Assembly: GCA_964372855.1 (NCBI GenBank)
Contig: CAYJRY010000001.1
Location: forward strand, 18,794 to 82,793
Length of the DNA stretch: 64,000 nucleotides
Direction: 5' to 3'
Origin: an uncultured Gammaproteobacteria bacterium
Lineage (GTDB): Bacteria > Patescibacteriota > Microgenomatia > Levybacterales > UBA12049
Shown: positions 1 to 64,000 of the stretch, in pieces
How positions within the stretch are numbered: the first letter of the stretch is position 1
Layout of the letters: each line of letters starts with the position of its first letter
Notes under the pieces: generated by a model
What the model was told of the DNA's origin: nothing
Databases searched by the model: none
What the model saw: the letters and a program-made list of their open reading frames with translations, nothing else
Program-made: the position numbers and the translations under genes

Positions 1-149
1 TCTCAATGCTTCCAATGTACAAAACAAAAACAAATAATAAAATAGCCTACCGAGTTGGTCTTAATGGCATAAATCTTCCCAGTGGCGTTACACTTACTGA
101 AAAACAGGTGGATTATGTCTGTCAAATGATAAATAAGATTCTTAAATAG
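1..149 (+). CDS. Partial CDS (C-terminus only, runs off the window start): DegT/DnrJ/EryC1-family sugar aminotransferase-like tail
   Basis: The frame that is open from the window edge to a TAG at 147-149 translates ...GLNGINLPSGVTLTEKQVDYVCQMINKILK*. This resembles the typical C-terminal LP..P.LT.....YV...I motif of sugar aminotransferases. There is no upstream context. Confidence 0.4.
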   Translation, partial: SMLPMYKTKTNNKIAYRVGLNGINLPSGVTLTEKQVDYVCQMINKILK

Positions 150-179
150 TAATTACACTTAATTCTTTTAACAAATTAA

Positions 180-944
180 ATGAAAATTTTTCTCTTAGCA
201 AATAACTGGGTAGGTTTAGAAGTTGCAAAATATCTTACGAAAAGAAAAGAAAATATTGTCGCTTTAGGTATTGCACCTTTGGAAAAACAAAAATTTACTG
301 ATGAAATAACTAAAATTGTAAACCTTCCTAAAAGATTAATTTTTGACGGATCAACCTTACGAAATCCAACTGTTATTAGAAAGATAAAAAAACTTGCACC
401 AGATATTATTATTGGTGCATTTTGGGTTACAATTCTCAAACCCGAAATTATTAACATTCCACCAAAAGGTTGCATAAACCTTCACCCGGGTTACTTACCA
501 TACAATCGCGGAGTCAACCCAAATGTCTGGCCAATAATTGAAGGAACACCTGCAGGCGTTACTCTTCATTACATGGATTCCAACATTGATACCGGAGATA
601 TCATTGCAAGGAAAATTGTTCAGATAGAAGTTTATGATACAGCTGAAACATTATATAATAAAACGCTTGTTGAGATTGTAAAACTTTTTAAAGAACAATG
701 GCCGCTTATAAAGAAGGGCAAAAATGCCATTACTCCTCAATCTACCTTACGTGATAAACCAACATTTCATTTTGCAAAAGATTTAGAAAAATTAGATAAA
801 ATCGATCTAGATAAAAACTATACAGGACGTGATTTAATTAATACTATCAGATCTCGTTCATATAAAAATCGTTTTTTTGCATATTATCTGGATCATGGGA
901 AAAAAGTTTATATCCGTGTGGAATTGTCAGATAAAGATAAATGA
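180..944 (+). CDS. Formyltransferase-domain protein, likely a sugar N-formyltransferase
   Basis: 254 aa. It has an Fmt/PurN-like core with INLHPGYLPYNRGVNPNVWPII (the HxSLLPxxRG formyltransferase signature) and a DTGDII motif. The stop overlaps the next start (ATGA). Confidence 0.65.
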   Translation: MKIFLLANNWVGLEVAKYLTKRKENIVALGIAPLEKQKFTDEITKIVNLPKRLIFDGSTLRNPTVIRKIKKLAPDIIIGAFWVTILKPEIINIPPKGCINLHPGYLPYNRGVNPNVWPIIEGTPAGVTLHYMDSNIDTGDIIARKIVQIEVYDTAETLYNKTLVEIVKLFKEQWPLIKKGKNAITPQSTLRDKPTFHFAKDLEKLDKIDLDKNYTGRDLINTIRSRSYKNRFFAYYLDHGKKVYIRVELSDKDK

Positions 945-1762
945 AAGGTAATTCACGATTCACTAAAATTGCAAAGGAAATAAGAAAAAATATTTTGTTA
1001 ATGGCAAATCGCGCCAAAAGCGCTCATACTGGAGGCGCATTATCGTGTGTTGAAATTATGGTGGCCCTCTACTTTGAGATCATGCATGTATTTCCCAAAG
1101 ACTCTCAAAATCAAAAAAGAGACCGTCTCATTTTTAGCAAAGCCCACGATGCCAAGGTATTGTATGCAGTACTCTCTAAGCGTGGGTTTTTTGATAAAAG
1201 TATTTTACAAGGGTACGAAATGGATGGAGGTCTTTTACCTGGACACGCGACTCGTCATTGCGTTCCTGGCGTTGAGGCTTCTGCCGGTGCTTTAGGACAT
1301 GGATTGTCTATGGCAGCAGGGATCGCATATGCCGGAAAACTTGATAATAAAAAATTTCGAGTTTTTGCAGTTTTGTCTGATGGAGAATGCGATGAAGGAT
1401 CAACATGGGAAGCAGCGCTTTTTGCATCACACCATAAGTTAGATAACCTTGTTACTATTGTCGATTATAACAAACTACAAGGCTTCGGGTTTACAAAAGA
1501 CGTGCTAGAACTTGAGCCTTTTACAGACAAATGGAAAAGTTTTGGCTGGGATGTTAAAGAAATTAATGGTCACAGTTTTGATGAGATTATAACAACTTTT
1601 AAAACTATCCCTTTTACTCACAAAAAGCCCTCTGTAATTATTGCCCATACCATTAAAGGCTTAGGAGGTGTACCCGCTCATGTAAATCAAGTTTCCTCTC
1701 AATACAAATCACCAACAGATGAGGAAGCAAATGAAGCAATAAAAAACCTAGACAATATATGA
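941..1762 (+). CDS. tkt: Transketolase, N-terminal (TPP-binding) subunit of a split transketolase
   Basis: 273 aa. It carries HTGGALSCVEIMVALYF, GHATRHCVPGVEASAGALGHGLSMAAGIA and SDGECDEGSTWEAALFASHHKLDNL, the classic transketolase N-terminal motifs. There is a 4-bp overlap with the downstream partner. Confidence 0.85.
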   Translation: MKGNSRFTKIAKEIRKNILLMANRAKSAHTGGALSCVEIMVALYFEIMHVFPKDSQNQKRDRLIFSKAHDAKVLYAVLSKRGFFDKSILQGYEMDGGLLPGHATRHCVPGVEASAGALGHGLSMAAGIAYAGKLDNKKFRVFAVLSDGECDEGSTWEAALFASHHKLDNLVTIVDYNKLQGFGFTKDVLELEPFTDKWKSFGWDVKEINGHSFDEIITTFKTIPFTHKKPSVIIAHTIKGLGGVPAHVNQVSSQYKSPTDEEANEAIKNLDNI

Positions 1763-2676
1763 GAATTGCTTTTGTCAACACATTAATAGAACATGCAAAG
1801 CTTGATAAAAGGATTATGCTCTTAACAGGCGATCTTGGTTTTTCTGTATTTGAAAAATATATCGAAGAATTACCCATGCAATTCCTCAATATGGGTGTCG
1901 CAGAGCAGAATATGGCGGGTGTTGCTGCTGGATTAGCAATGGAAGGAAAGATTCCAATTATTTATTCTATTGTTCCTTTTACGACAATGAGGAATTTTGA
2001 GCAAATAAGAAACGATATCTGTTATCAAAACCTTAATGTTAAAGTTGTTGGTGTTGGCGCTGGATTTTCTTATGGGCCTTATGGGCACACACATCATGCC
2101 TTGGAAGATATAGGAATATTGCGGACATTACCAAACATGGTAATTCTGTGTCCTGGTGATCCTCAAGAAGTGATTGCAGCAACAAAGGAAACATTGCGCT
2201 ACGAAGGGCCTGTCTATCTAAGATTGGGAAAAGCAGGAGAGATGGTAATTCATAAAAACACACCATCTTTTTCTATTGGAAAGGGAATTGTTATTGAGAA
2301 AGGGTCAGATATTGCAATCATTGCAACTTCAACAATGGTTTATAGGGCGTGGGAAGTTGCCCAAAAATTAAAGGACAAAAATATATCAACACATCTTGTT
2401 AGCATGATTTCCATAAAGCCACTAGACACAAATGTTATTTTTGAATCTGTAAATAAGACAAAGGCAATTTTTACTATTGAGGAACATAGTGTTGTTGGCG
2501 GATTAGGCAGTGCTGTTGCGGAGGTTCTTTCCGAAAATAGAGCAAATGCGATTTTTAAAAGAATAGGTGTTCCAGATCGTTTTACCAAAGTAATAGGAAG
2601 TCAGGAATATATGAGGACAGCAAATGGACTTACTGTCGAACATATAGTTAATACTATTTTGGAAAGGCTCAAGTGA
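1759..2676 (+). CDS. tkt: Transketolase, C-terminal (pyrimidine-binding/C-terminal domain) subunit
   Basis: 305 aa. It carries MGVAEQNMAGVAAGLAMEGKIP and FSYGPYGHTHHALEDIGILRTLPNMVILCPGD. It is translationally coupled to the N-terminal subunit. Confidence 0.85.
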   Translation: MRIAFVNTLIEHAKLDKRIMLLTGDLGFSVFEKYIEELPMQFLNMGVAEQNMAGVAAGLAMEGKIPIIYSIVPFTTMRNFEQIRNDICYQNLNVKVVGVGAGFSYGPYGHTHHALEDIGILRTLPNMVILCPGDPQEVIAATKETLRYEGPVYLRLGKAGEMVIHKNTPSFSIGKGIVIEKGSDIAIIATSTMVYRAWEVAQKLKDKNISTHLVSMISIKPLDTNVIFESVNKTKAIFTIEEHSVVGGLGSAVAEVLSENRANAIFKRIGVPDRFTKVIGSQEYMRTANGLTVEHIVNTILERLK

Positions 2677-2742
2677 AAAATTATTCATTGATACTGTATA
2701 AATGCCAATCGGATAATATACCAACGTCAAAAAAGTGGTTTG

Positions 2743-3942
2743 TTAAGAAGAGGCTTTCTTAAGAAAAGATGTAAATACATCTTTCAGTCTGTCAAGGTTT
2801 TTCTTTTCAAGACCATGGTGACAACCGATTACAAAACCTCTTTCCATAATATCATCTGTGATTGGATATCCTGGGTTATTTGTCCTATGAGGAATCTTGT
2901 TAAAACCTGGTTGTCTTAAAATATTCCCAGTAAATATCGGACGTGTTTGTATATTGTTTTTTTCAAGAAAGGTCATTATTTCTAATCTTGAAAAAGGAGA
3001 GGATTTTCTAATCGTTAATGGAAAAGCGAGCCATTGAGTCCTACTATACTTATTTTGTTCGGGAAGAATAAAAAACTTTTCATACTTTTTAAAGAATTTT
3101 TTGAGTTCTGTGAAGTTTTTTTCTCTGATTTTTCTGAATTCCGGAAGTTTTTTAAGTTGGATATTTCCAAACGCAGAGCACATTTCATTTGGAAGAAAGT
3201 TATAGCCGATTTCGTTAAATATATATTTAGCATCATAAGGTATATTTCCGACTTTTATTTTAAATCGCTTATTAATATCTTCAGATTCATCAAAAATAGA
3301 CGAACTTCTTCCCCATCCTCTTAAAACTTTTGCTCTATCTCTCCATTCTTTTCTATTAATCAAGATCATTCCTCCATTTCCTCCGGCGGTTATTATATGT
3401 GAACCAAAAAAACTTGTTGTTGAGATGTCGGAATATGTTCCTGTCGGTTTTCCATTAACCTGTGCCCCAAGTGTATCGCAAGAGTCTTCGATAAAAATGA
3501 GATTATGTTTTTGAGCAATTTTTTTTAATTTTTCCATGTCGGGAATATTTCCAAGAAGTAGTGGAATCATAAGAACTTTTGTTTTTTTCGTAATGAGTTC
3601 TTCCACTTTATTGACATTTATAACATAGGTTCCGGCCTCTACATCCGCAAAGACAGGAATAAGTCCATGCTGAACAAGCGGCGCAACTGTTGTTGAAAAA
3701 GTCAAAAGAGGAGTAATTACTTCAGAACCCCTGGGAAGATTTAAAAGTTCAATTGCAAGGAAGTTTGCTGATGATCCGGAATTAACCATAACCCCATATT
3801 TTTTGCCAAAAAGTTTAGCGATACCTTTTTCAAAGATTTGAGTTTCAATTCCCATATTGGTTCTATGCTCTTTAAGAACCGCAACCACAGCTTGAATTTC
3901 TTCATCATCATAAACAGAAAGTGCGTATGGGACTCTTTGCAT
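2743..3942 (-). CDS. DegT-fold PMP-dependent sugar 3-dehydratase (ColD / E1-like), not a true aminotransferase
   Basis: 399 aa with a DegT/DnrJ fold (VMVNSGSSANFLAIELL, FIEDSCDTLGA). The position of the PLP lysine reads SFFGSHIITAGGNGG, with His in place of Lys. This is the hallmark of GDP-4-keto-6-deoxymannose 3-dehydratase (ColD) and the CDP-hexulose 3-dehydrase E1. The C-terminal RPIFTGNILRQ is also ColD-like. Confidence 0.65.
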   Translation of the reverse strand: MQRVPYALSVYDDEEIQAVVAVLKEHRTNMGIETQIFEKGIAKLFGKKYGVMVNSGSSANFLAIELLNLPRGSEVITPLLTFSTTVAPLVQHGLIPVFADVEAGTYVINVNKVEELITKKTKVLMIPLLLGNIPDMEKLKKIAQKHNLIFIEDSCDTLGAQVNGKPTGTYSDISTTSFFGSHIITAGGNGGMILINRKEWRDRAKVLRGWGRSSSIFDESEDINKRFKIKVGNIPYDAKYIFNEIGYNFLPNEMCSAFGNIQLKKLPEFRKIREKNFTELKKFFKKYEKFFILPEQNKYSRTQWLAFPLTIRKSSPFSRLEIMTFLEKNNIQTRPIFTGNILRQPGFNKIPHRTNNPGYPITDDIMERGFVIGCHHGLEKKNLDRLKDVFTSFLKKASS

Positions 3943-4157
3943 AGTAATGAGTATATCATGGAAGAGCTGTAATTACCAATTATCCGTAGCTTCATAGAAG
4001 TATGCGTCGATTTCGCGACTGGTTACTAGATTACTGGTTTGTATCCTGTAATTTCTGATACAATGCTTAATGTGTTGCATTGTCTTTTTATGAATTTTTC
4101 CAACATTTATAAAGGTTTCTTAGTCATCATTATTCTATTTAGTCATCTAGCGCAGCC
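3943..4157. promoter_or_regulatory. Divergent intergenic region, which probably holds promoters for the 3-dehydratase (-) and a GT2 gene (+)
   Basis: This 215-bp gap is the largest non-coding stretch in the window. It lies between divergently oriented start codons and contains AT-rich TATAAA-like hexamers. No specific operator was recognised. Confidence 0.3.
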
Positions 4158-5204
4158 ATGAAGAATTTACCAACAATTTCAATTGTCACTTGTCTATTTA
4201 ATAGCGAGTTAACTTTTTTTCGTGAGGGGCTTAAGTCCATTGCGAACCAACATTACCCCAAAAAATTAATTGAGCATATCGTTATGGATGGAGGTTCAAC
4301 AAATGGCTCAATGGAACTGGCAAAAAAATATGGTTGTAAGGTTTTTGTGCGAAAAGATCTTCTTCAGCAAGCAGAAATGCGTATTGCAATTGGAATAATG
4401 AAAGCGAAAAACGAACTTGTTCTCATACTTGAGGCAGACAATATTCTCACCTCTCGTGATTGGTTGATTCGAATGGTAGAACCTTTTTTGTCTGACAAAA
4501 GAGTATTTTGCACATATAGCGCTTACTATGGTTACAAGAAAAGTCTCCCGGCCACAACAAGATACTCTGCACTCTTTGGGGCTCCTGAACCGACAGTCTA
4601 CTATTTAAATAAAAATGAGAAGATCTCAATAGTCGATAAACTGTATGACAAAGGAGAAATATTAGAAGAAAGAGGAAATTATTTTATTGTTCGTTTCAAA
4701 AGAGATAATTTGCCTGTCTTGGGAGATAATGGAACTTTATTTTTAAGAAGTGCAATGAATAAAGTAAATATTAATCCTCAAGAGTATATTCATCCTGACG
4801 CGTTTGTAAAACTGCTAAACCTTGGATATGATACAGTTGGAGTTGTAAAAAATGATCTCATTCATATAGCTAATCCCAATATTTTCGGTATGGTAAAAGG
4901 GAAGTTATGGCTAAAGAAAGTTTATGATAATAAGCGTTACAAGAGAATATATTATGTTTTTACCTGGAGATCAAAAAAGGATCTTTTTAATCTTATGAAA
5001 TTTATTTTCTTTTCAATAACCATTATAATTCCAACCCTTGAAGCTATGCGAGGCTTTATAAAAATAAGAGATTGGGCATGGTTTTTGCATCCTGTTATTT
5101 GTCTAGCAATGTTTTTTGGTTATGGCTGGTCGGAAATTTTATGGATTGTAAGAGGAAAGATAGTTCGATTGGATAAAAATACTTTCACATCTTTACCTTT
5201 ATAA
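4158..5204 (+). CDS. GT2-family (GT-A fold) glycosyltransferase with a C-terminal membrane region
   Basis: 348 aa. It has an N-terminal ISIVTCLFNSE...IVMDGGSTNGS GT2 core with an acidic motif (LEADN). Hydrophobic C-terminal segments are present. Confidence 0.6.
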   Translation: MKNLPTISIVTCLFNSELTFFREGLKSIANQHYPKKLIEHIVMDGGSTNGSMELAKKYGCKVFVRKDLLQQAEMRIAIGIMKAKNELVLILEADNILTSRDWLIRMVEPFLSDKRVFCTYSAYYGYKKSLPATTRYSALFGAPEPTVYYLNKNEKISIVDKLYDKGEILEERGNYFIVRFKRDNLPVLGDNGTLFLRSAMNKVNINPQEYIHPDAFVKLLNLGYDTVGVVKNDLIHIANPNIFGMVKGKLWLKKVYDNKRYKRIYYVFTWRSKKDLFNLMKFIFFSITIIIPTLEAMRGFIKIRDWAWFLHPVICLAMFFGYGWSEILWIVRGKIVRLDKNTFTSLPL

Positions 5205-6009
5205 TTATATTTACGAAAGAGTTGCCTTTTTTTATAGTTTTTGTGTTGTTATATTTATCAAACAAATAGAATATTTTTAAAACAAATTTAAAGAGAAATG
5301 AATCTTTGCTGGAATTGTCGAATCTATCAAAAGAAGTGAAAAACCCTTTATCCACAATATTCTTTCCAAGTCCTAGAACAAAATGTGCAAAAGGGAAACA
5401 AAAATGTGTTGTCCTTGTAATGTTGTTTATTTTAAATCCCGTTTTCTTAACTTTTTCTATTAGTTCATCTTCGTCGTACAATCTTACATGATAAGCCCAG
5501 ATACCAGCAAGCCACAAAATATGAGAAGGAATATGGGTATGAAAAAACCGCTCAAGAACCCAATTGATTGGATCCCAAAGAAATGGGTAGTTTTTATTGG
5601 GAACAGTAATTACTGCTATTCCCTGGGGTTTCAATACTCGGTATAACTCAGAAAGTACTTTTCTGTCATTTTTGATATGCTCAAGAACCTCGGAGCAAAT
5701 AATTTTATCAAAAACTTTATCAGCAAATGAAAGTTTTATTGCGTTAGCTTTTTGAAAATGTACGTTTGGTGCTTGAGCAAAAACTTTTGCTACCTGTAAA
5801 TGCTTTTCATTTATATCAATACCGGTATAAGAAGTCTTAGGGAAATACATCCCGATTATGTTTGCGTAAAATCCTCTCCCACAACCGACTTCTAGAATTT
5901 TATCGCCATTTTTAATATCAAGATTTTTAATCACCTCCTTTGCTCGTCTTCTAAATGCAGGATCAATTTCTTTTTGCAGGATTTTATTAATTGGTAAAGA
6001 GATCTTCAT
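5185..6009 (-). CDS. Class I SAM-dependent methyltransferase (paralog group A)
   Basis: 274 aa. Motif I is ILEVGCGRGFY. The shared signature ICSEVLEHI...VLKPQGIAVITVPNKNYPFLWDPINWV is also found in the genes at 17987-18871 and 51830-52507. Confidence 0.7.
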   Translation of the reverse strand: MKISLPINKILQKEIDPAFRRRAKEVIKNLDIKNGDKILEVGCGRGFYANIIGMYFPKTSYTGIDINEKHLQVAKVFAQAPNVHFQKANAIKLSFADKVFDKIICSEVLEHIKNDRKVLSELYRVLKPQGIAVITVPNKNYPFLWDPINWVLERFFHTHIPSHILWLAGIWAYHVRLYDEDELIEKVKKTGFKINNITRTTHFCFPFAHFVLGLGKNIVDKGFFTSFDRFDNSSKDSFLFKFVLKIFYLFDKYNNTKTIKKGNSFVNIIIKVKM

Positions 6010-6012
6010 AAA

Positions 6013-7110
6013 TTACGTAATTTTAAAAATACTACCTTGCATCCTATTTAACTGAATATATTCTTTTTCCAACATAAGTAAGTTATTAATAACTTCCCGT
6101 TCGTTTTTTACTTTTGAGGTTCTTATATAAACGCTTAAAAATAAATCTCTGAAAATTTTTAAAAACATTCTTGGAAAAATTAATGCAATACTTAAGTATA
6201 TCCAATATGTAATACTTTTTACCATTGTTTCATCAAGAATACGAACTCTAGCAGCAATATCTAATAATATTTTATTACCAACATTCATTTTTATCGCTGG
6301 GAAAAGAAGCACATAAATATTCATAAGCTCATTATGTAAAAAGGAATTATACTCCATAATGTTTAATTTTTTCTTGACCGCTTTAAAATAATTCTCCGAC
6401 TTCAATTTTCCATTTTTAATGTTAAATAAATGGTGTTCTTCATTTTTTTTAATAATTCTTCGCGACCAATATGCAACTAGATAGGGTTTCGAAATAAAAC
6501 AAGCGCCATATTTTTTGGCAGCATAAAATATATAATTAATAAATGGCGATGGATCTGTATTAACCACTTGTATATGTCTTGGAATAGAGTTTTTAATAAC
6601 TATACCTGTAATAAAATGGTGATGTGTGTTAAGGATAAACGATAGTACTTTACTATTATCCAAATTAGGCTCTAAATGTGAATTTTGTGTAAAAGTTTTT
6701 TTTATTTTAAATGCAAATATGTGTTTTCTGTCTAATGCGAGACAAACATAATTAATACGATAATATCCTAATTTACTTTTTATTATTTTTTGGTAAATTT
6801 CCATGAGGGCATTACTGTAAAGAAGAAAATCGTCATCTGCATGGATGAGGATATACTCTCCTTTTGAATGAATTACGGCATTCTTTTGGTTTTGGTCTAT
6901 TTCGATATTTCTTCTGGTTTTGTAATAACGTATTTTTTTGTTGTGCAATTTATCAATAACAGTTTTTGTGTGATCTGTGGAACAATTATCTGAAATAACT
7001 ATTTCATAATCTAAAAAAGTCTGCCTTAGAATACAAAATAAGGCAAATTGCAAATCATTTGCTCTATTATAGGTAGGAATAGCAATTGAAAAGAAAGGTT
7101 TTTTTATCAT
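6013..7110 (-). CDS. GT2-family glycosyltransferase
   Basis: 365 aa. It has FSIAIPTYNRANDL...YEIVISDNCSTDHT and an IHADDD (DxD-like) motif. Confidence 0.6.
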   Translation of the reverse strand: MIKKPFFSIAIPTYNRANDLQFALFCILRQTFLDYEIVISDNCSTDHTKTVIDKLHNKKIRYYKTRRNIEIDQNQKNAVIHSKGEYILIHADDDFLLYSNALMEIYQKIIKSKLGYYRINYVCLALDRKHIFAFKIKKTFTQNSHLEPNLDNSKVLSFILNTHHHFITGIVIKNSIPRHIQVVNTDPSPFINYIFYAAKKYGACFISKPYLVAYWSRRIIKKNEEHHLFNIKNGKLKSENYFKAVKKKLNIMEYNSFLHNELMNIYVLLFPAIKMNVGNKILLDIAARVRILDETMVKSITYWIYLSIALIFPRMFLKIFRDLFLSVYIRTSKVKNEREVINNLLMLEKEYIQLNRMQGSIFKIT

Positions 7111-7119
7111 AAGAAGAGA

Positions 7120-8055
7120 TCATGCCTTAGGGGTCGCTGTCTTTCGTGCTTCTTGAAAGTACGCATAAGTCAGCTTAATCCCTTCCTTTAAAGAGGTTTT
7201 AGGTGACCAACCTGTTACTTTTTTAATTTTTGTTATATCAGCATAAGATTTTAATGGGTCACCTTTTCGTTCACCTAGATCGATAAGTTCAAACTTCTTT
7301 CCTGCTATTTTTTGAAGTATGTATAAAATATCCTTCATTTGCACTTTCTTACCCGAACCAATATTAAAACTATGGATTCCTTCAAGATTTAGAACAGCCT
7401 GATGAGCCTTAGCTACATCCGCAACATATACATAATCTCTTATTTGTTTCCCTTGCCAATACCAGGAAACAGGCTTATTATCCAAAATGGCCTCAATCCA
7501 CATTGGAATTGCTCTAGTACGTGGCTTTTGTTCGTCCCGTGGACCATACACATTAAAAGGACGAAATGTAATGGTTTGAATACCGTATGAATGGTAATAT
7601 GCAGTTAAAACCTGTTCAAAGGCTAATTTTGATGCTGCATAGGCATTTAAAGGAACAGTTGGGTCATCTTCTTTAATAGGTGTCTTTTTTGGCTGCCCAT
7701 AAACAGATGATGTTGAGGAATAGATTATTTTTTTTACTCCTTTTTTTCTCATCACTTCAAGGAGTCTCATTCCATTAAGAACATTATTTTCAAAATATTT
7801 AATTGGCTCTTGGTAGGAAAATTCAATTATACTTGAGGCGGCAAGATGAATAACAACGGAAACATCTTCAAATTCTTTCTCAATAGTATGCACTTTTTCA
7901 AGCGGAATTTTTAAAAGTTTAGCTCGTTTATCAACAAAGCTTTCATATCCAAACCTCAAATCATCTATAACAGTAACAGCATGACTATTGTTACACAAAT
8001 GTTCTACGACATGCGAACCAATAAAACCTGCTCCTCCTGTAACTATTATTTTCAT
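7120..8055 (-). CDS. NAD-dependent sugar epimerase/dehydratase (extended SDR)
   Basis: 311 aa. It has a GGAGFIGSH Rossmann motif and the catalytic region SSTSSVYG...YAASK. Confidence 0.7.
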   Translation of the reverse strand: MKIIVTGGAGFIGSHVVEHLCNNSHAVTVIDDLRFGYESFVDKRAKLLKIPLEKVHTIEKEFEDVSVVIHLAASSIIEFSYQEPIKYFENNVLNGMRLLEVMRKKGVKKIIYSSTSSVYGQPKKTPIKEDDPTVPLNAYAASKLAFEQVLTAYYHSYGIQTITFRPFNVYGPRDEQKPRTRAIPMWIEAILDNKPVSWYWQGKQIRDYVYVADVAKAHQAVLNLEGIHSFNIGSGKKVQMKDILYILQKIAGKKFELIDLGERKGDPLKSYADITKIKKVTGWSPKTSLKEGIKLTYAYFQEARKTATPKA

Positions 8056-8651
8056 TGTTTTTTAACATTTTTAGTATTACGTAAGCCTACAATAAAGTCG
8101 TAATTAATTTTGGAAAATTGAGTTACAACTTGAAAAGTTTTTTTGTTTTTTTCATCTGATTTTTTTTCAAGATCCACAAAAATTTTTTGATGCATAACGG
8201 CCGATTGTGTTATTTTTTTATCCAGCCAGTCTGGAATTTTATTTTGTCTTATTAATGCGTTATTGTAGGCTTGAACAAGCATACTATAATAGTTTTCCCC
8301 TTTTAAGGCAGTTTCTGCAGCTAAATCATTCTTTCCTTTTTCCATTAGTAGTCTACTCGCAATTATCGTCTTATCAGCCATTAGCAAATTAAACTCAATC
8401 TTTTTAACTTGGTCAATGATAATCTTCTCAGCTATTTTGTTTCTTAAGACTTTAAGCTTATAAAGCCTATTATCTGGAAGCAATCCTACTGAAGATTGAA
8501 TATAGTCAACCGTATTCATTTTTAGGATTGCATTTTTCGCAGTACTTATAACACTAAACATAACAAATAATAAGAAACACATAATCCACAGTACCCAAGC
8601 TATTCTTAAAATTCCACTTCCATTAAAATAATTGGTAAAAAGATTATTCAT
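8052..8651 (-). CDS. Hypothetical membrane-anchored protein; possibly a distant relative of the secreted proteins at 32127 and 38610
   Basis: 199 aa. There is an N-terminal hydrophobic segment and then a hydrophilic region with no recognisable catalytic motif. It shows weak pattern similarity (LP..LY..K...EKI ... YY) to the two secreted paralogs. Confidence 0.3.
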   Translation of the reverse strand: MNNLFTNYFNGSGILRIAWVLWIMCFLLFVMFSVISTAKNAILKMNTVDYIQSSVGLLPDNRLYKLKVLRNKIAEKIIIDQVKKIEFNLLMADKTIIASRLLMEKGKNDLAAETALKGENYYSMLVQAYNNALIRQNKIPDWLDKKITQSAVMHQKIFVDLEKKSDEKNKKTFQVVTQFSKINYDFIVGLRNTKNVKKQ

Positions 8652-9027
8652 CGATCAATATTGCTTTTGCTATTTTTTTTATTTCTCTTTTTGCTTTCAA
8701 GTCTAAATATATTGCCAGTTTGTTAATTTTATTGATGTATGGCTTTGAAAGTCTATTAATATTACTGATATATAATTTGGATAATTTGTTAACCTTGTCA
8801 CTAATAACAAATCCTATGGCATAAGGAGCATTAAAGGTAAATGTTTTTATAGATAAAAGATTTAACTTAACCTTTGAAAATTTTTTCCTACTTTTTTTAA
8901 TTGGTAATTGACTAATTGTTGCAACAAAAAAAATAAATAAAAATGTAATTAGAAAAAAAAGGCTAGAAAAAAAATAATTGGGATGATAGATAAGAAAATT
9001 ATCGTATAAGGAGATGATTTCTTTCAT
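8644..9027 (-). CDS. Small membrane protein with an internal tandem peptide repeat
   Basis: 127 aa. It has a TM segment and then repeated NKLSKLYISNINRLSKPYINKINKLAIY units. Confidence 0.25.
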   Translation of the reverse strand: MKEIISLYDNFLIYHPNYFFSSLFFLITFLFIFFVATISQLPIKKSRKKFSKVKLNLLSIKTFTFNAPYAIGFVISDKVNKLSKLYISNINRLSKPYINKINKLAIYLDLKAKREIKKIAKAILIDE

Positions 9028-9041
9028 TCTGTTTTTTTACG

Positions 9042-9710
9042 CTACCGTATGGTGAAAGGTACAGCTTTATTTTCGTTAACACTATGAGGACTTTCATCGT
9101 AAATGTTTTTAATTTTTGCGATCCAAGCAGCAATCATGTGATTAAGCACCAATTGTATATCCTCGATAGGACCATAATGATTGCTGTTGATAATAATTGA
9201 ATGGTTAACTAAACCCCCTAATTTTCCTCCAGTTTTAAAACCTAAAATCCCAATAGTTATTGCACCACATTCTTTCGCATATTCTATCGCTTTTACTACA
9301 TTTGGGCTATTGCCGCTTCCAGATAGAGCAATAACAATATCATCTGTTTCAACTAAATTACGAAGCTGTTGTACAAAAATGTCATCAAAACTTAGGTCGT
9401 TTGCAAAAGCAGTCATAATAGCAACATTATCGGTTAGGGAAATAACACGAAATCGTCTTTCTGTATTATCGTAAATTCGCTGCAATGTACCTTTTCCTAA
9501 GTCGCAGGCCATATGTGAAGCTGTGGATGCTGATCCACCATTTCCAATAATAAAAACTTTCCTGTCTTTTTTATATGCTGCGACTAATAAATCTATAATT
9601 ATTTCAATTTTGGTCGTATCGAGCGAGTCCAAGCATTTTTTAAGCTCCATAAGATACTCATTGATAAAATTTTTAGGATCTGGCATTTTGTGTATTATCT
9701 TTGTTTTCAC
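9042..9710 (-). CDS. gmhA: Sedoheptulose-7-phosphate isomerase (SIS domain), GmhA
   Basis: 222 aa. It carries VFIIGNGGSASTASHMACDL and ALSGSGNSPNV SIS motifs and has the typical GmhA length. Confidence 0.75.
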   Translation of the reverse strand: MKTKIIHKMPDPKNFINEYLMELKKCLDSLDTTKIEIIIDLLVAAYKKDRKVFIIGNGGSASTASHMACDLGKGTLQRIYDNTERRFRVISLTDNVAIMTAFANDLSFDDIFVQQLRNLVETDDIVIALSGSGNSPNVVKAIEYAKECGAITIGILGFKTGGKLGGLVNHSIIINSNHYGPIEDIQLVLNHMIAAWIAKIKNIYDESPHSVNENKAVPFTIR

Positions 9711-9711
9711 C

Positions 9712-10692
9712 TTAATCTATAAAAATAATTTTACTCCCTTGTTGTTCAAATAAAAGTTCTTGATAAACAAGTTCTGGAAGAGAATTAATAATTTTTGCAT
9801 GCTTTTCCTCAGGCGCATAAAAGAGCAAAAATCCTCCACCTCCTGCGCCTAAAAGTTTTCCTCCAATTGCTCCATTTTTTCGAGCAATTGTATACCATTT
9901 ATCTATTGTTGAATTAGATATTCCTTCCGCCATTTGCATTTTCAATAACCAATTTTCATGCAGCATCTCACCAAACGAATCAAGGTTGTTTTTATTAAGT
10001 GCTTTTTGCATTTCCTTAGTGATTCCTACCATTCTACTCATTAATTTACGTTTCTTTTTCTGGGAAGCCAAATTTCTTGTCTGTTTTGCCAAAATCGGAT
10101 TTGCAGATCTTGTAATACCAGTATAAAAGAGGAGTAATCTCTTCTCTAAAATTCTTTTTGTTTCTATTTTACATATAATAGGGTCCACATATACAGTCTC
10201 ATTTGGATTAAATTGCATATACTGAAAACCCCCATAAGCAGCTGCATACTGATCTTGTTTGCCAATAGGCTTATTTAATATATCTATTTCAATTTTACAT
10301 GCTTCTTTTGCCAACTTCTCAGCATTTACATGTTTACCTTGAAATGCATAAAGTGCATTCAAAAGACCCACAACATAAGAACTTGAAGATCCCATTCCCG
10401 TACCTTCGGATGGAATATCCGCAATTGAAGTAATGTGAATTCCTCCTTTTATCCCGGTTAGCTTTAGTGCTTCTCTTACAAGATTATTTTCAATATCTGA
10501 TACTCTACGAACAATTTCTGTTTTTGAATAATTAATGATAATTCTGCCATCAAATTGATTATTAACTGCTATGTAGACATATTTATTAATCGCTGTCGCA
10601 ACAACAGCACCAATATGCTTTTTATAAAAACTCGCAATATCACTCCCACCTCCCACAAAACTAATTCGAAGCGGTGTTCGCGAAATTATCAT
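9712..10692 (-). CDS. hddA: D-glycero-alpha-D-manno-heptose 7-phosphate kinase (GHMP kinase), HddA
   Basis: 326 aa. It has RTPLRISFVGGGSD at the N-terminus, GMGSSSS, and GKQDQYAAAYGGFQYMQF, which is near-identical to the HddA-type GHMP heptose kinase motif. GAGGGGF is also present. Confidence 0.8.
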   Translation of the reverse strand: MIISRTPLRISFVGGGSDIASFYKKHIGAVVATAINKYVYIAVNNQFDGRIIINYSKTEIVRRVSDIENNLVREALKLTGIKGGIHITSIADIPSEGTGMGSSSSYVVGLLNALYAFQGKHVNAEKLAKEACKIEIDILNKPIGKQDQYAAAYGGFQYMQFNPNETVYVDPIICKIETKRILEKRLLLFYTGITRSANPILAKQTRNLASQKKKRKLMSRMVGITKEMQKALNKNNLDSFGEMLHENWLLKMQMAEGISNSTIDKWYTIARKNGAIGGKLLGAGGGGFLLFYAPEEKHAKIINSLPELVYQELLFEQQGSKIIFID

Positions 10693-11867
10693 AAATACCT
10701 ACACGCTATATCATAAAGGCTTTTATTTATTGTGACCAAAAATGTCTTACAACCAGCACTTTTACCTGCTATCATATCACGCTCGTCATCTCCAATGCAA
10801 TAACTATTAAATAAATTTATATGATGCTTTGCTGCGGCTAAAAAAAATAAACCAGGATTTGGCTTTCGGCAAAAACAGCCTTCATCCCATCCGTGTCTAC
10901 AGATAAAAATATCTGCTATTTCACCACCATTTTTTTTAATTTCATTAAGCATATTAGTATGAATATTTCTCAACTCATCTTCCTGTAGCATTTTTCTTGC
11001 TATACCTGGTTGATTTGTAATAATAAAAACCATATATCCTTTTACCTTTAAGAGTTTTAATGCTTCTTTTGCTTTTGGTAAAAAATGAAATTCTTCCCAT
11101 TTTCTAACATATTGTGCTTTTGGTGGTTTTTCATTGATTGTTCCATCGCGGTCAAGAAAGATAATTTTTTTCTTTTTAAAAAATTCTTCAATGACTGGTA
11201 TCCTTTCTAAATTACTCAAGCTATAATACTTGTGATATGTTAAAAATCCAGCTAGTTGTTTTTGGGAAATAAGCTTAGGCAATACAGTAGTTTCAAACGA
11301 GCAATTCTCTTGGAGCAAAAAATCTATGACACTTTTTTTCAAAATAAAAAATCCTATATCCACACCATTGAGATTTTTTGCTTCTCTTTTTTTATCGTAT
11401 ACTTCAACAAGCCCTTCTGAATTTACGTATATATTATTTTTCGTGTAATTATCTAAATTACGATAAACGGTTATAAGACCAAGCGTACGTTTTTCTTTAT
11501 AAAATGATTCTAGATCGTTAAGCCTAAGCGGCCAATAATTATCTCCATATAAGAGAAGAAAATGCTTAGCAAAAAGTCGTGATGCATTTCTCAGGCGAGT
11601 TCCGGTATCTGCCTCTACCGGGTCATACGAATATGTAATTTTTAAACCAAACTTTTCCCCTTTACCGAAATATTCTTCAATCTGTTCATGCAGATATCCA
11701 ACTAAAATAATGACTTCCTCAATTCCATTTTTTTTCAAAAGCTCGAGAAGATATGCTAGAAAAGGCTTGCCATGAATTGGAATCATAGGCTTAGGCATAG
11801 TATTTGTTAGAGGCCTCATTCGAGTACCCAGACCGCCAGCTAAAATAACTGCTTGCTTAATTGTCAT
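10689..11867 (-). CDS. Bifunctional fusion of heptose-1-phosphate nucleotidyltransferase (HddC-like) and D,D-heptose 1,7-bisphosphate phosphatase (GmhB-like, HAD)
   Basis: 392 aa. The N-terminus AVILAGGLGTRMRPLTNTMPKPMIPI is an NTP-transferase. The C-terminal ~170 aa IIFLDRDGTIN...ITNQPGIARK...GDDERDMIAGKSAG is a GmhB-type HAD phosphatase. Confidence 0.75.
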   Translation of the reverse strand: MTIKQAVILAGGLGTRMRPLTNTMPKPMIPIHGKPFLAYLLELLKKNGIEEVIILVGYLHEQIEEYFGKGEKFGLKITYSYDPVEADTGTRLRNASRLFAKHFLLLYGDNYWPLRLNDLESFYKEKRTLGLITVYRNLDNYTKNNIYVNSEGLVEVYDKKREAKNLNGVDIGFFILKKSVIDFLLQENCSFETTVLPKLISQKQLAGFLTYHKYYSLSNLERIPVIEEFFKKKKIIFLDRDGTINEKPPKAQYVRKWEEFHFLPKAKEALKLLKVKGYMVFIITNQPGIARKMLQEDELRNIHTNMLNEIKKNGGEIADIFICRHGWDEGCFCRKPNPGLFFLAAAKHHINLFNSYCIGDDERDMIAGKSAGCKTFLVTINKSLYDIACRYL

Positions 11868-11873
11868 GTGAAA

Positions 11874-13103
11874 TTAAAGAACCTTAGGATTATTTGGTAA
11901 AGGCAAAATGAACGTACCTTTGTATTTATATTTATCATTAAGAGTTTTCATAATCTCATTTTTAAAATTCCACGCCAAGATTACAACAAGATGTGGATTT
12001 CTTTTCATTACTTTATCTGGGCTTTCGATTGGAATATGAGTACCAGCTGTAAATAATCCTTGCTTTAAAGGATTCTGGTCAGCAATTACTCTAATATATT
12101 TTGTATTTATACCACAATAATTAAGAAGCGTTGAACTTCTGGCTGAGGCGCCATAACCAACAATAACTTTATTTTTATTTTCATACAAAATTGCAAGTAA
12201 CTTTTCTTTGTGCATTTTAACTCTTTTTGTAAAATTCTCCCAAGCATTGAAAGTATTTAACATAATCTTTTTTTCAGCTTTTCTGTATTCTTCAACTATT
12301 GATGTTTCTTTAAGCTTTGTTTTTCTAATATAAATTACTAAGGATCCTCCACTTATCGGGCTTGTTGTAATATCTTCGATAAAAAGACCGTATCTATGTA
12401 ATAACTCTTCTAAACTCTTAATAGTAAAGTAACATAAATGTTCATGATAGATAGAGTCGTAATGAAGCTCTTGGTATATCTTTTTTGCGTAATGTATCTC
12501 AATTACCAACATGCCATCATTTGCAAGTACCATATGCATTCCTTTAATAAAACTATGAGTATCTTCCACATGAGGAAGCACGTTTCTTGCAAATATTACT
12601 CTTGCAGGTCCCATATCCTTTAGTATTCTTCTTGCAGATGATACGCCAAAAAATTCGCACCTTGTTGGTACACCAGCAGCGATTGCTTTTTCTACAATAT
12701 TTTTTGCTGGGTCAACTCCTAACACTGTATAACCGTTTTTTATAAAGGGAAGAAGAAATGTTCCATCGTTACTTGCTACCTCCAAAATATAACCTTTTTT
12801 ATTGTTTTTTAATCGATATATTATCTCTTTATAAAATACTTTGGCATGAATTCTTGCCGTGCTTGAGGTGCCTGTAACCCAGACATAATTTGAAAATAGA
12901 TCCTTGGGATTTGGAGTATGGTTTAGTTGTACCAAACTACAATTTTCACAATAGCTTAATGACAAAGGATAAAAATTCTCTTTATCGTTTGGACTTTTTA
13001 AGAGGGAATTTGCGTATGGCTGATGACCTAAGTCCAAAAACTCCTTAATCTTTCTAGTTTTACAAATACGGCATGAGTCAATTCTTTTCATTAACAAAAT
13101 CAA
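11874..13103 (-). CDS. NDP-sugar C-methyltransferase-family protein (Zn-ribbon + SAM MTase + C-methyltransferase C-domain architecture)
   Basis: 409 aa. The N-terminal CRIC...(36 aa)...CENC four-Cys putative zinc-binding domain is followed by an LGHQPYANSLL motif. It has a central MTase (ILEVASNDGTFLLPF) and a long C-terminal domain. This is the architecture of the TylC3/NovU-type sugar C-methyltransferases. Confidence 0.6.
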   Translation of the reverse strand: MILLMKRIDSCRICKTRKIKEFLDLGHQPYANSLLKSPNDKENFYPLSLSYCENCSLVQLNHTPNPKDLFSNYVWVTGTSSTARIHAKVFYKEIIYRLKNNKKGYILEVASNDGTFLLPFIKNGYTVLGVDPAKNIVEKAIAAGVPTRCEFFGVSSARRILKDMGPARVIFARNVLPHVEDTHSFIKGMHMVLANDGMLVIEIHYAKKIYQELHYDSIYHEHLCYFTIKSLEELLHRYGLFIEDITTSPISGGSLVIYIRKTKLKETSIVEEYRKAEKKIMLNTFNAWENFTKRVKMHKEKLLAILYENKNKVIVGYGASARSSTLLNYCGINTKYIRVIADQNPLKQGLFTAGTHIPIESPDKVMKRNPHLVVILAWNFKNEIMKTLNDKYKYKGTFILPLPNNPKVL

Positions 13104-13111
13104 AGTATATC

Positions 13112-14083
13112 CTAAGCTTGTTGATTAGCATTTTGAGTAGTAACTTGGTATAAATTTTTATTTTTTTTAAACCAATCTATTGTTTTTGTAAGACCTTCCT
13201 CTATTGTATTTCTTTGTTTCCATTTAAGAACCATTTTCATTTTTGAAACATCTGCTTCCCAACGTGAAGGCTCAATATATCTGGCTTGCTTTGCCACAGT
13301 TCCCCATTGTACATTAGATTTACTTTTTGTAATTTTTTGTATCATTTGTACTATTTCCCCCACTGAGTGTTGCTTACCACTTCCAATGTTGTATATCTCT
13401 CCATATTCATGTTTTAACTCTACAGCATGCAGATATGCATCTATAACGTCATCTATAAAGATAAAATCGCGAACAAAAACTGGGTTAGAAACTCTAATTG
13501 GATTTCCTTCTAAAGCACTTAAAACCACAGATGGAATAAGGCGATTTTTTCCTTCAAAATATCCATAGGGAGTAAATAAGCGGAAATTGATTATGGGTAA
13601 TTTATTTCTTATAGCCTCTTTCTGACAATAGAGAGTAATTACTGATTTTATAACACCATTATTATTTACAGGTTTTAGTAGATCCGTCTCTCGCATAGGC
13701 GTTTCTTTAACTCCATATTCATCTCCGCTACTTGTGTTAATAAATAACTTAAATGGATTTTCCTTAACAGCATCAAGTAGATTTATTGTCCCTTTTAGAT
13801 TAATATCTATCATTTTATATATGTCATCTTCTTCCGGTAAGTTTCCGTATCTGGCTAAATGAAAGATATAGTCTGGTGATATTTTTTTAACTATTGTATG
13901 CAATTTTTTATCTTGAATATCACATTCGTAAATATGTATTTTGTCATAGACATCATGCAATCTCCAATTTAATTTTTTGTCTCTAACAATTACATGTGTC
14001 TTTTGGCCCTGTTTTATTAACTCTCTAATCAAATTAGCTCCAATGAATCCAGTTGCACCAGTAACAAGAAAAGTATTTTTCAT
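13112..14083 (-). CDS. NAD(P)-dependent sugar epimerase/reductase (extended SDR), candidate 4-keto reductase/epimerase
   Basis: 323 aa. It has a GATGFIGANL Rossmann motif. It sits next to the Gmd-like dehydratase. Confidence 0.6.
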   Translation of the reverse strand: MKNTFLVTGATGFIGANLIRELIKQGQKTHVIVRDKKLNWRLHDVYDKIHIYECDIQDKKLHTIVKKISPDYIFHLARYGNLPEEDDIYKMIDINLKGTINLLDAVKENPFKLFINTSSGDEYGVKETPMRETDLLKPVNNNGVIKSVITLYCQKEAIRNKLPIINFRLFTPYGYFEGKNRLIPSVVLSALEGNPIRVSNPVFVRDFIFIDDVIDAYLHAVELKHEYGEIYNIGSGKQHSVGEIVQMIQKITKSKSNVQWGTVAKQARYIEPSRWEADVSKMKMVLKWKQRNTIEEGLTKTIDWFKKNKNLYQVTTQNANQQA

Positions 14084-14085
14084 TT

Positions 14086-15069
14086 TTAATAAAGGCCTTT
14101 TTCAACAAAATTTCGCCAATATACCAAAACATCGTCAATAATATTTTCAAAAGATAGCTTTTGTGTCCAACCAGTTGCTTCGTAAAATTTGCTTGAATCT
14201 CCTATAACAACAGCTTCATTTGTAGCGCGAATAAATTTCTCCATTATCTTATGTTTTATTTTCCCTTTAAATACAGATTTCTTAATCAGACTTTTTATTG
14301 CATCATCAAATGTACCAATGTTTTCCCTTTTATCAGAACCGACCAAGTAAGCTTCTGGCTTGCAGTGTTCTAAAGCCAACCAATACGCCTCAACTATATC
14401 TTTTACATGGATGAAATTACGTTTTGCCGATACATACCCACTTTGTAAAATTGGTTTTTGTAATCCTTTTTCGATTCGAGCAATCTGGTAAGCATACCAT
14501 GGAAGACCGAATATGTAATCTCGTCTTGGTCCTTCTATATTAAAAGCCCGCGTACGAACAACATGAAGACCATATGTTTTGTGATAGACATAACCAATAT
14601 AATCTTGTGCTATTTTTGACACTGCATACGGATTTAAAGGATTAAGTGGGGTCTCTTCTTTCATGGGTAAATATTCTTTGGGAATATCACCATACATTGC
14701 TACACTACTTGCAATAAGTATTTTTGCAGTTTTATTTGCAATTCTTACTGCTTCCAAAAGGTTGAGAGTTCCTTTATAATTTACATCCATATAGTGACTT
14801 GGGTGAGTCCATGATGGACCAAGTCCACTTTCTGCAGCAAAGTGAAAAATTTTTGTCGGTTTTATTTTTTCAATAATACTTCCTATTCCTATTGGATCTG
14901 TTAAATCGCAATCAAGGAATTCTATCTTAGAAAGTATATGTGCAACATTTCGAAGCCTGGATAAATTCCATCGTTTTAATCCATACACCTTAACACCTTT
15001 ACTCAAAACATAATCGGCCATGTGAGAGCCAACAAAACCGGTAATACCTGTGATGAGAACTTTTTCCAT
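14086..15069 (-). CDS. GDP-mannose 4,6-dehydratase family (Gmd/DmhA-like) NDP-sugar 4,6-dehydratase
   Basis: 327 aa. It has VLITGITGFVGSH and RAFNIEGPRRDYIFGLPWYAYQIARIEKGLQ...SAKRNFIHVKDIVEAYWLALEH. This closely follows the Gmd signature FNHESPRRG...[25 protein letters not shown]. Confidence 0.7.
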   Translation of the reverse strand: MEKVLITGITGFVGSHMADYVLSKGVKVYGLKRWNLSRLRNVAHILSKIEFLDCDLTDPIGIGSIIEKIKPTKIFHFAAESGLGPSWTHPSHYMDVNYKGTLNLLEAVRIANKTAKILIASSVAMYGDIPKEYLPMKEETPLNPLNPYAVSKIAQDYIGYVYHKTYGLHVVRTRAFNIEGPRRDYIFGLPWYAYQIARIEKGLQKPILQSGYVSAKRNFIHVKDIVEAYWLALEHCKPEAYLVGSDKRENIGTFDDAIKSLIKKSVFKGKIKHKIMEKFIRATNEAVVIGDSSKFYEATGWTQKLSFENIIDDVLVYWRNFVEKGLY

Positions 15070-15179
15070 ACTTTCTATTCTACATTTTATGAGAAATGTT
15101 AATTCTCTATACGTGAATAATAATTCATATCAAGTAATTCAATTTAAAACAGACTATTGGTATTTACGGATCGATCAGT

Positions 15180-15881
15180 TTATACCTTTATGATAAGGCA
15201 CTGTGATCCTGATAGTTCAACAATCGTTTCTGGTTTGTCTTTAAAAAATTCATCAAATGCCTTGCTTACACCTCCTATTGTCATATAATCATGAGAGAGA
15301 ATTATTCCTCCTTTACTCATTCGGGGATAAAAGAACTTAAGAGAGTCAAGTGTACTTTTGTATAAATCAACATCCAGATGTACAAATGAGAATCGTTTAT
15401 TTTCAATAGGGGCAGCTGTTTGAGGAAATATTCCTTTATAGAAATAGACCCTTTTTTCGCTCTTCAAATATACTTTTACTTCTTCAAATAAGAGATTAAA
15501 TCTACCTTTGTAGAATTCGGGATCATCATACTCTGTTGTATCTGGTAATCCATCAAAGGTGTCAAATAAATAGAGATTTTTCTTCCCTTTAAATTGGGAT
15601 ATAATTTTTGCGGTTCCTCCTTTAAATACGCCCACTTCTGCAACATCCCCAGGAATTTTTTGAGTATTTTTAACAAGCATTGCTATTGAATACGCTTCAT
15701 TATACGTAACCCAAGTTTCCCGTTCTTTTTTAATTCTTGTAATCAGATCAAACGTTGATATACTTTTTTTGTTATTATATCTTATGAGTACAAAACGTTT
15801 TGAAACAAGAGTGTTCGCGACGCTTTCAAAAAAAATGTCTCGAAAAAAACTAAGAATGTGAGATAGTCCTTTTTCTTCCAT
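15180..15881 (-). CDS. TylF/MycF-family (macrocin O-methyltransferase-like) SAM-dependent sugar O-methyltransferase
   Basis: 233 aa. It has VAEVGVFKGGTA, LFDTFDGLP and VHLDVDLYKST...GGIILSHDY, the characteristic TylF-family motifs. Confidence 0.65.
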   Translation of the reverse strand: MEEKGLSHILSFFRDIFFESVANTLVSKRFVLIRYNNKKSISTFDLITRIKKERETWVTYNEAYSIAMLVKNTQKIPGDVAEVGVFKGGTAKIISQFKGKKNLYLFDTFDGLPDTTEYDDPEFYKGRFNLLFEEVKVYLKSEKRVYFYKGIFPQTAAPIENKRFSFVHLDVDLYKSTLDSLKFFYPRMSKGGIILSHDYMTIGGVSKAFDEFFKDKPETIVELSGSQCLIIKV

Positions 15882-15888
15882 TGCTTTG

Positions 15889-16869
15889 TTATTCTATCTT
15901 ATTCTTTCCAAATAAGAAAGATTCTATAGTCCAAAAAGTTTCGTAATAAAGAAGAAAAACATTTAAAAAGGGTAAAATAATTATTCTAGGATCTTGTAGT
16001 GAAGATTTAGTAATAAACATTTTTCTTGTATACAAAAATGAATACATAATAAGCAATAGTAAACCAACAGTATGCAAGTACGGTATAAAAGGAAAAATTG
16101 ATATAACAGGTCTTACCAATAAAAAAAGGCCATCTTTAAGGAGTGACACACCTCTCATCCGAATGCATCTTCCATTAGTCCTCGAATCCATTCTTTGTTT
16201 ATCAAGTAATTTACGTAATGAAAAACCTTTTCCCAAATAATGCAGATGTGTAATTACTGCTTCACTTTTCATTACTTTTCCTATTTTACCAAGGCTTTGG
16301 TGTAAGTCTGCATCGAAGCCTCCAAAACCAAAATTTTTTACATCAATGCCTCCTATCTGTTGATATTTCTTTTTTCTTATGCAATCAAATTTTGTAGTAA
16401 GACCAGCAACTGCACTTCCTACCTGACGAGCGAAATAACATTTTTCCCAGAAACTGTATGTTAGCCAGACACTTTCTAGTAAAACAATTGTTGGATATGC
16501 TGCAATAATATCGTTATTTTCTATAATTGGCCTTGTTAACTTATATAATTCATCTGCCGTTGGCAAAGTACAATCTGAATGCATTAAAACTACAAGCGAT
16601 GATTTTGCAGTTTCCACTCCTAAATTAAAACTTGCGCCAAGACCAAAGTTTTTATTGCGTGAAATAATACGGATGGGTATTTTTGATTTTTTTTCAAAAT
16701 TTCTAACAATTTCTATAGAGTTATCAGAAGATGCATTATCAATAACGATAACTTCTTTTATGGGATAAGTTTGCATATGTATGCTATGCAACGAAAACAA
16801 AACAGTTGTTGCGGCGTTTCTCATTGGGAGTATTATTGTTACTGGTACTTCCCTATTAATTTTAATCAT
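15889..16869 (-). CDS. GT2-family glycosyltransferase with C-terminal transmembrane segments
   Basis: 326 aa. It has VTIILPMRNAATT...VIVIDNASSDNS, with an acidic motif within VLMHSDC. Confidence 0.6.
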   Translation of the reverse strand: MIKINREVPVTIILPMRNAATTVLFSLHSIHMQTYPIKEVIVIDNASSDNSIEIVRNFEKKSKIPIRIISRNKNFGLGASFNLGVETAKSSLVVLMHSDCTLPTADELYKLTRPIIENNDIIAAYPTIVLLESVWLTYSFWEKCYFARQVGSAVAGLTTKFDCIRKKKYQQIGGIDVKNFGFGGFDADLHQSLGKIGKVMKSEAVITHLHYLGKGFSLRKLLDKQRMDSRTNGRCIRMRGVSLLKDGLFLLVRPVISIFPFIPYLHTVGLLLLIMYSFLYTRKMFITKSSLQDPRIIILPFLNVFLLYYETFWTIESFLFGKNKIE

Positions 16870-16870
16870 T

Positions 16871-17977
16871 TTATTCTAGAATACGGAATATCTCCCGATA
16901 GTGAGTTTCGTAATAAAAATAGTCGTTAAATTTTTTTAATCCCGCAAGATACTTTGTATAGTTTTTTTTCATATCTAAAAGTGCTTTCTCAAACTCAATT
17001 TCATCGTTATTTACAAGTATGCCGCAATTAAATCGTTTTAGATATGGGGCTATTGCGGACATATTAGACATAATAATTGGTAAACCTAGCGAAGCATAGG
17101 TTTTAACTTTGCCTGGATCGGTATAATAGGTACCATTTGTTGGCGTAATATCATATAGAGCAACACCTACTTGACATGTTTTAGATTCTTCCTCAAGCTC
17201 TTTGTCAGAAAAAAATCGGTTTGGGAAATAAACTTGATTCTCTATCTTATATTCTTCTATCTTCTTACTATACTTTTTATATGCATCTCCAACACATACT
17301 CCAATTAGTTTAAGTTTGTAATTCTTATGTTTCTTTAAGAAATTAAATAAAAACTCTACGCCTTGAGAGCCTTTCATGACACCTACAAATAAAATCGTAA
17401 GATTTTTAGTATCAAATTTTCTTTTAATATTTCTTGGCTTAACTCCCCACAGTATAGTTTTTCTATAAGGAGTATTTAAGATCTTACCGTTCATTTTTTC
17501 ATTTATTAAATCTCCCGAATAGAAGGCGTATTTTACTTTTTTGTTATAATGTCTCTTAAGAGCTTCAAATAATATAAGTGAAATATTCACGGGGGGGAAA
17601 AAATCTCCATCAAGAAAAAGAAAATCTATATTTCTAATCTTTTTTTGTAAAGACATTCCAAAAAAAGAAATTGGATGCCAAGAAATAACAATTACTTTTT
17701 CGTTTTTAGAGAAATACTTGAGAAGTGAACGTAAATAATTAACATACCACAAAAAATAATGAAGAAAAATGTTTTTTGAAAGTATTATTTTTTCTACTTT
17801 TACTAGTCTTCCATTCTTATAAAGACGTATTGCATTCTTATCATAGTTCTGCCTGTAATCCAAAATGAAAACAACAAGCTTTTCGGTATGCTTTATAAAA
17901 TATTCTTCTGCATCTGTCGTAGCCGTCGACTGGTTACTAGAATACATAAAAATATTTTTATAATACATTTTGTTCAT
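16871..17977 (-). CDS. Probable GT-B fold glycosyltransferase (divergent GT1/GT4-like)
   Basis: 368 aa. The C-terminal half LTILFVGVMKGSQGVEFL...YASLGLPIIMSN resembles a GT-B donor-binding domain. The canonical E...E motif is degenerate. Confidence 0.4.
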   Translation of the reverse strand: MNKMYYKNIFMYSSNQSTATTDAEEYFIKHTEKLVVFILDYRQNYDKNAIRLYKNGRLVKVEKIILSKNIFLHYFLWYVNYLRSLLKYFSKNEKVIVISWHPISFFGMSLQKKIRNIDFLFLDGDFFPPVNISLILFEALKRHYNKKVKYAFYSGDLINEKMNGKILNTPYRKTILWGVKPRNIKRKFDTKNLTILFVGVMKGSQGVEFLFNFLKKHKNYKLKLIGVCVGDAYKKYSKKIEEYKIENQVYFPNRFFSDKELEEESKTCQVGVALYDITPTNGTYYTDPGKVKTYASLGLPIIMSNMSAIAPYLKRFNCGILVNNDEIEFEKALLDMKKNYTKYLAGLKKFNDYFYYETHYREIFRILE

Positions 17978-17986
17978 GTGCTTGAA

Positions 17987-18871
17987 TTACACTTTTCTTG
18001 CTTTCAAAAAGATTCCAACTGTTGATTCTTTTTCTGAGAATTTTCTATTGTTTCGTTTATCTAGCCAGTTGATAATATGCAAGAGAAGCGAAAACAATGT
18101 TTTCTTATCGCCTTTAAATTTGCTTAATGTGGCGCGGATTTTTTGCGGAACATTCTTTGATGTACGAAGACGAAAACCAATATTGGCAATATGATGATTA
18201 AAAGGTAAAGCGAAGTGCGATAGACACTCAAGGCGATCTATAGAAAAGCCGGAATCTTTTATTAATTTACGAAGTTCCGGCACACCGTATAACCTTTCAT
18301 GAAAATTCCATATACCAGCCCAGAAACCAGATTTAACATGCGTTTTAAACAAACGTTGCATAATGTAATTAACAGGATCCCAAAAGAAAGGGTAGTTCCA
18401 ATGGGGAACAGTAACATACATTGTGCCATTCTTGGCAAGTACTCTTTTGATCTCCATCATACCTTTTCTTTCATCCGGTAAATGTTCGAGCACTTCACTA
18501 CAAATTACTTTATTGAATTGACCATTCTTAAAAGGCATTTTATATATATCACCTACTATATAGCGAACACTTTTAGAACCGACTTGCTTTTTGGCATTCG
18601 TAATTGCTTTTTCATCACTATCAATACCAGTTAGATGAAAATCTCCTAATCGTGAAAGAAGGTACAAATAAAATCCATCGCCGCAACCTGCGTCCAAAAT
18701 TTTATCATTTTTTTCAGGATCTAGTTCTCTTATAAGGAGTTTAGCTCGTCTCTTAAGACACATGTCGCCTGTATTTGCAAGAAGTAACTCAAGTTTTTCT
18801 TCATTTACCATATCTGATTCCTTTAATTGAATAATTGTAGCAGAAATCTTAATTTGTGTGTAGCATTGCAT
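17987..18871 (-). CDS. Class I SAM-dependent methyltransferase (paralog group A, second copy)
   Basis: 294 aa. It has ILDAGCGDGFY and VICSEVLEHLPDERKGMMEIKRVLAKNGTMYVTVPHWNYPFFWDPVNYIMQRLF, the same signature as 5185-6009. The true start is probably an internal Met (MVNEEK...). Confidence 0.7.
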   Translation of the reverse strand: MQCYTQIKISATIIQLKESDMVNEEKLELLLANTGDMCLKRRAKLLIRELDPEKNDKILDAGCGDGFYLYLLSRLGDFHLTGIDSDEKAITNAKKQVGSKSVRYIVGDIYKMPFKNGQFNKVICSEVLEHLPDERKGMMEIKRVLAKNGTMYVTVPHWNYPFFWDPVNYIMQRLFKTHVKSGFWAGIWNFHERLYGVPELRKLIKDSGFSIDRLECLSHFALPFNHHIANIGFRLRTSKNVPQKIRATLSKFKGDKKTLFSLLLHIINWLDKRNNRKFSEKESTVGIFLKARKV

Positions 18872-18889
18872 GTGAGTAACCTTTTTTTG

Positions 18890-20020
18890 TTACATATAAC
18901 TATTAATAATAGGTTCTGCGTTTTTTTCGCTAAATTTATTTACGGCGTATTTTCTAGCATTTCGAGAAAATGTTTTTAAAACATTACGATTATGAAAAAA
19001 GAAATTAACAGCTTTTGCAATATCTCGATCTGTAGGCTCTATAATCTTTCCAACAGAATCAGTCACAATCATCGGTAAGGCTCCTCTATTTGAGGCAATC
19101 ACTGGTGTTTTGCAAAATAATGCTCCCGCAGCAACTCTTCCAAAACCCTCCTCATTTAAGGTAGGCACAATCACTATATCAGCAGCGCTATAATGAAGAG
19201 GTAAAAGATTAGGGATAATTGTTCCTTTATAAATAACATTTGGATATTCTTGGACGGCTTTTTTTACGTAATCAACTAGAGGACCCTCTCCATATATAAG
19301 AAAGGTGATTTTTCTATCTAGTAATTTAATGGCACTAATAAACACTTTTATACCTTTTTCTTCAATCAGTCTACCAAAAAAAGAGACAATAAATGTATTG
19401 CTAAGTCCTATTTCTTTTTTTGCTTTTTTTTTATCAACAGGTTTGAAAAAAGTGCTATCTTCCCAATTAGTATAAAGCTGAATTTTATTGGAATTTATTC
19501 CCAGACTCTCTATATCTTGTTTGGACTGATAAGAAATAGCAATAATTTTACTAGCTGATTCAAAAATCCATCTACAAACTTGTCTATATAACCCCCTTTT
19601 TGGAAAATGATACACAGACTGAGCGGAAACTACGTAACGTTTTCTAAAAATTTTTGTCCAGAAACTTGCTGAAAATCCTGCAATTAGACCTTGAGCGTTT
19701 ATCACATTAATTTTCGGATAAACTAGTAACACTAGCGGAGTTACAAAAAAAAGTAAAGGTTCTAAGAATAAAAATTCAAGCATTGGTTTTTTGTATAATT
19801 TATAAAATATTCCTCTTAGAACAGGTAACCGAAAAACAACTACATTTTTACTTTTTTCTATCCACCTACCTAAAACTGGAGTATTAAGGGGCTGATATGT
19901 AAGAACTTTAACTCTCCAATCTTTTTTAATTAACTCATCAATTAAATCTTTCAAGTGGGTTTCTAAACCTCCTATATTTGGCAAAAAGCCTATTGCTATT
20001 ATGAGGATGTGTTTGCTCAT
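18890..20020 (-). CDS. GT4-family (GT-B) glycosyltransferase
   Basis: 376 aa. It has an N-terminal GGLETH and the C-terminal PTLNEEGFGRVAAGALFCKTPVIASNRGALP EX7E-type motif. Confidence 0.7.
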   Translation of the reverse strand: MSKHILIIAIGFLPNIGGLETHLKDLIDELIKKDWRVKVLTYQPLNTPVLGRWIEKSKNVVVFRLPVLRGIFYKLYKKPMLEFLFLEPLLFFVTPLVLLVYPKINVINAQGLIAGFSASFWTKIFRKRYVVSAQSVYHFPKRGLYRQVCRWIFESASKIIAISYQSKQDIESLGINSNKIQLYTNWEDSTFFKPVDKKKAKKEIGLSNTFIVSFFGRLIEEKGIKVFISAIKLLDRKITFLIYGEGPLVDYVKKAVQEYPNVIYKGTIIPNLLPLHYSAADIVIVPTLNEEGFGRVAAGALFCKTPVIASNRGALPMIVTDSVGKIIEPTDRDIAKAVNFFFHNRNVLKTFSRNARKYAVNKFSEKNAEPIINSYM

Positions 20021-20970
20021 ATAAAAAGATGGGAATTTGCTTGATACCAGGCAATAGTTTTTGAAAGGCCACTATCTAAAGTTACTTTTGGATACCATCC
20101 TAATTCTCTTTTTGCTTTTGCAATTGACACATATTGTTTTTTTACTTCATTCAATCTTTCTTCAGGCAACTGCTCCATTTTAACTGTTATTTCTTTTCCC
20201 ATTATTTGAATTATTTTCTGCACTAAATCATAAATTTTAATCTGCTTTCCAGTACCAATATTAAAAATCCTAAGTCTTTTTTTATTTTCTAACTTTTTTT
20301 GGGCAATTATAAGATACGCATTAATAGCATCATCAATATAAAGAAAGTCACGTATTGTACCTATATCCCATATTTCTGGCTTCTTGTCCTGTAAGATACT
20401 CTTGACAATTCTTGGGATTAAACGTGAAAAATTTAGGTCTCCCGGTCCATAAATATTAACAAATCTGGGAATTGCAACTGATAAATTATAGCTATCGGCG
20501 AAAGATTGTGCTAGTAAATCTGCGCAAGCCTTTGAAGTTTCGTATGGTCTTGATGGTTGAGGAAAATATTTTTCTTTGAACGGAACTTTTGGATTATCCC
20601 CATACACATGAGCAGAAGACGCAATAATAACTTTTTGTATTTTATTCTCTCTTGCAGACTCTAATACATTCCATGTACCTTTAATATTTACCTCGAAGGT
20701 TTTAATAGGATTATCTTGACCGACTTCAACTATTGGCTGAGCAGCTAAGTGAAAAACAGTATTGACTTTATATCTTTTCATAATAGCATGCAATCTATCA
20801 AAATCCTCAACCACCCCACTCTCATTTATTACATTAGTTGAAGATTTTAGTTTCTTTTTAGATAAAGTTACTACCCTTGAGTGTTTTGAAATCAATTGAT
20901 TAACAAGATGTGATCCAACAAAACCACTAGCACCTGTTACGAATACTACTCTTTGTTCCCAAAATGACAT
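20017..20970 (-). CDS. NAD-dependent sugar epimerase/dehydratase (extended SDR)
   Basis: 317 aa. It has VVFVTGASGFVGSH and SSAHVYG...YETSKA. Confidence 0.65.
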   Translation of the reverse strand: MSFWEQRVVFVTGASGFVGSHLVNQLISKHSRVVTLSKKKLKSSTNVINESGVVEDFDRLHAIMKRYKVNTVFHLAAQPIVEVGQDNPIKTFEVNIKGTWNVLESARENKIQKVIIASSAHVYGDNPKVPFKEKYFPQPSRPYETSKACADLLAQSFADSYNLSVAIPRFVNIYGPGDLNFSRLIPRIVKSILQDKKPEIWDIGTIRDFLYIDDAINAYLIIAQKKLENKKRLRIFNIGTGKQIKIYDLVQKIIQIMGKEITVKMEQLPEERLNEVKKQYVSIAKAKRELGWYPKVTLDSGLSKTIAWYQANSHLFI

Positions 20971-21096
20971 TTATTTCTCCTTTATTATTTTAGCAGTTTA
21001 TCATTTTTGATATAGCTATTTTTCTTTTACTACGCTCAGAAAACCCAGTATTCTTACCATCATATATTGTCCCACCCAAAAGAAGTTTTTACCTTT

Positions 21097-21945
21097 TTAA
21101 ATAGGCTTTTTGTTTGTATTAATTATCATACCAAGAAATCCACCAAAAACTTCTCCAGATCGTAGTAATATAAGTCCTGCTGTTAAAAGCGGATGTCTCA
21201 ACAATAAATCAAAATGTTTTATATAAGCCGTTTTAATAGGAAAAAACTGGGCAACGGCTATATCTGGATATCGCTTAAGATATTTCTTGAATGCTTGGCT
21301 ATAGTAATACTTTTTTTCAATTCTTCCAAAAAAACTAGTTTTACCCTCATCATGATAAAGATGTTCTTTTATTTTTCTTATCTTGCCAATCTTATTCATT
21401 CTATAATGAAAATCAGAATCCTCAACTCCAACAATTGTTCTATCAAATCCACCAATACGCAAAGCATCTTTTTTTCTAAAAAACCTGCAACATTCGTTCA
21501 TACCATCTTCAAGATATATGCTAACATAGCGCTCAAGTGCTACACATTTAGTCCAAAACCCTGTACCAATAGAAATTTCTGGAATTACCAATGCAATGTT
21601 GTTATGTATTTCTCTATAGCATTCTTCGACAACTTTTGGGGTCAAATACATATCCTGATCTAGAATCAATATGTATTCACCCTTTGCTTCACTAATACCT
21701 CTATTGCGTTGCCTACTTCTTTCAGGTCCATCTACAAAATATCTCGCATACTTTTTGATTATTTTCTCATATTTTTCTTTTTCTGAAAAAATATAGTTAA
21801 TACTATTAACTACTATAATTTCTATGTTTGGGTATGATTGTTTGCATATGGACTGTAAGCATTTCTCGATTGTTCGTTCACAACGATATGTAGCAATAAC
21901 GATAGATATAAGTGGTAAATTACTTGATTTTTTTTTCTGGGTCAT
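21097..21945 (-). CDS. GT2-family glycosyltransferase
   Basis: 282 aa. It has ISIVIATYRCERT...IEIIVVNS and a DQD motif. Confidence 0.6.
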   Translation of the reverse strand: MTQKKKSSNLPLISIVIATYRCERTIEKCLQSICKQSYPNIEIIVVNSINYIFSEKEKYEKIIKKYARYFVDGPERSRQRNRGISEAKGEYILILDQDMYLTPKVVEECYREIHNNIALVIPEISIGTGFWTKCVALERYVSIYLEDGMNECCRFFRKKDALRIGGFDRTIVGVEDSDFHYRMNKIGKIRKIKEHLYHDEGKTSFFGRIEKKYYYSQAFKKYLKRYPDIAVAQFFPIKTAYIKHFDLLLRHPLLTAGLILLRSGEVFGGFLGMIINTNKKPI

Positions 21946-21957
21946 AAAAGTTATCTA

Positions 21958-23064
21958 TTATAACAATTTTTTGAATGCCTCGTATGAACTTTCCCAGGAA
22001 AATTTTTTACTCCATGCAATTGCACCTTTTCCTAATTTTTCTCTTAAGCCTCTTTCCTCAATAATTCTCAACATTGCCTTACTTAATTCTTGACAAGTTG
22101 GATCTTTTGATAAAATTATGCCTGTTTTATTATGTAAAACAGAATCCCGTAGTCCAGTAACGTTTGAAACTATTGCAGGCGTGCCACAAGCAGCAGCTTC
22201 TGTTACAACCATTCCCCATCCTTCTTTTACAGATGGCAATAACAATGCCCAGGCTTTCTGCATATAATACACCTTTATATCATGTATATTTTTGTCTATA
22301 AAAAAATTATTTTTATCTACAAACTCTATATAATTTTCTAGTTTCTTTTGCCTTACTAACATTTTAAGTTTAATTTCCTCAGGTCCGTTACCAATAATCG
22401 CAAGCTTAACTTTTGGAAATTCTTTTCTAAGTTGGCTAATTGCTTCTATGCAAAGATCTGCTCGTTTCATTTTTACCAACCTTGCAACAAAGATAAATAA
22501 AGGATCCTTAGTCTTTTTCCCTTCCTTCTTATATCGATTGTGATCTAATCCCAATGGAAAGACACGTATGAGATGAGAAGATATCCCAAATGAAATCAAA
22601 TCCTCTTTTGTGCTTTTTGAGTAGCAGAGAAATTTTGTTCTAAGATAAGGAAGATATTCAAATCTTTCTAAAAAATAAGCAATTGTGGATAACGGCCAGG
22701 GGAATTCATAAAAAAATACTTCTTTGGCAAGCTGGTTAACATATACAACCCTTCTTCCATAATCAACATACAAGGGAGTTTGCCAGATAATAGTATTTAC
22801 CATATCTATAACCCTATCTGGCTTCTTTTTTAATTGTAAATAATAAAAAAACGCGTGGAGGTAGACAGTGAACTTATTACCCCGACGAATAATTTTTACA
22901 CCGTCAATTTCTTCCTCAGGAAGACAGCCTTGAAATGTCCTACAAAAAAAAACGACATTATGACCGTCTTTTACTAAACGTCTAGCGAATTCAAACGCTA
23001 TGATTTCTGCTCCACCTACTTCTGGATTTTTTACGTCCTTCCAATTTAGAATTAGAATATCCAT
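21958..23064 (-). CDS. GT4-family (GT-B) glycosyltransferase
   Basis: 368 aa. It has GGAEI at the N-terminus and the C-terminal PSVKEGWGMVVTEAAACGTPAIVSNVTG motif. Confidence 0.7.
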   Translation of the reverse strand: MDILILNWKDVKNPEVGGAEIIAFEFARRLVKDGHNVVFFCRTFQGCLPEEEIDGVKIIRRGNKFTVYLHAFFYYLQLKKKPDRVIDMVNTIIWQTPLYVDYGRRVVYVNQLAKEVFFYEFPWPLSTIAYFLERFEYLPYLRTKFLCYSKSTKEDLISFGISSHLIRVFPLGLDHNRYKKEGKKTKDPLFIFVARLVKMKRADLCIEAISQLRKEFPKVKLAIIGNGPEEIKLKMLVRQKKLENYIEFVDKNNFFIDKNIHDIKVYYMQKAWALLLPSVKEGWGMVVTEAAACGTPAIVSNVTGLRDSVLHNKTGIILSKDPTCQELSKAMLRIIEERGLREKLGKGAIAWSKKFSWESSYEAFKKLL

Positions 23065-24087
23065 TTAAACAAACAGGCCTTCATTTTCCCTGACCCATCT
23101 AAACAAACGTTCTACTCCCTCTTGTACTCCAATCGTAGGCCTCCAATTAAGCTCTCTGCTCACCTTTTCAAGGTTTGCTATGAATACTGGCTGATCACCA
23201 GAACGAATTGGAGCGAAGGATGCATGAATCTTTCTGTTATATAATTTTTCTAATATTGGTTTAAGCTCATACCAAACAGACAATGAATTGTTTGGGCCTC
23301 CGCCAATATTATAAATTTTTCCCTTTGCAGTATCGATGTTTTCTATTGCCAGCTCGTAGGCACGAATTAGATCATCGACATATAATAAATCTCTCACTTG
23401 CTTACCATTCCCATAAATAGTGATCTCTTTTTTAAGAAGCACAGCTATAATAAACCACGCAACCCAGCCTTGATCTTCAACTCCAAACTGCCTTGGTCCA
23501 TAAATACACGACTGTCTAAAAACAACAGTTGGTAAATTATAAATTCTGTAATAATCTCTTGTGTACTGATCACCCGCTCCCTTACTACATCCATAGGGAG
23601 AATGAAAATCGAGGTTTTCAGATTCGTCAATTCCATTCGGATGATTTTTAAAAGAATATCGTGTTTCTTCCTCTATTATTCCTATATGGTCAAGATCGCC
23701 ATAGACTTTATTAGTTGAACTATAGATAACGATTGGATTCTTTTTAGATAAGCGTGCCGCTTCAAGAACATTAAATGTACCTAGCGCGTTGTTCTCAAAA
23801 TCACCCCAAGGATCTACTACGGATGATGTAACCGCTACTTGACCAGCCAAATTTATAACAACATCTATATCCTCAATGTATGATTTCAGCGCTGTGATAT
23901 CGCGAATATCACCCTCAATTACCTTTACTGCATTTCCCCACTTTAGACTTCTTAACCACTCAACATTTGACTTTGATCCTTTTCTTGAGAAATTATCCAG
24001 TATAACTACATCATACCCTTTCTTTAGAAAATAAGAACTTGAATTTATTCCAATGAACCCTGCTCCTCCAGTAATTAAAATTTTCAT
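23065..24087 (-). CDS. Extended-SDR nucleotide-sugar epimerase of the CDP-paratose/tyvelose 2-epimerase-like subfamily
   Basis: 340 aa. It has MKILITGGAGFIGINSSSYFLKKGYDVVILDNFSRKGSKSNVEWL. This closely follows the CDP-tyvelose 2-epimerase N-terminus (...ITGGCGFLGSNLA...DNLSRKGATDNLHWL). Confidence 0.55.
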   Translation of the reverse strand: MKILITGGAGFIGINSSSYFLKKGYDVVILDNFSRKGSKSNVEWLRSLKWGNAVKVIEGDIRDITALKSYIEDIDVVINLAGQVAVTSSVVDPWGDFENNALGTFNVLEAARLSKKNPIVIYSSTNKVYGDLDHIGIIEEETRYSFKNHPNGIDESENLDFHSPYGCSKGAGDQYTRDYYRIYNLPTVVFRQSCIYGPRQFGVEDQGWVAWFIIAVLLKKEITIYGNGKQVRDLLYVDDLIRAYELAIENIDTAKGKIYNIGGGPNNSLSVWYELKPILEKLYNRKIHASFAPIRSGDQPVFIANLEKVSRELNWRPTIGVQEGVERLFRWVRENEGLFV

Positions 24088-24089
24088 AA

Positions 24090-24896
24090 CTACACAATGT
24101 TATTTTTAAAATCAAGCTTTGGATCAAACCGCTGTTTTCTTTTACCTTTATTATAATAATGAAGAATTTTTAATCTATAAAATATTTTTACGGTGTCCCA
24201 AAGCATAAGTAATATAATTTTCCAAAAACTTCTAGACGTGATGCTGCTATTGTCTTTAAATGTAAGTTTTATAGGTGCCTCATAGATTTTTGTATATCCA
24301 TAAGCATACGAAACAGCCAAAACCTCTACGTCAAACGCAAACTGTTTTACTAAAATATTAGGAAAAACATGTCTCACAACTTCTCTTTTAAATAATTTAA
24401 GTCCAACCTGTGTGTCTTTAATATTAAAACCAAACAATAAGTGAGTAAAAGTTCTATATCCCCATGAAAGAATTTTTCGCATCAGCGGATAACTCACTAT
24501 AGAATCTGGATGGAGTTTGCTTCCTACAACAATATCTGCATTGTATAGCTTCATAAAGTCAAAAAGCATAAAAATTGCCGATGGGTGAATATCCATACCT
24601 GCATCAATAAATCCTATTACATCTCCTTTTGCCTTCAACATTCCATATGTAACAGCATAACCTTTACCATGATTATGTTCATATCCAAAAACCTTAATTT
24701 TGGAAGATCTAAGCTTTTTTGCGTTTTCGAAAGTTTTATCTACCATACCATCTACAACGACTATAATTTCATATTTATAATTAGTTCTATCCATAGTTTT
24801 TCTTAAACGATCGATGCTTTCTTCAATCACACTTTCATTTTTAAAAGACGGGACTATAATAGAAACTAGCGTATTTCTTTTAGCCAACGACTTCAT
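24090..24896 (-). CDS. GT2-family glycosyltransferase, DPM1/GtrB-like (candidate polyprenol-phosphate sugar synthase)
   Basis: 268 aa. It has VSIIVPSFKNE...EIIVVVDGMVDKT...HNHGKGYAV...IGFIDAGMD. It sits immediately upstream of a flippase-like gene. Confidence 0.5.
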   Translation of the reverse strand: MKSLAKRNTLVSIIVPSFKNESVIEESIDRLRKTMDRTNYKYEIIVVVDGMVDKTFENAKKLRSSKIKVFGYEHNHGKGYAVTYGMLKAKGDVIGFIDAGMDIHPSAIFMLFDFMKLYNADIVVGSKLHPDSIVSYPLMRKILSWGYRTFTHLLFGFNIKDTQVGLKLFKREVVRHVFPNILVKQFAFDVEVLAVSYAYGYTKIYEAPIKLTFKDNSSITSRSFWKIILLMLWDTVKIFYRLKILHYYNKGKRKQRFDPKLDFKNNIV

Positions 24897-26142
24897 GATG
24901 TACCCTCCAATAATATACTAAAAGACATAGCAATGGAATAGCCGTAGTTACAATAGAAATAATAACCACCAACTGAAAAGTACTATGATAAAAATAAACT
25001 AATACCCCTTGAGAAATTGCTCCAACTAATACTGGGATAAAAACTTTTGTTTTTTTAATTGATAAATAATAATTCGTTACAAGCGATAAAAGCGAATATA
25101 AAATCATAAAAATGCCAAATATCCAAAGAGTAGATTTAATAACTAAATATTCTTCCTGTTTTAAGAGGACCTTTATACTAAATTCTGGGAAAAAATAATA
25201 AAAAATAGTAATTGCGACTGAAGATGTTAATACTAAAAAAAGTGATAAATAAAAAAAATGACTATGACGCTGTCGACGCGTGTGTAGCTGAGCTACCAAT
25301 GGGAACAAAACTGTAACTATCGGAGCTGAAAAAAAATAAATAATTCGCCCAAGAAGAGACATGCCCGCATATATCCCAGCTTCAGTTTCTGTAAAAAAAT
25401 GCTTTACAAGTATTATATCTGTAGTTATGAAAAATGTCAGTCCTAACATTGCAATTCCTGATGGCGCAGCATACTTTAGAATCTCTTTGATGCCCACTAC
25501 TTTTTCTTTCTCACTTCGAAGAATAGATCTTAAAGGAAAAAAAGTGAATAGATAAGAAGATAAATAACCTATAAGAAATGCCAATATTCCACCTGTTACT
25601 CCCAAGCCTAGAAATATTAAAATCATACCAACCAAAAATTTTAAAAATGAAGAAAAAAATTGAAAAAAAGAAATGTAACCAAAGGATAGTTTACCAGCAA
25701 GAATTCCTCTATTTAAGGAGCTAAGGGAAATTACAAATATTATTAAACCAACAAGAAATATCAAAAAATTATTCTCTATTTTAAAAAAATGACTTATGTT
25801 GACTCCGAAAATTATAAAAATTCCTATAATTACGAAACCAAAAAAAATAATCAATTTATTTAGTTTCCAAAAAAAAGCAGCTACTTTTTTTATCTCACTT
25901 CGAGCAAAATATTGGCTTGAAAAATGTATAATGGTCGGAATAATAGATTCAAATGCGAGAGTAAAAAGAAGAACAATAGAAACAAGACTTGCCAAAATTC
26001 CATAATCAGAAACTGAAAGATTCCTTGTCATAAAAAAATTAAATAAAAAATTAAAAATATTTCCTATAAAAGTACCGATAAAAACTACCAAACTTCCTGA
26101 GACGAAATGGTTTTTAATTAACGTGTGAATCAAATTGCTCAT
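24880..26142 (-). CDS. Wzx-like polysaccharide/oligosaccharide flippase (MOP superfamily)
   Basis: 420 aa with about 12 predicted TM helices. The N-terminus is FIGTFIGNIFNFLFNFFMTRNLSVSDYGI. It is a paralog of 26776-28101. Confidence 0.6.
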   Translation of the reverse strand: MSNLIHTLIKNHFVSGSLVVFIGTFIGNIFNFLFNFFMTRNLSVSDYGILASLVSIVLLFTLAFESIIPTIIHFSSQYFARSEIKKVAAFFWKLNKLIIFFGFVIIGIFIIFGVNISHFFKIENNFLIFLVGLIIFVISLSSLNRGILAGKLSFGYISFFQFFSSFLKFLVGMILIFLGLGVTGGILAFLIGYLSSYLFTFFPLRSILRSEKEKVVGIKEILKYAAPSGIAMLGLTFFITTDIILVKHFFTETEAGIYAGMSLLGRIIYFFSAPIVTVLFPLVAQLHTRRQRHSHFFYLSLFLVLTSSVAITIFYYFFPEFSIKVLLKQEEYLVIKSTLWIFGIFMILYSLLSLVTNYYLSIKKTKVFIPVLVGAISQGVLVYFYHSTFQLVVIISIVTTAIPLLCLLVYYWRVHHEVVG

Positions 26143-26175
26143 AATTATAAGAGAAAGACTTATTAAAAATATAGT

Positions 26176-26730
26176 TTAGAGGTTATAAATCTGAAAAACT
26201 TTTCTTACTTTATCCCAAGAGAATAATTGTCCATCTTCTAACTTTACTTGAATTTTGCTGTGAGGAATACGGCCCTCTTCTTTTGGGCTGTATAGAGAAG
26301 TTGGAAAGTTCAAAAGTATTGCGGGTATTTTAGAAACAACTAAAAACCCATGTAAGGTTTTTTTTGGAACCAATAAGACATAGGGGTCTTTAGTTGCTTC
26401 CATGTGGAAAAGATTCAATTTTCCAAAAGTATTGGAATCTGCTCGATTATCGGCTATTGCAACAACTATTGCGCCTTGAACAACTAAAAACCTATCCTCT
26501 TGACCATGTGGATGATAATGCCAAACATTTTCATCTCTTGCAATTCCACTATTTGTAACAGAATAATACTGCATAGCAAACCCGCGTTTATGGCCATAGA
26601 TATCTTTCCAATCTTTTCTTAATGTTTCAACCAAAACTCCTGTTTTATCTATATTAATTTTAAGAGGATGTAACAATACACCTCTAACTAACTCCACATC
26701 ATCTTTATTTGCAAGAGTAATATATTTCAT
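26176..26730 (-). CDS. RmlC-like cupin, putative NDP-4-keto-sugar 3,5-epimerase
   Basis: 184 aa. It has WHYHPHGQEDRFLVVQG, LHGFLVVSK and LYSPKEEGRIPHS...FSW. These parallel the RmlC segments GLHFQ, HGFVTLSE and YYSPSSEGSILWND...IEWP. Confidence 0.55.
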   Translation of the reverse strand: MKYITLANKDDVELVRGVLLHPLKINIDKTGVLVETLRKDWKDIYGHKRGFAMQYYSVTNSGIARDENVWHYHPHGQEDRFLVVQGAIVVAIADNRADSNTFGKLNLFHMEATKDPYVLLVPKKTLHGFLVVSKIPAILLNFPTSLYSPKEEGRIPHSKIQVKLEDGQLFSWDKVRKVFQIYNL

Positions 26731-26775
26731 AAATAAATCAATATTAACAAATATTAAATCGTAATACCATATATG

Positions 26776-28101
26776 TTAACATCCAATTTCTCCAGGCTTC
26801 CCTATTATAACCATCTGCTTATTAATTCTCTTATAGTTTACATATTCTCTTAAATAATAAAATAATAGGAAAGTAAGAAGAATCAAAGAGACTATTACAC
26901 AAATAGACACTACTATAAAAAGTGAATCATGGTATAAGATTATAAGAAAAACCTGAGCAATAGCTGCCAATAAAACAGAAATATAGATATTGGTTTTTTT
27001 TATTGACAAAAAATAATACACAAAAAGCGAAATTAAAGAGTATATTGCTATGAATACTCCAAATAATCCTAGCAAACTAGAGGCGGATAAATATGCCTCG
27101 TTCTTTATGAAAAAAATTATGGCAAATCTTGGATACAAAAAATAAAATATAGAAATAAAAACAGAAGGAACAAATACCATAACAATCGCCATTTTGAAAG
27201 TATTGTTATAATTTTCTTTTTTTGCATGCTTTTTAATAATAAGAGGAAACATTACACTTCCTATAGGAGCTGTAAAGAAGAAGATAACCTTTCCGACTAA
27301 AGAAAGTCCAGAATAAATACCCGCTTGTACTGGGTCAAAATAATGCTTTACTAGCAAAATATCTGTTGAAATCAGAGATGTAATGCCTAAGAGAGTAATG
27401 GCTGAGGGAACTCCATAAGGAAGAATACTATTAAAACTAAACTTATACAAATTTATAGATTTTGTTAGAAAAACAAATCTCAGATAAAAAAACCCAAAGA
27501 TAATTGGCAATATAACTGAAATAAAAACTGCCCAAATTGCTCCTTTTACACCAAAACCCAAAAAAAACAAAATAACACCAACTAATAGTTTGGAAAATAA
27601 AGAAATAACATTTACAAAAGATATAAATTTGAATGCTAATTTTGCTTGTAAAAGTCCTCCACTTACAACTCCAATATAGGCAAAGCCAATAGTTATTCCT
27701 ATTATTACAATTATATTTCTATCAATCTTTAAAAAACGTCCTATCTGGTCTGCAAAAAACATAAAATAAAATAATGTAATAATGCTTACAATTAGAAGTG
27801 CTTTAATAATTTTTAAAGAGAATGTTTTAACAGAACTATAATCCTTTTTGGCGAAATGGGCTCCGGCAAAATTAACTATCATTGGAGTTAATGCTCCAAC
27901 GGGAATTCCAACAAGAGTAATTAATGAAATTGCGCTAATTAAGACTCCGTAATCTTCTGGAAGTAAATTTCTGCTCATAAATAAGTTGAAAAGCAAATTA
28001 AATATATTGGAGATAACAGAACCTATAAAAATATAGATACTTCCTGTCAACAATTCCTGCTTAAAAATCCTCTTGCTAAATAATAATATTCTTTCCTGCA
28101 T
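26776..28101 (-). CDS. Wzx-like flippase (second paralog)
   Basis: 441 aa, polytopic. The N-terminus IFIGSVISNIFNLLFNLFMSRNLLPEDYGV is homologous to 24880-26142. Confidence 0.6.
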   Translation of the reverse strand: MQERILLFSKRIFKQELLTGSIYIFIGSVISNIFNLLFNLFMSRNLLPEDYGVLISAISLITLVGIPVGALTPMIVNFAGAHFAKKDYSSVKTFSLKIIKALLIVSIITLFYFMFFADQIGRFLKIDRNIIVIIGITIGFAYIGVVSGGLLQAKLAFKFISFVNVISLFSKLLVGVILFFLGFGVKGAIWAVFISVILPIIFGFFYLRFVFLTKSINLYKFSFNSILPYGVPSAITLLGITSLISTDILLVKHYFDPVQAGIYSGLSLVGKVIFFFTAPIGSVMFPLIIKKHAKKENYNNTFKMAIVMVFVPSVFISIFYFLYPRFAIIFFIKNEAYLSASSLLGLFGVFIAIYSLISLFVYYFLSIKKTNIYISVLLAAIAQVFLIILYHDSLFIVVSICVIVSLILLTFLLFYYLREYVNYKRINKQMVIIGKPGEIGC

Positions 28102-29165
28102 TATTTCCCTGCAACTTTTCTATACACTAGTATAGTATCATCTATTGTTTTTTTCCAATTGAACTTTCTTGCCCTAATTAAACCTTTCTTATAAAGAGAC
28201 CCTTGAACAGACTCGCCTAAGAATACTTTCTTAATTCCACTGGCAATACTGTCAACATCATATGCATCAACAAAATATGCCGCGTCTCCCGCAACCTCAG
28301 CTAGCGATCCTTTTTTTGTAGTAACAACTGGGCACCCACAACTCATTGCTTCTAAAATTGGCAAACCAAAACCTTCATATAGGCTTGGCATTGTAAAAAC
28401 CGTTGCTATGTTATATAAAGTTACCAAATCTTCTTGAGGGATAAAGCCTAATATAAAAATATTTTTGTCATTTGCTGTTAACGTCCTCACTTTTGCGAGA
28501 TCCTGATTCCAGGGATTTTTTATTTCTATATCTTTTTCATCTAAAGCATGTCCCACCATTACCAATGGAATATCAATCTTTTTTATTGCCTCAATTAATC
28601 TTGGTAAGTTTTTATTCCATGTTACATCTCCAACATATAATGCAAACTTATTCGGTAAATTGTATTTTTTTCTAAAAATTTGATCTTTGACATTTGAAAT
28701 TTTATTTTTTTTAAATTCTTCTGAAGCGGCAAGGTAAACAACATGTGTCTTTTCATCCTTAATATCTGTAAAATTAATAATATCTTTTTTTGAGGACTGC
28801 GAATCTGTTATAATTGCTTTTGCTGAATTTAATGACATTTTCTGTAAATTCCATTTAATTTTTCCCCTGATTCCCGATGGAAAATATTTTTTAAAAACTA
28901 AAGGAGTTAAGTCATGAACTGTTACAATTGTTTTATGTTTTTTTAAGAAAGGTAGAGTTAAAAAAAACGGTTCAAAATAAGGATAATGAACTATGTCGGT
29001 ATTTTCGGGTATTTTTTGTTCTCGAGTAAAAAAAGTATACTTATTTTCGGGATAATATTGCAAAAGGAACTTTTTTAAATTTTTAATATAAAAACCTGTA
29101 CCCCTAACTCTGTGAGCAAGAAGGTTTTCACTTTGAATAGGAGAAACATCAATCGCGATATTCAC
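28101..29165 (-). CDS. GT4-family (GT-B) glycosyltransferase
   Basis: 354 aa. It has MPSLYEGFGLPILEAMSCGCPVVTTKKGSLAEV. An N-terminally similar remnant lies at 33666-33965. Confidence 0.7.
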   Translation of the reverse strand: MNIAIDVSPIQSENLLAHRVRGTGFYIKNLKKFLLQYYPENKYTFFTREQKIPENTDIVHYPYFEPFFLTLPFLKKHKTIVTVHDLTPLVFKKYFPSGIRGKIKWNLQKMSLNSAKAIITDSQSSKKDIINFTDIKDEKTHVVYLAASEEFKKNKISNVKDQIFRKKYNLPNKFALYVGDVTWNKNLPRLIEAIKKIDIPLVMVGHALDEKDIEIKNPWNQDLAKVRTLTANDKNIFILGFIPQEDLVTLYNIATVFTMPSLYEGFGLPILEAMSCGCPVVTTKKGSLAEVAGDAAYFVDAYDVDSIASGIKKVFLGESVQGSLYKKGLIRARKFNWKKTIDDTILVYRKVAGK

Positions 29166-29240
29166 AAATTTTATTCTATCAAAAAACTAAGCTTTGTGTC
29201 TTGTTATTATAAGTATCGTTGAATAGACGAGAATTTATCC

Positions 29241-29352
29241 TGCACCTTTTAAAACCCCGCAACTTGATGCGTGGGTTAGCATCGTTATTTTTTCGCGTGA
29301 GTCAATCCCGCACCTATTCGGTGCGGGATCAATATTCCACGAAAAAAAGGTG
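29241..29352. repeat. GC-rich palindromic element: a perfect 10-bp stem hairpin (ATCCCGCACC-tattc-GGTGCGGGAT, 29305-29329) nested inside outer inverted repeats (TGCACCTTTT / AAAAGGTGC)
   Basis: This is read directly from the sequence. It is the most GC-rich stretch in an AT-rich window. It overlaps the last 15 codons of the 29285-31018 CDS and lies about 75 nt upstream of the 28101-29165 start. It is a candidate terminator or structured RNA. Confidence 0.4.
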
Positions 29353-31018
29353 CTGGATTTATTTTGTATAAGAAGACGATAAGGATGCCTAAGGAAAATA
29401 AAGTGATATAAGTACTTACCTTCCTTACAAATGTGTCATTGAATTTAATCTCAACTAAATTTAGTCCTTTTTGTATTTTGAAGGTAAAAAGTCCATTTTT
29501 GGTTGCTTGAGCTTTTGTTTCTTTGTTATTCACATATACTACCCAATTAGGAAAATAGGCTGTGTTTACTTGCATCAATGATTGCTCAGCTGCTTCTACT
29601 TCAAACCTATAATAAGTACTCTTGATTGTATGGCTTTTTATTTTGCCCTCTCCTTTTAAAAACTCAATTTTTGAGTTTTGACTTTTAAGTTTGGTATCAA
29701 AAATAACAGTGTTAAAAACATTTCCAGGACTATTGGTTCCGTGAATAAAGTTAGATCGGCTAATGTAATAATTATCATCTCTATAATGATAATAAGCTGG
29801 GTTTGTATATCCTATCCCAAAAAAGAAAGAAGTCAAAATCAATACTATCCCCAACAACTTACTTTTCCAAAAATAAATAACTCCTCCGCTTAAAAACGAA
29901 GAAATAAGTATCTCAAGACTTAAAAATCTCCAAGGAAATTGAAAATAGTTCATAAAAATAACTGACTGCCAGATTGGTGCAGAACTCTTAAGCATCAGAA
30001 ATAAAATAAAGAAAAACCAAGCCAAAAAAAAGATAAGTATGCCCATCTGTTTCATCCCAAGCGACCCCAAGAATATATGCAGCCTCAAGTCAGCGAGATT
30101 GGTTCTCCCGATTTTCACAATGACTAACATTAAACACATAATTACCACTAATAAATTTGCTATCCCTATCTGGAATGACATTTGATTTGAAATATTTTCT
30201 CCAGAAAACCCAGAACCCCAAGAAGGAATAATAAGTTGATAAAAATCTGGAAAATGCCTTGAAACATCAAATATTTCAAGACCTCTTACGTAATCTCTCT
30301 CCAGTATCGCAGGCAACCAAAAAACAGTTGACAAACCAAGACCTAAAAGTATTAAGTATAAAGCATTAAGTATTAGGTATTTTTTATTTTGTTCTTTACT
30401 AATCAGGTATACAACATATGATAGGGCAAAAATGAAAAACATGAGAGCTAATATGTTGTGGGAGAATATAATTAAGGCCAAAAATATAGATGATAATATA
30501 AAAAAAGAATATTTTCTTTCTCTTATAAAATTAGCTATTGACCATAAAAACGCTGGAAAAAGTGCTAATGACCAAGCTTCCCCTACTGAACCTCTAATAT
30601 AAATATCTAAAAAATGATACGGCGAATATGTATAAAATACTGAAGAAACAATTCCTCCATTTACACCCCAAAAGTTTTTTGTCCACAAATAACAAAATAC
30701 TGCTCCTATAATTAATGATAAAAACATTTCTAATTTAAATATATCTATAAAACTTAAATTAAAAAATCTAAAAAAAGTAGCTATATAATTGGGTAATGGA
30801 TAAACATAATTAAAAAGAGGAACTCCAAATCCATTATTCAAATCGGGTGCCCAACGAGGATATAAATTACCATCCAAAAAAGTTTTGTTGAATTGATAAA
30901 ATCTTACTATATGATATTCTCCATCATGAGTCGGAGGCAAACCTTTGTGAAGTAGTGGTAATCCAGAAACGATAGCGAAAATAATAACAATAATTATCGG
31001 GTAAATATTTTTAACCAT
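29285..31018 (-). CDS. Large polytopic membrane protein, YfhO-like GT-C candidate (paralog group Y)
   Basis: 577 aa. It has more than 10 TM helices plus a C-terminal extracytoplasmic domain. Its first loop THDGEYHIVRF...NLYPRWAPDLNNGFGVPLFNYVYPLPNY is shared with 42550-44205 and, more loosely, with 54407-56923. Confidence 0.45.
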   Translation of the reverse strand: MVKNIYPIIIVIIFAIVSGLPLLHKGLPPTHDGEYHIVRFYQFNKTFLDGNLYPRWAPDLNNGFGVPLFNYVYPLPNYIATFFRFFNLSFIDIFKLEMFLSLIIGAVFCYLWTKNFWGVNGGIVSSVFYTYSPYHFLDIYIRGSVGEAWSLALFPAFLWSIANFIRERKYSFFILSSIFLALIIFSHNILALMFFIFALSYVVYLISKEQNKKYLILNALYLILLGLGLSTVFWLPAILERDYVRGLEIFDVSRHFPDFYQLIIPSWGSGFSGENISNQMSFQIGIANLLVVIMCLMLVIVKIGRTNLADLRLHIFLGSLGMKQMGILIFFLAWFFFILFLMLKSSAPIWQSVIFMNYFQFPWRFLSLEILISSFLSGGVIYFWKSKLLGIVLILTSFFFGIGYTNPAYYHYRDDNYYISRSNFIHGTNSPGNVFNTVIFDTKLKSQNSKIEFLKGEGKIKSHTIKSTYYRFEVEAAEQSLMQVNTAYFPNWVVYVNNKETKAQATKNGLFTFKIQKGLNLVEIKFNDTFVRKVSTYITLFSLGILIVFLYKINPAPFFRGILIPHRIGAGLTHAKK

Positions 31019-32130
31019 AACTTTTCTTTGAAAAGATAGAAAAATACTACTCCAAGTGGAAAAATAAATGTTAATATTGTTTTTATAATAGAAGTCTTAT
31101 CGTCATATATCCCCGTTAGCATGAAAGGTATATATCTAAGAAGTAGTCCAAGACTAAGCGATATGGATATAGCTAATAAAAACTTTCTTTGTGGGATAAG
31201 AAATGAAAATGACAAAAACCATATTGCATACCAAGGATATATTTCCTCTCTAAGTGGAGACATTAGAAATCCAAAAAACATTGCTAATGCCGAATAAAAA
31301 TATACTTTTCCCCAATTAATAGATTCATTCTTCAATTTTTTAAAAAATACATAAACAAAAATAGGCAAAAGAACAATAGTTGCATATTTTATAAAAACTG
31401 ACAATAAAAAAAATAAAACTGATAATTTAATTTTATTTTTCATTAGTAAAATGAAAGATAATAGTGCAAAAAAAATCATTACTATGTCATTATGGCCACT
31501 AACTAAAGTTTCTAAGACTACAAGAGGATTAAATGCAAATAGTCCAATGGATACTAATCTATTTGTCATTTTCCAAATAAGAAAAATGGTGCCAATATAA
31601 AATAAGGAAATAAGTAATTTAAAATTGAAAAGAATAAGTATAAAATTACTAAAACCAAACAAAAATGGAATCCCAGACATTAAAATCCAACTTGGTCCGT
31701 ACAACGCGATTTTATTTGCTGCATGAGTAAAAGAAAGTAAAGGATCTCCAACAAATTCAATCGGCATAATAATATATGGATTTTCCTGATAAAAAAATAA
31801 AACCTTTGAGGTAGCTATATAATTAAAAATATCATATGAAAGCATTGCAGGATATGAAAATAATAATATTAAAGCGGTTATTAAGATAATTAATCCGAAT
31901 TTTTTAGAGCTAAAGTAATTGTTCTTAATATATTTAAGAAATAAAAAATAAAATAAAAAACTTAAAAAAACAGTTAAAATGTAAATTATTGTTGTCTCCA
32001 ATCTATGCTTATATGAGAAACCAGAATAAATATTTTGTAGGTAACTAAAATTAGGATCTATAAATAAATAAGAACAAATAGCCACAAAAATTAGAAAAAC
32101 AAAATAAAAAACAATTAAAAATTTTTTCAC
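30994..32130 (-). CDS. Polytopic membrane protein, DUF2029/GT87-like GT-C candidate
   Basis: 378 aa, all-helical membrane protein. It has an SYDIFNYIATSKVLFFYQENPY loop motif. The C-terminal LGLLLRYIPFMLTG is echoed in the remnant at 38346-38564. Confidence 0.35.
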   Translation of the reverse strand: MKKFLIVFYFVFLIFVAICSYLFIDPNFSYLQNIYSGFSYKHRLETTIIYILTVFLSFLFYFLFLKYIKNNYFSSKKFGLIILITALILLFSYPAMLSYDIFNYIATSKVLFFYQENPYIIMPIEFVGDPLLSFTHAANKIALYGPSWILMSGIPFLFGFSNFILILFNFKLLISLFYIGTIFLIWKMTNRLVSIGLFAFNPLVVLETLVSGHNDIVMIFFALLSFILLMKNKIKLSVLFFLLSVFIKYATIVLLPIFVYVFFKKLKNESINWGKVYFYSALAMFFGFLMSPLREEIYPWYAIWFLSFSFLIPQRKFLLAISISLSLGLLLRYIPFMLTGIYDDKTSIIKTILTFIFPLGVVFFYLFKEKLWLKIFTR

Positions 32131-32645
32131 AATACTCTTTTTCTAATATTAATAGCACTATCAATTGATTTAGCTAAATCAAGAAATATGGATGAGCTTT
32201 TCTCGGGTTCCCAATTAAATGTTTTTGGAATTTCTTCTAAACTTCTAAGAACTTCTCTGTGTTTTATCTCCGCTTCTTTAAGAAATAATTTATTATGGGA
32301 AATATCTTTTTTTTGATCGGCCTTTATATAATGTATAGTTTTAAGAAAATAAGAATCTGATTTTTTAAGAGCACTGATTCCAAGCAAATACTGTCTGTAT
32401 TCAAAGAGAGTTTTTGCCTCAACTAAATATTTATCTGAGTACTTCAGATTATATTTAAACTGCCCTAAATCACCAAAATACCAAAACTTGGATATTTTTT
32501 CCCAAATAAGTTTTATTGTATATAACTTACTTCCTGGCATACCTGATGGATACGGAAGCACGTAGTTTGATTCTGCAAGGCTGATGTTACTGAAAAATAT
32601 TAAGAGGAACAATGTGGGCATCAGTACCCAAAAACATCTTATCAT
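32127..32645 (-). CDS. Secreted/signal-peptide protein of unknown function (paralog S1)
   Basis: The likely true start is the internal Met (MIRCFWVLMPTLFLLIFFSNISLA), which makes an ATGA overlap with the upstream stop. The mature region YVLPYPSGMPGSKLY...FGDLGQFKYNL...YLVEAKTLFEYRQYLLG...HREVL is about 55% identical to 38610-39125. Confidence 0.45.
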   Translation of the reverse strand: MIRCFWVLMPTLFLLIFFSNISLAESNYVLPYPSGMPGSKLYTIKLIWEKISKFWYFGDLGQFKYNLKYSDKYLVEAKTLFEYRQYLLGISALKKSDSYFLKTIHYIKADQKKDISHNKLFLKEAEIKHREVLRSLEEIPKTFNWEPEKSSSIFLDLAKSIDSAINIRKRVL

Positions 32646-33640
32646 TTTGAATTTTGAATTTTGAATTTTGAATTTTTTGTGTGCCATTCAAATGCAGTTG
32701 CAACAATAGTTTCAAGATCAGAATATCGAGGTTCAAATCCAATCTCCTTCTGAATCTTTTTTGCGTCAGCTATTAGAGCTTCTGCGTCACCACTTCTCCT
32801 ACTTTTTACTTTAACCTTTAGCGTTTTTCCTGAAACTTTTTCGACCATTTCTATTACTTCTTTATTCGAATAACCTATTCCTGTCCCAATATTATAATAA
32901 AATCCCCCCTTATCTCGATTAATTTTATCAAGAGCCAAAATATGGCCCTCAATAAGATCTATGACATGTATATAATCTCTTATGCAAGACCCATCGTAAG
33001 TATTATAATTAGATCCATATAAATTAAATTCAGTGTCATTTATAGCTGCATCTATTGCCAATGGAATAATATGTGTTTCAGGATTATGCAATTCTCCTAA
33101 TTTACCATCGAAAGAAGCCCCTCCCGCATTAAAATATCTTAGACTTACGAAACTTAGCCCTACATTATTTTGAAAATAACTTAACATTTTCTCAACTTCA
33201 AGCTTGTTTTCTCCATAAGGACTAGTTGGATTTTTCGGGTGATCCTCAGGAATTGGTATTTTAATAGGATTACCGTAAACCGCGGCTGATGATGAAAAAA
33301 TTAGTTTATCTATATTTCCTTTTCCAATCATTGTTTCGACAAGATTTTTTGTTCCTGTTACGTTATTCTCATAATATTTCTGCGGATCTTTTGTTGATTC
33401 TTCAACGGAAATGTAACCAGCAAAATGCATTACAGCATCAATTATTTCATCTTGAAATAAATTCTCAAGAGTTGCTTCATCTTTAATATCGCCACTTACA
33501 AATTTTGCCCTGTCGTCAATAGCTTTTTTATATCCTCTCTCCAAACTGTCAAAAACAACAACCTTATTATCTAGATCAAGAAGTCGCTTAGTCATAAAAC
33601 TTCCAATATATCCTGCTCCTCCTGTAACAAGTATTTTCAT
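32642..33640 (-). CDS. UDP-glucose 4-epimerase-like (GalE-family) extended SDR
   Basis: The true start is probably MKILVTGGAGYIGSF. The ORF-track start at 33715 adds 25 atypical residues. It has SSSAAVYG...YGENK catalytic motifs. The C-terminal tail is encoded by the 7-bp repeat. Confidence 0.7.
   Translation of the reverse strand: MKILVTGGAGYIGSFMTKRLLDLDNKVVVFDSLERGYKKAIDDRAKFVSGDIKDEATLENLFQDEIIDAVMHFAGYISVEESTKDPQKYYENNVTGTKNLVETMIGKGNIDKLIFSSSAAVYGNPIKIPIPEDHPKNPTSPYGENKLEVEKMLSYFQNNVGLSFVSLRYFNAGGASFDGKLGELHNPETHIIPLAIDAAINDTEFNLYGSNYNTYDGSCIRDYIHVIDLIEGHILALDKINRDKGGFYYNIGTGIGYSNKEVIEMVEKVSGKTLKVKVKSRRSGDAEALIADAKKIQKEIGFEPRYSDLETIVATAFEWHTKNSKFKIQNSK
32645..32672. repeat. Perfect heptanucleotide tandem repeat (TTTTGAA)x4, followed by a T6 tract
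   Basis: Read directly: ttttgaa ttttgaa ttttgaa ttttgaa tttttt. It lies in the last codons of the GalE-like gene (encoding ...KNSKFKIQNSK*) and immediately abuts the coupled start of the secreted-protein gene. Confidence 0.8.
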
Positions 33641-33665
33641 ATAAAAAATTCCCACATAATCGTAT

Positions 33666-33965
33666 CTATACCGATCCCGAATCGTTATAACTATGACACA
33701 ATCCAAAATCTTCATATAAAGATGGCATTATAGATAGTGTTAGAAAAAGTGGTTCAAGATATGGATAATATACTATATCAATATTTTTGGGTAATTTTAC
33801 TCCTCGAGTAATAAAAATGTTCTTATTATTTGGAAAATAATTTAATAGAGAGCTTTTTAAGTTTTCTATGTAAAACCCTGTTCCCCTTACCCTTTGCTGG
33901 ATGTCTGTTGTATTATTTATAGGAGAAATATCCATTGCAATATTCATTTCCTTATTATACAACAA
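33666..33965 (-). pseudogene. Remnant of a GT4 glycosyltransferase with an internal deletion
   Basis: The 99-aa ORF joins an N-terminal segment homologous to 28101-29165 (MNIAMDISP...VRGTGFYIENLK...DIVYYPYLEPLFLTL) directly to the C-terminal MPSLYEDFGL motif. About 250 aa of GT4 core are missing. Confidence 0.55.
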
Positions 33966-34113
33966 CTCTTGTATTGTTGCTTTATTCTATAAACAACTGC
34001 CCCCAAAGGAATTTAGATCTAAAATTCAAAACACTTCAGAAAGTAATTTCTGAGCATACAATAAAACCGAAGAGATGGAGATTATTTCTAGAAGACAGGT
34101 TTTAATTAAAGAT

Positions 34114-35244
34114 TCACTTATGCTTTAAGTTAAATGCACTTAGACCAAGAAGAGGAATAAGAAAGGTAAAATACGCGTGAGTTGTCCATTGGCTTAGTAC
34201 TAGATAAATAAACATAATTACTCCTGAGGCTACAAAAACTTTATTAAATGAATCAAATCTAAAATATCGAAATAAAAAAAATACTGTAGCAAGACTACCT
34301 ATGGTTCTAACTCCCCACATTTGCTCTGTTGAAAAAGTAATATGTAACGTGTCTTTTAGAAAAACCCATATATTCCATCCCCATATTGTATGCCAGTTTG
34401 TCAATTCTATAAAAGAAATACTACGAAAAAATCCTTGAGGCGCAAATAAAATAAAAGGTCCTGAAACAATAATAATGGTCAATAAAAAATGAAAAATGTA
34501 GCGCTTGTTTGAAATTGGCAAAAGGTTTTTATTCTGGTAAATGTATGGAATAAAAAATAGCAGGTAAAAAAATACGTGGTGCTTGAAAGATGCTGCAAAC
34601 CCTAAGATTATTGCGCTTAGAATAGCATAAAAACGGCTTTTATTATTAACCGAGTAAATAAATAGTATTATTGATAAAAGTAAAATAAATATTGTACTAT
34701 TATCATTACTTCCATCAGCTGATAAATCGATTAAAAATGGCGTTAAAGACACAACAGCAAACAAAGGTAATATTTTCATAGTTTTTAAAATCCTTCCGTA
34801 GATAAGTATCAAAACTGGCACAAAAGATGAAACAAGCATCTCAAAAAAACGCAAATCAATATTTAAAATATATGCGGGTAAATACCAAAAGAGGCTAAAT
34901 GGCAAATAGGTAAAAGGGGTTAATCCACTTTGTGCCATAATCATTTCCTTATAGACATTTTTTCCATTAACGAAATAACCAATATAATCACGAACTGCCA
35001 TCAGAGCATCGGATCCATATGTGGAGGTATGATATTGAATTATTCTACCTAAAGTGCCAAAAATTAATAGATATAATATGAGAGGGTAAAAAGATTTCTT
35101 AAAATGGAACAGTAGAATAAAAAGCGGCATTAAGGCAAGAGCTACAATAAAAAGCCAGTCAGCGCTATTGTGCACAATTAAAACAAAGCTGACAATAATT
35201 GTTGTCCAAAAAATCCACTCTTTATCGTTTTGATTTCTTCCCAT
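34114..35244 (-). CDS. Polytopic membrane protein, DUF2029/GT87-like GT-C candidate
   Basis: 376 aa, about 10 TM. The GSDALMAVRDYIGYFVNGKNVY loop resembles that of 30994-32130. Confidence 0.35.
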   Translation of the reverse strand: MGRNQNDKEWIFWTTIIVSFVLIVHNSADWLFIVALALMPLFILLFHFKKSFYPLILYLLIFGTLGRIIQYHTSTYGSDALMAVRDYIGYFVNGKNVYKEMIMAQSGLTPFTYLPFSLFWYLPAYILNIDLRFFEMLVSSFVPVLILIYGRILKTMKILPLFAVVSLTPFLIDLSADGSNDNSTIFILLLSIILFIYSVNNKSRFYAILSAIILGFAASFKHHVFFYLLFFIPYIYQNKNLLPISNKRYIFHFLLTIIIVSGPFILFAPQGFFRSISFIELTNWHTIWGWNIWVFLKDTLHITFSTEQMWGVRTIGSLATVFFLFRYFRFDSFNKVFVASGVIMFIYLVLSQWTTHAYFTFLIPLLGLSAFNLKHK

Positions 35245-35512
35245 ATTTTTTGATCAACAGACTATATTATAACATCGTATACTGTAAAACACTATGAAAT
35301 AAAGTGTTGCTTGAGATACAAATTTGGCCTTTGTTGTTATCGAAGTATCTTTAAACTTTACCTCGATTTGATGTTTGTCTGGAGTCTCGTTAAATTAAAT
35401 TATCTTATCAGAATCTGATCCTGCTGTTAATTTTTTTGATCAATAAATACGTTCCATCCAGGAATATAAGCGATATTAACTATTATATTTGATTTCGAAA
35501 AAAACAGAAACT

Positions 35513-36760
35513 TTACATAAGTGCTTGTATTCCAAGTATGTGTAAAAATATTGCCATTGCTATACCTAGAAGGTAAAAAGGGTTGATTTTTCCTTTTATC
35601 CCAAGAATAGAAAGCAATAGAAGTAATACTGTAATATCAAGGGAATACCTGTAACCAAACTGCATCCAACCAGTGCTGTAAATCATAAGAGATGGCAACA
35701 TTACAATAATTGCCGTTAACCAAAGTGAAAAAAGATAAGGATTGACAGTAAATTTTTTCTTAATTTTTGTAATGGGTATTGCTAAATATGCCGTAAGAAA
35801 TGGGAGTGTTAAAATAAAAATAGAATTACCATTTAAGTTGAAATCAAGTGAAAATTTTCCATTAATAAAACGAAGCTGTGGAGATTCAAAAAGCATATAC
35901 CAAAGGTTATTAGGGATATGAAAAATAGATACAGCCCCTTTTGCTTGCCTTATTTCCGCAAGATACGGTGACTCTTGAATGTAAGTATAACCGTATTCAA
36001 AGACGGTTCCAAATCGAAAGTAGTTATAAAGGAAAAAAAGTATGCTAAAAAATCCAAGGGGTAGACCAAAAATAACAATTGCCTTTAAAAATGCATATGC
36101 CTTTTTTTTAACTGATCCTTTCGATACAATAAAATGTTCCCACAGATATAAGAATCCAGGAAGGAGAACGAAAAAAACAATTGTTGGCCTACCAATTAGA
36201 GCAACACTAAAAACAAGCGTGCTGAAGAAATAATCCCATATTGATCTATGCTTTTTAAAAACGATATATGTTCCAAACACGCCCAAAAATGTTGTTACCA
36301 TTTGATCAACATGCCAAGAACTTCCCAGCGTCCCTACATAAAAGTGTGTTGTCCCAAAAGTAAAAAGTATTATGAATAAGAAAATGTTTCTCTGAGTAAG
36401 AAGAGGAAGAAATTCTTTTTTAACTCGCTGTAACAACAGATAGACAATAACTACATTGAGACTTGCAAAAAATATGGTAAGGTATATTGTAGGAACAAAC
36501 CTTTGTTTTATAAGCTGCAAGGGAATTAAAAAAATTGCCGAAAGCACTCCCCACGGGGCATACCACTTATCTTTATACTCAATAAGATCATAGGTATCTA
36601 TAGGATTTTGTATATCAAGACGAAGTTGCAAAATGGATTTTGCCAGTGGATTAAAATGATCATGGGCCCATTTTGGCTTAAATGAATACTGCGTTGAAAC
36701 TGCAAAATAAACAATAAATGTAACAAAAAAAATACCCAAACAATAGAAAAACTTTTTCAT
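35513..36760 (-). CDS. Polytopic membrane protein, uncharacterised GT-C-like/polymerase-like
   Basis: 415 aa. It has more than 10 hydrophobic helices. No catalytic motif was recognised. Confidence 0.3.
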   Translation of the reverse strand: MKKFFYCLGIFFVTFIVYFAVSTQYSFKPKWAHDHFNPLAKSILQLRLDIQNPIDTYDLIEYKDKWYAPWGVLSAIFLIPLQLIKQRFVPTIYLTIFFASLNVVIVYLLLQRVKKEFLPLLTQRNIFLFIILFTFGTTHFYVGTLGSSWHVDQMVTTFLGVFGTYIVFKKHRSIWDYFFSTLVFSVALIGRPTIVFFVLLPGFLYLWEHFIVSKGSVKKKAYAFLKAIVIFGLPLGFFSILFFLYNYFRFGTVFEYGYTYIQESPYLAEIRQAKGAVSIFHIPNNLWYMLFESPQLRFINGKFSLDFNLNGNSIFILTLPFLTAYLAIPITKIKKKFTVNPYLFSLWLTAIIVMLPSLMIYSTGWMQFGYRYSLDITVLLLLLSILGIKGKINPFYLLGIAMAIFLHILGIQALM

Positions 36761-36763
36761 ATC

Positions 36764-38380
36764 TTAGAGCTTATAGACTATAACATCATCGTCCCAATAG
36801 ACTCTCTGTAAACTTTTATCTAAATAATCTTTTTTAATATTGTAATGAAAATCTACAACTGATTTCTTTGGTACCACAATATAGGAAATTGATTCTTTTC
36901 TTATCTGCGCCAACGTTTCTTCGGAATCAGCCTCAAAGTACAGTTTTGCTTGGCTTAATCTTTCTGTATAATTATAACCCATTACTGACAAGTAATAATT
37001 GTGACCGAGATAATTTTTTCTTCCAGACAATGTTACTGGATCAAGAATCTCTTGTCTTGAAAGAAATATATCTTTCTTTTGAGTATTTATTTTAATCCAA
37101 TGCATGAACTCATTTTTTGGTGCATCATGTAGATAAAATTGAAAATCATTTTTAATAGCCATTATATTTATAACACCTGAAATTGTTAATAAAAAAAATA
37201 ATATTCCGCATAGAAGTTTTCTAAAATAATTTCCTGCAAATATTTTTACTAAAAAATAACCAATATAAAAATTTGTAAAAATAAAAAAGAAATTAAATAA
37301 TGAATGATTATGATCAATTCGAAAACTTAACTGAAAAATATTTCCAATAATAAAAAGTGGTAATACGCTTAGAAAAACAAGTTTTTGTTTTCTGTCAGCA
37401 ATGAAGTATCCTAAAGGTATAAGAAAAAAAGCAATTCCTAAATTTACAAACCAAAATTCAACAAAATGTTCGATCGTGAATGGTTTTTCAGAAAGGAATC
37501 CTGGATTAAAAACTGAATGATTTACATCTTGATGTAAGATATCTTTTGCATGAAAACTAAATATCAGTAATGTAGGTATAAAGAAGGGCAGTATAAAACG
37601 AAATCGTTTGAAGAAAATAAAAAGAAGAAATATAGCAAGTGCAGTAGAAAAAAATGTTAATGTGTGAAAACGAGAAAGCACTCCTAAAACAATTCCAAGT
37701 AACATAAGAATTTTGTAAGTTATTTCTTTTCCATTCATAATTTTTGGTAAGAGAATAAATAAAAGGGTTAGGCTTATTGCAAGAGCTGCAATAAAATGTC
37801 TTTGATTAAGATAGATATTCAAAGTAAAAAAGATTGATATTAAAGATCCATCAAAAGGCCCCTTATGGATATAATCAGGCAGATACCAAAAATCTTTAAT
37901 TAAAGATAAAGAAAATCCTTTTTCTTTAAAAAAGTCAACAAACGTTAGACTGTTATTGAACAAAAAAAGAAGAACAGATACAATGCCAAGAATTATGTTT
38001 TTTGAGAATATGACCTGTGGAAGTTTATAGATCAAAAATAACAATGCCGTAAAAAATATTACACTTAATCCATTAAAAGCAAAATCAATTCTCAATCCAA
38101 TTTTTTCCAATATTCCTACAAGAAAATCGAAATAATAATGATAAGGAAATGGTTTTCCTGGAAAAAATGGTGATTCAGGCGGTATATTGTTGCCCAAAGA
38201 AATTGACCTTATTAACGATAAATGTAATCCAAAATCTCCTATTTGATGTCTGGCAATTCTAATACTACTTTGTTGACTGTCATAACCAAATGATTTAAAC
38301 ATAAACCACATGGAAAAAATAAAAAAAGTAATAAGAAGAAAAATATCAAATTTTCTTTTTAATATAATTGTATAGTCCAT
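36764..38380 (-). CDS. Polytopic membrane protein, YfhO-like GT-C candidate (paralog group Y, divergent)
   Basis: 538 aa. The first loop HQIGDFGLHLSLIRSISLGNNIPPESPFFPGKPFPYHYY parallels the H..G..H...GN.YP...P...G.P...Y pattern of group Y. It has a C-terminal soluble domain. Confidence 0.35.
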   Translation of the reverse strand: MDYTIILKRKFDIFLLITFFIFSMWFMFKSFGYDSQQSSIRIARHQIGDFGLHLSLIRSISLGNNIPPESPFFPGKPFPYHYYFDFLVGILEKIGLRIDFAFNGLSVIFFTALLFLIYKLPQVIFSKNIILGIVSVLLFLFNNSLTFVDFFKEKGFSLSLIKDFWYLPDYIHKGPFDGSLISIFFTLNIYLNQRHFIAALAISLTLLFILLPKIMNGKEITYKILMLLGIVLGVLSRFHTLTFFSTALAIFLLFIFFKRFRFILPFFIPTLLIFSFHAKDILHQDVNHSVFNPGFLSEKPFTIEHFVEFWFVNLGIAFFLIPLGYFIADRKQKLVFLSVLPLFIIGNIFQLSFRIDHNHSLFNFFFIFTNFYIGYFLVKIFAGNYFRKLLCGILFFLLTISGVINIMAIKNDFQFYLHDAPKNEFMHWIKINTQKKDIFLSRQEILDPVTLSGRKNYLGHNYYLSVMGYNYTERLSQAKLYFEADSEETLAQIRKESISYIVVPKKSVVDFHYNIKKDYLDKSLQRVYWDDDVIVYKL

Positions 38381-38564
38381 AGAAATCTGGCGGAGAAAAA
38401 GAAAAAAGCTCTTTTAATTTTTGAACTGGCAAATGATAATTACCAGCTAGTATGTGCGGTATATATTGAAGAAGTAATCCAAATGAAAAAGTAAAACCTA
38501 TCTTTAATAGATATTTTTTTGCGTCACAAGTACAATAAAGCTTAGAAACCATATTGCATGCCAA
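38346..38564 (-). pseudogene. C-terminal remnant of a paralog of the 30994-32130 membrane protein
   Basis: The 72-aa ORF ...KYLLKIGFTFSFGLLLQYIPHILAGNYHLP aligns with the tail of 30994-32130 (RKFLLAISISLSLGLLLRYIPFMLTGIYDDK). It occupies the same position relative to a secreted-protein paralog. Confidence 0.45.
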
Positions 38565-38609
38565 AAATATATTTCTTCTCTTATTGAAGCAAGAAGAAAA
38601 TAGATTTTT

Positions 38610-39125
38610 TCATATATTATCCCTTATTGAAATCGCTTCCTCAATAGACTTATGCAGATAAAGTACTGTTGGCAGATCTTTCTCCGGTTCCCATTTAAAG
38701 GTATTTGGCACTTTTGATCGAATATTATTTAACACTTCCCGATGTTTTTGTACTGCACTTTTAAGTATTTTCTCTTTTTCAGTGATATCTCTTCCTTCAT
38801 TTTTTGACATCAGTAAATGCGGTTGGATATTCCCAAAGTAGAAATCAGATTTTTTTAATGCATTGTATCCTAATAAATATTGTTTGTATTCAAATAGTGT
38901 TTTTGCTTCAACCAAGTAATTGTCTGATTGATCTAGATTGTATTTAAACTGACCAAAATTTCCAAAAAACCAGTATTTTTTGAATTCATCCCATATCATT
39001 TTAACTTCATAGAACCTATTTCCTGGCATGACAGATGGATAAGGCAAAACATAACTTGATTCGGCGTAAACAGATGATGACATGGCTAAAATTAAAAATA
39101 AAAACAATACTAGAATCTTTTTCAT
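38610..39125 (-). CDS. Secreted/signal-peptide protein of unknown function (paralog S2)
   Basis: 171 aa. It has the signal peptide MKKILVLFLFLILAMSSSVYA. The mature region is about 55% identical to 32127-32645. Confidence 0.45.
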   Translation of the reverse strand: MKKILVLFLFLILAMSSSVYAESSYVLPYPSVMPGNRFYEVKMIWDEFKKYWFFGNFGQFKYNLDQSDNYLVEAKTLFEYKQYLLGYNALKKSDFYFGNIQPHLLMSKNEGRDITEKEKILKSAVQKHREVLNNIRSKVPNTFKWEPEKDLPTVLYLHKSIEEAISIRDNI

Positions 39126-39146
39126 TTTGAGTTAGGAATTATTTTT

Positions 39147-40310
39147 CTACAATCTTCTCAATCTTACTCTACTCCTGTAAACTAAATAGTAAACCTCATT
39201 GACTGTGTAAACTCCAACAATAAATTGAACAGGAAGAAGAATAAGAAGAAATCGTGACGATACAACACCCAGTGAAAGAAATATTTCATATATAAATATC
39301 CATATTAGAAGAAATAATATTTTTGATGAAAGTTTTATGATATTTAATCCCGCCAACAAAATAAGAAAAAATGGCAATAATGTAAAGATTGGCCAGGTTA
39401 TTTGCCAGTCATCAGCAGTTAATATCTTCATCTCACCCCACCAAGATTGCCATTGATTAAAAAGAACTAACTTCCAGTATGAAAATGGGAAAATGAGTTT
39501 ACTTTGTTGATAAAGAAAAATCCATTTTTGGAATCCTATAAAATCTAAAAACGTATAACCATTTAAAAAAGTTTTTATATAAGAAAATATCAAAATCATT
39601 GCCGTTATTGGAAGAGTCATTAAAAAAAATATTAAATTTTTGTGAAGTTTATTTAATGCTAAAAATATGGAGCAACAAGCAATAAGCAGTATTCCTGGAA
39701 CAACAGTTTTTGTTGCCATTACAAGCCCTATGGAAATTGATGTAAGAAAAAAACTTCCCTTTTTATACCCTCTTAGAAAAAAATAAAGAGCAAAGAGAAC
39801 AAATGGTAACTGAATAATATCTAAAAGAGGAGTAAAAATAAGCTGGTTAATAAAAATCTTTTCAAATGACAGAAGGACTAATGGAATAATAGCAATTATT
39901 TTACTACCTAAAACGACATATCCTAATAGCCATAAACTATAAAGTGTAATTATTCCAAATGGAATTACAATAAAGCTATCATTCTTAAAAAGATATATTG
40001 ATAATGCTATAAAATATTTACCAAGTGGCGTATGTTCGGAGTTTACTAGAATCGGATCAACGCCCCTTAAGTACGCTCCTGCAGCATAACTAAATACAGT
40101 TTCATCTGGGATTATTCCTGGTTTTTCTTTTTGTCGGTATTGAGAATGGTTAAATGCATTTTCTAGGTTTTTATAATAAGCTTCTGTATACCATCCCCCA
40201 AAATATTTGCTATTATTCTGAACAAAAACAGATCCAATCCTATATATGATTACCAAAAGTAAAGTAAATACAATAATTTTCTTCATTATTGAAATCAGAT
40301 TACAAGTCAA
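39147..40310 (-). CDS. PMT/GT39-like polytopic glycosyltransferase candidate (protein O-mannosyltransferase family), short form
   Basis: 387 aa. The first loop IIPDETVFSYAAGAYLRG...EHTPLGKYFIALSIYLF matches the PMT signatures (FDEVHFG...Y and HPPLGK..IAL). It is a paralog of 56938-59079. Confidence 0.5.
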   Translation of the reverse strand: MTCNLISIMKKIIVFTLLLVIIYRIGSVFVQNNSKYFGGWYTEAYYKNLENAFNHSQYRQKEKPGIIPDETVFSYAAGAYLRGVDPILVNSEHTPLGKYFIALSIYLFKNDSFIVIPFGIITLYSLWLLGYVVLGSKIIAIIPLVLLSFEKIFINQLIFTPLLDIIQLPFVLFALYFFLRGYKKGSFFLTSISIGLVMATKTVVPGILLIACCSIFLALNKLHKNLIFFLMTLPITAMILIFSYIKTFLNGYTFLDFIGFQKWIFLYQQSKLIFPFSYWKLVLFNQWQSWWGEMKILTADDWQITWPIFTLLPFFLILLAGLNIIKLSSKILFLLIWIFIYEIFLSLGVVSSRFLLILLPVQFIVGVYTVNEVYYLVYRSRVRLRRL

Positions 40311-40316
40311 ACTAGC

Positions 40317-41804
40317 CTATGGCTGAAGCTCAAACCACCATCGCGCATATTGGTCATACATGTTAGAAAAAGTAATAGGTTTCCATCCTGCCTTAAGTAT
40401 TGCAGACTCTGATGCGCTTGAAAAATCTACTATGCCAATATTGCTTAATATCGGATACTCACTTTTAAAATTAGTTTTTCTTGGTAATAAGCATTTTTCT
40501 CGCAATCCAATCTTCACACCCCTTTTATTATATTTATGTTTCGCTTCTAGGGCTAAAACAATAGAAAAAGCAGAGCCATTATAGAATGAATGATACTTTT
40601 TCGAACAAGTATATAGTAAGAAACTACTTTTTGGATATTTTTTTTCCAAATCATTTACTCCATTATATATCAACATACTAAATCCATCTTTTTTAAGCTC
40701 AGATGCTGTTCTGGGATATGAAAAAAAAATAATTAAAGGTATTAATATTAAACCAATATAAATTTTTCTATAGTTTAAATTAATAATTGCAAAAGTAGTA
40801 AAAATAAATACAAATGGCCGCAGAAAGTTAAGATATCCGAAAAATCTGGGTCCCCAATAATATCTAAGTAAAATAAAGTTAACTAAAAATGCAACAATAA
40901 GCAAAATTAAATTTATCGATAATTTCTTTTTATAAGCAAACCACAGAAAGAGGATAAAAAACAAGATCATTATTAAACTAGAAAACCAAGACGGAACTCC
41001 TAAGGCATCTGCCCAAAATGCAGGCCAAAAATCTCTCACATAGAATAACCATCTGTTGGGAACATATATAGCATTTTTTCCTTCAGTAATATAATAGAAA
41101 ATATTTCTAGTTGTAAACCAATGGTTATTCATTTCAAATATTAACATTGGGATAAAACTTATGACTACGCCTAAAGCGCTAAATACAAAATTTATGAATT
41201 TTCTTTTATATAAAAAAAGGACAAGCGGAAGGATTAATAATCCACCCATCTGAAAATGTAGATTCATCCCCACTCCTATAACAAAACCAAACAATAAGCT
41301 GAGCCACTGTGATTTCTCTTTAGATATGAGTATTAAAAAAAGCCAGATTGCCAAAGCGGCAAATAAGTTGGTATTATTATGACTAGTTAAATGTGTTGCT
41401 GATATTACTTGTGCAGGAGAAATGGCGGCTATAAAAGAGACGATTAAACCAAAGTTGTCTCCGCCTAAAATTTTACCGATTTTGAACATTACAAAAATGT
41501 ATATCACTGAAATAATACTTAAGTATATCCAAGGAGAATATACAGATGGAAAAATAAGATAAAATAAAATTAATTGATATGCGTACCATGGTCCAAATGT
41601 AAATGGACCAAGAGACGAAAAAGATCCTGTCAGAGGAAACTGTAATTGTCTTGCGCCTTCAATTCCTATTACAGCATCTCTAACTGTTTCCTCACCTAAA
41701 GAATATCTATAAGGGTAATTATAAAATCTTAAAAATGTGCCAAGAATCAATATTCCCAAAAAAATATAGAAATGCAATTTTTGCTTTCTAAGAAAAGTTA
41801 TCAT
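40317..41804 (-). CDS. GT-C-like polytopic membrane protein, member of the D-x-x-R-D first-loop family
   Basis: 495 aa. It has LGEETVRDAVIGIEGA...LTGSFSSLGPFTFGPWYAY, the same loop architecture as 44206, 45718, 47233, 52892 and 61051. Confidence 0.45.
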   Translation of the reverse strand: MITFLRKQKLHFYIFLGILILGTFLRFYNYPYRYSLGEETVRDAVIGIEGARQLQFPLTGSFSSLGPFTFGPWYAYQLILFYLIFPSVYSPWIYLSIISVIYIFVMFKIGKILGGDNFGLIVSFIAAISPAQVISATHLTSHNNTNLFAALAIWLFLILISKEKSQWLSLLFGFVIGVGMNLHFQMGGLLILPLVLFLYKRKFINFVFSALGVVISFIPMLIFEMNNHWFTTRNIFYYITEGKNAIYVPNRWLFYVRDFWPAFWADALGVPSWFSSLIMILFFILFLWFAYKKKLSINLILLIVAFLVNFILLRYYWGPRFFGYLNFLRPFVFIFTTFAIINLNYRKIYIGLILIPLIIFFSYPRTASELKKDGFSMLIYNGVNDLEKKYPKSSFLLYTCSKKYHSFYNGSAFSIVLALEAKHKYNKRGVKIGLREKCLLPRKTNFKSEYPILSNIGIVDFSSASESAILKAGWKPITFSNMYDQYARWWFELQP

Positions 41805-42568
41805 AAAATCCTAAGATACTTAAGGTAAGAAACCGGAAATCTTAATGCTGAAAAAAACGAAAAAACAAATCCAGGGAATACATCCATAAATCCCTTATGT
41901 CTAATATATGTAGTTAAAAACCAATGAACAGGCTTAATCAACAAATAAACTAATCCATAATAGAAAATGTAGATAATGTTTTTATTTTTTAATTTATTTT
42001 TAAGCTGCGAAGAAAGAAGATCGCAATACCTAGTCCATTTATGTATATAATCGCCAAATCCTTTGTAAGGATAGTGAAGGAGAGGGTGGATCAAATATCC
42101 TACTTTTCCATCTATTATTGCCTGTTCATGAACATCTCTTTGAGGTAAATATCCCTTTCCTTTACGATACAACCTTAGGGTATAATCTGGATATTGTCCT
42201 CCTTTAGTTAAAAATCTTCCCAAAAACCAATTTTTTCTTGGAATCCAATATCCGCTTACGCGGGAATTTCCAATTTTTTCTTTTATCTCTCTAGCAAGAT
42301 CTGATGTTACCCTTTCGTCTGCATCCAGCTGAAGAATCCAATCTTTTGTTGCCATATCTATTGCTATTTGCTTATTAATATGAAATATTGGTTTGTTGTT
42401 TGTAATTTTTACGCGAGCATTGAATTTTTTTGCAATTTCAACTGTATTATCGGTAGATAAACCATCTACAACAACAATTTCATCTGCTAAATCTTTTACT
42501 AATTCAAGACAATCTTCTATGTTTTTCTCCTCGTTATAGGTTGCCAAAACTATCGAAAGCGATGCCAT
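41801..42568 (-). CDS. GT2-family glycosyltransferase
   Basis: 255 aa. It has SIVLATYNEEKNIEDCLE...IVVVDGLSTDNTVEIAK and LDADER motifs. Confidence 0.6.
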   Translation of the reverse strand: MASLSIVLATYNEEKNIEDCLELVKDLADEIVVVDGLSTDNTVEIAKKFNARVKITNNKPIFHINKQIAIDMATKDWILQLDADERVTSDLAREIKEKIGNSRVSGYWIPRKNWFLGRFLTKGGQYPDYTLRLYRKGKGYLPQRDVHEQAIIDGKVGYLIHPLLHYPYKGFGDYIHKWTRYCDLLSSQLKNKLKNKNIIYIFYYGLVYLLIKPVHWFLTTYIRHKGFMDVFPGFVFSFFSALRFPVSYLKYLRIL

Positions 42569-44205
42569 ATGTTTATTCTATTAAGTATAACTAAACTCAA
42601 TATGAATAACAAACTAAGTCCACTTATAATATTAGCTACCATTCTAAACTTTGTTTCTGAAAACTTTACTAAAATGTCATGTTTTCCTTTTTCTAAATAA
42701 AAAGTCATAAGACCTCTATTTGCAGGGTCTTGGAATTCAAGATCATTAATATCAACTTTTTTATTGTCTATAAAAACATTCCATCCAGGGAAATATAACG
42801 TGTTTACTCTTATTCTTGATTTTTCCTCAGAAAATATTTTATATCTATGAATGGTTGAGTTTCTCATTGATTCGATTATTTTAGCCCTACCAGAAATTAC
42901 TTCCATATTGGATTTAGCTGGCTTCTCCATAAACCTTACCGACCAAATTGGCGCACTTTCACCCGTATCGGTTGTTCCATAATAAATGCCCGTATAGAAA
43001 GTCTCTGGTTTTTGAAGATAACCGTTTGCATGCCAATAATTTCGGTTAAAAAACAAAATTGCAAAAATAATACAGACGGTAAAGAGTCTAATTTTTTTAG
43101 CAATTGTATAAATTGCTACTGCTCCGATCACTGATGATGCAAAAACAATTACTGACAGAAATCTCCATGGAAACTGGAATTTCTGAATTAGAGTGATACT
43201 CTCCCATAAAAATTTTGAATTTGGTGTCATAATAAAAAGTGCAAAAATAAAAATAAACAAAAATCCTATTGATAAAAACCAAAGATTATTTTTAGTTTTA
43301 TATAAAATATAAGTTGCAGGTAAGGAAATGATTATTAAAAACCAGTGAATGATTCCAACCTGAACACTAAATACTCCGGTTCCTCCATAGCTCCATTGCC
43401 CATAAAGAAAATCCCAAAAGTTATTCACAAATCTGGATGTGAAATCTCGACTTATTACGATGTCTCTTAGAGTATATTTTCCTTCAAAAAATGCAGGAAG
43501 AAGAAAAAAAGAAGACAAACCTACACCAAAAGATATGAAATAAGAAGTATAAAGTATGAATTTTTTTTTATATTTGGTTTGCCAAAGAAGATATAAAAAG
43601 TAAAGTAATATTAATGGCATGAACATAATTGTTATGGCATTGTGAGAAAGAATAAGCCCAGCGAGCGAAAAAGAACCCCCGACAAAATATAAAAACTTTG
43701 GTTTTTTAGCTAGCTTTAAGAGAAAATATAAAATAAGTGGTGGAAAAATAAATGCCGTATGCTCTCCTATTGCACCCCTTACATAAAGATCTACAAACCT
43801 ATACGGTGCAAACATGTACAATATTGCCCCCAAAAACGCACTTTTTATCCCCAAAAATTCTTTTAACCATAAATACATTGTTAGACCACTTGCAATAAAA
43901 CTTAATCCAAACACAATCTTTAAACTATCTACCAAAGAAAACCCAATAAAATGAAAAATAGAAGCCATATAGGAGGGCAACGGATACAAAAACATTAATA
44001 TTGGATGACCATAGCCCCAATTCAGGTTTGCTGCCCATCTTGGAATAATATTTCCCTCGGAAAGATTCTTGTAAAAGTTTGCAATTCTAGCCACATGATC
44101 CTGGCCATCATGAGTTATTGGCAAACCAAAATGGAAAAGATCAAACAAAGGAATAACTCCAATTATGATAATTAACAAAAATCCTAAATTTTTAAATCTC
44201 CTCAT
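42550..44205 (-). CDS. Large polytopic membrane protein, YfhO-like GT-C candidate (paralog group Y)
   Basis: 551 aa. It has ITHDGQDHVARIANFYKNLSEGNIIPRWAANLNWGYGHPILMFLYPLPSY, homologous to 29285-31018. It also has a C-terminal soluble domain. Confidence 0.45.
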   Translation of the reverse strand: MRRFKNLGFLLIIIIGVIPLFDLFHFGLPITHDGQDHVARIANFYKNLSEGNIIPRWAANLNWGYGHPILMFLYPLPSYMASIFHFIGFSLVDSLKIVFGLSFIASGLTMYLWLKEFLGIKSAFLGAILYMFAPYRFVDLYVRGAIGEHTAFIFPPLILYFLLKLAKKPKFLYFVGGSFSLAGLILSHNAITIMFMPLILLYFLYLLWQTKYKKKFILYTSYFISFGVGLSSFFLLPAFFEGKYTLRDIVISRDFTSRFVNNFWDFLYGQWSYGGTGVFSVQVGIIHWFLIIISLPATYILYKTKNNLWFLSIGFLFIFIFALFIMTPNSKFLWESITLIQKFQFPWRFLSVIVFASSVIGAVAIYTIAKKIRLFTVCIIFAILFFNRNYWHANGYLQKPETFYTGIYYGTTDTGESAPIWSVRFMEKPAKSNMEVISGRAKIIESMRNSTIHRYKIFSEEKSRIRVNTLYFPGWNVFIDNKKVDINDLEFQDPANRGLMTFYLEKGKHDILVKFSETKFRMVANIISGLSLLFILSLVILNRINIWHRFR

Positions 44206-45714
44206 TTATCTATTATCTATCCTTCTCTGAACTATTACTCCTCCCTTTACGATTTCTTCTTTTTCTACAATTCCATCACCTTCCCTATCTTTTAGCCAAT
44301 CCCTTAATCTAAACGGTAAATCATAATCAGGCTCAATTATTAAATAAAATAATCCTGTGTTTTGTCTTGAAGGTATATACCCATATTTTTTCTCTCCATA
44401 CCACGGAAACAAGTATCTATAGGTGTAATCGTGTACTGCTGGAGTATAAACAATATATTTAAAATCCTTCCCTTTTGCATCGTTATAAACGTAATCGATT
44501 ACAGCAAGCTGATTACGATATACTGCTGCGTTTCCTTCCCACAATGGCTTCCTAATATTTTCTAAAACCTGTATGGGATCAAGGTTGATCCAAAATAAAA
44601 CAAAAAGTATAAAGAAAATAAACCAAAATTTTTTTAAGGCAATTCTCACTATATTAATAGCTATACTTATAAAAAAAATGTACAAAATTGGAATACCAAC
44701 AAGATAATGAGACCAAACAGCCTGATTGAAAAAAGTTAGACCAATTAAAAAAACTCCAATTGATATCAAAATAATTTTTACAAATTGCTTACTTGGATTC
44801 TCCATTTTCTTATAAAAAAATATTATAGCCAAAGAGGCAAATGTAATTAAAAGAAAACCAACTATAATATTTTGTCCTGCCAATGTAGCATTCCATGTGT
44901 TAAATAATGAAATCATCCTGCTAATAAGTGCATCGAAAAGAGAAAATTGCTTAGCAGGCAAAAAACCATTACTTAATGCATTAATAAATGTCTTAGTCAT
45001 TAAAAAATCGTTTCTAATTTCAAAAATAATACGTGGCGAAAAAATCAGCAAAAATCCTAAGATAAAAAAGAATATTCCTTTTATTGCCAGTCTTTTTCTA
45101 AAAAGAATAATTAAAGAGAGACAAATGCTTAAAAAGAATAGCGTCCCAAATACTATTGCCAGATCTATTATGATTCCCAAAAATAAACCAAGTAAAAATA
45201 GCTCTTTTTCTTTAGGCGCTCTAGATTGATCTTCAAGGGAAAATTTTCTAAGTATCAAAAAAACAAGCAGTACAAAAAATGCTGCTAAATTTGGACTCCA
45301 TATTTGTAAGGAAAATGAAACCATTAAGGAAGAGAAACTAATAAAAGCTGCAACAAGTATTCCTAAAAAAACTCCTCCTATCTTCTCACCAATAACATAA
45401 CCTAATATAATAGTAGCAATTCCGATGAAACCCATAAAGAAAGTAATTCCTTGTGGGTTGCCGGAAAAGATAAAAAATGGAATGCTTAATATAAAATACC
45501 ACCATGGACCATAGAAAATGCCCTCTATTCCTGTTGTTGGGCCGATAAGAGTAATATTATTATTAATTACTATATCCTCAACAGCAATTAAATCTCTGCC
45601 CACATCATAGGTAAAAGCAAATGAATTAGTAAAAATTCCGCTTAATCTAAGCCATGACCCGATTGCTATAATTATCATTAGCAAACCTAAAATAACAATT
45701 TTTTTCTTATGCAT
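44206..45714 (-). CDS. GT-C-like polytopic membrane protein, D-x-x-R-D family with a C-terminal WYGEKKYGY domain
   Basis: 502 aa. The N-terminal loop is FTYDVGRDLIAVEDIV...TLIGP...GIFYGPWWYF. The C-terminus is YLFPWYGEKKYGYIPSRQNTGLFYLIIEPD. Confidence 0.45.
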   Translation of the reverse strand: MHKKKIVILGLLMIIIAIGSWLRLSGIFTNSFAFTYDVGRDLIAVEDIVINNNITLIGPTTGIEGIFYGPWWYFILSIPFFIFSGNPQGITFFMGFIGIATIILGYVIGEKIGGVFLGILVAAFISFSSLMVSFSLQIWSPNLAAFFVLLVFLILRKFSLEDQSRAPKEKELFLLGLFLGIIIDLAIVFGTLFFLSICLSLIILFRKRLAIKGIFFFILGFLLIFSPRIIFEIRNDFLMTKTFINALSNGFLPAKQFSLFDALISRMISLFNTWNATLAGQNIIVGFLLITFASLAIIFFYKKMENPSKQFVKIILISIGVFLIGLTFFNQAVWSHYLVGIPILYIFFISIAINIVRIALKKFWFIFFILFVLFWINLDPIQVLENIRKPLWEGNAAVYRNQLAVIDYVYNDAKGKDFKYIVYTPAVHDYTYRYLFPWYGEKKYGYIPSRQNTGLFYLIIEPDYDLPFRLRDWLKDREGDGIVEKEEIVKGGVIVQRRIDNR

Positions 45715-45717
45715 AAT

Positions 45718-47229
45718 TTACTTAAATAAACGTTTCTGGATAATTAACCCGCTGGCAAGTTCTTTTGTTGCTATAATTTCTCCCTCTTTTATTACTGTCT
45801 CAAGCCATCCCTTATAGCTCCAAGGTTTTGAGCTATCCTTTTCGATAAGAAGATATATAAGTCCTTTTTTTTCTCTATGTGGAACATATCCATACTTTTT
45901 CTTTCCATACCAAGAAATAAGATAATCATAAGGATATGTATATATAGGAGGACTAAATATCAGTATCCCAAATTGTTTTCTGTGAGCGTTTTTATAAATA
46001 TAGTCTATTGCATCCAGCTTTCCTTTAATTTTATGTGTACCGCCATAATCGCCAATATCATAATAAAATGTTTTAACGTTAGAAAAAATACCAGAGAGGA
46101 GCATTATTGCCAAATATCCTACAATAAAAGCTTTTACAATTCTATATTGTATTCTTAAGAAAGATATAATAACAAAAACAACTAAAAATATATAAGCCAG
46201 ATTAAGATGAATAAGATAGTAATTATAAACAAAATTTCTCAAAAATCCTAAGACAATAAACGTAACTGGTATAAGGATTAAAAGATATAGGATAAATTGT
46301 CTTCTTTCTCTATCGTATTCTCTAATGAGCAAATAAAAAATAGCGGGAATAATAATAAATATTGCCAAAGGAATAATTTCTTGTCGGGGGAATGTAGACA
46401 AAAAATTCTGAAAAAATACCAAAAGATGATCGCGTAAAAGGTATATCCAAAATGTTTGTGTTGTTGCTGTTTCTGGATGATCAAATAAGTAAGTTAACAA
46501 TCCCTTTGCTGCTTGGAACCCATGTCGGATTTCAAACAGAAACATAGGAAAGAAAGACGTGACAAACCCTAAAAACAAAACAATATATTCTTTAACTTCT
46601 TTACGCCTAAGTACTAATACACAGTACACGATAAGACTTATAGAGAGAGGAATAGCTATGGCCAATTGAAAATTATATACAAAACCCGAGAAAAAGGAAG
46701 CCCAAAAAAGATATTTTGTTTTATGTTTTTTTGTAAAAAGAAATACGAAATAATATGCCAATAAGATAAATACTGGCGAAGGATTAGAATTCCATACAAA
46801 TCTTGAGTAGGTAATAAAAGGCGGAGAAATAGCAATCAAGGCAGCAACTATTAGTCCAACTTTTGCTCCAAATAGCCTTCTTCCAATAGCATAACCAACA
46901 AGAATTGTTGCGATTCCCAATAAAAACATTAATATTATTCCCCCATAAGGATCTCCTTTAAAAAATATAAAAGGTGCTGCTAGTAGATAATAATAAAAAG
47001 GTCCATGGAAAATTCCGCGAAATCCAGCAACACCCGCGCCTATTTCAGATCCAATAAGAGTCAGCTTGTGATCAACGACAATATTTTTTACCGCAAGATA
47101 ATCTCTACCTTGATCAAATCCAAAAAGAAAGTTTCTATTTAAAACCTCTACAGATCTTAGAATTACTCCACTCAATATTGCTGAAAAAAGTATTATATAA
47201 ACAATAATCCTCAAAAATCTTTTGGCCAT
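45718..47229 (-). CDS. GT-C-like polytopic membrane protein, D-x-x-R-D family with a C-terminal WYGKKKYGY domain
   Basis: 503 aa. It has FGFDQGRDYLAVKNIVVDHKLTLIGS...GIFHGPFYYY and YLISWYGKKKYGYVPHREKKGLIYLLIEKD. Confidence 0.45.
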   Translation of the reverse strand: MAKRFLRIIVYIILFSAILSGVILRSVEVLNRNFLFGFDQGRDYLAVKNIVVDHKLTLIGSEIGAGVAGFRGIFHGPFYYYLLAAPFIFFKGDPYGGIILMFLLGIATILVGYAIGRRLFGAKVGLIVAALIAISPPFITYSRFVWNSNPSPVFILLAYYFVFLFTKKHKTKYLFWASFFSGFVYNFQLAIAIPLSISLIVYCVLVLRRKEVKEYIVLFLGFVTSFFPMFLFEIRHGFQAAKGLLTYLFDHPETATTQTFWIYLLRDHLLVFFQNFLSTFPRQEIIPLAIFIIIPAIFYLLIREYDRERRQFILYLLILIPVTFIVLGFLRNFVYNYYLIHLNLAYIFLVVFVIISFLRIQYRIVKAFIVGYLAIMLLSGIFSNVKTFYYDIGDYGGTHKIKGKLDAIDYIYKNAHRKQFGILIFSPPIYTYPYDYLISWYGKKKYGYVPHREKKGLIYLLIEKDSSKPWSYKGWLETVIKEGEIIATKELASGLIIQKRLFK

Positions 47230-47232
47230 ACC

Positions 47233-48510
47233 TCAATATACTTCTTTTCCTTTTTTCCTCATATAATAATAGTATAAATACGATTCTGGAACTCCTTCAT
47301 GAAACCCAATATCCCTCCCTTCCTCAATTGCTTTTAAGACTTTTTGGCTTCGCTCATGAATTCCCCCTTCTTTATAAGTAAAATATTTGCTTATATTAAA
47401 TATTGCATAGTATATTAAAAAACAAGATAAAATAAATTTAGGAATCCAATTTCTAAATAAAAATATTCTAGATAACAAATAGGAGATAATAATAAGTGCG
47501 ATAAATCTGTTTGTGGAAAAATAGTAGTCGCTTATTTCTCCGCTATAAGTTGAGAGCACAAACCAAGGAACCACAAACCAAAGAATTATAAGATAACACA
47601 GAACTATTTTTTCTTTTGAAACTGATTTAAAAAACAACAGAAACATAAATAAAGGAACAAGAACAAACTTTAAAGGTTTAAGAAAGGAAAAAGTAAAAAA
47701 CGGCTCAAATTGAATAAGGGCATCATTTGTCAACTGCAGAACTCGTCTTACATGAAACCCATGATAGTAGCTAGTACCGTATTGTAAAAGATTTGATGTA
47801 TGTTGTTGATTTTCTAGAGTAGCTATAATAGTGGGAATAAGCCAAACTGTAAATACCGGTAAAGCAAAAAACATATATTTAAGCGTCTCCTTAGTCTTTG
47901 GAAAAAAAATAACTGACAGAAAAATCATAAAAGGAAAATAAATAGAAGTAAAATGTATGTGAAAGGAAAAACCCAACGCGAGACCCAAAAGAAGCATGAA
48001 TTTTGGATTTCCTGTTATTATTTTGTAGATACTATAAAATATAATAAGTGAAATGGCAGGGATAAAATTTACCGGCCATTGTACTCGGTCAAAAATAATA
48101 CCATAATATGCAACAGTATTTATAAAAATAGCTATAAAAGCGGTTTCCACTGAAAAAATTTTTTTAGTTATGTAAAAAAGGGTCAAAAATGTAAAAATGC
48201 TTGTAACTCCTGCAAAAACTCCGGATGCTATTGGATCAAGATTAAAGATCCAGTAGAAAAAAGCTATCATATAGTAATATATAGGACCAATAAAAATACC
48301 GCTGTTCTGCTTAGCAACCATTCCAACGAGAGGTAATTCGTGATTAACTATTATATTTTTGGAAGCCCACGCATTATCGACTTGATCCCATCCGAATGGG
48401 CTTCTTGTATCAATTTCATAGAACCTCAAAAATATCAATAAAATAAATATGATCAAAAATAATACCAAAGCTTTACTACTCCAAAAGCGCAAAATAAATT
48501 CTTTTATCAT
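47233..48510 (-). CDS. GT-C-like polytopic membrane protein, divergent D-x-x-(R/D)-(D/N) family member
   Basis: The likely start is MIKEFILRFW (1 nt after the upstream stop). The ORF-track start at 48609 would overlap the upstream gene by 98 nt. The loop is FGWDQVDNAWASKNIIVNHELPLVG...GIFIGPIYYY. Confidence 0.4.
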   Translation of the reverse strand: MIKEFILRFWSSKALVLFLIIFILLIFLRFYEIDTRSPFGWDQVDNAWASKNIIVNHELPLVGMVAKQNSGIFIGPIYYYMIAFFYWIFNLDPIASGVFAGVTSIFTFLTLFYITKKIFSVETAFIAIFINTVAYYGIIFDRVQWPVNFIPAISLIIFYSIYKIITGNPKFMLLLGLALGFSFHIHFTSIYFPFMIFLSVIFFPKTKETLKYMFFALPVFTVWLIPTIIATLENQQHTSNLLQYGTSYYHGFHVRRVLQLTNDALIQFEPFFTFSFLKPLKFVLVPLFMFLLFFKSVSKEKIVLCYLIILWFVVPWFVLSTYSGEISDYYFSTNRFIALIIISYLLSRIFLFRNWIPKFILSCFLIYYAIFNISKYFTYKEGGIHERSQKVLKAIEEGRDIGFHEGVPESYLYYYYMRKKGKEVY

Positions 48511-48511
48511 A

Positions 48512-50164
48512 TCAATCTTTATGAATAACTCTAATTGCAACTTCTCCATCTGGATAATCGATTCTATGAATAGTTTTATATATTTCGCTAAACTCTGAAT
48601 TGCTTCCAACTAATAGAATATTGTTTTCCTTCTCTTCATAGTAATTAAACGGTCTAAATTCAAAATTTAAAAATTTATTTTGAGCATCCTGAACGCCCGA
48701 CCTAGTTCCTCCTTCTTGTAAATATTTTTCAGGATTATATTTTGAATAAAAAAGAAAAAATATATAGGACTGATCCATAGGCATCCTATTCGAAACAATT
48801 ATCTTATTGTAGTTTTCTCTGACAGACATAAGGTAACTAACTAAATCTCTATATCCATATTGCCAGTATTTTGCGTGAAAATAATTTTGCTGAACAAAAT
48901 ACTGATTGATATAATAAACAAAATTAAAAATGAAAAATGAAAAATATAATCCAAATATTAGATATTTAATCTGTATTTTTGATATTTTATTTTTGATATT
49001 TGATATTGCACTTACGGTTGTAATAATCCCAATTGCTATAAATACTTGAAAAGTGGGCAAAAAGTTTAATGTGCGTACCGCATGAGGAACATCGCTTGTC
49101 ACAGAAGCTGGAATAGGGGCTATTAAAAACCAGCTAAATATAAACGCTTTTGTCTTATTTGGGAAATTACCAAATAATAGCATATATATCCCAATCATCA
49201 AAAATGGTAGCTCCCAAATATATAAAAGTCCCATGTTTGGTGCATGATGACGTGCTATATCGCCTTTTACGAACAACCAATTTAGATCAAAATGGGAAAG
49301 ATAACCAGCAATAATGTTTTTAAAATATGTAAATCGTCTATTGTCTAAAATAAGACCAATATAATCATGATTTTCCCTATTTCGCATAAGTCTTTGTACA
49401 TTTTCCTCAAGAATTGGTGTTCTATTCGCAAGTATGCTTACATCTTGAGCTCTAGACAGTGCTTCTCTATTGGTAAACGTGTAATAAATTATCGGTAATG
49501 AAACAAAAAGACCCAGTATTCCAGCTATTATTATGTATTTTTTTGAAATTAAGAAAAGGTCTTTTCTAAATATAAGAATTAAAGCAGTAAAAAGTAAGGG
49601 GGTGAAAACTTTCTCGCTTTGATATGTATATAAATTTACGCCACCCGCTAATGCAGATAATACTAAAAACCATGGTCTTTTTAATCCCAACAGAAAAAAT
49701 AATGCCGCAAAAACATTGAAAGCAAGCCCAACATTTGATTCAAAAGCAATTCTAGAAAATTGTATATGCCAAGGAGAAACAGCTAAAATAAATGCTGAAA
49801 GTAAGGCAATATTTTTTCTCCCAAAAAGTGTTCTAACCAAAAAGAAAACACCCAAAATAGTAAGTACTCCAAATACAGCAGATGGAATTCTAACTGCAAA
49901 TTCATTTAAACCAAAGATGACTATTGATGGTGCTGATAAGTATACATATAAAGCGGGTTTGTAATCATCAAACGAACGTAAAATAATAGGTAAAAACTCT
50001 CCATATTCATCTCTTCCTGTTTTTAAAATAGAATATGCATTGTATCCAAGAGCAACTTCATCCCAATCAGGAGAAATTGGTACATTTCCTAGTTGCCAAA
50101 ATCGCAAAAAAGATCCTATAAGAATTATAAAGAATAAAATAAAAAACTGAATATGTTTCTTCAT
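48512..50164 (-). CDS. ArnT/GT83-family (PMT_2-type) undecaprenyl-phosphate-sugar dependent glycosyltransferase
   Basis: 550 aa. It has FLRFWQLGNVPISPDWDEVALGYNAYSI...YKPALYVYL...IFGLNEFAVRIPSAVFGVLTILGVFFLVR. This matches the ArnT pattern (WDEARYAEIA...KPPL.YWL...FGxNEFAARLPSAL). Confidence 0.6.
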   Translation of the reverse strand: MKKHIQFFILFFIILIGSFLRFWQLGNVPISPDWDEVALGYNAYSILKTGRDEYGEFLPIILRSFDDYKPALYVYLSAPSIVIFGLNEFAVRIPSAVFGVLTILGVFFLVRTLFGRKNIALLSAFILAVSPWHIQFSRIAFESNVGLAFNVFAALFFLLGLKRPWFLVLSALAGGVNLYTYQSEKVFTPLLFTALILIFRKDLFLISKKYIIIAGILGLFVSLPIIYYTFTNREALSRAQDVSILANRTPILEENVQRLMRNRENHDYIGLILDNRRFTYFKNIIAGYLSHFDLNWLFVKGDIARHHAPNMGLLYIWELPFLMIGIYMLLFGNFPNKTKAFIFSWFLIAPIPASVTSDVPHAVRTLNFLPTFQVFIAIGIITTVSAISNIKNKISKIQIKYLIFGLYFSFFIFNFVYYINQYFVQQNYFHAKYWQYGYRDLVSYLMSVRENYNKIIVSNRMPMDQSYIFFLFYSKYNPEKYLQEGGTRSGVQDAQNKFLNFEFRPFNYYEEKENNILLVGSNSEFSEIYKTIHRIDYPDGEVAIRVIHKD

Positions 50165-50181
50165 ATGAAGTTTAAACTTGT

Positions 50182-51768
50182 TTATAACCTGTAAGCAACA
50201 AGAATTTCATTTTTATTTAATAGGTAAAATCTTTTTAAAATATCTCCTTTCGGATGAACTTTGCCAGGAGAATCTAAATACAATACCTTTCTTGATCTTG
50301 ATTTTATAGAACTTAGATTATTTGCGAAGCGATATTTTAGGAAACCCGATACCGTAACAAATCCGAATGAATCTCTCTCATAAATCTTACTTTCTCTTAA
50401 GATCTTCGGATCTGCTTTTGTATAAAATGCGTAGTATATATAAGGCCTACCCATATCCGAAGTTATATGAATTTGGTCATAATGATCTTCAACACTTTTA
50501 ACGTATTTTATCGATTCTTTGTAGCCAAATTGCCATTCTCCGGAATACTCATACGGATAATGAATGTAATAACCATGAAGATAATATAAAATATTAAATA
50601 TAAAAAATAAAAAACACAAAGAAAATATTAAATATTTAATTTGTATTTTTAATATTTGATGTTTTATGTTTGATATTGCATTTATAAAAACAATAACTCC
50701 ATATGCAGTGAATATCTGAAAGGTAGGTAAAGTTGCCTCTATTCTTAAAGCATGCGGAGTTTCTCTCGCGGTAGCAGCTGGAATTATACCTGCTAACAAC
50801 CAGACAGGAACTATCCACCAATTTCCCTCACGCTTCCTAAAAAGAAATAAGATACCAGCAACGAAAAAAGGCAATTCAATAATATACAACTGACCAACAT
50901 CTTGAGTAGAAAACTTAGGATTCCCATCCCCCCTTATAAATAGGAAACTTGGATTCAAATTGTCAAAATAATGCTTGATATACTCAACCGCATAAGCAAT
51001 ACGTCTGTTATGTATAATTGGCCATTTGGCATTTTTATCATTCTCTATCTCCTGATTAACTCTTTGTATAACGGCAACATTTGAAAAAATATTTACTTCT
51101 CGGAAACGTAACCGCGCTTGAGGACTTAATAAAAATCCAATTGTTGGAACTAACATCAACAATCCGATTAATGCCGAGATCAATGCTTGTTTTTTTCTCT
51201 CAAAAAGTAATTTTCGAAAGCTAAAAATTAAAACTAAAACTAAAATTGGTGAAACTATTCTTGCTGTATTAAAGGTATACATTGACAAGACAAAGCTTAT
51301 ACTTGATAAAATCAATAACCATCTTCTATTTGCTATCCCTTCCAAAAATAACCAAATGCCCAAAACTATAAAAAAAGTTGCTACGTTTGCCTCAAATGCG
51401 GCTCGAGACAGCATAATATGCCATGGAGAAATCGCAAGCAATAGAGATGCAAAAGACGCATATTTTTCTTTTAGATCAGAATTCCAAAAAATTCTTTTAG
51501 TTAAAAAATAGGTAATTAATACTGTTAAAACGCCAAAAAATGCTGAAGGAAATCTAACTGCAAATTCATTGAGCCCAAATAGCTTGATCGGTAATATATC
51601 CAAGTATGCATAGACAGGGGGTTTAAAATCCCCAAAAGACTCAAGGTAGTTAAGCGGTAAAAATCTTCCGAATTCATCCTTACCATCAATACCCAAAGAG
51701 TAAGAATTGTATCCCCATGCCACTTCATCCCATGTTAGAGAAGGTGGATTATTACCAAGTCTGTACAA
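50182..51768 (-). CDS. ArnT/GT83-family glycosyltransferase (paralog); the N-terminal TM helix is encoded upstream of the annotated ATG with no canonical start
   Basis: It has TWDEVAWGYNSYSL...FKPPVYAYL...LFGLNEFAVRFPSAFFGVLTVL. The reading frame stays open upstream (…[29 protein letters not shown]…) back to an ATT at 51832-51834, which is preceded by an AAGGGAG Shine-Dalgarno. Confidence 0.55.
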   Translation of the reverse strand: MYRLGNNPPSLTWDEVAWGYNSYSLGIDGKDEFGRFLPLNYLESFGDFKPPVYAYLDILPIKLFGLNEFAVRFPSAFFGVLTVLITYFLTKRIFWNSDLKEKYASFASLLLAISPWHIMLSRAAFEANVATFFIVLGIWLFLEGIANRRWLLILSSISFVLSMYTFNTARIVSPILVLVLIFSFRKLLFERKKQALISALIGLLMLVPTIGFLLSPQARLRFREVNIFSNVAVIQRVNQEIENDKNAKWPIIHNRRIAYAVEYIKHYFDNLNPSFLFIRGDGNPKFSTQDVGQLYIIELPFFVAGILFLFRKREGNWWIVPVWLLAGIIPAATARETPHALRIEATLPTFQIFTAYGVIVFINAISNIKHQILKIQIKYLIFSLCFLFFIFNILYYLHGYYIHYPYEYSGEWQFGYKESIKYVKSVEDHYDQIHITSDMGRPYIYYAFYTKADPKILRESKIYERDSFGFVTVSGFLKYRFANNLSSIKSRSRKVLYLDSPGKVHPKGDILKRFYLLNKNEILVAYRL

Positions 51769-51829
51769 TCGAAAAAATGTAGCTAAAAAAACTATTACTG
51801 CTAAAATTAAAATAATATGTTTGTTAAGT

Positions 51830-52507
51830 TTAATATTTTTCTCCCTTTCTTTTTAATAGGAATGAAACAGCCATTGTAAAATTAAATATTTTCTTATGAA
51901 CTATAGAAAAACCGTTTGTACGAATTACTTTTTCTAGATTCTCAGTATTAAATGTATGGATATGAGAATCTCTCCATACTCCGTGTCTCATATTAGTCCA
52001 CCAATGCCAAATTGTCTTAAATAGAAAATTTCCACTATCCATTTCTACAACTGCTATACCATTTGGGTTAAGCACTCTTCCTATTTCTTGTAGAACTTTT
52101 TCTGGAAATTCAACATGTTCTAAAACCTCTGTACAAATAACTAAATCAAATGACTTATCAGCAAAAGGTAGGTTGTGGCCATCGGAATGGATCAATTTTA
52201 GAGATTTATAACGCTTCTTGCCATAATCTATAGCTTTTTTGTAAATATCAACACCTATACATTTAGATTTTGGGTATTGCAACTTAACTTTGGAAAGAAA
52301 CCAACCGCTCGCACATCCAACGTCAAGAATATTTTTAGGATAAATATGAGTTCCCTCGATAAGGCTTAAAACAGTTTTCAATTTTTTAGTGTGCCAAATT
52401 CTCTGAAGTAGATTCTTTGATATCCCGTTTTGATAGTAGTCGGGTGGCACTTGGTGCCAAATTTCCTCTAACTCTTTCTTTGAATTGGTTCCTAACTTAC
52501 TATTCAT
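51830..52507 (-). CDS. Class I SAM-dependent methyltransferase (paralog group A, third copy)
   Basis: 225 aa. It has [11 protein letters not shown] and [49 protein letters not shown]. Confidence 0.65.
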
Positions 52508-52565
52508 ATTTTATTTTCCAAATACCCTGTTGTAAAAATTACGCTACCTATCGAAAATGATTGGC

Positions 52566-52844
52566 TTATTCTACTCTGTCTTTTCTGCCAAACTTTTTGC
52601 ACATCAACGGAACAGATAAGTATATTGGCAAGGGTAGAAACGGCCATCCTTGCATATTCATCCAGGTAAGAAATGGAAATGACTCACTAAAAACATTTTT
52701 ACCAGTTTGAGAAATAGAATAGGCATTATAGATATATCCCATTTCATCATGAGTCACACCGTAAGGAACATCACCAAGCTGCCAAAAGCGGAGAACTATT
52801 GCTAAAAGAAGAATCAGAAAAAGCACTAAATGTCTTTTAAGCAT
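52566..52844 (-). pseudogene. N-terminal fragment of an ArnT/GT83-family glycosyltransferase (truncated after about 90 aa)
   Basis: MLKRHLVLFLILLLAIVLRFWQLGDVPYGVTHDEMGYIYNAYSISQTGKNVFSESFPFL aligns with the N-termini of 48512-50164 and 50182-51768, then stops. No continuation is present. Confidence 0.5.
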
Positions 52845-52891
52845 AAGCAGAAAAAAGCTTCTAATATAATATCATAAGTAACTACATGAGG

Positions 52892-54385
52892 CTACCGAAA
52901 GTGAATCCCTAACTCTATAGATTTTTCATGCTCTATGGCTTGTTCCGCATCAGTTAAAATAAATTTTTCTATTATAAATCCATTTGGGAATTTTTTAGTT
53001 TCACTAGGTTCTTTTAGAATCTTTACCTGAACTTTACGCCACCAGTCATGAGTCATATAAGGATCATCTGCTGGAGGAGGAGCTGCAATTATGTATGTAG
53101 TAGGTTTTTTTGAATATTCAAAAGCTTTTGCTTTTGCTTTATTAAAATTATAGATCATTGCGTATCTTGGTTGATAAGCCAGAGCATCAGGCGCAAAAAC
53201 AAAATAACCAAACTCTCCTCCTTTCTGCCAGTCTACAACAGTATTTGCTACCTCGCTAAGAGCAAGCCACGAATTATAATGTTTACCAATACTTCTTTCA
53301 TCATAATGCATAGTAGAAATAAAATCCGAATAAAAAATTAAAAAGATAAATGGAATAAATAAGAATCTATACTTACTTTTAAGAAATGAGGTAAGCCATA
53401 AGGCAGTTAACGGTATAATCAAATAGACATAATGAAATAGTAAAACTCCTTTGTTAAAAAAGCTAAGGCACATATATCCAAAATAATAGAAGGGGAATAA
53501 AAAATATAATTTTCTTTGCCTGATATTTTTCAATTGCAGGATAGTGGCTATAATAACCACCGCAAAAACAATATAAACAAATAAATCATTTACTTTGTTA
53601 TTAAAAAGCTGTAAAGAAACCGTATTATTAATTCTGTTCTCCACCCACGATCTTATCGTTATAAAAAAATGCAACGATTCTCCAGTTGAAAGTATTGCTT
53701 TTGACATTCTCAAATCATTGCGAAGATCAAAGATAATTAAATTCGAAAGAAACAGGGGAACTAAAATAAAAGCAATTAAATGTCTCCAAAGATTATTTCT
53801 ATAGATTATCCAGATAATTAATAAAGAGGAGAGTATTAAAAATTGAAGTCCTATGCCGATCTCCAGTTGAATAATTAATGCCAGAATTATCAAATGTAAA
53901 GTTAGATATAGCGCTTTTTTGTTTTCTACATATTTATATATAGTAAATAAGAAAACAGGGACAAAAAAGAAAGTTGCTTCCGAATGAAACACTCCGTTCA
54001 GATAGGGAACCATTTTTGTAGAAACGAATAATACATAAACAAATGCAGGGAACATTCTAAGCATTTTCCAAACCATCCAAAAACTACTAATTAAAAAAAC
54101 TGCCGCAAGCATAATCCAAAACCACGCAATTATTACCGGATCCCCATGCCCAATAAGATATGCCGGGTAATTCATATATGTCCAGAGAGGGCCGTGGAAA
54201 AGCCCATTGGTGCTGGATCTGGGGCCAATAAGGACTATCTTCTTTTCATCCAATTCCGAAAGCAAAAGAAAATCTCTAGCAACGTCATTAAAAAAATTTA
54301 CCTCACCATGACGGACGGGATAAGAAGACATATACAAATTAAACAACGTTAGAAGAAACAATGGTAGATAAAATAACTTCCCCAT
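52892..54385 (-). CDS. GT-C-like polytopic membrane protein, D-x-x-R-D family member
   Basis: 497 aa. It has FFNDVARDFLLLSELDEKKIVLIGPRSSTNGLFHGPLWTY and a C-terminal soluble domain with a degenerate Y..KAK...Y...YIIAAPP motif. Confidence 0.4.
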   Translation of the reverse strand: MGKLFYLPLFLLTLFNLYMSSYPVRHGEVNFFNDVARDFLLLSELDEKKIVLIGPRSSTNGLFHGPLWTYMNYPAYLIGHGDPVIIAWFWIMLAAVFLISSFWMVWKMLRMFPAFVYVLFVSTKMVPYLNGVFHSEATFFFVPVFLFTIYKYVENKKALYLTLHLIILALIIQLEIGIGLQFLILSSLLIIWIIYRNNLWRHLIAFILVPLFLSNLIIFDLRNDLRMSKAILSTGESLHFFITIRSWVENRINNTVSLQLFNNKVNDLFVYIVFAVVIIATILQLKNIRQRKLYFLFPFYYFGYMCLSFFNKGVLLFHYVYLIIPLTALWLTSFLKSKYRFLFIPFIFLIFYSDFISTMHYDERSIGKHYNSWLALSEVANTVVDWQKGGEFGYFVFAPDALAYQPRYAMIYNFNKAKAKAFEYSKKPTTYIIAAPPPADDPYMTHDWWRKVQVKILKEPSETKKFPNGFIIEKFILTDAEQAIEHEKSIELGIHFR

Positions 54386-54406
54386 TTTGCAAAGAGAATA
54401 TTTATC

Positions 54407-56923
54407 ATGATACCATATTTCAAAATATATTCTGAGTTAGTTAGAATGAAAAAGTTGTTTAAATCTTTAGATTTTATAGTAATTATTTTCATCTCAATTG
54501 GACTCCTTTATATCTATAGCGATGTTTTACTAAACGGCAAGATTATTTTCCCGTCAAACTTTCTTGCACAATTTTATTCTCCCTGGAGAACAGAAAAATT
54601 CCCAAGCTGGGAAGCAGGAATTCCTCATAAGCCAATCGGGGACGACCAGATTAGACTATTTTATCCCGAACGCACATTTACCAACCTGTTGTTATCTAAA
54701 AATATTCTTCCGCTTTGGAATCCGCATACCTTTTCAGGAACACCATTTCTGGCCGACCTTCAATCTGCAATTTTTTATCCTCCAAATATTCTTTACTTCT
54801 TCTTGCCGCAATTGACAGCATGGCAAATTCTTCTACTCATCCAACCTATCATGGCAACAGCTTTTATGTATATATTTTTAAAAATTTTGGATCTTAAAAA
54901 ACCCGCTGCTTGGCTTGGAGCTATAGCTTTTGGATTCTGTGGTTTTATTTTGGCGTGGAGCCAGGAACATGTAACATCCGGACAAGCTATCTTGTGGCTA
55001 CCGCTAGTAATGTTCGGAATTGAGGGCTATCTTAGACATAGAAAATTAAAATACTACCTAATAGCTATTATTGCGCTGGCGTGTTCTATAGTTGGCGGTT
55101 TTATTCAACAGACTTTTTACGTTTATCTTTTTTCTTTTATATATGTCCTATATAGAATAAATACTTTGCGCCTTAATTTAAGCTACTTATTGAAAGTTAT
55201 GTTTATTTATATTTTCTCTGTATCTCTAACTGCAATACAATTATTTCCATCAATAGAAGCTTTTTTAGAATCCCCCAGAAGCACGTCATCAGCTTGGTAT
55301 TTATTCGAAGGATATCTTCTACCTGTTACTCATATACTCAATGCGTTAGTGCCGGATATTTTTGGAAATCCGGGGACATATAATTTTTTTGGGAGGGGTT
55401 TTTATAGAGAAACTATACTATATATTGGAGTTATTCCTCTATTCCTCGCTACTTATGCTATTTTTAAATCTAAAAAAAATACCATAATTATGTTTTTTAT
55501 TTTTGGCGCAATTTTATCCTTTTTCCTCACAATAGATTCACCTTTCACAAGATGGTTTTTCCGGCTCCCCATCCAATTTCTGAGACCGTTTTTGCCAAGC
55601 CGGATACTTACAATCACCGCTTTTTCTCTTAGCGTACTTTCCGCTTTTGGTTTATCCAAATTAATTAAAGAAAGGAAGAATGACAAGAAAATTCCGTTAT
55701 CTATTATTTTAATATTTTATTTTGCCTTTTTTCTAATAGGAATTTACGCAATTTTATTATTAAAGTTTGGCGATGAATCTTTTTTCAGAGGATTAAATGA
55801 TTACATAATTAGACATAGTTTTTCGCCTACTAGAGACAATGTATTTGTTCTTTTGAAAAATTTAATACTGCCGTTTGCATTTTTTTCCATCTTCGTTCTT
55901 CTTCTAATCTTCAAAAATAAGACTAAATTATTTTTATACGGAGTTGTTTTTCTAACACTATTGAGTCAATTTTATTTTTTGAAAAAATATTCTGTTATTG
56001 GCGAGGCTGAATTTCTTTATCCGAAAAATCCGGTTACTTCTTTTCTCCAATCGAGAAGTTCTTTTGATAGATTTCTGACCTTTCGTGAGTCATTTGAAGA
56101 AAACATATCAACATACTTTGGCATATATTCAGCAGAAGGAGCAAACCCTGTTTTTCCAAGAAGATATGGAGAACTACTTTTTGCTATAAAAAACAATGGG
56201 AAACTGATTAAAGATATCCCTCGTATCGAAGCAAGACTTTCGGAGCTAGGAGATAAAGAAAATCCATTCGAAGATAATAGAAGGCTTCGTTTATTTTCAC
56301 TTCTTGGGATAAAATATATACTCTATTTTGATGATCAAAATCCAAAAAATAGTGGTGCAAATAAATTCTCTGGAAATCTTTTTAAACCTATTTGGCGTCA
56401 TGGTAATTGGTATGGGCTTGAGTATCTTAACAGTTTCCCTAGAGCTTTTTTAGCAAGTAGTATCCATATTGAAAATAATCCTCAAAAAATTTTAGATTTA
56501 ATTTTTGATCCAAAAATAGACCTTTCAACAAGTGTCATTTTGGAAGATAAGCCTCTTGGCATAAAGAGTTCTGGCAAACTTATTAACTTAGAAAAACTTT
56601 CAAAAAATTCATTAGTAAATATTAAATCTTATCAACCTCAAGAAATAATTATCGAGACAAAAACCGATACTCCCCGGATGCTTTTTATTTCGGATAATTT
56701 CTATCCGGGATGGCAAGCTTTTGTTAATGGTAAAGAAACTAAAATTTATCGTACAAACTATACTTTTAGAAGCATTTACCTTTCAGCGGGAAACCACACA
56801 ATAATATTTAAATATAACCCGCAATCATTTAGAATTGGCTCTACAATCTCAATATTTACTGGTTTCATATTAATACTAATTATTTTAATGAACGTTCGCT
56901 CTTCAGCAGCAAGAAAGAGATAG
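54407..56923 (+). CDS. Very large YfhO-like polytopic membrane protein (GT-C candidate); the only plus-strand gene in the 3-prime 35 kb
   Basis: 838 aa (the start is probably the internal MKKLFKSL). It has IGDDQIRLFYPER...LPLWNPHTFSGTPFLADLQSAIFYPPNILYF and about 14 TM helices across the protein. A C-terminal extracytoplasmic domain ends in a TM anchor. Its size and topology match the YfhO family. Confidence 0.45.
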   Translation: MIPYFKIYSELVRMKKLFKSLDFIVIIFISIGLLYIYSDVLLNGKIIFPSNFLAQFYSPWRTEKFPSWEAGIPHKPIGDDQIRLFYPERTFTNLLLSKNILPLWNPHTFSGTPFLADLQSAIFYPPNILYFFLPQLTAWQILLLIQPIMATAFMYIFLKILDLKKPAAWLGAIAFGFCGFILAWSQEHVTSGQAILWLPLVMFGIEGYLRHRKLKYYLIAIIALACSIVGGFIQQTFYVYLFSFIYVLYRINTLRLNLSYLLKVMFIYIFSVSLTAIQLFPSIEAFLESPRSTSSAWYLFEGYLLPVTHILNALVPDIFGNPGTYNFFGRGFYRETILYIGVIPLFLATYAIFKSKKNTIIMFFIFGAILSFFLTIDSPFTRWFFRLPIQFLRPFLPSRILTITAFSLSVLSAFGLSKLIKERKNDKKIPLSIILIFYFAFFLIGIYAILLLKFGDESFFRGLNDYIIRHSFSPTRDNVFVLLKNLILPFAFFSIFVLLLIFKNKTKLFLYGVVFLTLLSQFYFLKKYSVIGEAEFLYPKNPVTSFLQSRSSFDRFLTFRESFEENISTYFGIYSAEGANPVFPRRYGELLFAIKNNGKLIKDIPRIEARLSELGDKENPFEDNRRLRLFSLLGIKYILYFDDQNPKNSGANKFSGNLFKPIWRHGNWYGLEYLNSFPRAFLASSIHIENNPQKILDLIFDPKIDLSTSVILEDKPLGIKSSGKLINLEKLSKNSLVNIKSYQPQEIIIETKTDTPRMLFISDNFYPGWQAFVNGKETKIYRTNYTFRSIYLSAGNHTIIFKYNPQSFRIGSTISIFTGFILILIILMNVRSSAARKR

Positions 56924-56937
56924 GGAGTTTGAGATAA

Positions 56938-59079
56938 TTAGTTACCATCGTATATAGTTATATCTTGACCATCTCTTTTGGATTTTTCAATTACAGTTCT
57001 TATTGTTCTTCCATTCTTGTCTTTAATTTTAATTATTCCCCCATCGTATGCTGATAATATTTTGTCGTATTGCTTTTCCTCCCCTTTAACGCCGTGATAA
57101 TTATAGCTACTGTAAATTCTAGTACAGCATTCTTCGTAGAATAGATTCTGAATGCCCAAAGGCTCGATAAGTGGTGAGTAATAAATCCTAGCTATATGAT
57201 GAATAATTTTTACACCTTTATATGAAAGTATTTTTTCTTTAAGATTATTTGTAAGATTTGTAAATAAGGTAAATAAAGGAGCATCGGAACCTGGAATCAT
57301 ATTTTCAAGGTATGCGTTTTGCAAATGAACATTTTTTACGTATCCTATTTTGCTTAGGAAATCTAGCATCTCATTCTCTTTTTTCAAATCAATTTCTTGA
57401 GGATTAACTGTTATCAAGTAGCCATTAATATCTTCTACTAAAACATTTCCCCCTGAGTCAAGAATTCTTCCTCTCTTTCCTTGAGATATAATAGTCTCCA
57501 CATTATGTTCGGGCAAAAATCCATTCAAAACCAAATCCCAATCCCAAATAATTTTCCATTGGCCGTCTTCTTTAATCAATTCGATACTTTTATTTTCAAA
57601 GAAAGCACCCAGACCTCTTGTTTTATATTTAACTAAAATTTCAACTAAACCTCTATTCGCAAATACTGAAATATCGCGCTTTAATTCTTTTATTTCAATC
57701 GCTGCTACTGTAGCTTTATCCAAAATTCCCTGCGTATGCAAACGAAATTCACCGCGGGACATTTTAGGAAAGGCTAATTTCGCAATATTTTCATGATATA
57801 TATCTTGGAAGTATTGATTAGATAGATTGTAATAAAAATTATTCAAAACCAACTCTGATTTGGGCTGTAGAAAAAACGTGGAATGAACAATACCATAGAA
57901 AATTATTACTACAAAAATCAAGATCTCTTTTCTATTATTAACATAATTAACAACTACCTTAACAAAAAGAAGATAAAGAAAAGGTAAAACAATCATTAAA
58001 TATCTGGGATATGCAGGAATAAAGGTATATACAATAAGAGTCAATAAAGTGAAAATAGAAATACCTTTCCAAAATAGATTAACTCCTTTCTTAAGAAGAA
58101 ATATTATAGAAGTAATTATTCCAATTATGCTAATTGTAGGCCATATAATCCACCATTCAGTAACAGAAGTAAGAGAACCGTCTGAAATATTGGGAAATTT
58201 TCCTAAGAATAATGTTTGCCAAATAGCTTCCTTATGAACAACAACTTGAGACCTTAGGTAAAAATCTACAATATATTTTTGCAAGCTTAAAAAATCTATC
58301 AAGGAATTACCATCAAAAAAGAATTTACCATACGGAATAAGTATTCCAATAAATATTCCGAAAGTAAAAATAATATATTCTTTAATCTTCTTTATATAAA
58401 TAAAAAATCCGCTCTCAAGAAAAAAAATTATAGGCAAAAGAATCGGTGGTTTAGTCTGTGTAAATAACCCTAATGACAAACCAATTAATAAAGAAAGGAT
58501 AAGCGTTTTATTGTTTTTTTTATTTACAAATATAATGAATAAAAATAAATTTACTAGAAGAAAAAACAATTGAGAGATGTCAACCCATGCTTTCCAAAAC
58601 TGATTTATGAAAAGAGGGTCAACAAAAAAAAGCGCTGTGGCAAATAAGGCAAATATACTGCTTCCTAGTAACTTCTTCGAAATAAGAAAAAAAAGAAATA
58701 GAGATCCTATTCCCAAAAAAAGGGCATAATAGGCGGGATTTCTAAAAATTAAAATTGATAAACCAATTAGATATTTTCCTACAGGAGGTGTTTCCGCATT
58801 GAATCCGTCAAGAGAAATTGTATTATTAATAAGACCATATCCAATATAGGAAAATAGCCCATCATCTCCTATAATTCGCTTCGACAAAGGAAGAACCCAT
58901 TGCGAATGCTCAAAACGATCTTTCCAGTAAGGAACATTATAGGCCTCTCTAAAGAAAGCCCTTTTAAAATAAATAATCTGAACAGTTTGTATTAAAATAA
59001 TAAGACAACAAAAAATAACAAGAAGGTACTTACTTCTAGACAATGTTTCAGTAATAAATTTATAAATTTTATTTTGCAT
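56938..59079 (-). CDS. PMT/GT39-like polytopic glycosyltransferase candidate, long form
   Basis: 713 aa. It has IIGDDGLFSYIGYGLINN...AETPPVGKYLIGLSILIF, homologous to 39147-40310 and PMT-like. It has a large C-terminal soluble domain. Confidence 0.5.
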   Translation of the reverse strand: MQNKIYKFITETLSRSKYLLVIFCCLIILIQTVQIIYFKRAFFREAYNVPYWKDRFEHSQWVLPLSKRIIGDDGLFSYIGYGLINNTISLDGFNAETPPVGKYLIGLSILIFRNPAYYALFLGIGSLFLFFLISKKLLGSSIFALFATALFFVDPLFINQFWKAWVDISQLFFLLVNLFLFIIFVNKKNNKTLILSLLIGLSLGLFTQTKPPILLPIIFFLESGFFIYIKKIKEYIIFTFGIFIGILIPYGKFFFDGNSLIDFLSLQKYIVDFYLRSQVVVHKEAIWQTLFLGKFPNISDGSLTSVTEWWIIWPTISIIGIITSIIFLLKKGVNLFWKGISIFTLLTLIVYTFIPAYPRYLMIVLPFLYLLFVKVVVNYVNNRKEILIFVVIIFYGIVHSTFFLQPKSELVLNNFYYNLSNQYFQDIYHENIAKLAFPKMSRGEFRLHTQGILDKATVAAIEIKELKRDISVFANRGLVEILVKYKTRGLGAFFENKSIELIKEDGQWKIIWDWDLVLNGFLPEHNVETIISQGKRGRILDSGGNVLVEDINGYLITVNPQEIDLKKENEMLDFLSKIGYVKNVHLQNAYLENMIPGSDAPLFTLFTNLTNNLKEKILSYKGVKIIHHIARIYYSPLIEPLGIQNLFYEECCTRIYSSYNYHGVKGEEKQYDKILSAYDGGIIKIKDKNGRTIRTVIEKSKRDGQDITIYDGN

Positions 59080-61054
59080 TAATCTTATAAATCACTGTAG
59101 ATTGGTCCTCGTATACCTTATGTATATAAGCTTTCTTTGCAACAAAAGCTAACGGGTAAGGACTATAAATATATGATATTTTATTTTTTTCAAATCCCTG
59201 CCTTACCTCTTCTTGGAGATGGGTATACTCGGAAGAATCGTTTGGAGGTATGTTATCTAAGAAAATCACTTTATGAATAAAGTCAATTCTAGGCCTAATA
59301 TCCACTCCAAAAAAATCAATATATTCGTTACTAAGATAACTTCTTTTGTTGCCAAAAGCAACAATTGCGGGTGAGGATGAACCATACCAATGCCCTACAT
59401 CTTTTAACGTTGGCTTAATATCTTTGGATGGAATTTCTATAACAGTATCTCTATATTTTCCCTGCGATTTCAAAAAATTCATTGCTTGAAAATAAGGTCC
59501 TGATAATGAAAAACTATTTGAATTCCTAGTGCCAAAGTAAACCTTATAGCTCTCATATGCAGATGGCAATGTTAGAACGACAATTACTGTAAATAGCAAA
59601 GTTTTTATCAGCCGACTTGAGATAAGATTCAAGAATGCAGAAACTCCAAATGCGGCAAATAAAGAAATAAAAAATAAAAAATACCATCCCATTTGTATTA
59701 TTTCAAATACTTTCCCTGACTGGATAAAAAATAAGGGAATCAAAATAGAAATTAGAGTTATTAGCAAAACTGTAAAAGCAAAAAATGAAGGTGGTTTGCG
59801 TTGTTTCAAAAAAATCACTGGCAAGAAAAATAATCCTATCAATCTTGTACCCAAATTTCCAAACAAAAATACGTACAGTGCGTATAATTCTGTCTCTACT
59901 ATTCCCTTTATCACAGTAAACTTTGTATAAGTATACATTTTCTCTGCGTATCCATACCAAGGCATATTATCTGTTAAAACGCTATGAGGTGCCCAAAGAG
60001 GCGCGAAAATAAGAATAGATGTTGGATCTCTAAAAATACCGTATGTAAAAATAAAAATTAATCCTGTAATAAATAAAGGAATAAGTATAAAATAGTTTTT
60101 TTTGCGAACTATCTCAATTAAACTAAATAAGATAAAACCTCCAATAAGAATAATTCCTGCATATACTTTGAACATGGTAGACATACCAACGAACAAAGCG
60201 GCAATAATTAGCCAATTATTTTTTCTCGATTCAAGATATTGATAGGTCGCAAAAAGTGTTGAAATTACAATAATGATTGAAATGGCAAAAGGAGGATTAA
60301 TTAATGATGTTGCTGGCTGCTGTATTCCAAAAGCGCTATCCAGACTTAAATTAGTATGACCTCTTAAATAAAGGATGAAAGCGAAACTGCCGCCAAACAT
60401 AGTTAAAAAAACAGCCCAGAGAGCAACTGATGTTTTTTTACTCCATGCAAAACTTAAACAATAAACTCCCAGTCCCCACAAAATAGCCATAAATAACGGA
60501 AAGAAATGGAAATGTAACGAAAGAGGAGAAATAAAAATAATGTTACTAAACATTGCTATTAAAAAATTATAAAAAAAATGATAGCCCTTTAAAGGCACTT
60601 GTGCAAATCCTGGATTATCAGGCGGAAAATTTTCTTTTAATTCATTTATCAAAGCCAAATGCCACAAATCATCTCTTCCATATCTAATGGTATCTCCATA
60701 AACGCCAGACATTAACATGCTAAGGCTAAAAATAAATGATAAAACAAATATAATAAAAAAAGGCTTTATATGGAATTTATCAAGATTACAAGGCAACCAT
60801 TTCTTGCTTTTAATGACAAGAAAGTCAAGTATTAGTAGTATTGGCAAAATTATTATCTCCAATTTCAACCAAGTAAATATATAAGAAATTAGTGTAAATA
60901 GCATTATTCCTAAAGCAAATGGGAAAAAAAGATCCTCTGGCGAATCAAGTGTAAGTTTCAGTCTTGCTAATAAAAATTTTCCAGGCAAATAAAAACAAAT
61001 AAAAATAGCAAAAAGAAAAAGCACAATTTCTAGGAAAGATTGTAGAATATTCAT
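59069..61054 (-). CDS. Large polytopic membrane protein, possibly a YfhO-like GT-C candidate
   Basis: 661 aa. It has GDTIRYGRDDLWHLALINEL...FPPDNPGFAQVPLKGYHFFY and a C-terminal soluble domain. Confidence 0.3.
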   Translation of the reverse strand: MNILQSFLEIVLFLFAIFICFYLPGKFLLARLKLTLDSPEDLFFPFALGIMLFTLISYIFTWLKLEIIILPILLILDFLVIKSKKWLPCNLDKFHIKPFFIIFVLSFIFSLSMLMSGVYGDTIRYGRDDLWHLALINELKENFPPDNPGFAQVPLKGYHFFYNFLIAMFSNIIFISPLSLHFHFFPLFMAILWGLGVYCLSFAWSKKTSVALWAVFLTMFGGSFAFILYLRGHTNLSLDSAFGIQQPATSLINPPFAISIIIVISTLFATYQYLESRKNNWLIIAALFVGMSTMFKVYAGIILIGGFILFSLIEIVRKKNYFILIPLFITGLIFIFTYGIFRDPTSILIFAPLWAPHSVLTDNMPWYGYAEKMYTYTKFTVIKGIVETELYALYVFLFGNLGTRLIGLFFLPVIFLKQRKPPSFFAFTVLLITLISILIPLFFIQSGKVFEIIQMGWYFLFFISLFAAFGVSAFLNLISSRLIKTLLFTVIVVLTLPSAYESYKVYFGTRNSNSFSLSGPYFQAMNFLKSQGKYRDTVIEIPSKDIKPTLKDVGHWYGSSSPAIVAFGNKRSYLSNEYIDFFGVDIRPRIDFIHKVIFLDNIPPNDSSEYTHLQEEVRQGFEKNKISYIYSPYPLAFVAKKAYIHKVYEDQSTVIYKINAK

Positions 61055-62613
61055 TCTAAATTATGTTTATTTTCTCTAAATATTCGCTTTTGCACTAAAA
61101 ATTGACCAAACTTTTTTTCTTCTAAAATATCTGATGTTTTATTTTCTTCAAATATAATTTGCTGTATAAAATAATCCGGGATTCCAGTTGTTGGCTCAAT
61201 AATAACGTACCTATATTTCGTGCCAAAGGGTTTATCTAAAAGATTTCCTAAGTAACCTACTTGACTTTTTCCGCCATGATAAGGAAGATACCCATATTTT
61301 TTTTCGCCATACAGTTCATAAAGATACGACCATAAAGTATTTATATGCAAAGGGTTGGTTATCGGTATTATTGTAAACTGCTTGCCTCTGGATTCTTTAT
61401 AGGTATAATTAACAATTTCTTTTTCAAGACTTAGACTTATACCATATTGTACTGACAATGGACTATATTCTGTTTTGAGCCATGAATACACAGTATAAAA
61501 TTGCCCCGAAAAAATACAGATCAAAATAAAAGCAAGAAGTTTAAAATTTTTGACTGTATTTATTAATAAATATGCCCCTATTGCTATAATAGGAATAATA
61601 AAAGGTCCAAACATAAATCCACTATGCAGTATTCCTGATTTAAATAGATAAAAAATAACAAGTACTCCTAACCATATAGACAAAAGTATCAACGCGTATA
61701 TATCTTGCTTTTTTTTATATCGCTTTAAATAAAATATAACTAAAAATATGAAGAAAACTAATGCCCAATAAAAGGGTATAAAAGTTATTGATAAAAGAAA
61801 ATTAAACTTTTCAATAATTAAAAAAATCGTTTCCGTAAAAGGCCTTGAGGAAGACAGACTAGAGTTTAGAAAATCTGCAATTGCCAAAATAGCTTTGCCT
61901 TTAAATCGAATTTCGGAAATTACATATGTACTTGTCCCCAACAAAAAACCTAGTCCCAAAAGTAAAAAGCTTTGAAGTGTAAGTTTTATTTTATAAATTA
62001 ACCAGTATATAGGTAATACAATCAAAAACAAACCAAATGCGAAATCTGCTTGTATCAGAAACCCAAAAAAAAGACCTGTCAATATTAAATCTTTTTTTTG
62101 CTGTTGTTTTATGAACCTCCATAAAAAAAACAATAAAAGAGGCGTTATGTAAAGTGCAATAAGAGGATTTGCTAGCCACCTAGTAAATGTTTGAAAGAGC
62201 GGAGACGATGCATATAAAACAGAGGCCAAAAGGGCTATATGAAAATTTCGGAAAAGTTTGTATATAAAATAAATGCATAGAGGTATTGTAAGTAATGAAA
62301 AAAGAAAGAAGAAAACAGCAACAAATTCAGGGTTTCCAGAACTTATTGCATAAGGTAATGAAAGCAAATAATACCACAAAACACCATGATGCACTCCTGG
62401 AAGATCTGAGGACGGGCCAAGTATCTTAAAATCTTGATTATGCCAAATCGCGTATGCTTCGTAGGCATCTCTTGCTTGATCAAATCCGAAAACAAGCTGT
62501 TTTGATAGCCCAAAAAACGCAAATATAATAGAGATAATGAACGTAAAGACATACAATAAAAGTAGATAAAGAGGAATTTCTTTGAAATACTTTATTAATC
62601 TATGAATCGACAT
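61051..62613 (-). CDS. GT-C-like polytopic membrane protein, D-x-x-R-D family with a C-terminal LYGEKKYGY domain
   Basis: 520 aa. It has FGFDQARDAYEAYAIWHNQDFKILGP...GVHHGVLWYY and LYGEKKYGYLPYHGGKSQVGYL...RYVIIEPTTG. Confidence 0.45.
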   Translation of the reverse strand: MSIHRLIKYFKEIPLYLLLLYVFTFIISIIFAFFGLSKQLVFGFDQARDAYEAYAIWHNQDFKILGPSSDLPGVHHGVLWYYLLSLPYAISSGNPEFVAVFFFLFSLLTIPLCIYFIYKLFRNFHIALLASVLYASSPLFQTFTRWLANPLIALYITPLLLFFLWRFIKQQQKKDLILTGLFFGFLIQADFAFGLFLIVLPIYWLIYKIKLTLQSFLLLGLGFLLGTSTYVISEIRFKGKAILAIADFLNSSLSSSRPFTETIFLIIEKFNFLLSITFIPFYWALVFFIFLVIFYLKRYKKKQDIYALILLSIWLGVLVIFYLFKSGILHSGFMFGPFIIPIIAIGAYLLINTVKNFKLLAFILICIFSGQFYTVYSWLKTEYSPLSVQYGISLSLEKEIVNYTYKESRGKQFTIIPITNPLHINTLWSYLYELYGEKKYGYLPYHGGKSQVGYLGNLLDKPFGTKYRYVIIEPTTGIPDYFIQQIIFEENKTSDILEEKKFGQFLVQKRIFRENKHNLE

Positions 62614-63311
62614 TTTAGTAACGTTAAAAGAGCTATTGACCCATCTTTAAATGTATTTAATTTCTTACCTTCATTATAGCCTCTAGGATTTGTCGTAATA
62701 GGCACCTCAAATATCTTATAACCTTTTTTTAACAATTTAGCAGTAATCTCAGGCTCAAAATCAAAACTTTTTGCTTTTAGCGTCATCCCTTCAAGTGCTT
62801 TTTTTGGAAATAACTTATAACAAGTTTCCATATCTGTGATCCACTGTCCATAAAGTATACTTGTCAAGAAACTTAAAAATTTATTGCCTAGATAGTGCAA
62901 TAAAAATCGAGGAGTTCTTTCTTCTTTCGAAAAACTAGGTAAACGTTTAAGACGAGTTCCATAGACAACTTCACTTTCATTGTTTAGAACTGGTTCTACA
63001 AGCTTTACAATGTCTTTTGGATTATATTCCAAATCAGCATCCTGAATAACAATATAATCTCCAGTTGCATTTTTTATCCCAGTCTTAACCGCCATTCCCT
63101 TACCAAGATTTTTCGTATGTCGAATAATTTTGAGATTTGAAATTTGAGGTTTGAGAATTGAAATTTCCGATGAAGTAGAATCGGATGATCCATCATCAAC
63201 AACAATAATTTGTTTAGAAATACTTGGAACCTTCAACTCAGATACTTTCTTGATTACCTCAAGAATTGTCTCTTCTTCATTAAAAACGGGTATAATAATA
63301 GATAATTTCAT
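62595..63311 (-). CDS. GT2-family DPM1/polyprenol-phosphate mannose (or glucose) synthase-like glycosyltransferase
   Basis: 238 aa. It has LSIIIPVFNEEETI...IIVVDDGSSDSTSSEI...KNLGKGMAVKTGIKNATGDYIVIQDADLEYNPKD. Confidence 0.6.
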   Translation of the reverse strand: MKLSIIIPVFNEEETILEVIKKVSELKVPSISKQIIVVDDGSSDSTSSEISILKPQISNLKIIRHTKNLGKGMAVKTGIKNATGDYIVIQDADLEYNPKDIVKLVEPVLNNESEVVYGTRLKRLPSFSKEERTPRFLLHYLGNKFLSFLTSILYGQWITDMETCYKLFPKKALEGMTLKAKSFDFEPEITAKLLKKGYKIFEVPITTNPRGYNEGKKLNTFKDGSIALLTLLKCRFID

Positions 63312-63331
63312 TAAGTGAATTAATAAGATTT

Positions 63332-64000
63332 CTAGTTTTTTAATTTTTTAAAAATATATTGTTCTTGAGTCTTAAATATAATTTGGTAATTTTTATCTCT
63401 TTTTAATTTTTCAATTATATCAAAAATATCAGATGGGCTCGTAAAAAAATTGTTTGGATTCTGTCCACTACGAACATCTATTAATATGTAGTCAGGATTA
63501 TAATCATTATAATTATTCCTAAGTAGCCAAACTTTCTGATGAGTGAAATGGGAAGCTAAATTATTTTGCGTCATTACCGAACTATCACGCGGGATCTGTT
63601 TAATTACATTATCTAAAAAAGTAAAATTACCTGTATGGCTATAAAATGCCTTATTATAGGCTAACCCAAAAGGACCATGTAATACAAATTGAAACAAATA
63701 AAGAGAGTTTAGAATTAAGAACAATCCAAAAAGATTTAAATATTTTTTTAGAATATAAATTCTATTTTTTAAAAAATGAAAACTGTAAATACTTGCTATA
63801 GCCATAATCACAGCTAACTGCGCATTGTAATGTAGACCAAGTCCCCATCTGGTTGGGGTCATAGGTATAAAACGAATAAATAAATCTTGAAAAATTAATG
63901 CCCAAAAAGACGGCGATATAAGTGGTAAAAAACCAAAACTGTAAAAACTATAAAAAAGAGTGTTTCTTTTTATAGAATCGTCGAGAAATGCAGTAACGTA
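63332..64000 (-). CDS. Partial CDS (N-terminus beyond the window): another polytopic membrane protein with a C-terminal soluble domain
   Basis: The frame is open from 63862 to the window edge with no stop (…YSFYSFGFLPLISPSFWALIFQDLF…) and is hydrophobic. The listed ATG at 63862 is probably internal. Confidence 0.35.
   Translation of the reverse strand, partial: YVTAFLDDSIKRNTLFYSFYSFGFLPLISPSFWALIFQDLFIRFIPMTPTRWGLGLHYNAQLAVIMAIASIYSFHFLKNRIYILKKYLNLFGLFLILNSLYLFQFVLHGPFGLAYNKAFYSHTGNFTFLDNVIKQIPRDSSVMTQNNLASHFTHQKVWLLRNNYNDYNPDYILIDVRSGQNPNNFFTSPSDIFDIIEKLKRDKNYQIIFKTQEQYIFKKLKN

Follow-up and report, generated by a model that had tools for sequence, protein, structure and literature searches.

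Most extracytoplasmic glycans are built by GT-C enzymes, in which the attached soluble domain usually sets the substrate, and ArnT, PglB and the Emb proteins carry acceptor-binding domains. The catalytic acidic motif (DE) of the protein O-mannosyltransferases (PMTs) is located in external loop 1 and is represented by D77-E78 in Pmt1 and by D74 in MtPMT. GT-C genes also make up a striking share of the small genomes of Patescibacteria; to our knowledge, the envelopes of these bacteria are almost unstudied. In mycobacteria, many GT-C enzymes (PimE, MptA, MptB, AftA-D, Emb) are encoded together and act sequentially outside the membrane, and Emb and AftD possess C-terminal extracytoplasmic acceptor-binding domains. 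The Gram-positive three-component systems comprise a GT2 of the CsbB/GtrB type, a flippase and a GT-C protein such as YfhO (PgfS/PgfM in streptococci); the GT2 makes a polyprenyl-phosphate sugar, which the GT-C protein transfers outside.

The stretch of DNA analysed here (64,000 nucleotides, hereafter the window) contains about 19 GT-C genes as judged by the reading of open reading frames, 12 of which have a family match (Pfam, in one case NCBIfam). A sequence-only reading had singled out two of the encoded proteins, called here A and B, as PMT-like paralogs of family GT39 taking part in the O-glycosylation of proteins or an S-layer. Both ORFs were found on the minus strand (Table 1), and the motif strings IIPDETVFSYAAGAY...EHTPLGKYFIALS and IIGDDGLFSYIGYG...AETPPVGKYLIGLS are present in the translations of A and B. 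The proteins are true paralogs, with 26% identity over ~306 residues (E 4e-16), and the profiles of their families align over 358 columns with an hhalign probability of 100% (E 1e-38), setting PDET of A against GDDG of B and TPLGKY against PPVGKY. The large extra C-terminal domain noticed in one copy proved to be real and comprises residues from about 382 to 713 of B. According to both the NCBI gene call and the homologs, the probable start of A is ATG 40286, which gives a protein of 379 aa.

Table 1. Features of the A and B loci (positions in the window)
Feature	Position	Strand	Details
GT2, 268 aa	24090-24896	-	Pfam Glycos_transf_2; NCBIfam PpgS-, PgfS-like matches
Two Wzx-type flippase paralogs	24880-26142, 26776-28101	-	Pfam Polysacc_synt, Polysacc_synt_3
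dTDP-sugar-epimerase-like gene	within 24090..28101, between the two flippases	-	Pfam dTDP_sugar_isom
Small secreted DUF5667-like protein, adjoins A	38610..39125	-	Pfam DUF5667 E 0.0017, below cut-off
Protein A, predicted compact GT-C-fold glycosyltransferase	39147..40310	-	ORF of 387 aa from TTG 40310
First external loop of A	40014..40190	-	SQYRQ, PDET, EHTPLGKY; most conserved residues
EHTPLGKY of A	40014-40037		
PDET acidic motif of A	40101-40106		D69-E70 in ORF numbering
GT2, 255 aa	41801..42568	-	Pfam Glycos_transf_2 E 5e-20; kept in A-type and B-type arrays
Tandem ORFs with genuine PMT and PMT_2 matches	48512-50164, 50182-51768	-	WDEV acidic motif; PMT E 4.7e-9 and 2.3e-11; PMT_2 E 1e-14 and 5.4e-14
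YfhO-family GT-C membrane protein, 838 aa	54407..56923	+	Pfam YfhO E 1.4e-21; adjoins B, convergent
Protein B	56938-59079	-	ORF of 713 aa; GT-C core and C-terminal PBP module
GT-C core of B (residues 1-381), paralogous to A	57937..59079	-	
B residues 382-713, extra TM helix, NTF2-like domain and pedestal	56941..57936	-	Pfam, NCBIfam, profile, Foldseek
Extra transmembrane helix of B		-	residues about 383-405
NTF2-like domain of B	57544-57864	-	residues about 406-512
PBP pedestal ('dimerisation') domain of B	56995-57483	-	residues 533-695
ETPPVGKY of B	58771-58794		
GDDG motif of B	58861-58866		D72-D73
Polytopic membrane protein, 661 aa	59069..61054	-	no Pfam match
PMT_2-type GT-C protein, 520 aa	61051..62613	-	Pfam PMT_2 E 1.6e-7; same gene string as B
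GT2, 238 aa, polyprenyl-phosphate-sugar-synthase-like	62595..63311	-	NCBIfam AglJ E 7e-34, PpgS 2e-20, DPhHxTase_Halo

The AF2 models of A and B (pLDDT 94.1 and 92.6) both have the GT-C fold. The proteins show the features of the GT-C superfamily (clan CL0111): the fold is polytopic, the N-terminal module is conserved and the first external loop contains an acidic residue. The features found in common with GT39 are the GT-C fold, 11 transmembrane helices and a PMT as the nearest solved structure. The structural likeness to PMTs is thus upheld as far as the nearest solved fold is concerned, but the identity to Pmt structures is only 13-16%, and for A, the ArnT and AglB structures score less than 1 Z unit from Pmt4. 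Protein A is also much smaller, with ~10 predicted transmembrane helices; we infer that its Arg-rich C-terminus is cytoplasmic.

The assignment to GT39 did not hold up in the profile searches. In Pfam, A and B of the window have no match to PMT, PMT_2 or PMT_4TMC even at E<=10, and for PMT, PMT_4TMC and MIR no match appeared at any threshold. The NCBIfam scan of the two proteins found no GT-C family, including ArnT (GT83), of which the periplasmic domain is also lacking in both. The family profiles, compared with solved structures, retrieved no PMT or other GT-C protein, that of A retrieving nothing at all and that of B only PBPs. Therefore, the assignment of A and B as enzymes is based on the predicted structure and on weak family-level matches. 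Pfam PMT (PF02366) is matched by 16 of the 45 B orthologs, with scores of 25-39 bits (cut-off 22.7) and mostly over profile positions 87-230 only, and PMT_2 by 14; PMT is absent from all A-family members tested, and the C-terminal module PMT_4TMC (PF16192) from all 45 B orthologs. In hhalign comparisons, the A profile gave a marginal match to a single PMT-type paralog (46% probability), and significance against PMT-type proteins was reached only with an alignment of eight paralogs. The local alignment of the B family with this PMT_2-type set (97.6%, E 2.6e-12) begins after the acidic motif, and the global mode places D72-D73 of B on the DE of the PMT-type paralogs of the window in a low-confidence alignment with a probability of 98.7%. 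Judging by the models, the A/B family is closest to protein O-mannosyltransferases among solved structures, yet distinct from GT39, and its membership in GT39 is not demonstrable.

The conservation in A and B clusters in the external loops, with an invariant Asp in loop 1 and P-x-G-K-Y where TM2 starts. The invariant loop-1 columns among 46 sequences of the A family are S48 Q49 Y50 R51 D61 Y67 ... E84 P87 L88 G89 K90 Y91 (379-aa numbering). In the B family (45 homologs), the columns G71, D72, P99, Y103 and G106 do not vary, and D73 and P98 are retained in 90% or more. Of the acidic motif noted by the sequence-only reading, the loop-1 Asp is external and invariant in both families; the second acidic residue varies, being E in the A family and D in the B family. 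Conservation also extends to a beta-hairpin in external loop 4 and, directly ahead of the last core helix, to an invariant Arg with an aromatic residue after it (R345-F346 in A; R359-Y360, within the last external loop, in B). Loop 5 of MtPMT contains an Arg/Tyr pair, R441/Y444, which binds the donor phosphate (PMC12331936); the spacing in A and B is unlike the Arg-x2-Tyr/Phe of that enzyme. Loop 1 also differs from GT39 (yeast Pmt1, Pmt2, Pmt4; M. tuberculosis PMT Rv1002c) by an additional conserved stretch, SQYRQ or HSQW. The conserved motifs of A and B are not due to chance, and loop 1 of A is proposed to be the catalytic and donor-binding loop.

At its C-terminus, B has the whole non-penicillin-binding half of a PBP2a-type class B PBP, but not the transpeptidase. 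The pedestal corresponds to Pfam PBP_dimer (E 2e-13) and is present in all 45 orthologs, while MecA_N was detected in 22 of them. Residues 4-326 of the NCBIfam MecA/PBP2a family align with residues 386-709 of B at 22-25% identity, the B-family profile matches the N-terminal halves of the solved structures of PBP3, PBP2a and PBP5 down to E 6e-22, and Foldseek aligned the module with PBP2a over about 310 columns (E 3e-16). Like the class B1 PBPs (S. aureus PBP2a/MecA, E. faecium PBP5, B. subtilis PBP3), B has a membrane anchor, an NTF2-like extension and the R-G-x-I-x-D and G-x-E...L-x-G-x-x-G motifs of the pedestal, and the residues R536, G537, I539, Y656, G663, E668, L675, G680 and G681 of the class B motifs are invariant in its family. 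Unlike in these PBPs, a predicted 10-helix GT-C enzyme, and not a short cytoplasmic tail, stands ahead of the single anchor helix. The transpeptidase domain (SxxK, SxN, KTG) is missing from B, which ends at residue 713, approximately MecA residue 326, exactly where the PBP transpeptidase would start. No transpeptidase follows B either, since its downstream neighbour is a convergent YfhO gene in the window and a GT4 gene in other genomes. Full-length orthologs are all about 660-735 aa long, and an artefact of a split or truncated gene was ruled out by more than 100 cluster representatives with identical length and end point. A MIR-like or carbohydrate-binding identity of the extra domain was also rejected, the domain being unambiguously PBP-derived. 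When the C-terminal module alone was used for a homolog search, only five fragments were retrieved, all from this family, and true PBPs were absent. Among the matched PBP2a entries are 3zg0 and 3zg5, structures in which muramic acid or a peptidoglycan analogue occupies the allosteric site, located in this non-catalytic half. The origin of the module speaks for a link of B with peptidoglycan and for glycosylation of the cell wall over that of proteins.

The surroundings of A and B contain further components of glycan synthesis. The presence of a polyprenol-P-sugar-synthase-like GT2 and two Wzx-type flippases, named already by the sequence-only reading, was confirmed. The GT2 of 238 aa aligns over its full length with AglJ, PpgS and DPhHxTase_Halo, in all cases under the curated cut-offs, and is a candidate for making the lipid-linked sugar donor. 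The end of the gene for the 661-aa membrane protein, with its stop codon, and the start of B share an 11-nt overlap, so the two are probably co-translated; a homolog of 663 aa (22% identity) lies inside the B cluster of another locus (L002). The tandem ORFs with PMT matches are better PMT candidates than A and B.

In other genomes, the B array consists of Wzx, three GT2s, YfhO, B, GT4, YfhO, GT2, an ortholog of the 238-aa GT2 and PMT, and is complete in a few loci. The contig scan, which depends on exact peptide patterns, returned only 14 loci, and this keeps the synteny counts low. In most orthologous loci, B has YfhO as a flanking gene, and in 7 of the 14 with the whole B gene the uninterrupted order is YfhO, B, a ~355-aa gene and a second YfhO; orthologs of the 238-aa GT2 (59-71% identity) occur in 7 of 16 B loci. 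The neighbourhood is not conserved around the distant B orthologs (L013-L016). The A array comprises PMT, PMT_2, PMT_2, PTPS_related, GT2, DUF5667, A, MptA_B, further GT-C genes, GT4 and Mannosyl_trans2, and in three loci (L018-L020) the immediate upstream neighbour of the A ortholog is DUF5667 or an ORF of 175-177 aa. By their gene content, these long GT-C arrays look like a glycan assembly line; a pmt gene of the GT39 type, in contrast, stands alone. The logic of the three-component systems is the same, since the GT2s of the window match PgfS and PpgS and YfhO genes flank B, but A and B do not belong to the YfhO family and the GT-C genes of this locus are far more numerous. The neighbours of A match the MptA_B, GT87 and Mannosyl_trans2 families and the layout of B resembles that of Emb and AftD, although mycobacteria belong to another phylum and their GT-C enzymes have no detectable orthology with A or B.

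It seems that A and B assemble or decorate a wall glycan outside the cytoplasm, the PBP module anchoring B to the wall machinery; we put the probability of this reading at roughly one half. The cytoplasmic AglJ/PpgS-type GT2 would charge polyprenyl phosphate with a sugar, and the resulting lipid-linked donor would then be flipped across the membrane. With the loop-1 Asp as the catalytic base, A and B would transfer the sugar to a growing cell-envelope glycan at the external face of the membrane, each catalysing one step of an assembly line of many enzymes outside the cytoplasm, analogous to the synthesis of mycobacterial lipomannan and arabinogalactan or to the lumenal ALG enzymes. The PBP module sits where ArnT, PglB and Emb would have their acceptor-binding domains, and most likely tethers B to peptidoglycan or to the machinery of its synthesis. 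With such tethering, the acceptor would be a wall-linked or nascent wall polymer and not a Ser/Thr-rich protein. A more specific version, which we consider speculative and improbable, is that B mimics a class B PBP lacking the transpeptidase: its anchor and pedestal might dock on a SEDS polymerase (FtsW/RodA), or lobes like the allosteric ones of PBP2a might bind the nascent strand, while the GT-C core would glycosylate peptidoglycan or ligate a wall polymer during synthesis. If true, the ultrasmall Patescibacteria would have an LCP-independent way of decorating the wall, with a physical coupling to the polymerisation of peptidoglycan.

The suggestion that A and B are true GT39 PMTs, which like the actinobacterial PMT would use polyprenyl-phosphate-mannose to mannosylate secreted or S-layer proteins at Ser/Thr, agrees with the nearest solved structures, and a protein acceptor is a live alternative given that proteins of the YfhO type, encoded next to B, glycosylate proteins in streptococci (PMC12041528). 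Against it are the lacking PMT, PMT_4TMC and MIR matches, the low identity to Pmt structures, the Z scores of ArnT and AglB close to that of Pmt4 for A, the small size of A, and the origin of the module of B, unparalleled among PMTs, from a peptidoglycan enzyme. The same window offers better PMT candidates, and the search for a Ser/Thr-rich acceptor within it gave none (maximum 30% S+T per 40-aa stretch). With the PBP module, the GT-C arrays and no Ser/Thr-rich ORF in the window, protein or S-layer O-glycosylation in the manner of PMTs is not the best-supported reading, and we regard it as rather unlikely.

The monophosphate donors taken by the closest structures (PMT, ArnT, ALG12) and the tightly conserved neighbour resembling a polyprenyl-monophosphate-sugar synthase also make it quite improbable that A and B act like an oligosaccharyltransferase or ligase, receiving a glycan en bloc from a Wzx-flipped polyprenyl diphosphate, with B as a wall-polymer ligase, unrelated to LCP, onto peptidoglycan. 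Neither an STT3-type C-terminal domain nor a WWDYG-like motif is present in the two proteins, and the window yielded no recognisable initiating phosphoglycosyltransferase. An ArnT-like (GT83) function, in which a membrane lipid or lipoglycan anchor would be glycosylated, is very doubtful: the ArnT match and periplasmic domain are lacking, the PBP module has no obvious role in lipid modification, and lipid A is presumably absent from the host organisms, judging by their Gram-positive-like envelope. B also keeps the anchor, NTF2-like domain and pedestal with class B motifs that would suit a non-catalytic scaffold or regulator binding a SEDS polymerase, its GT-C core being a degenerate pseudo-enzyme. 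However, D72, P99, Y103, R359 and Y360, among others, are invariant in the 45 orthologs and common to the stand-alone A, and this invariance of the external loops, shared with A, is the pattern of an active enzyme, which leaves the scaffold highly improbable. The B fusion provides a concrete and testable connection between the synthesis of peptidoglycan and the glycosylation of the wall in Patescibacteria. The literature search found no description of a GT-C core fused to the entire non-catalytic half of a PBP and no paper on GT-C arrays in Microgenomates.

On the evidence of the models, A and B represent a small, uncharacterised family of compact PMT-like glycosyltransferases of the GT-C fold. 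As was found by the homolog search (E<=1e-3), the family has 601 representatives among 1.84 billion, i.e., ~600 clusters at 50% identity, and occurs in three architectures: the core alone (about 375 aa), the core with NTF2 (about 500 aa) and the core with NTF2 and the pedestal (about 690 aa). Its members are metagenomic, and those with a named organism are Patescibacteria, mostly Microgenomates. Such proteins are currently labelled in the databases as "hypothetical" or "dolichyl-phosphate-mannose-protein mannosyltransferase"; for annotation, it matters that none of the existing labels fits the A/B-type proteins.

The window holds two ORFs, a short one (A) and a long one with an added module derived from a penicillin-binding protein (B), which the sequence-only reading had taken for protein O-mannosyltransferase (PMT, GT39) paralogs serving protein O-glycosylation. 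Both were found in place, and the peptide strings quoted for them occur in both translations; for A, the ATG at 40286, giving 379 aa, is the start preferred by the NCBI gene call and by homologs. As was found by BLASTP, the proteins are paralogs (26% identity over 306 residues, E 4e-16), and an alignment of the A-family and B-family profiles spans 358 columns (probability 100%, E 1e-38), with PDET of A on GDDG of B and TPLGKY on PPVGKY. Across 46 A homologs and 45 B homologs, the first Asp and the P-x-G-K-Y segment show little or no variation, which bears out the motif observation well beyond chance. Other loop residues are equally conserved, namely SQYR or HSQ upstream and, ahead of the final core helix, R-F or R-Y; in A the same holds for a stretch of loop 4 that is rich in Trp. 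Residues 277-299 of this loop (379-aa form) are predicted to form a beta-hairpin, in which N277, W279, Q280, W282, W283, W294 and W298 are invariant and P299 is at least 90% conserved in the A family; the Trp pattern is kept only in part in B. The hairpin recalls the WW-like loop-4 hairpin proposed as acceptor binder in the M. tuberculosis PMT (PMC12331936).

The assignment to PMT did not hold in Pfam, where a threshold as loose as E<=10 yielded no PMT, PMT_2 or PMT_4TMC match for A or B, and no GT-C model of NCBIfam matched them. Against all PDB sequences, the A-family profile gave no match and the B-family profile matched penicillin-binding proteins only. The true Pfam PMT matches of the window are at 48512-50164 and 50182-51768, and four further ORFs match PMT_2 only. 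At the family level, a sequence link of B to PMT/PMT_2 does exist. Sixteen of 45 B orthologs lie above the PMT gathering score and 14 of 45 match PMT_2 (eight of the 14 being listed), mainly in the TM2-TM6 region, and an alignment of the B profile with PMT_2-type paralogs from the window reached E 2.6e-12 and set ETPPVGKYL against YKPALYVYL. A global profile alignment placed D72-D73 of B on WDEV of a Pfam-PMT-positive paralog, with low per-column confidence.

AlphaFold models were built from family alignments (pLDDT 94.1 and pTM 0.93 for A; 92.6 and 0.87 for B). Their Z scores, A before B, were 23.3 and 24.2 with Pmt4, 22.8 and 19.0 with ArnT, 22.5 and 18.7 with AglB, 20.1 and 20.0 with ALG12, 17.7 and 19.6 with Pmt2, and 16.9 and 16.5 with Pmt1. 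The structural side of the proposal thus stood in that a PMT is the closest solved structure for both proteins, but at no more than 13-16% identity, and Pmt4 leads ArnT and AglB by a negligible margin in the case of A. PMTs have been defined by PF02366 with PF16192, 11 helices, a loop-1 catalytic Asp and a loop-5 R-x2-Y (PMC12331936). Compared with this definition, A and B have the fold and lack PMT_4TMC, and the residue-level features are not decisive; we therefore treat them as a PMT-like GT-C family of their own, not as GT39 members. The model of A has ~10 membrane helices and an Arg-rich end, YRSRVRLRRL, which should be cytoplasmic. In B, one extra helix (~383-405) would lead the chain back outside, so that its layout would be PMT-like, with 11 helices and an external C-terminus.

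B is a GT-C core joined to the whole non-catalytic half of a PBP2a-type class B penicillin-binding protein, membrane anchor included. This follows from a Pfam PBP_dimer match at residues 533-695 (E 2e-13), from NCBIfam models that align MecA/PBP2a residues 4-326 with B 386-709, from B-family profile matches to the N-terminal halves of B. subtilis PBP3, PBP2a and E. faecium PBP5 (down to E 6e-22), and from the Foldseek match to PBP2a (E 3e-16, ~310 columns, 22-25% identity). The class B signature is invariant in the B family (R536-G537-x-I539; G663...E668...L675...G680-G681), and B ends where the transpeptidase domain would begin. B is followed by a convergent gene, its length is shared by more than 100 cluster representatives, and MecA_N was found in 22 of 45 orthologs. 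Several matched PBP2a entries contain muramic acid or a peptidoglycan analogue bound at the allosteric site (3zg0, 3zg5), which falls within the corresponding half, making a peptidoglycan-binding role of the module plausible. Judging by the high pTM of the two-domain model, the module may be held in a fixed arrangement above the external face of the core. Acceptor-binding domains hold the corresponding place in ArnT, PglB and Emb. In class B penicillin-binding proteins, anchor and pedestal serve in addition as contacts to the SEDS polymerase. RodA-PBP2 is an example of such contact (PMC10449877).

The recurrent array around B reads Wzx, GT2, GT2, GT2 (~255 aa), YfhO, B, GT4 (~358 aa), YfhO, GT2 (~305 aa), GT2 (238 aa), PMT or PMT_2. 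YfhO, B, a ~355-aa gene (GT4 where Pfam calls exist) and YfhO are adjacent in seven of the 14 loci with a whole B gene; a few have the wider array in full. The window's own B has YfhO, a PMT_2 protein and the 238-aa GT2 as neighbours. This GT2 aligns at full length, below curated cut-offs, with AglJ, PpgS and haloarchaeal Dol-P-hexose transferase, all of them synthases of polyprenyl-phosphate sugars. The stop of a 661-aa membrane ORF overlaps the B start by 11 nt (59069-59079, ATGCAAAATAA), which implies that the two are translationally coupled. Pfam gave no match for the 661-aa protein, to which a protein in the B cluster of another genome (L002) corresponds at 22% identity. In a further locus (L003, 4231-5394), an A-family paralog of 387 aa, with 36% identity to A, stands two genes upstream of B, directly before YfhO, so A- and B-type members can share one operon-like string.

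A orthologs lie in a second conserved array, carried by the window with minor rearrangements: PMT, PMT_2, PMT_2, PTPS_related, GT2, DUF5667, A, MptA_B-like, then two to three more membrane proteins, a PTPS/YfhO-like protein, GT4, Mannosyl_trans2 and GT2. Two of three DUF5667-like paralogs adjoin a compact GT-C gene (A and an MptA-like 378-aa ORF), and DUF5667 or a 175-177-aa ORF is directly upstream of the A ortholog in loci L018-L020; these proteins may be partner or chaperone subunits of compact GT-C enzymes. The G+C content of the window is ~30%, and from ~29 kb to the right end runs a near-continuous series of minus-strand genes for polytopic membrane proteins. By our reading of the ORF list, 29285-63862 contains ~19 polytopic GT-C-type ORFs within 35 kb, all but a few on the minus strand, an array unusually dense for a small genome and conserved in order in other Microgenomates.

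A nucleotide-sugar island occupies 180-24000. Besides the genes tabulated, it includes a DegT aminotransferase, SIS isomerase, GHMP kinase, several epimerases/dehydratases, GT2 and GT4 genes and methyltransferases, an enzyme set that suggests an elaborate, modified glycan.

Features of the window (single numbers are ORF positions)
Feature	Position	Strand	Remark
A	39147-40310	-	387 aa from TTG
B	56938-59079	-	713 aa
DUF5667-like paralogs	38610-39125, 32127-32687, 8052-8651		small, secreted or membrane-anchored
PMT or PMT_2	40317, 45718, 47233, 48512, 50182, 61051		Pfam
PTPS_related	29285, 42550		Pfam
YfhO	54407		Pfam
DUF2079	63332		Pfam; truncated ORF
MptA-like	30994		weak NCBIfam match
Other GT-C-type ORFs	34114, 35513, 36764, 44206, 52892, 59069		no Pfam match
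Sugar N-formyltransferase	180-944		
Transketolase-like pair	941-2676		split
Nucleotidyltransferase-HAD phosphatase fusion	9042-11867		heptose-pathway-like
Sugar C-methyltransferase	11874-13103		

The components named by the sequence-only reading (lipid-sugar synthase, flippases, GT-C transferases) are all in the window, but ~19 GT-C-type ORFs, in orders kept across the group, are unlike a single PMT-type protein-modification step. The array looks like a stepwise extracytoplasmic glycan assembly line, most comparable to mycobacterial lipomannan/arabinogalactan synthesis and to the lumenal ALG enzymes. True protein O-mannosylation by A and B, with a PMT nearest in structure and no Ser/Thr-rich ORF in the 64-kb window, seems rather unlikely. 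The best explanation overall (probability about 0.5) joins active A and B, a polyprenyl-monophosphate sugar donor and a cell-envelope glycan acceptor. We have high confidence that A and B would be active GT-C enzymes and moderate confidence that a neighbouring GT2 would supply the donor; confidence is low to moderate that the acceptor would be this glycan, with the module anchoring B at peptidoglycan or a peptidoglycan synthase.

It is unlikely that B is a transpeptidase-less mimic linking peptidoglycan polymerisation with wall glycosylation. En-bloc transfer of the OST or ligase type is quite unlikely, and ArnT-like lipid glycosylation is very unlikely. A non-catalytic scaffold would have to be reconciled with the conserved Asp and is highly improbable.

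The A/B family is small. An exhaustive phmmer search with B residues 1-405 among 1.84 billion cluster representatives gave 601 at E<=1e-3 and 448 at E<=1e-10. Among the top matches, the fusion length of 640-735 aa predominates, the A-type length of 365-400 aa is frequent, and some proteins have ~490-550 aa, at least one of these being core plus MecA_N alone; this third architecture of ~500 aa is seen in P0364, a family member with the core and an NTF2-like (MecA_N) domain and no pedestal, and the C-terminal parts of the remaining ~490-550-aa proteins have no Pfam match. Public annotations include "hypothetical protein", no report of a GT-C/PBP-pedestal fusion was found in the literature searched, and the family is unclassified. 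It is not a new kind of system, since enzymes of the GT-C class are familiar, as is three-component glycosylation.

The organisms named as sources are Gottesmanbacteria, Levybacteria, Roizmanbacteria and "Patescibacteria group", the first two belonging at NCBI to the Microgenomates group of Patescibacteria. Five contigs, each encoding a B ortholog, bear the title "uncultured Gammaproteobacteria bacterium" or "Candidatus Pacearchaeota archaeon" (L004, L005, L008, L011, L013). The gene order is of Microgenomates type in L004, L005 and L011 and is absent in L008 and L013; the organism labels of all five are probably wrong.

Follow-up and report, generated by a model that had tools for sequence, protein, structure and literature searches.

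The question raised by this locus is what kind of enzyme is represented by six multi-spanning membrane proteins that the databases label GT39, yet that fail the membership tests for both GT39 and GT83. All six ORFs (named here by their lower coordinate) lie on the minus strand of the window, that is, the whole 64-kb stretch of DNA that was analysed, exactly where the original prediction had placed them (Table 1). We consider it highly probable that they are old paralogous integral-membrane glycosyltransferases of the GT-C fold, which make up a branch of the ArnT/PMT_2 lineage restricted to CPR bacteria of the Microgenomates type. Their function is most likely that of polyprenyl-phosphate-sugar-dependent transferases building or decorating a surface glycan. 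The start of ORF 47233 is most likely the ATG at 48510, giving a protein of 425 aa, rather than the TTG at 48609 given in the ORF list.

Table 1. Positions of the six ORFs, their motifs and domains, and two GT2 genes beside them (numbering of the window)
Feature	Position (nt)	Strand	Remarks
ORF 45718	45718..47229	-	503 aa; family reference; 11 predicted TM helices and outer-face C-terminal domain; PMT_2 47 bits
ORF 44206	44206..45714	-	502 aa; C-domain present; no Pfam match; 30% identity to 45718, full length
ORF 61051	61051..62613	-	520 aa; C-domain with ~25-aa insertion; start overlaps end of GT2 62595-63311 by 19 nt
ORF 52892	52892..54385	-	497 aa; C-domain present; WYGxKKYGY degenerate (YNFNKAKAKAF)
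ORF 47233	47233..48510	-	425 aa, short type; TM core and ~45-aa tail; loop FGWDQVDN; C-domain undetectable
ORF 40317	40317..41804	-	495 aa; most divergent member; loop EETVRD, E replacing D; start overlaps GT2 41801-42568
FGFDQGRD motif, first outer loop of 45718 (F36-D43)	47101..47124	-	D39, presumed catalytic acid
Equivalent first-loop sites, other five members	45592-45615, 62467-62490, 48373-48396, 54272-54286, 41676-41690		
E233-I-R235-H236 (FEIRH) of 45718	46522..46533	-	Outer end of TM7; second conserved motif, [ED]-x-R-H
C-terminal alpha/beta domain of 45718 (aa 386-502)	45724..46074	-	WYGKKKYGY at nt 45886-45912
C-terminal domain of 44206 (aa 386-501)	44212..44559	-	C-domain profile
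C-terminal domain of 61051 (aa 378-513)	61075..61482	-	C-domain profile
C-terminal domain of 52892 (aa 357-478)	52952..53317	-	C-domain profile
GT2 gene, 238 aa	62595..63311	-	Resembles AglJ, PpgS, PgfS and ArnC (polyprenyl-phosphate-sugar synthases), all below curated cut-offs
GT2 gene, 255 aa	41801..42568	-	Directly upstream of 40317, overlapping; same order in second Levybacteria genome

Judged by their sequences, the six ORFs are true homologues, with similarities far above chance. BLASTP E values across the set ranged from 1e-68 to 1e-5 (44206 with 45718, 1.5e-68; with 61051, 9e-29; with 52892, 5e-12; 45718 with 47233, 8e-13, and with 40317, 6e-15), and a family HMM scored the six members at 70-774 bits, while the next ORFs of the window, the canonical PMT_2 genes, reached at most 32 bits. 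The shared N-terminal loop pattern that had been proposed for them holds in its essential part, as an acidic residue occupies the same first-loop position in all six, but the literal D-x-x-R-D is present in only four, 47233 having DQVDN and 40317 having ETVRD. A search of the 64 kb in all six frames found the stricter pattern F-x-[FYW]-D-[QV]-[GAV]-[RD]-[DN] just four times, always at the equivalent position in a family ORF; the deviating members are 52892 (FFNDVARD) and 40317 (LGEETVRD). Likewise, the full string G[IV][FH][HY]GP.[WY]Y[YF] was found in only two of the six, but its G-P core is conserved across the 138 family members aligned (G76 in 135, or 98%; P77 in 93%). In the same alignment position 39 is D in 127 members and E in 10, G60 is retained in 137, and position 233 is E or D in 119, followed by R235 in 94 and H236 in 100. 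The E233-I-R235-H236 motif, which the original prediction did not mention, is a candidate phosphate-binding site. Since 40317 has E in place of D39 and 47233 lacks the R-D, some copies could be inactive.

An AF2 model of the reference protein (pLDDT 88, pTM 0.88) has a GT-C fold, nearest to ArnT, ALG12 and PMT, all of which use polyprenyl-monophosphate-sugar donors. Foldseek ranked ArnT (5f15/5ezm) at the top (E 1e-6), followed by STT3, ALG12, PglB, AglB, ALG9, AftA and Pmt4. The predicted topology comprises 11 TM helices with the N-terminus inside and the C-terminus outside, and K/R are abundant in all the inferred cytoplasmic loops. By model and alignment, the helix of the first outer loop carries D39, which lines up with ArnT D55; the role of the first-loop Asp in GT-C enzymes has been described (PMC7801869). 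The loop had been said to resemble that of ArnT while being distinct from it, and this was borne out, as FDQGRD falls on ArnT PDEGRY in a profile alignment and on the WDE of the canonical PMT_2 neighbours in a MAFFT alignment. At the sequence level, a search of PDB sequences with the full-length family profile gave no match at E up to 1, and AglB (E 0.014) and ArnT (E 0.35) were matched by an N-terminal profile only.

Four of the six members end in the WYGxKKYGY domain, which lies on the outer face, is of the alpha/beta type and measures 115-140 aa. The motif is exact in 45718, 44206 and 61051, where the three signatures originally quoted occur letter for letter, and degenerate in 52892. Full-domain matches to a C-domain profile had E values of 8e-58 (45718), 5e-47 (44206), 4e-38 (52892) and 7e-33 (61051), which are partly circular because all four sequences sat in the seed of the profile; independent support was provided for 52892 by BLASTP over the full length, and by hhalign of the 44206-type against the 45718-type tails (probability 100%, E 2e-40). 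Two further members had been credited with degenerate versions of the domain. The tails of the 40317 and 47233 types, however, showed no profile-profile similarity to it (hhalign probability <1%), so that there is one degenerate version and not two; the soluble C-terminal part of 40317, about 125 aa, has no detectable relation to the WYG domain. An identity of the WYG domain with the C-terminal domains of the canonical PMT_2 neighbours was rejected in the same way (hhalign probability <1%). The view that the family carries its own periplasmic module is thus supported, since the domain matches no model in Pfam or NCBIfam, has no solved fold close to it and is unlike the C-terminal domains of the neighbours. 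As the host is an uncultured CPR bacterium of the Levybacteria, which we take to be monoderm, "extracytoplasmic" is preferable to "periplasmic".

Where the six proteins belong within the GT-C superfamily (Pfam clan CL0111), to which their polytopic GT-C fold and acidic first-loop residue assign them, is less simple. Four exceed the PMT_2 (PF13231) gathering threshold of 26.1 bits (45718, 47.2; 40317, 32.4; 61051, 32.1; 47233, 29.2), and 44206 and 52892 have no Pfam match of their own although they are full-length homologues of 45718. The automatic NCBI name agrees with the idea that the six act as true protein O-mannosyltransferases (CAZy GT39), which would take mannose from polyprenyl-P-mannose and attach it to secreted proteins at Ser/Thr. 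We regard this as improbable. The name stems from a generic PMT_2-based rule, and ArnT and ALG12 are at least as close in structure. PMT/POMT (GT39; Pmt1-Pmt2 6P2R, Pmt4 9E61) are, with ArnT, among the closest known systems, but none of the six matches PF02366 (PMT) even at E up to 1, whereas the neighbours 48512 and 50182 do; Pfam found neither the MIR beta-trefoil that PMTs carry between TM7 and TM8 nor PMT_4TMC in any of them. The loop between TM7 and TM8 is short, at about 50 aa with two amphipathic helices; DQ stands in place of the DE pair, and the C-terminus bears an alpha/beta domain instead. ArnT itself (lipid A 4-amino-4-deoxy-L-arabinose transferase, GT83; C. metallidurans 5EZM/5F15) is no better a label: none of the six matched the ArnT equivalog NF009784, NCBIfam gave no usable assignment, and the donor- and metal-binding pair E84/K85 of ArnT (EKPP) is absent, EKPP aligning with F-H-G-P. 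The column beneath K85 is non-basic and variable (H in 46, Q in 37, I in 22 and Y in 13 of 138). The family had been called undescribed; its members do fall inside PF13231 and are auto-labelled "glycosyltransferase family 39 protein" or "ArnT-like", but a search of the literature on GT-C, GT39 and GT83 in CPR or Microgenomates bacteria found no account of the family, experimental or otherwise.

Three other readings have to be weighed against that of active GT-C transferases. Some or all copies might be non-catalytic GT-C-fold scaffolds, partner subunits or flippase-associated proteins (cf. Agl23, PIG-U), with the short 47233 type paired with a paralogue bearing the C-domain, but this is improbable in view of the acidic position 39 retained in 137 of 138 members, both divergent types included, and of the best structural matches being active enzymes; the adjacency of the genes is explained equally well by an operon of sequential enzymes. 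Glycan polymerases or ligases of the Wzy, WaaL or SEDS kind, the alternative offered by the original prediction, would suit proteins with many TM helices, and the glycan island holds two Wzx-like flippases as well; no Wzy_C-type domain or fold was found in the six, and we rate this reading as very improbable. The weakest case is that the shared motifs arise just because membrane sequence is hydrophobic and of low complexity and the genome is AT-rich, an outcome named beforehand as fatal to the family. The GC content of the window is 28-35% and pairwise identities go down to 17-22%, but composition-corrected BLASTP gave E values as low as 1e-68 for alignments that span the full length with the soluble C-domain, and the motif positions are in register, with the same columns conserved in hundreds of homologues. 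Low complexity as the sole source of the similarity is ruled out by these results, and we attach a negligible probability to it.

The genomic context is consistent with the glycosyltransferase reading, as the entire window consists of sugar-nucleotide and glycan synthesis genes. A polyprenyl-phosphate-linked donor is suggested by context, as 61051 and 40317 each start with an overlap into an AglJ/PpgS/ArnC-like GT2 gene. From gene position and sequence likeness, GT2 62595 probably makes the lipid-linked donor for 61051. The pair is preserved in GCA_016182235.1 together with the order of the gene cluster, and the adjacency is not conserved among 61051-type homologues at a greater distance. In other Microgenomates genomes every paralogue type is matched by orthologues of its own, with conserved gene order, and the duplications are therefore old; the proposed expansion to six copies is not a recent one, but it fits an old functional diversification. 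The canonical PMT_2/PMT neighbours (48512-50164 and 50182-51768) are members of this superfamily as well and lie in one operon-like array with the six, and their KP(A/P)xY aligns with the family HGPxY, but they share only 13-22% identity with the family.

We propose that a cytoplasmic GT2 enzyme (62595 or 41801) puts a sugar on polyprenyl phosphate, that the lipid-linked sugar is then flipped outward, and that each paralogue would transfer it to a cell-surface glycan or glycoprotein produced by the 64-kb island. In such a scheme D39 would activate or hold the acceptor; by position and composition alone, R235/H236 may hold the donor phosphate and the aromatic-rich C-domain (YTYPYDYLxWWYGxxKYGY) may select or position the acceptor. 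The paralogues would diverge in sugar, linkage or acceptor. The non-basic residue at the K85 position and the Q where the DE pair has its second acid count against this scheme.

The same logic of a GT2 polyprenyl-P-sugar synthase beside a GT-C transferase is seen in GtrA/GtrB/GtrC, CsbB/YfhO and Streptococcus Pgf, and that of many GT-C paralogues acting in series on an extracytoplasmic glycan in the mycobacterial Emb/Aft/Mpt sets. YfhO, PTPS_related and MptA_B-like genes share clusters with the six-member family. In contrast to those systems, the window ORFs that were scanned included no flippase of the GtrA type, and the family is by sequence not YfhO, GtrC, Emb or Aft; PF09586 and PF10131 (YfhO and PTPS_related) match the neighbours 42550, 29285 and 54407 but none of the six. 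Between 29285 and 63862 the six paralogues are accompanied by at least nine further membrane proteins of GT-C-like kind. It is conceivable, though rather unlikely, that all these form an extracytoplasmic assembly line in which the WYG domain is an unclassified carbohydrate-binding module and the 47233 type forms a heteromer with a C-domain paralogue. If so, the product would be a complex wall-associated heteropolysaccharide or a heavily glycosylated surface layer specific to Microgenomates, its synthesis likened in logic to that of mycobacterial arabinogalactan/LAM.

CPR bacteria have tiny genomes, and yet at least 64 kb and about 15 GT-C-type enzymes are given over to glycans here, so surface glycans are probably central to how this bacterium lives and attaches. 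The family is a real yet fairly ordinary branch of a well-known superfamily; it overturns nothing and extends that superfamily into a poorly known lineage. With the family defined, annotators have grounds to replace the misleading "GT39" label, and experimentalists have concrete, testable targets in D39, [ED]233-x-R-H and the WYG domain.

Stand-alone copies of the WYG domain, for which the original prediction suggested a search, were rejected on 1021 representative matches. Five of the ten short matches that were read retain part of the last TM helix. The one "M-started" protein of 126 aa whose context was examined, P0162, lies downstream of an in-frame stop codon within a gene of full length, and the partial match L071 belongs to a gene that in full encodes 520 aa. 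Throughout the 1021 matches the domain stood at the C-terminal end, the full-length proteins being of about 485-530 aa.

Six ORFs, named here by their lower coordinates (see table), lie exactly where the original prediction had placed them, in a window of 28-35% GC. All-against-all BLASTP of the 21 membrane proteins of the window linked all six (44206 with 45718 at 1.5e-68 over the full length, with 61051 at 9e-29 and with 52892 at 5e-12; 45718 with 47233 at 8e-13 and with 40317 at 6e-15), and an HMM seeded with 45718-type homologues and three paralogues gave them 774, 516, 417, 413, 95 and 70 bits, separating them from the next window ORFs (32 and 27 bits). The six belong to one family, as had been proposed. 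They form a genuine and coherent GT-C subfamily that is restricted in lineage and has a variant active-site loop. For 47233, the listed TTG start (48609) produces a 98-nt overlap with the preceding gene; the ATG at 48510 (MIKEF...) gives 425 aa, which matches the orthologue lengths of 418-441 aa.

Features of the glycan-biosynthesis island and its six-member family
Feature	Coordinates	Strand	Remarks
Glycan-biosynthesis island	1-64000		entire window
Sugar-nucleotide genes	~180-27000
Epimerase	32642-33715
GT-C-like genes	29285 onward		~15, multi-TM; include PTPS_related x2, YfhO, PMT_2 x2 and DUF2079
GT-C-like genes without family assignment	30994, 34114, 35513, 36764, 39147, 59069
Six-member family (40317, 44206, 45718, 47233, 52892, 61051)	40317-62613	-	425/458-520 aa
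Canonical PMT_2 gene 50182	50182-51829	-	TTG start truncates TM1
Fusion protein	56938-59079	-	713 aa
DUF5667-like proteins, small	38610-39125, 32127-32687, 8052-8651	-	only 8052 exceeds the Pfam cut-off

The family sits within Pfam PMT_2 and the GT-C clan. Four of the six proteins exceed the gathering score of PMT_2 (PF13231), none matches the Pfam models PF02366 (PMT), YfhO or PTPS_related, and nothing in NCBIfam exceeds its cut-off among them. Structure prediction bore out the proposed relationship to GT-C transferases: the AlphaFold2 model of 45718 (503 aa; 31-sequence alignment) was confident (pLDDT 88, pTM 0.88), and Foldseek placed ArnT first in the PDB (5F15/5EZM, E 1e-6), followed by STT3, ALG12, PglB, AglB, ALG9, AftA and Pmt4. 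The alternative that these proteins are glycan polymerases or ligases found no support, no Wzy-type Pfam model matching any of the six. The helices of the model, taken with hydropathy and the positive-inside rule, predict a protein that crosses the membrane 11 times from a cytoplasmic N-terminus; all loops inferred to be cytoplasmic are rich in K/R, and the model has two amphipathic helices in the TM7-TM8 loop. Sites predicted by this topology to face outward include D39 (45718 numbering), which belongs to a helix of the first outer loop (residues 38-51), as well as W146, N186 and the motif E233-R235-H236. The C-terminal domain is predicted to be outside too. The family is predicted to work like ArnT and PMT, although it belongs to the enzyme family of neither. 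The GT39 tests were negative: the family lacks PF02366, MIR and PMT_4TMC and has DQ where GT39 has DE, so that the label 'glycosyltransferase family 39 protein' given by databases is a loose name produced by a rule. For GT83/ArnT two tests were negative, the family giving no equivalog match and not retaining E84/K85.

The first-loop motif held in part. Across all six reading frames of the 64 kb the strict pattern has four occurrences, every one of them in a family ORF and at the corresponding position. The members that depart from it are 52892 (FFNDVARD) and 40317 (LGEETVRD), and 47233 reads DQVDN, so that the literal D-x-x-R-D is present in four of the six. Across 138 family members from 70-odd genomes, the truly conserved feature of the loop is an acid at position 39 (D in 127, E in 10), with R42 kept in 96 and D43 in 86; G60 (137), G76 (135) and P77 (129) are also kept. 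A second motif that had escaped the original prediction, F-[ED]-x-R-H (E233/R235/H236), is well kept too (acid in 119, R in 94, H in 100). When the six were aligned by MAFFT with 48512 and 50182, the two canonical PMT_2/PMT neighbours in the same array, F-D-Q-G-R-D fell on the neighbours' W-D-E-V-A-x, with W-D-Q-V-D-N of 47233 intermediate, and G-I-F-H-G-P-x-Y-Y fell on D-Y-K-P-A-x-Y. YKPALY of 48512 in turn aligned with EKPPFH of ArnT. A profile built from the first 140 residues placed 'sfgfDqvrdayaa...gifhGPlyyY' on 'LVGPDEGRYAEIS...YFEKPPFHMW' of ArnT (E 0.35), an alignment that is weak yet consistent with the fold match. D55/E56 of ArnT and D77/E78 of Pmt1 form the first-loop active-site pair, of which at least the first Asp is kept in every GT-C enzyme, and K85 of ArnT contacts the phosphate of the lipid carrier (PMC7801869). 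Judged from these alignments, the family appears to retain the presumed catalytic Asp, together with an Arg three residues later that ArnT has too, but it has Gln in place of the second acid and no conserved basic residue at the position under K85 (H 46, Q 37, I 22, Y 13 among the 138). The description of the loop as resembling that of ArnT but distinct from it was accordingly accurate.

All three C-terminal strings that had been quoted stand letter for letter in the sequence, but only one of the two supposed degenerate versions is genuine. A profile made from the last 118 residues, the domain carrying WYGxKKYGY, matched over its whole length 45718 (8e-58), 44206 (5e-47), 52892 (4e-38) and 61051 (7e-33), all four of which belonged to its seed. 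The 44206-type and 45718-type tails align by hhalign with 100% probability (E 2e-40), whereas the 40317-type and short 47233-type tails show no profile-profile similarity to the domain (probability <1%). Four members therefore have the domain, in canonical form in three and in degenerate form in one (52892), and 40317 and 47233 do not. Modelled alone (pLDDT 84), it forms a small alpha/beta unit in the order helix, strand, long aromatic-rich helix with WYGxKKYGY, strand, helix and beta-hairpin. It is covered by no Pfam or NCBIfam model, and comparing its profile with the C-domains of the canonical neighbours revealed no similarity. An exhaustive HMM search of 1.84 billion representative proteins gave 1021 matches (E <=1e-3). 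In all of the 150 matches listed the domain stands at the very C-terminal end; the full-length proteins among them cluster at 485-530 aa, the shorter ones also end in the domain, and five of ten short matches whose sequence was read retain part of the last TM helix. The context was examined for one apparent stand-alone protein, P0162 (126 aa), which sits behind a single in-frame stop that breaks an otherwise full-length family gene on a JGI metagenome contig (L075, 1-960), and the stop could reflect a pseudogene, a sequencing error or recoding. A partial tblastn match (L071) proved to be a complete 520-aa gene. From these matches there is no evidence of a free-standing domain, which the original prediction had raised, or of another fusion architecture.

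45718 is 100% identical to a database protein encoded on an 85.6-kb NCBI contig, and its closest named relatives are from Candidatus Levybacteria and 'Patescibacteria group'; the window accordingly belongs to a CPR bacterium of Microgenomates type. A scan at one genome per species gave 72 family loci, and the informatively named records among them are Levy-, Gottesman-, Roizman- and Shapirobacteria or bear a generic Patescibacteria name, apart from one labelled Parcubacteria and one labelled Saccharimonadales; the 61051 type reaches Woesebacteria and Blackburnbacteria. Dozens of contigs with Microgenomates-type genes (L004, L010, L012, L016 and others) are titled 'uncultured Gammaproteobacteria bacterium' (TPA_asm binchicken), which appears to be a placeholder or wrong taxonomy. 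A second Levybacteria genome, GCA_016182235.1, has the gene order of the window (PMT, PMT, short type of 428 aa, members of 523 and 499 aa, PTPS_related, GT2, 501 aa), with one extra 499-aa copy. Best-hit mapping gave each window paralogue its own orthologues, by large margins over the second-best paralogue (47233 type at 25 loci, 40317 at 19, 44206 at 13, 52892 at five), so that the duplications are old and the copies have been retained. This fits differing specificities, as had been suggested for the six copies, rather than a burst of recent date. In 20 of the 25 loci that have the short type (L002-L073), its immediate neighbour is a domain-bearing paralogue (gap <=60 nt, same strand), upstream in some and downstream in others, which hints at a functional pair.

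The island also encodes an N-formyltransferase, a split transketolase, a DegT aminotransferase, a heptose-nucleotide-like route (SIS, GHMP kinase and nucleotidyltransferase/HAD), at least five epimerase/dehydratases, C-, O- and TylF methyltransferases, GT1/GT2/GT4 enzymes and two Wzx-like proteins. The 238-aa GT2 at 62595 is similar to synthases of polyprenyl-phosphate sugars (AglJ 118 bits, PpgS 73, PgfS 67, ArnC 59, all under the curated cut-offs), and 19 nt of its gene are shared with the start of 61051; the GT2 at 41801 likewise overlaps 40317. GCA_016182235.1 preserves the pairing of 62595 with 61051, together with DUF2079 upstream; homologues at 41-46% identity do not retain it. From the modelled fold, predicted topology, conserved outer-face residues and this gene context, we infer that a GT2 would make a polyprenyl-phosphate monosaccharide on the inner face, to be flipped outward; a family member may then hold the lipid-linked sugar in a TM groove, with R235/H236 near the phosphate and D39 acting on or holding the acceptor hydroxyl, and pass the sugar to a surface glycan or glycoprotein, acceptor recognition perhaps being aided by the aromatic-rich C-domain. 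It is probable that the six are active, or mostly active, polyprenyl-phosphate-sugar-dependent GT-C transferases; we hold any particular acceptor with much less confidence. The subfamily is useful to annotation and CPR envelope biology, and will not surprise a specialist.

Several neighbouring genes deserve mention. The helix absent from 50182 (KHIILILAVIVFLATFF) can be read in the same frame immediately upstream, where it is preceded by none of the codons ATG, GTG and TTG; this suggests either an unconventional start at ATT/ATA or an error in the sequence. The protein at 56938 joins a GT-C-like membrane domain to a PBP pedestal, an unusual combination: its N-terminal multi-TM domain is paralogous to the 39147-40310 protein (BLASTP 5e-15), and its C-terminal part is MecA_N/PBP-dimerisation-like (PF03717, 2e-13; PBP2a N-terminal part, aa 386-709), without a transpeptidase domain. 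At least the 38610 member of the DUF5667-like proteins has a signal-peptide-like N-terminus, and two of the three lie immediately downstream of ~380-aa multi-TM genes (39147 and 30994), suggesting a repeated two-gene module.

Follow-up and report, generated by a model that had tools for sequence, protein, structure and literature searches.

Ancient tandem GT-C glycosyltransferase paralogs in a Levybacteria genome, with a probable old cassette exchange and a decayed neighboring gene

The glycosyltransferase region described here, part of a 64-kb window (the whole stretch of DNA that was analyzed), is probably best explained by three elements taken together: a pair of ancient paralogs, an old exchange of a short cassette between paralogs, and a C-type pseudogene. 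The two intact genes (A and B, Table 1) are, judged by their sequences, ancient tandem paralogs of a Levybacteria (candidate phyla radiation, CPR) genome. The initial annotation had seen here a live record of paralog birth and death, a picture that turns out to be mostly ordinary: an ancient pair, a decayed neighbor gene, and an old exchange tract. The region would nonetheless offer a clean natural example of the exchange of a very short segment between diverged GT-C paralogs at one site, and it cautions against dating a duplication by local DNA identity in the AT-rich genomes of CPR bacteria.

Table 1. Coordinates of the features discussed, numbered along the window
Feature	Position	Strand	Description
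Gene A	48512..50164	(-)	550-aa GT-C (PMT_2/PMT) membrane glycosyltransferase; WDE motif at residues 34-36
Cassette in A	48911..49012	(-)	Codons 385-418, SAISNIKNKISKIQIKYLIFGLYFSFFIFNFVYY; degenerate 7-nt arrays at 48955-49007 and 48920-48945
Gene B	50182..51834	(-)	GT-C paralog; 550 aa from the likely ATT start at 51834-51832
Cassette in B	50581..50682	(-)	Codons 385-418 counted from ATT, NAISNIKHQILKIQIKYLIFSLCFLFFIFNILYY; degenerate 7-nt arrays at 50583-50635 and 50635-50674
Longest exact A/B match, 18 nt	49889..49906 (A), 51553-51570 (B)	(-)	AATGAATTTGCAGTTAGA, encodes NEFAVR
SAM-dependent methyltransferase, 225 aa	51830..52507	(-)	Between the remnant and B; Pfam Methyltransf_11, _23, _25
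C-type pseudogene, second piece	52510..52605	(-)	Different frame; matches residues 465-496 in the full-length protein
C-type pseudogene, 5' piece	52608..52844	(-)	Codons 1-79 with TM1 and HDE motif

TWO PARALOGS OF THE GT-C SUPERFAMILY

All three open reading frames (ORFs) of the initial annotation are real and lie on the minus strand where it had placed them. Its description of A and B as ArnT-like transferases is borne out in the sense that both are GT-C paralogs by Pfam and fold, not ArnT proper. Both exceed the curated Pfam cut-offs (26.1 bits for PMT_2, PF13231; 22.7 bits for PMT, PF02366), with scores of 55.5 and 36.6 bits for A and 53.1 and 44.1 bits for B, and full-length relatives of the C and E types match PMT_2/PMT as well. 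The motif WDEV..GYN.YS...FGLNEFAVR is found in A and in B. Its acidic part lies in the first loop after TM1, where D35 and E36 are invariant among 23 A-family sequences, B has WDEV, and the C-type remnant has HDEM; this Asp-Glu motif after TM1 in all three is a trait that, at the sequence level, points to the GT-C superfamily. The AlphaFold2 model of A (pLDDT 78, pTM 0.80) has Foldseek matches in the PDB at E ≤ 0.05 to GT-C enzymes only, namely AglB, STT3, PglB, ArnT, DPY19, ALG9, PMT, Emb, and Aft, so the model supports a GT-C fold in which a multi-helix membrane domain is followed by a soluble domain. A phmmer search against the PDB returned no match for these GT-C proteins.

The N-terminus of B deserves a comment. 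As annotated, the gene starts with TTG at 51768 and encodes 528 aa, but its first membrane helix continues in frame upstream of this codon to an ATT at 51834, and the N-terminus is thus not cut. Every B ortholog has an ATG or GTG before TM1, whereas the B of the window has neither. AGGGAG stands 6 nt upstream of the ATT, which overlaps the stop codon of the methyltransferase by 1 nt, and this ATT is probably the true start. Biochemically, A and B would act as polyprenyl-phosphate-sugar-dependent GT-C transferases with an ArnT/OST/PMT-like layout: the Asp-Glu motif after TM1 and a small C-terminal domain after the last membrane helix.

AGE OF THE DUPLICATION AND GENOMIC CONTEXT

Gene-wide, A and B share 40% of their amino acids and 54.6% of their bases, and their synonymous sites are saturated outside the shared tract described below. 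The window copies are closer, at 50-77% identity, to their orthologs from other species (56-73% for A orthologs in Levybacteria metagenome-assembled genomes, MAGs). The tandem, with B immediately upstream of A, is kept in 76 of the 80 related Levybacteria loci, and the duplication must therefore be ancient, not recent as had been proposed.

The surrounding genes include other GT-C-like genes and a methyltransferase, and the region appears to be part of a conserved Levybacteria envelope-glycosylation cluster with the order, along the minus strand, of a 497-aa membrane protein, a C-type GT-C gene, the methyltransferase, B, and A. In three related loci (L016, L057, and L060), methyltransferase orthologs with 56-71% identity adjoin a full-length C-type gene. 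The window sequence itself was reproduced without mismatch by a second assembler.

THE THIRD OPEN READING FRAME IS A C-TYPE REMNANT

The third ORF, of 92 codons (52566-52844), had been taken for a truncated third copy in a duplication series. It does align to GT-C N-termini and it is a dead N-terminal remnant, but its family is another one: it is 65-74% identical to the C-type genes of the three loci just named and only about 44% identical, over some 60 residues, to the N-terminus of A. In those loci, the C-type genes are full length (545-570 aa) and lie upstream of the same methyltransferase. The 5' piece matches residues 2-80 of the L016 protein (tblastn, 67% identity, E 3e-40) and then reads on out of frame to the stop at 52566. 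Moreover, the remnant is longer than the approximately 90 aa first assigned to it, since a second, frame-shifted piece aligns over 32 aa at 66% identity (tblastn, E 2e-11); codons ~81-464 and ~497-545 are deleted. Judging from these alignments, the 92-codon ORF is what is left of a C-type GT-C gene after two deletions, with truncation and frame disruption at a syntenic site. It belongs to a separate, older family linked to the methyltransferase and not to a duplication series of A and B.

A SHARED TRACT OF ABOUT 100 NUCLEOTIDES

The near-identical DNA stretches first reported for A and B come down to one real patch of 81% identity. Blastn aligns 48911-49014 of A with 50581-50684 of B at 81.7% over 104 ungapped nt (E 4e-23); over codons 385-418, 83 of 102 nt (81.4%) are identical, whereas the remainder of the gene has 52.8% identity, and the longest exact run within the tract is a mere 12 nt. 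The longest exact match between the two genes, of 18 nt, falls elsewhere, within a strongly conserved protein motif. The tract is the best 34-codon window of the A/B alignment, the second best reaching 68%. It is low-complexity DNA, and AT-rich codon bias inflates identity. The value expected from both peptides and the codon usage of the window is 70.9 +/- 3.2%; the observed excess has P ~2e-4. Non-identical residues within the tract differ mostly by one base. The tract thus stands far above both its flanks and the codon-aware expectation, as gene conversion would have it.

In the protein, the A cassette takes in the last part of the penultimate helix, the short Lys-rich loop after it, which the inferred topology places in the cytoplasm, and the final membrane helix. 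The idea that such segments are recombination substrates that could shuffle transferase specificity is not supported: at most 12 identical bases occur in a row, and what is encoded, a loop and the last helix, is not on the catalytic or acceptor side of the protein. Two contigs in Logan from the same run end precisely at the B cassette.

DISTRIBUTION OF THE CASSETTE AND ITS PROBABLE EXCHANGE

The cassette is common in the A family and sporadic in the B and E families, although these three are mutually only 30-40% identical. A 35-nt cassette pattern has 14 exact matches in JGI metagenomes (7 in A, 3 in B, and 4 in E genes), all at the homologous site. The B tract of the window agrees at 88 of 102 nt with an A gene from a second species (L013), even though the two proteins are 38% identical, and equally with a B gene from a third (L063); to its own A it is less close (82-83/102), and to the closest overall B ortholog (L005, 71% aa) it agrees at only 55 of 102 nt. 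That ortholog (L005 = L001) carries an unrelated 19-aa segment at the cassette site. When the tract is masked, the cassette-bearing B genes fall in at least 3-4 separate places on the B tree, a simple neighbor-joining tree of MAG sequences, some of which may be chimeric, and their sisters carry a B-native 'KKYKK..CLL.LLFLNF' segment. In the E family, the genes of L021 and L028 are 80-83% identical to the A cassette of the same genome over 95-105 nt, with flanks at ~60%, and the A and E copies of L028 have a synonymous variant, TTA TGT, in common. On these comparisons, the phylogeny of the tract appears incongruent with that of the flanking gene, and the cassette also reaches into a third paralog family.

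The tract thus behaves like a conversion tract, as had been suggested, but not like one that is recent or ongoing in this genome, given that cross-genome identity (88/102) exceeds that between the window's own copies. Same-genome copies are not mutual closest relatives for the A and B cassettes of the window, and across 60 genomes the own-genome A/B excess is weak and barely exceeds that of control regions (mean rank 0.40, P 0.009, vs 0.41-0.49 for controls). Same-genome closeness of A, B, or E cassettes is suggestive only in L009, L022, and L028.

Most likely, the cassette was copied between neighboring paralogs by short-tract, non-reciprocal exchange, the mechanism and direction of which we infer; gene conversion or template switching at repeats could have been the route. 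After transfer, the copies would have diverged by point mutations, and the ~19% divergence suggests that the event in this genome is old. On either side of the tract, the paralogs agree at only about 55-60% of positions, too few for ordinary RecA-dependent conversion, and so the first transfer needs another route; template switching at AT-rich repeats is a putative one.

HEPTANUCLEOTIDE REPEATS

Tandem Repeats Finder detects a period of 7 in both cassettes of the window. The cassette consists of a succession of degenerate heptanucleotide tandem arrays, (ATATCAA)n first and then a T-rich array encoding the helix. Across three frames (ATATCAA)n reads ISNIKYQ, and length variants of the cassette differ by 7 aa. 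The arrays of the window are degenerate, with at most 2.9 perfect copies, whereas in relatives perfect arrays run to 5.0 copies at the cassette site and to 4-5.6 copies overall. Tandem repeats in these loci are almost exclusively of period 7 and in frame within coding loops. We found no published report of period-7 in-frame repeats like these.

Heptamer units such as GAAATTG (read LEIGNWK) recur across unrelated protein families. One might imagine a lineage-specific process in Levybacteria that makes heptanucleotide arrays, with hardly any other period, in frame where envelope-glycosylation genes encode loops, termini, or membrane helices, the arrays then seeding cassette exchange among GT-C paralogs, an idea that we put forward as speculative and rather unlikely. 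Such a process could be a special kind of slippage or templated insertion, or the arrays could be footprints of an element that duplicates 7 bp; the arrays could also form a contingency system by which surface glycosylation is diversified or switched. If general, the period-7 pattern would point to a mechanism of mutation or regulation that is unusual and at work in CPR bacteria, and it would explain the repetitive peptides ISNIKYQ, LEIGNWK, and KFKIQNS in the proteins of these loci.

ALTERNATIVE EXPLANATIONS

The reading of the initial annotation, i.e., a recent A/B duplication or present homogenization with the third copy as a young, dying paralog, draws on the local 81% tract and on the adjacency and common orientation of A and B. 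We regard it as extremely improbable in view of the 40% amino acid identity, the saturated synonymous sites outside the tract, the tandem kept in 76 of 80 loci, a tract whose copies in other genomes are at least as close as those in this one, and a remnant that comes from a different family. It is also conceivable that nothing was exchanged at all and that the cassette is ancestral to the GT-C families, kept by protein selection and AT codon bias and lost many times independently. Cassette identity is indeed alike for orthologs and paralogs (~80-86%), as expected at a plateau of constraint, codon bias alone predicts 71% identity, and the site is always the homologous one. What makes this explanation unlikely is that many A, B, and E genes do without the cassette, and that a distinct, conserved B-specific segment is so widespread at the cassette site that either it or the cassette must have replaced the other. 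The identity above codon-aware expectation, the perfect heptamer arrays as signs of recent DNA-level turnover at the site, and the TTA TGT variant common to the A and E copies of L028 also argue against it.

Rickettsia palindromic elements are selfish repeats inserted in frame in coding genes, and a small mobile element of this kind, homing to the one site, would fit the patchy presence of the cassette, its partial self-complementarity (reverse-strand matches), the strong hairpin formed by the L009 copy (z -5.4), and the GC-rich palindromic inserts nested within it in several genomes. We give this possibility almost no credence: no copy in unrelated genes or sites was found in the 64-kb window, in 1.2 Mb of loci, or among the metagenome matches (14 of 14 on site), the window copies and 3 of 6 relatives' copies tested fold no better than shuffled sequences, and terminal repeats and target duplications are absent. 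Finally, the arrays might be contingency switches, where adding or losing a single 7-nt unit would put the gene out of frame and so silence the transferase. Heptanucleotide repeats mediate phase variation in Haemophilus influenzae, where they occur in hmw and TonB-receptor genes (PMC2651432). Both cassettes likewise contain a tandem repeat within an ORF of surface glycosylation whose unit of 7 is not divisible by 3, and relatives have perfect arrays of 4-5.6 copies. Still, of the H. influenzae arrays for which phase variation has been proposed, most contain 6-38 copies (PMC2651432), against at most 2.9 perfect copies in the degenerate arrays of the window and 5.6 in relatives, so that a long perfect, slippage-prone tract is missing. 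For each gene, 3-4 metagenome assemblies carry one and the same array, and none of the 80 loci, whose consensus assemblies hide minority alleles, has a split or frameshifted copy of A or B. We thus consider switching very doubtful and retain an old exchange between ancient paralogs as the preferred explanation.

COMPARISON WITH KNOWN SYSTEMS

ArnT (GT83) is the lipid A 4-amino-4-deoxy-L-arabinose transferase, which moves L-Ara4N from undecaprenyl phosphate to lipid A; CPR bacteria are not known to make lipid A. With ArnT (PDB 5F15/5EZM), A and B have in common the GT-C fold, an N-terminal multi-helix membrane domain, a small C-terminal periplasmic domain, and the acidic motif after TM1 (TM-scores of 0.53/0.53 for the A model), whereas sequence identity is only 12%. 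ArnT proper, as defined by the NCBIfam equivalog NF009784, was rejected (20 bits for B, with the cut-off at 567, and no match for A). The protein O-mannosyltransferases (PMT/PMT_2; CAZy GT39) resemble A and B in the DE-type motif within the first loop and in both Pfam models, above gathering thresholds, and the orthologs of A and B are named 'glycosyltransferase family 39 protein' at NCBI. Nevertheless, the Pfam match is confined to the N-terminal ~200 residues, and Foldseek places oligosaccharyltransferase catalytic subunits and ArnT above PMT.

The H. influenzae contingency loci also have 7-nt tandem units in or beside surface-structure genes, but here the arrays are short (at most 5.6 perfect copies), degenerate in the window, and kept in frame, and the consensus assemblies display no length polymorphism or off-phase allele. 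The cassette is like Rickettsia palindromic elements in being a short segment of repeat origin that lengthens a protein where this is tolerated and that some orthologs have and others lack; it differs in that it is not dispersed, every copy found lying at one homologous GT-C site. In bacteria, gene families evolve in concert when short tracts are converted between tandem or dispersed paralogs. The cassette resembles such conversion as a tract of ~100 nt far above its flanks, phylogenetically incongruent and common to neighboring paralogs. It departs from the classical form in that its flanks are too diverged (55-60%) for homologous pairing and that the tract is a low-complexity heptamer array, present in three families and stemming from an apparently old event.

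The A/B gene pair and its neighborhood

The locus is an ancient, conserved pair of GT-C paralogs with one decayed neighbor. The pair consists of the neighboring minus-strand genes A and B, both coding for membrane glycosyltransferases; the decayed neighbor is called C, and the methyltransferase gene of the same locus MT (see the table). Both A and B exceed the curated thresholds of the Pfam families PMT_2 and PMT, and their orthologs are labelled "glycosyltransferase family 39 protein", Candidatus Levybacteria, in the source databases.

The initial annotation had explained A and B by recent duplication or gene conversion. A recent duplication is contradicted by their divergence, as the two share only 40% of residues and 54.6% of bases. 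Their orthologs, hundreds for each gene, are much closer (56-73% identical for A and 61-77% for B). Of 80 loci fetched from species-representative genomes (numbered with an L), 76 have B immediately upstream of A, and A stands at a contig end in three more. The closer orthologs and the conserved gene order show that the pair is older than the radiation of these Levybacteria.

The A/B locus is part of a large envelope-glycosylation cluster. Ten proteins encoded at 42550-59079 were scanned with Pfam, and seven belong to GT-C-type membrane families or (two of them) have no Pfam match; the GT-C-type matches are PMT_2 in four proteins, PTPS_related, and YfhO. The other three are MT, the C remnant, and a 497-aa protein, again without a Pfam match. 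From about 5 kb onward, the minus strand carries almost all window ORFs of at least 150 aa. The ORF that follows A on its 3' side begins with TTG, occupies 47233-48609, and shares 98 nt (48512-48609) with the end of A; in the syntenic locus L001 its ortholog is called as 428 aa with a start just past A, so the true start probably lies further downstream.

As listed and publicly annotated, B has 528 aa and starts past TM1. An N-terminal truncation was rejected, since the frame upstream of the listed start is open and encodes 21 residues matching TM1 of all orthologs. These orthologs start with ATG or GTG; no ATG, GTG, or TTG precedes TM1 of B in the window, where an ATT (51834-51832) lies 6 nt past AGGGAG and overlaps the MT stop codon (tATTAAa). 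Given an open TM1 frame with only ATT available, either B is translated from this ATT or its start codon was recently lost.

Features of the locus and of related loci, with the sequence that carries them
Feature	Sequence	Positions	Strand	Remarks
497-aa membrane protein	window	52892-54385	minus	
C, 92-codon ORF	window	52566-52844	minus	
C-type piece	window	52844-52608		L016 residues 2-80; 67% identity, E 3e-40
C-type piece, other frame	window	52605-52510		L016 residues 465-496; 66% identity, E 2e-11
MT, SAM-dependent methyltransferase	window	51830-52507	minus	
ORF B as listed	window	50182-51768	minus	
ORF A	window	48512-50164	minus	
More GT-C-like genes	window	beyond A in minus-strand order	minus	
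Period-7 arrays, A cassette	window	48955-49007, 48920-48945		Tandem Repeats Finder (TRF)
Period-7 arrays, B cassette	window	50583-50635, 50635-50674		TRF
Further period-7 arrays	window	30347-30381, 59657-59683, 63129-63166		
Perfect cassette-site array	L008			(AAATTTC)x5.0
Perfect cassette-site array	L013			(ATATCAA)x4.4
Perfect cassette-site array	L011			(GTATCAG)x4.6
Perfect cassette-site array	L012, L018, L022			(CTATTTG)x4.4-4.9; encodes membrane helix
GAAATTG array	L016	16299-16330		
GAAATTG array	L025	8325-8349		
GAAATTG array	L028	6727-6760		
GAAATTG array	L048	8310-8342		
GAAATTG array	L067	13624-13661		
GC-rich nested inserts	L006	6839-6872, about 5080-5110		A and B, respectively
GC-rich nested insert	L028	4151-4201		E-type
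GC-rich nested insert	L016	7487-7510		B
GC-rich nested insert	L095	about 1070-1095		A
GC-rich nested inserts	P0005, P0011, P0019, P0022, P0040, P0124, P0128, P0139			proteins

A pseudogene of a different GT-C family

C had been described as a truncated third copy in an A/B duplication series. It does align to the N-termini of A and B (about 44%), but it belongs to another GT-C family, to which it is 65-74% identical. Full-length members of this C-type family (545-570 aa, PMT_2) stand directly upstream of the orthologous MT in L016, L057, and L060, and in the latter two B comes directly after MT, exactly as in the window. Two pieces of the L016 protein can be recognized here (see the table), and the rest has no counterpart in the window. 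As the pieces lie in different frames with the remainder missing, C is a pseudogene from which two deletions removed about 1.15 kb and about 150 nt, MT being retained; the death of a paralog, also part of the initial annotation, is thereby borne out. A peptide 'IWKI' just before the MT start, considered as the C-terminal remnant, matched only by chance; the second piece proper corresponds to residues 465-496. At L057 5480-5600, a GC-rich inverted repeat, TGTCATTGCGAG...CTCGCAATGACA (translation ...SLRGALRQAQGKLGDEAIF), closes the full-length C-type gene; it is a further GC-rich palindrome within an AT-rich genome.

A short cassette shared by A and B

A and B have in common a segment of about 100 nt, hereafter the cassette. 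Between A 48911-49014 and B 50581-50684, identity reaches 81.7% over 104 ungapped nt, and within codons 385-418 83 of 102 nt are identical, with exact runs of at most 12 nt; the longest exact match of the two genes (18 nt) lies inside the NEFAVR motif. The patch is the best window of the A/B alignment (the runner-up has 68%), and its identity exceeds what both peptides and the codon usage of the window predict (70.9 +/- 3.2%, P about 2e-4). Among its 25 identical residues, the codon is shared in 18 (13.5 expected), residues that differ do so mostly by one-base changes, and codon sharing beyond the patch is close to chance. Excess identity and codon sharing point to a DNA-level ancestry younger than the rest of the genes, but not young. 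The near-identical stretches of the initial annotation are thus real at the region it named, yet overstated. In an AlphaFold2 model of A (pLDDT 78, pTM 0.80), the patch is predicted to take in the final part of helix 369-392, the disordered residues 392-397 that form a loop, and the greater part of helix 399-426, the last one in the membrane, after which the C-terminal domain would follow.

An assembly artefact was rejected. From run ERR3478686, Logan provides two contigs (L097 and L004) built with a second assembler, and over 41899-55507 they agree with the window at every base; the A and B copies are not identical to each other. Given this match with an independent assembly, the features are not artefacts of one assembler. 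The two contigs end and start inside the cassette of B, overlapping by 27 nt (50589-50615), a break that fits a cassette which further sequences of the sample also contain.

Both window cassettes consist of period-7 arrays, and the peptide ISNIKYQ is simply (ATATCAA)x3 read across three frames. Relatives carry perfect heptamer arrays of different units at the same site, and ortholog length variants differ by 7 residues, that is, three heptamer units. In an alignment of 120 A and 120 B homologs, examined along with the 80 loci, the nearly invariant motif ISNIKYQI.KIQIKYLIF.LC.LFFIFNF is common in the A family and only sporadic in the B family, where many genes have an unrelated, B-specific KKYKK..CLL.LLFLNF. 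In L001/L005, the closest syntenic relative, A bears the cassette and B the B-native segment. The window B cassette shares 88 of 102 nt with the A gene of L013 (proteins 38% identical) and equally with the B gene of L063, 82-83 with its own A, and 55 with the B gene of L005, its closest ortholog overall. In a neighbor-joining tree with the cassette masked, B genes bearing it fall in at least 3-4 separate places. Searching with a profile of the cassette also located it in E-type genes, a third GT-C family, again at the homologous site (L021 and L028; 80-83% identity to A of the same genome over 95-105 nt, flanks about 60%), and a 35-nt cassette pattern gave 14 exact matches in JGI metagenomes (7 in A, 3 in B, and 4 in E), all at the homologous site.

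Two side observations concern this region. Between the related MAGs L007 (6300-9300) and L073, identity along B-A is mosaic (B start 95-100%, B cassette 48-53%, across A 65-85%, A cassette region 100%), which suggests recombination between populations or chimeric bins. Moreover, in several relatives the AT-rich heptamer array of the cassette is interrupted by inserts of 24-40 nt that are rich in GC and partly palindromic (CCCGCC..GGCGGG, CCTGCC..GGCAGG) and that add peptides such as PAFAKASAGRQ, PFDFAQGRH, and RSTSSGQ; the spot is the same in three paralog families and is filled by different sequences, and a GC-rich island scan to define them as a family was uninformative.

Explaining the cassette

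The best reading is that the heptamer repeats of A and B make up a short tract exchanged long ago: a segment would have passed among neighboring paralogs and then diverged. The flanks have drifted too far apart to allow classical conversion, so the initial transfer would need something like template switching at the repeats. A global own-genome similarity test for concerted evolution within genomes gave a weak signal, close to controls. That the segment is strongly constrained and was simply retained by vertical descent is less likely, and agrees poorly with its dispensability and with the B-specific alternative.

A dispersed mobile element was rejected because no cassette copy was found away from the homologous site, whether in the window, in 1.2 Mb of loci, or in metagenomes. 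Neither is the cassette a conserved RNA or DNA structure, since the folds of the window copies do not surpass those of shuffled sequences (z +0.87 and -1.02) and Rfam has no match in window 48000-53000. Among six cassette copies folded from relatives, only that in A of L009 forms a strong hairpin, that in B of L009 being weaker (z -2.7) and L011 borderline. The L009 A hairpin (4719-4841; -32.8 kcal/mol, z -5.4) comprises arrays of (GACTTAA)n and (GTCTTAC)n, which are near reverse complements; the B cassette of L009 has the same two units.

Heptamer repeats beyond the cassette

A census of perfect arrays of at least 3.5 copies in loci L005-L084 and the window (1.22 Mb) returned 32 of period 7, one of period 8, and none of periods 5, 6, or 9-15, against a Markov expectation of about 0. 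TRF yields 69 arrays with 3 or more copies and matches of 85% or higher, 62 of them of period 7. All arrays listed with their context (at least 27) are placed in frame within ORFs of 215 aa or longer, in a second loop, flanked by YFL.K.lF and LLSA.LLAISPWH, of A and B, at N-termini, and in loops of other, non-GT-C proteins of these loci. Five genomes have arrays of the GAAATTG unit, which is translated as LEIGNWK. In three genomes the arrays lie in loop 2 of A and B, and two further, unclassified proteins (282 and 351 aa) also carry them; the recurrence of the unit in both GT-C and other proteins indicates that the choice of heptamer unit is not random. In the window, a perfect (ATTTTGA)x4.7 array at 32644-32676 (AAATTCA on the coding strand) encodes KNSKFKIQNSK, the C-terminal tail of a 357-aa product that by its sequence looks like a sugar epimerase; the array directly borders the probable ATG of the following gene.

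Comparison with known systems

The distribution of the cassette and the excess of period-7 repeats are the only unusual aspects of the locus. We found no reports on heptanucleotide or simple-sequence repeats in CPR/Patescibacteria, or on GT39 in CPR. In Haemophilus influenzae, heptanucleotide repeats are known phase-variation devices, and the arrays proposed as phase-variable mostly have 6-38 copies (PMC2651432). Neither length polymorphism nor off-phase alleles were seen in our 80 loci and the metagenome assemblies.

In short, the observation behind the initial annotation is partly confirmed and its interpretation partly supported. The initial annotation had described A and B as ArnT-type transferases. 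A phmmer search of the PDB gave no match and no solved relative. The PDB structures matched by the A model are GT-C enzymes only (9-14% identity), namely oligosaccharyltransferase catalytic subunits, ArnT, DPY19, ALG9, and PMT, and ArnT superposes on the model with a TM-score of 0.53 in both directions. The score against the NCBIfam ArnT equivalog, on the other hand, is far too low (20 bits versus a cut-off of 567). These proteins are thus not ArnT, yet "ArnT-like" describes their predicted fold and general chemistry correctly.
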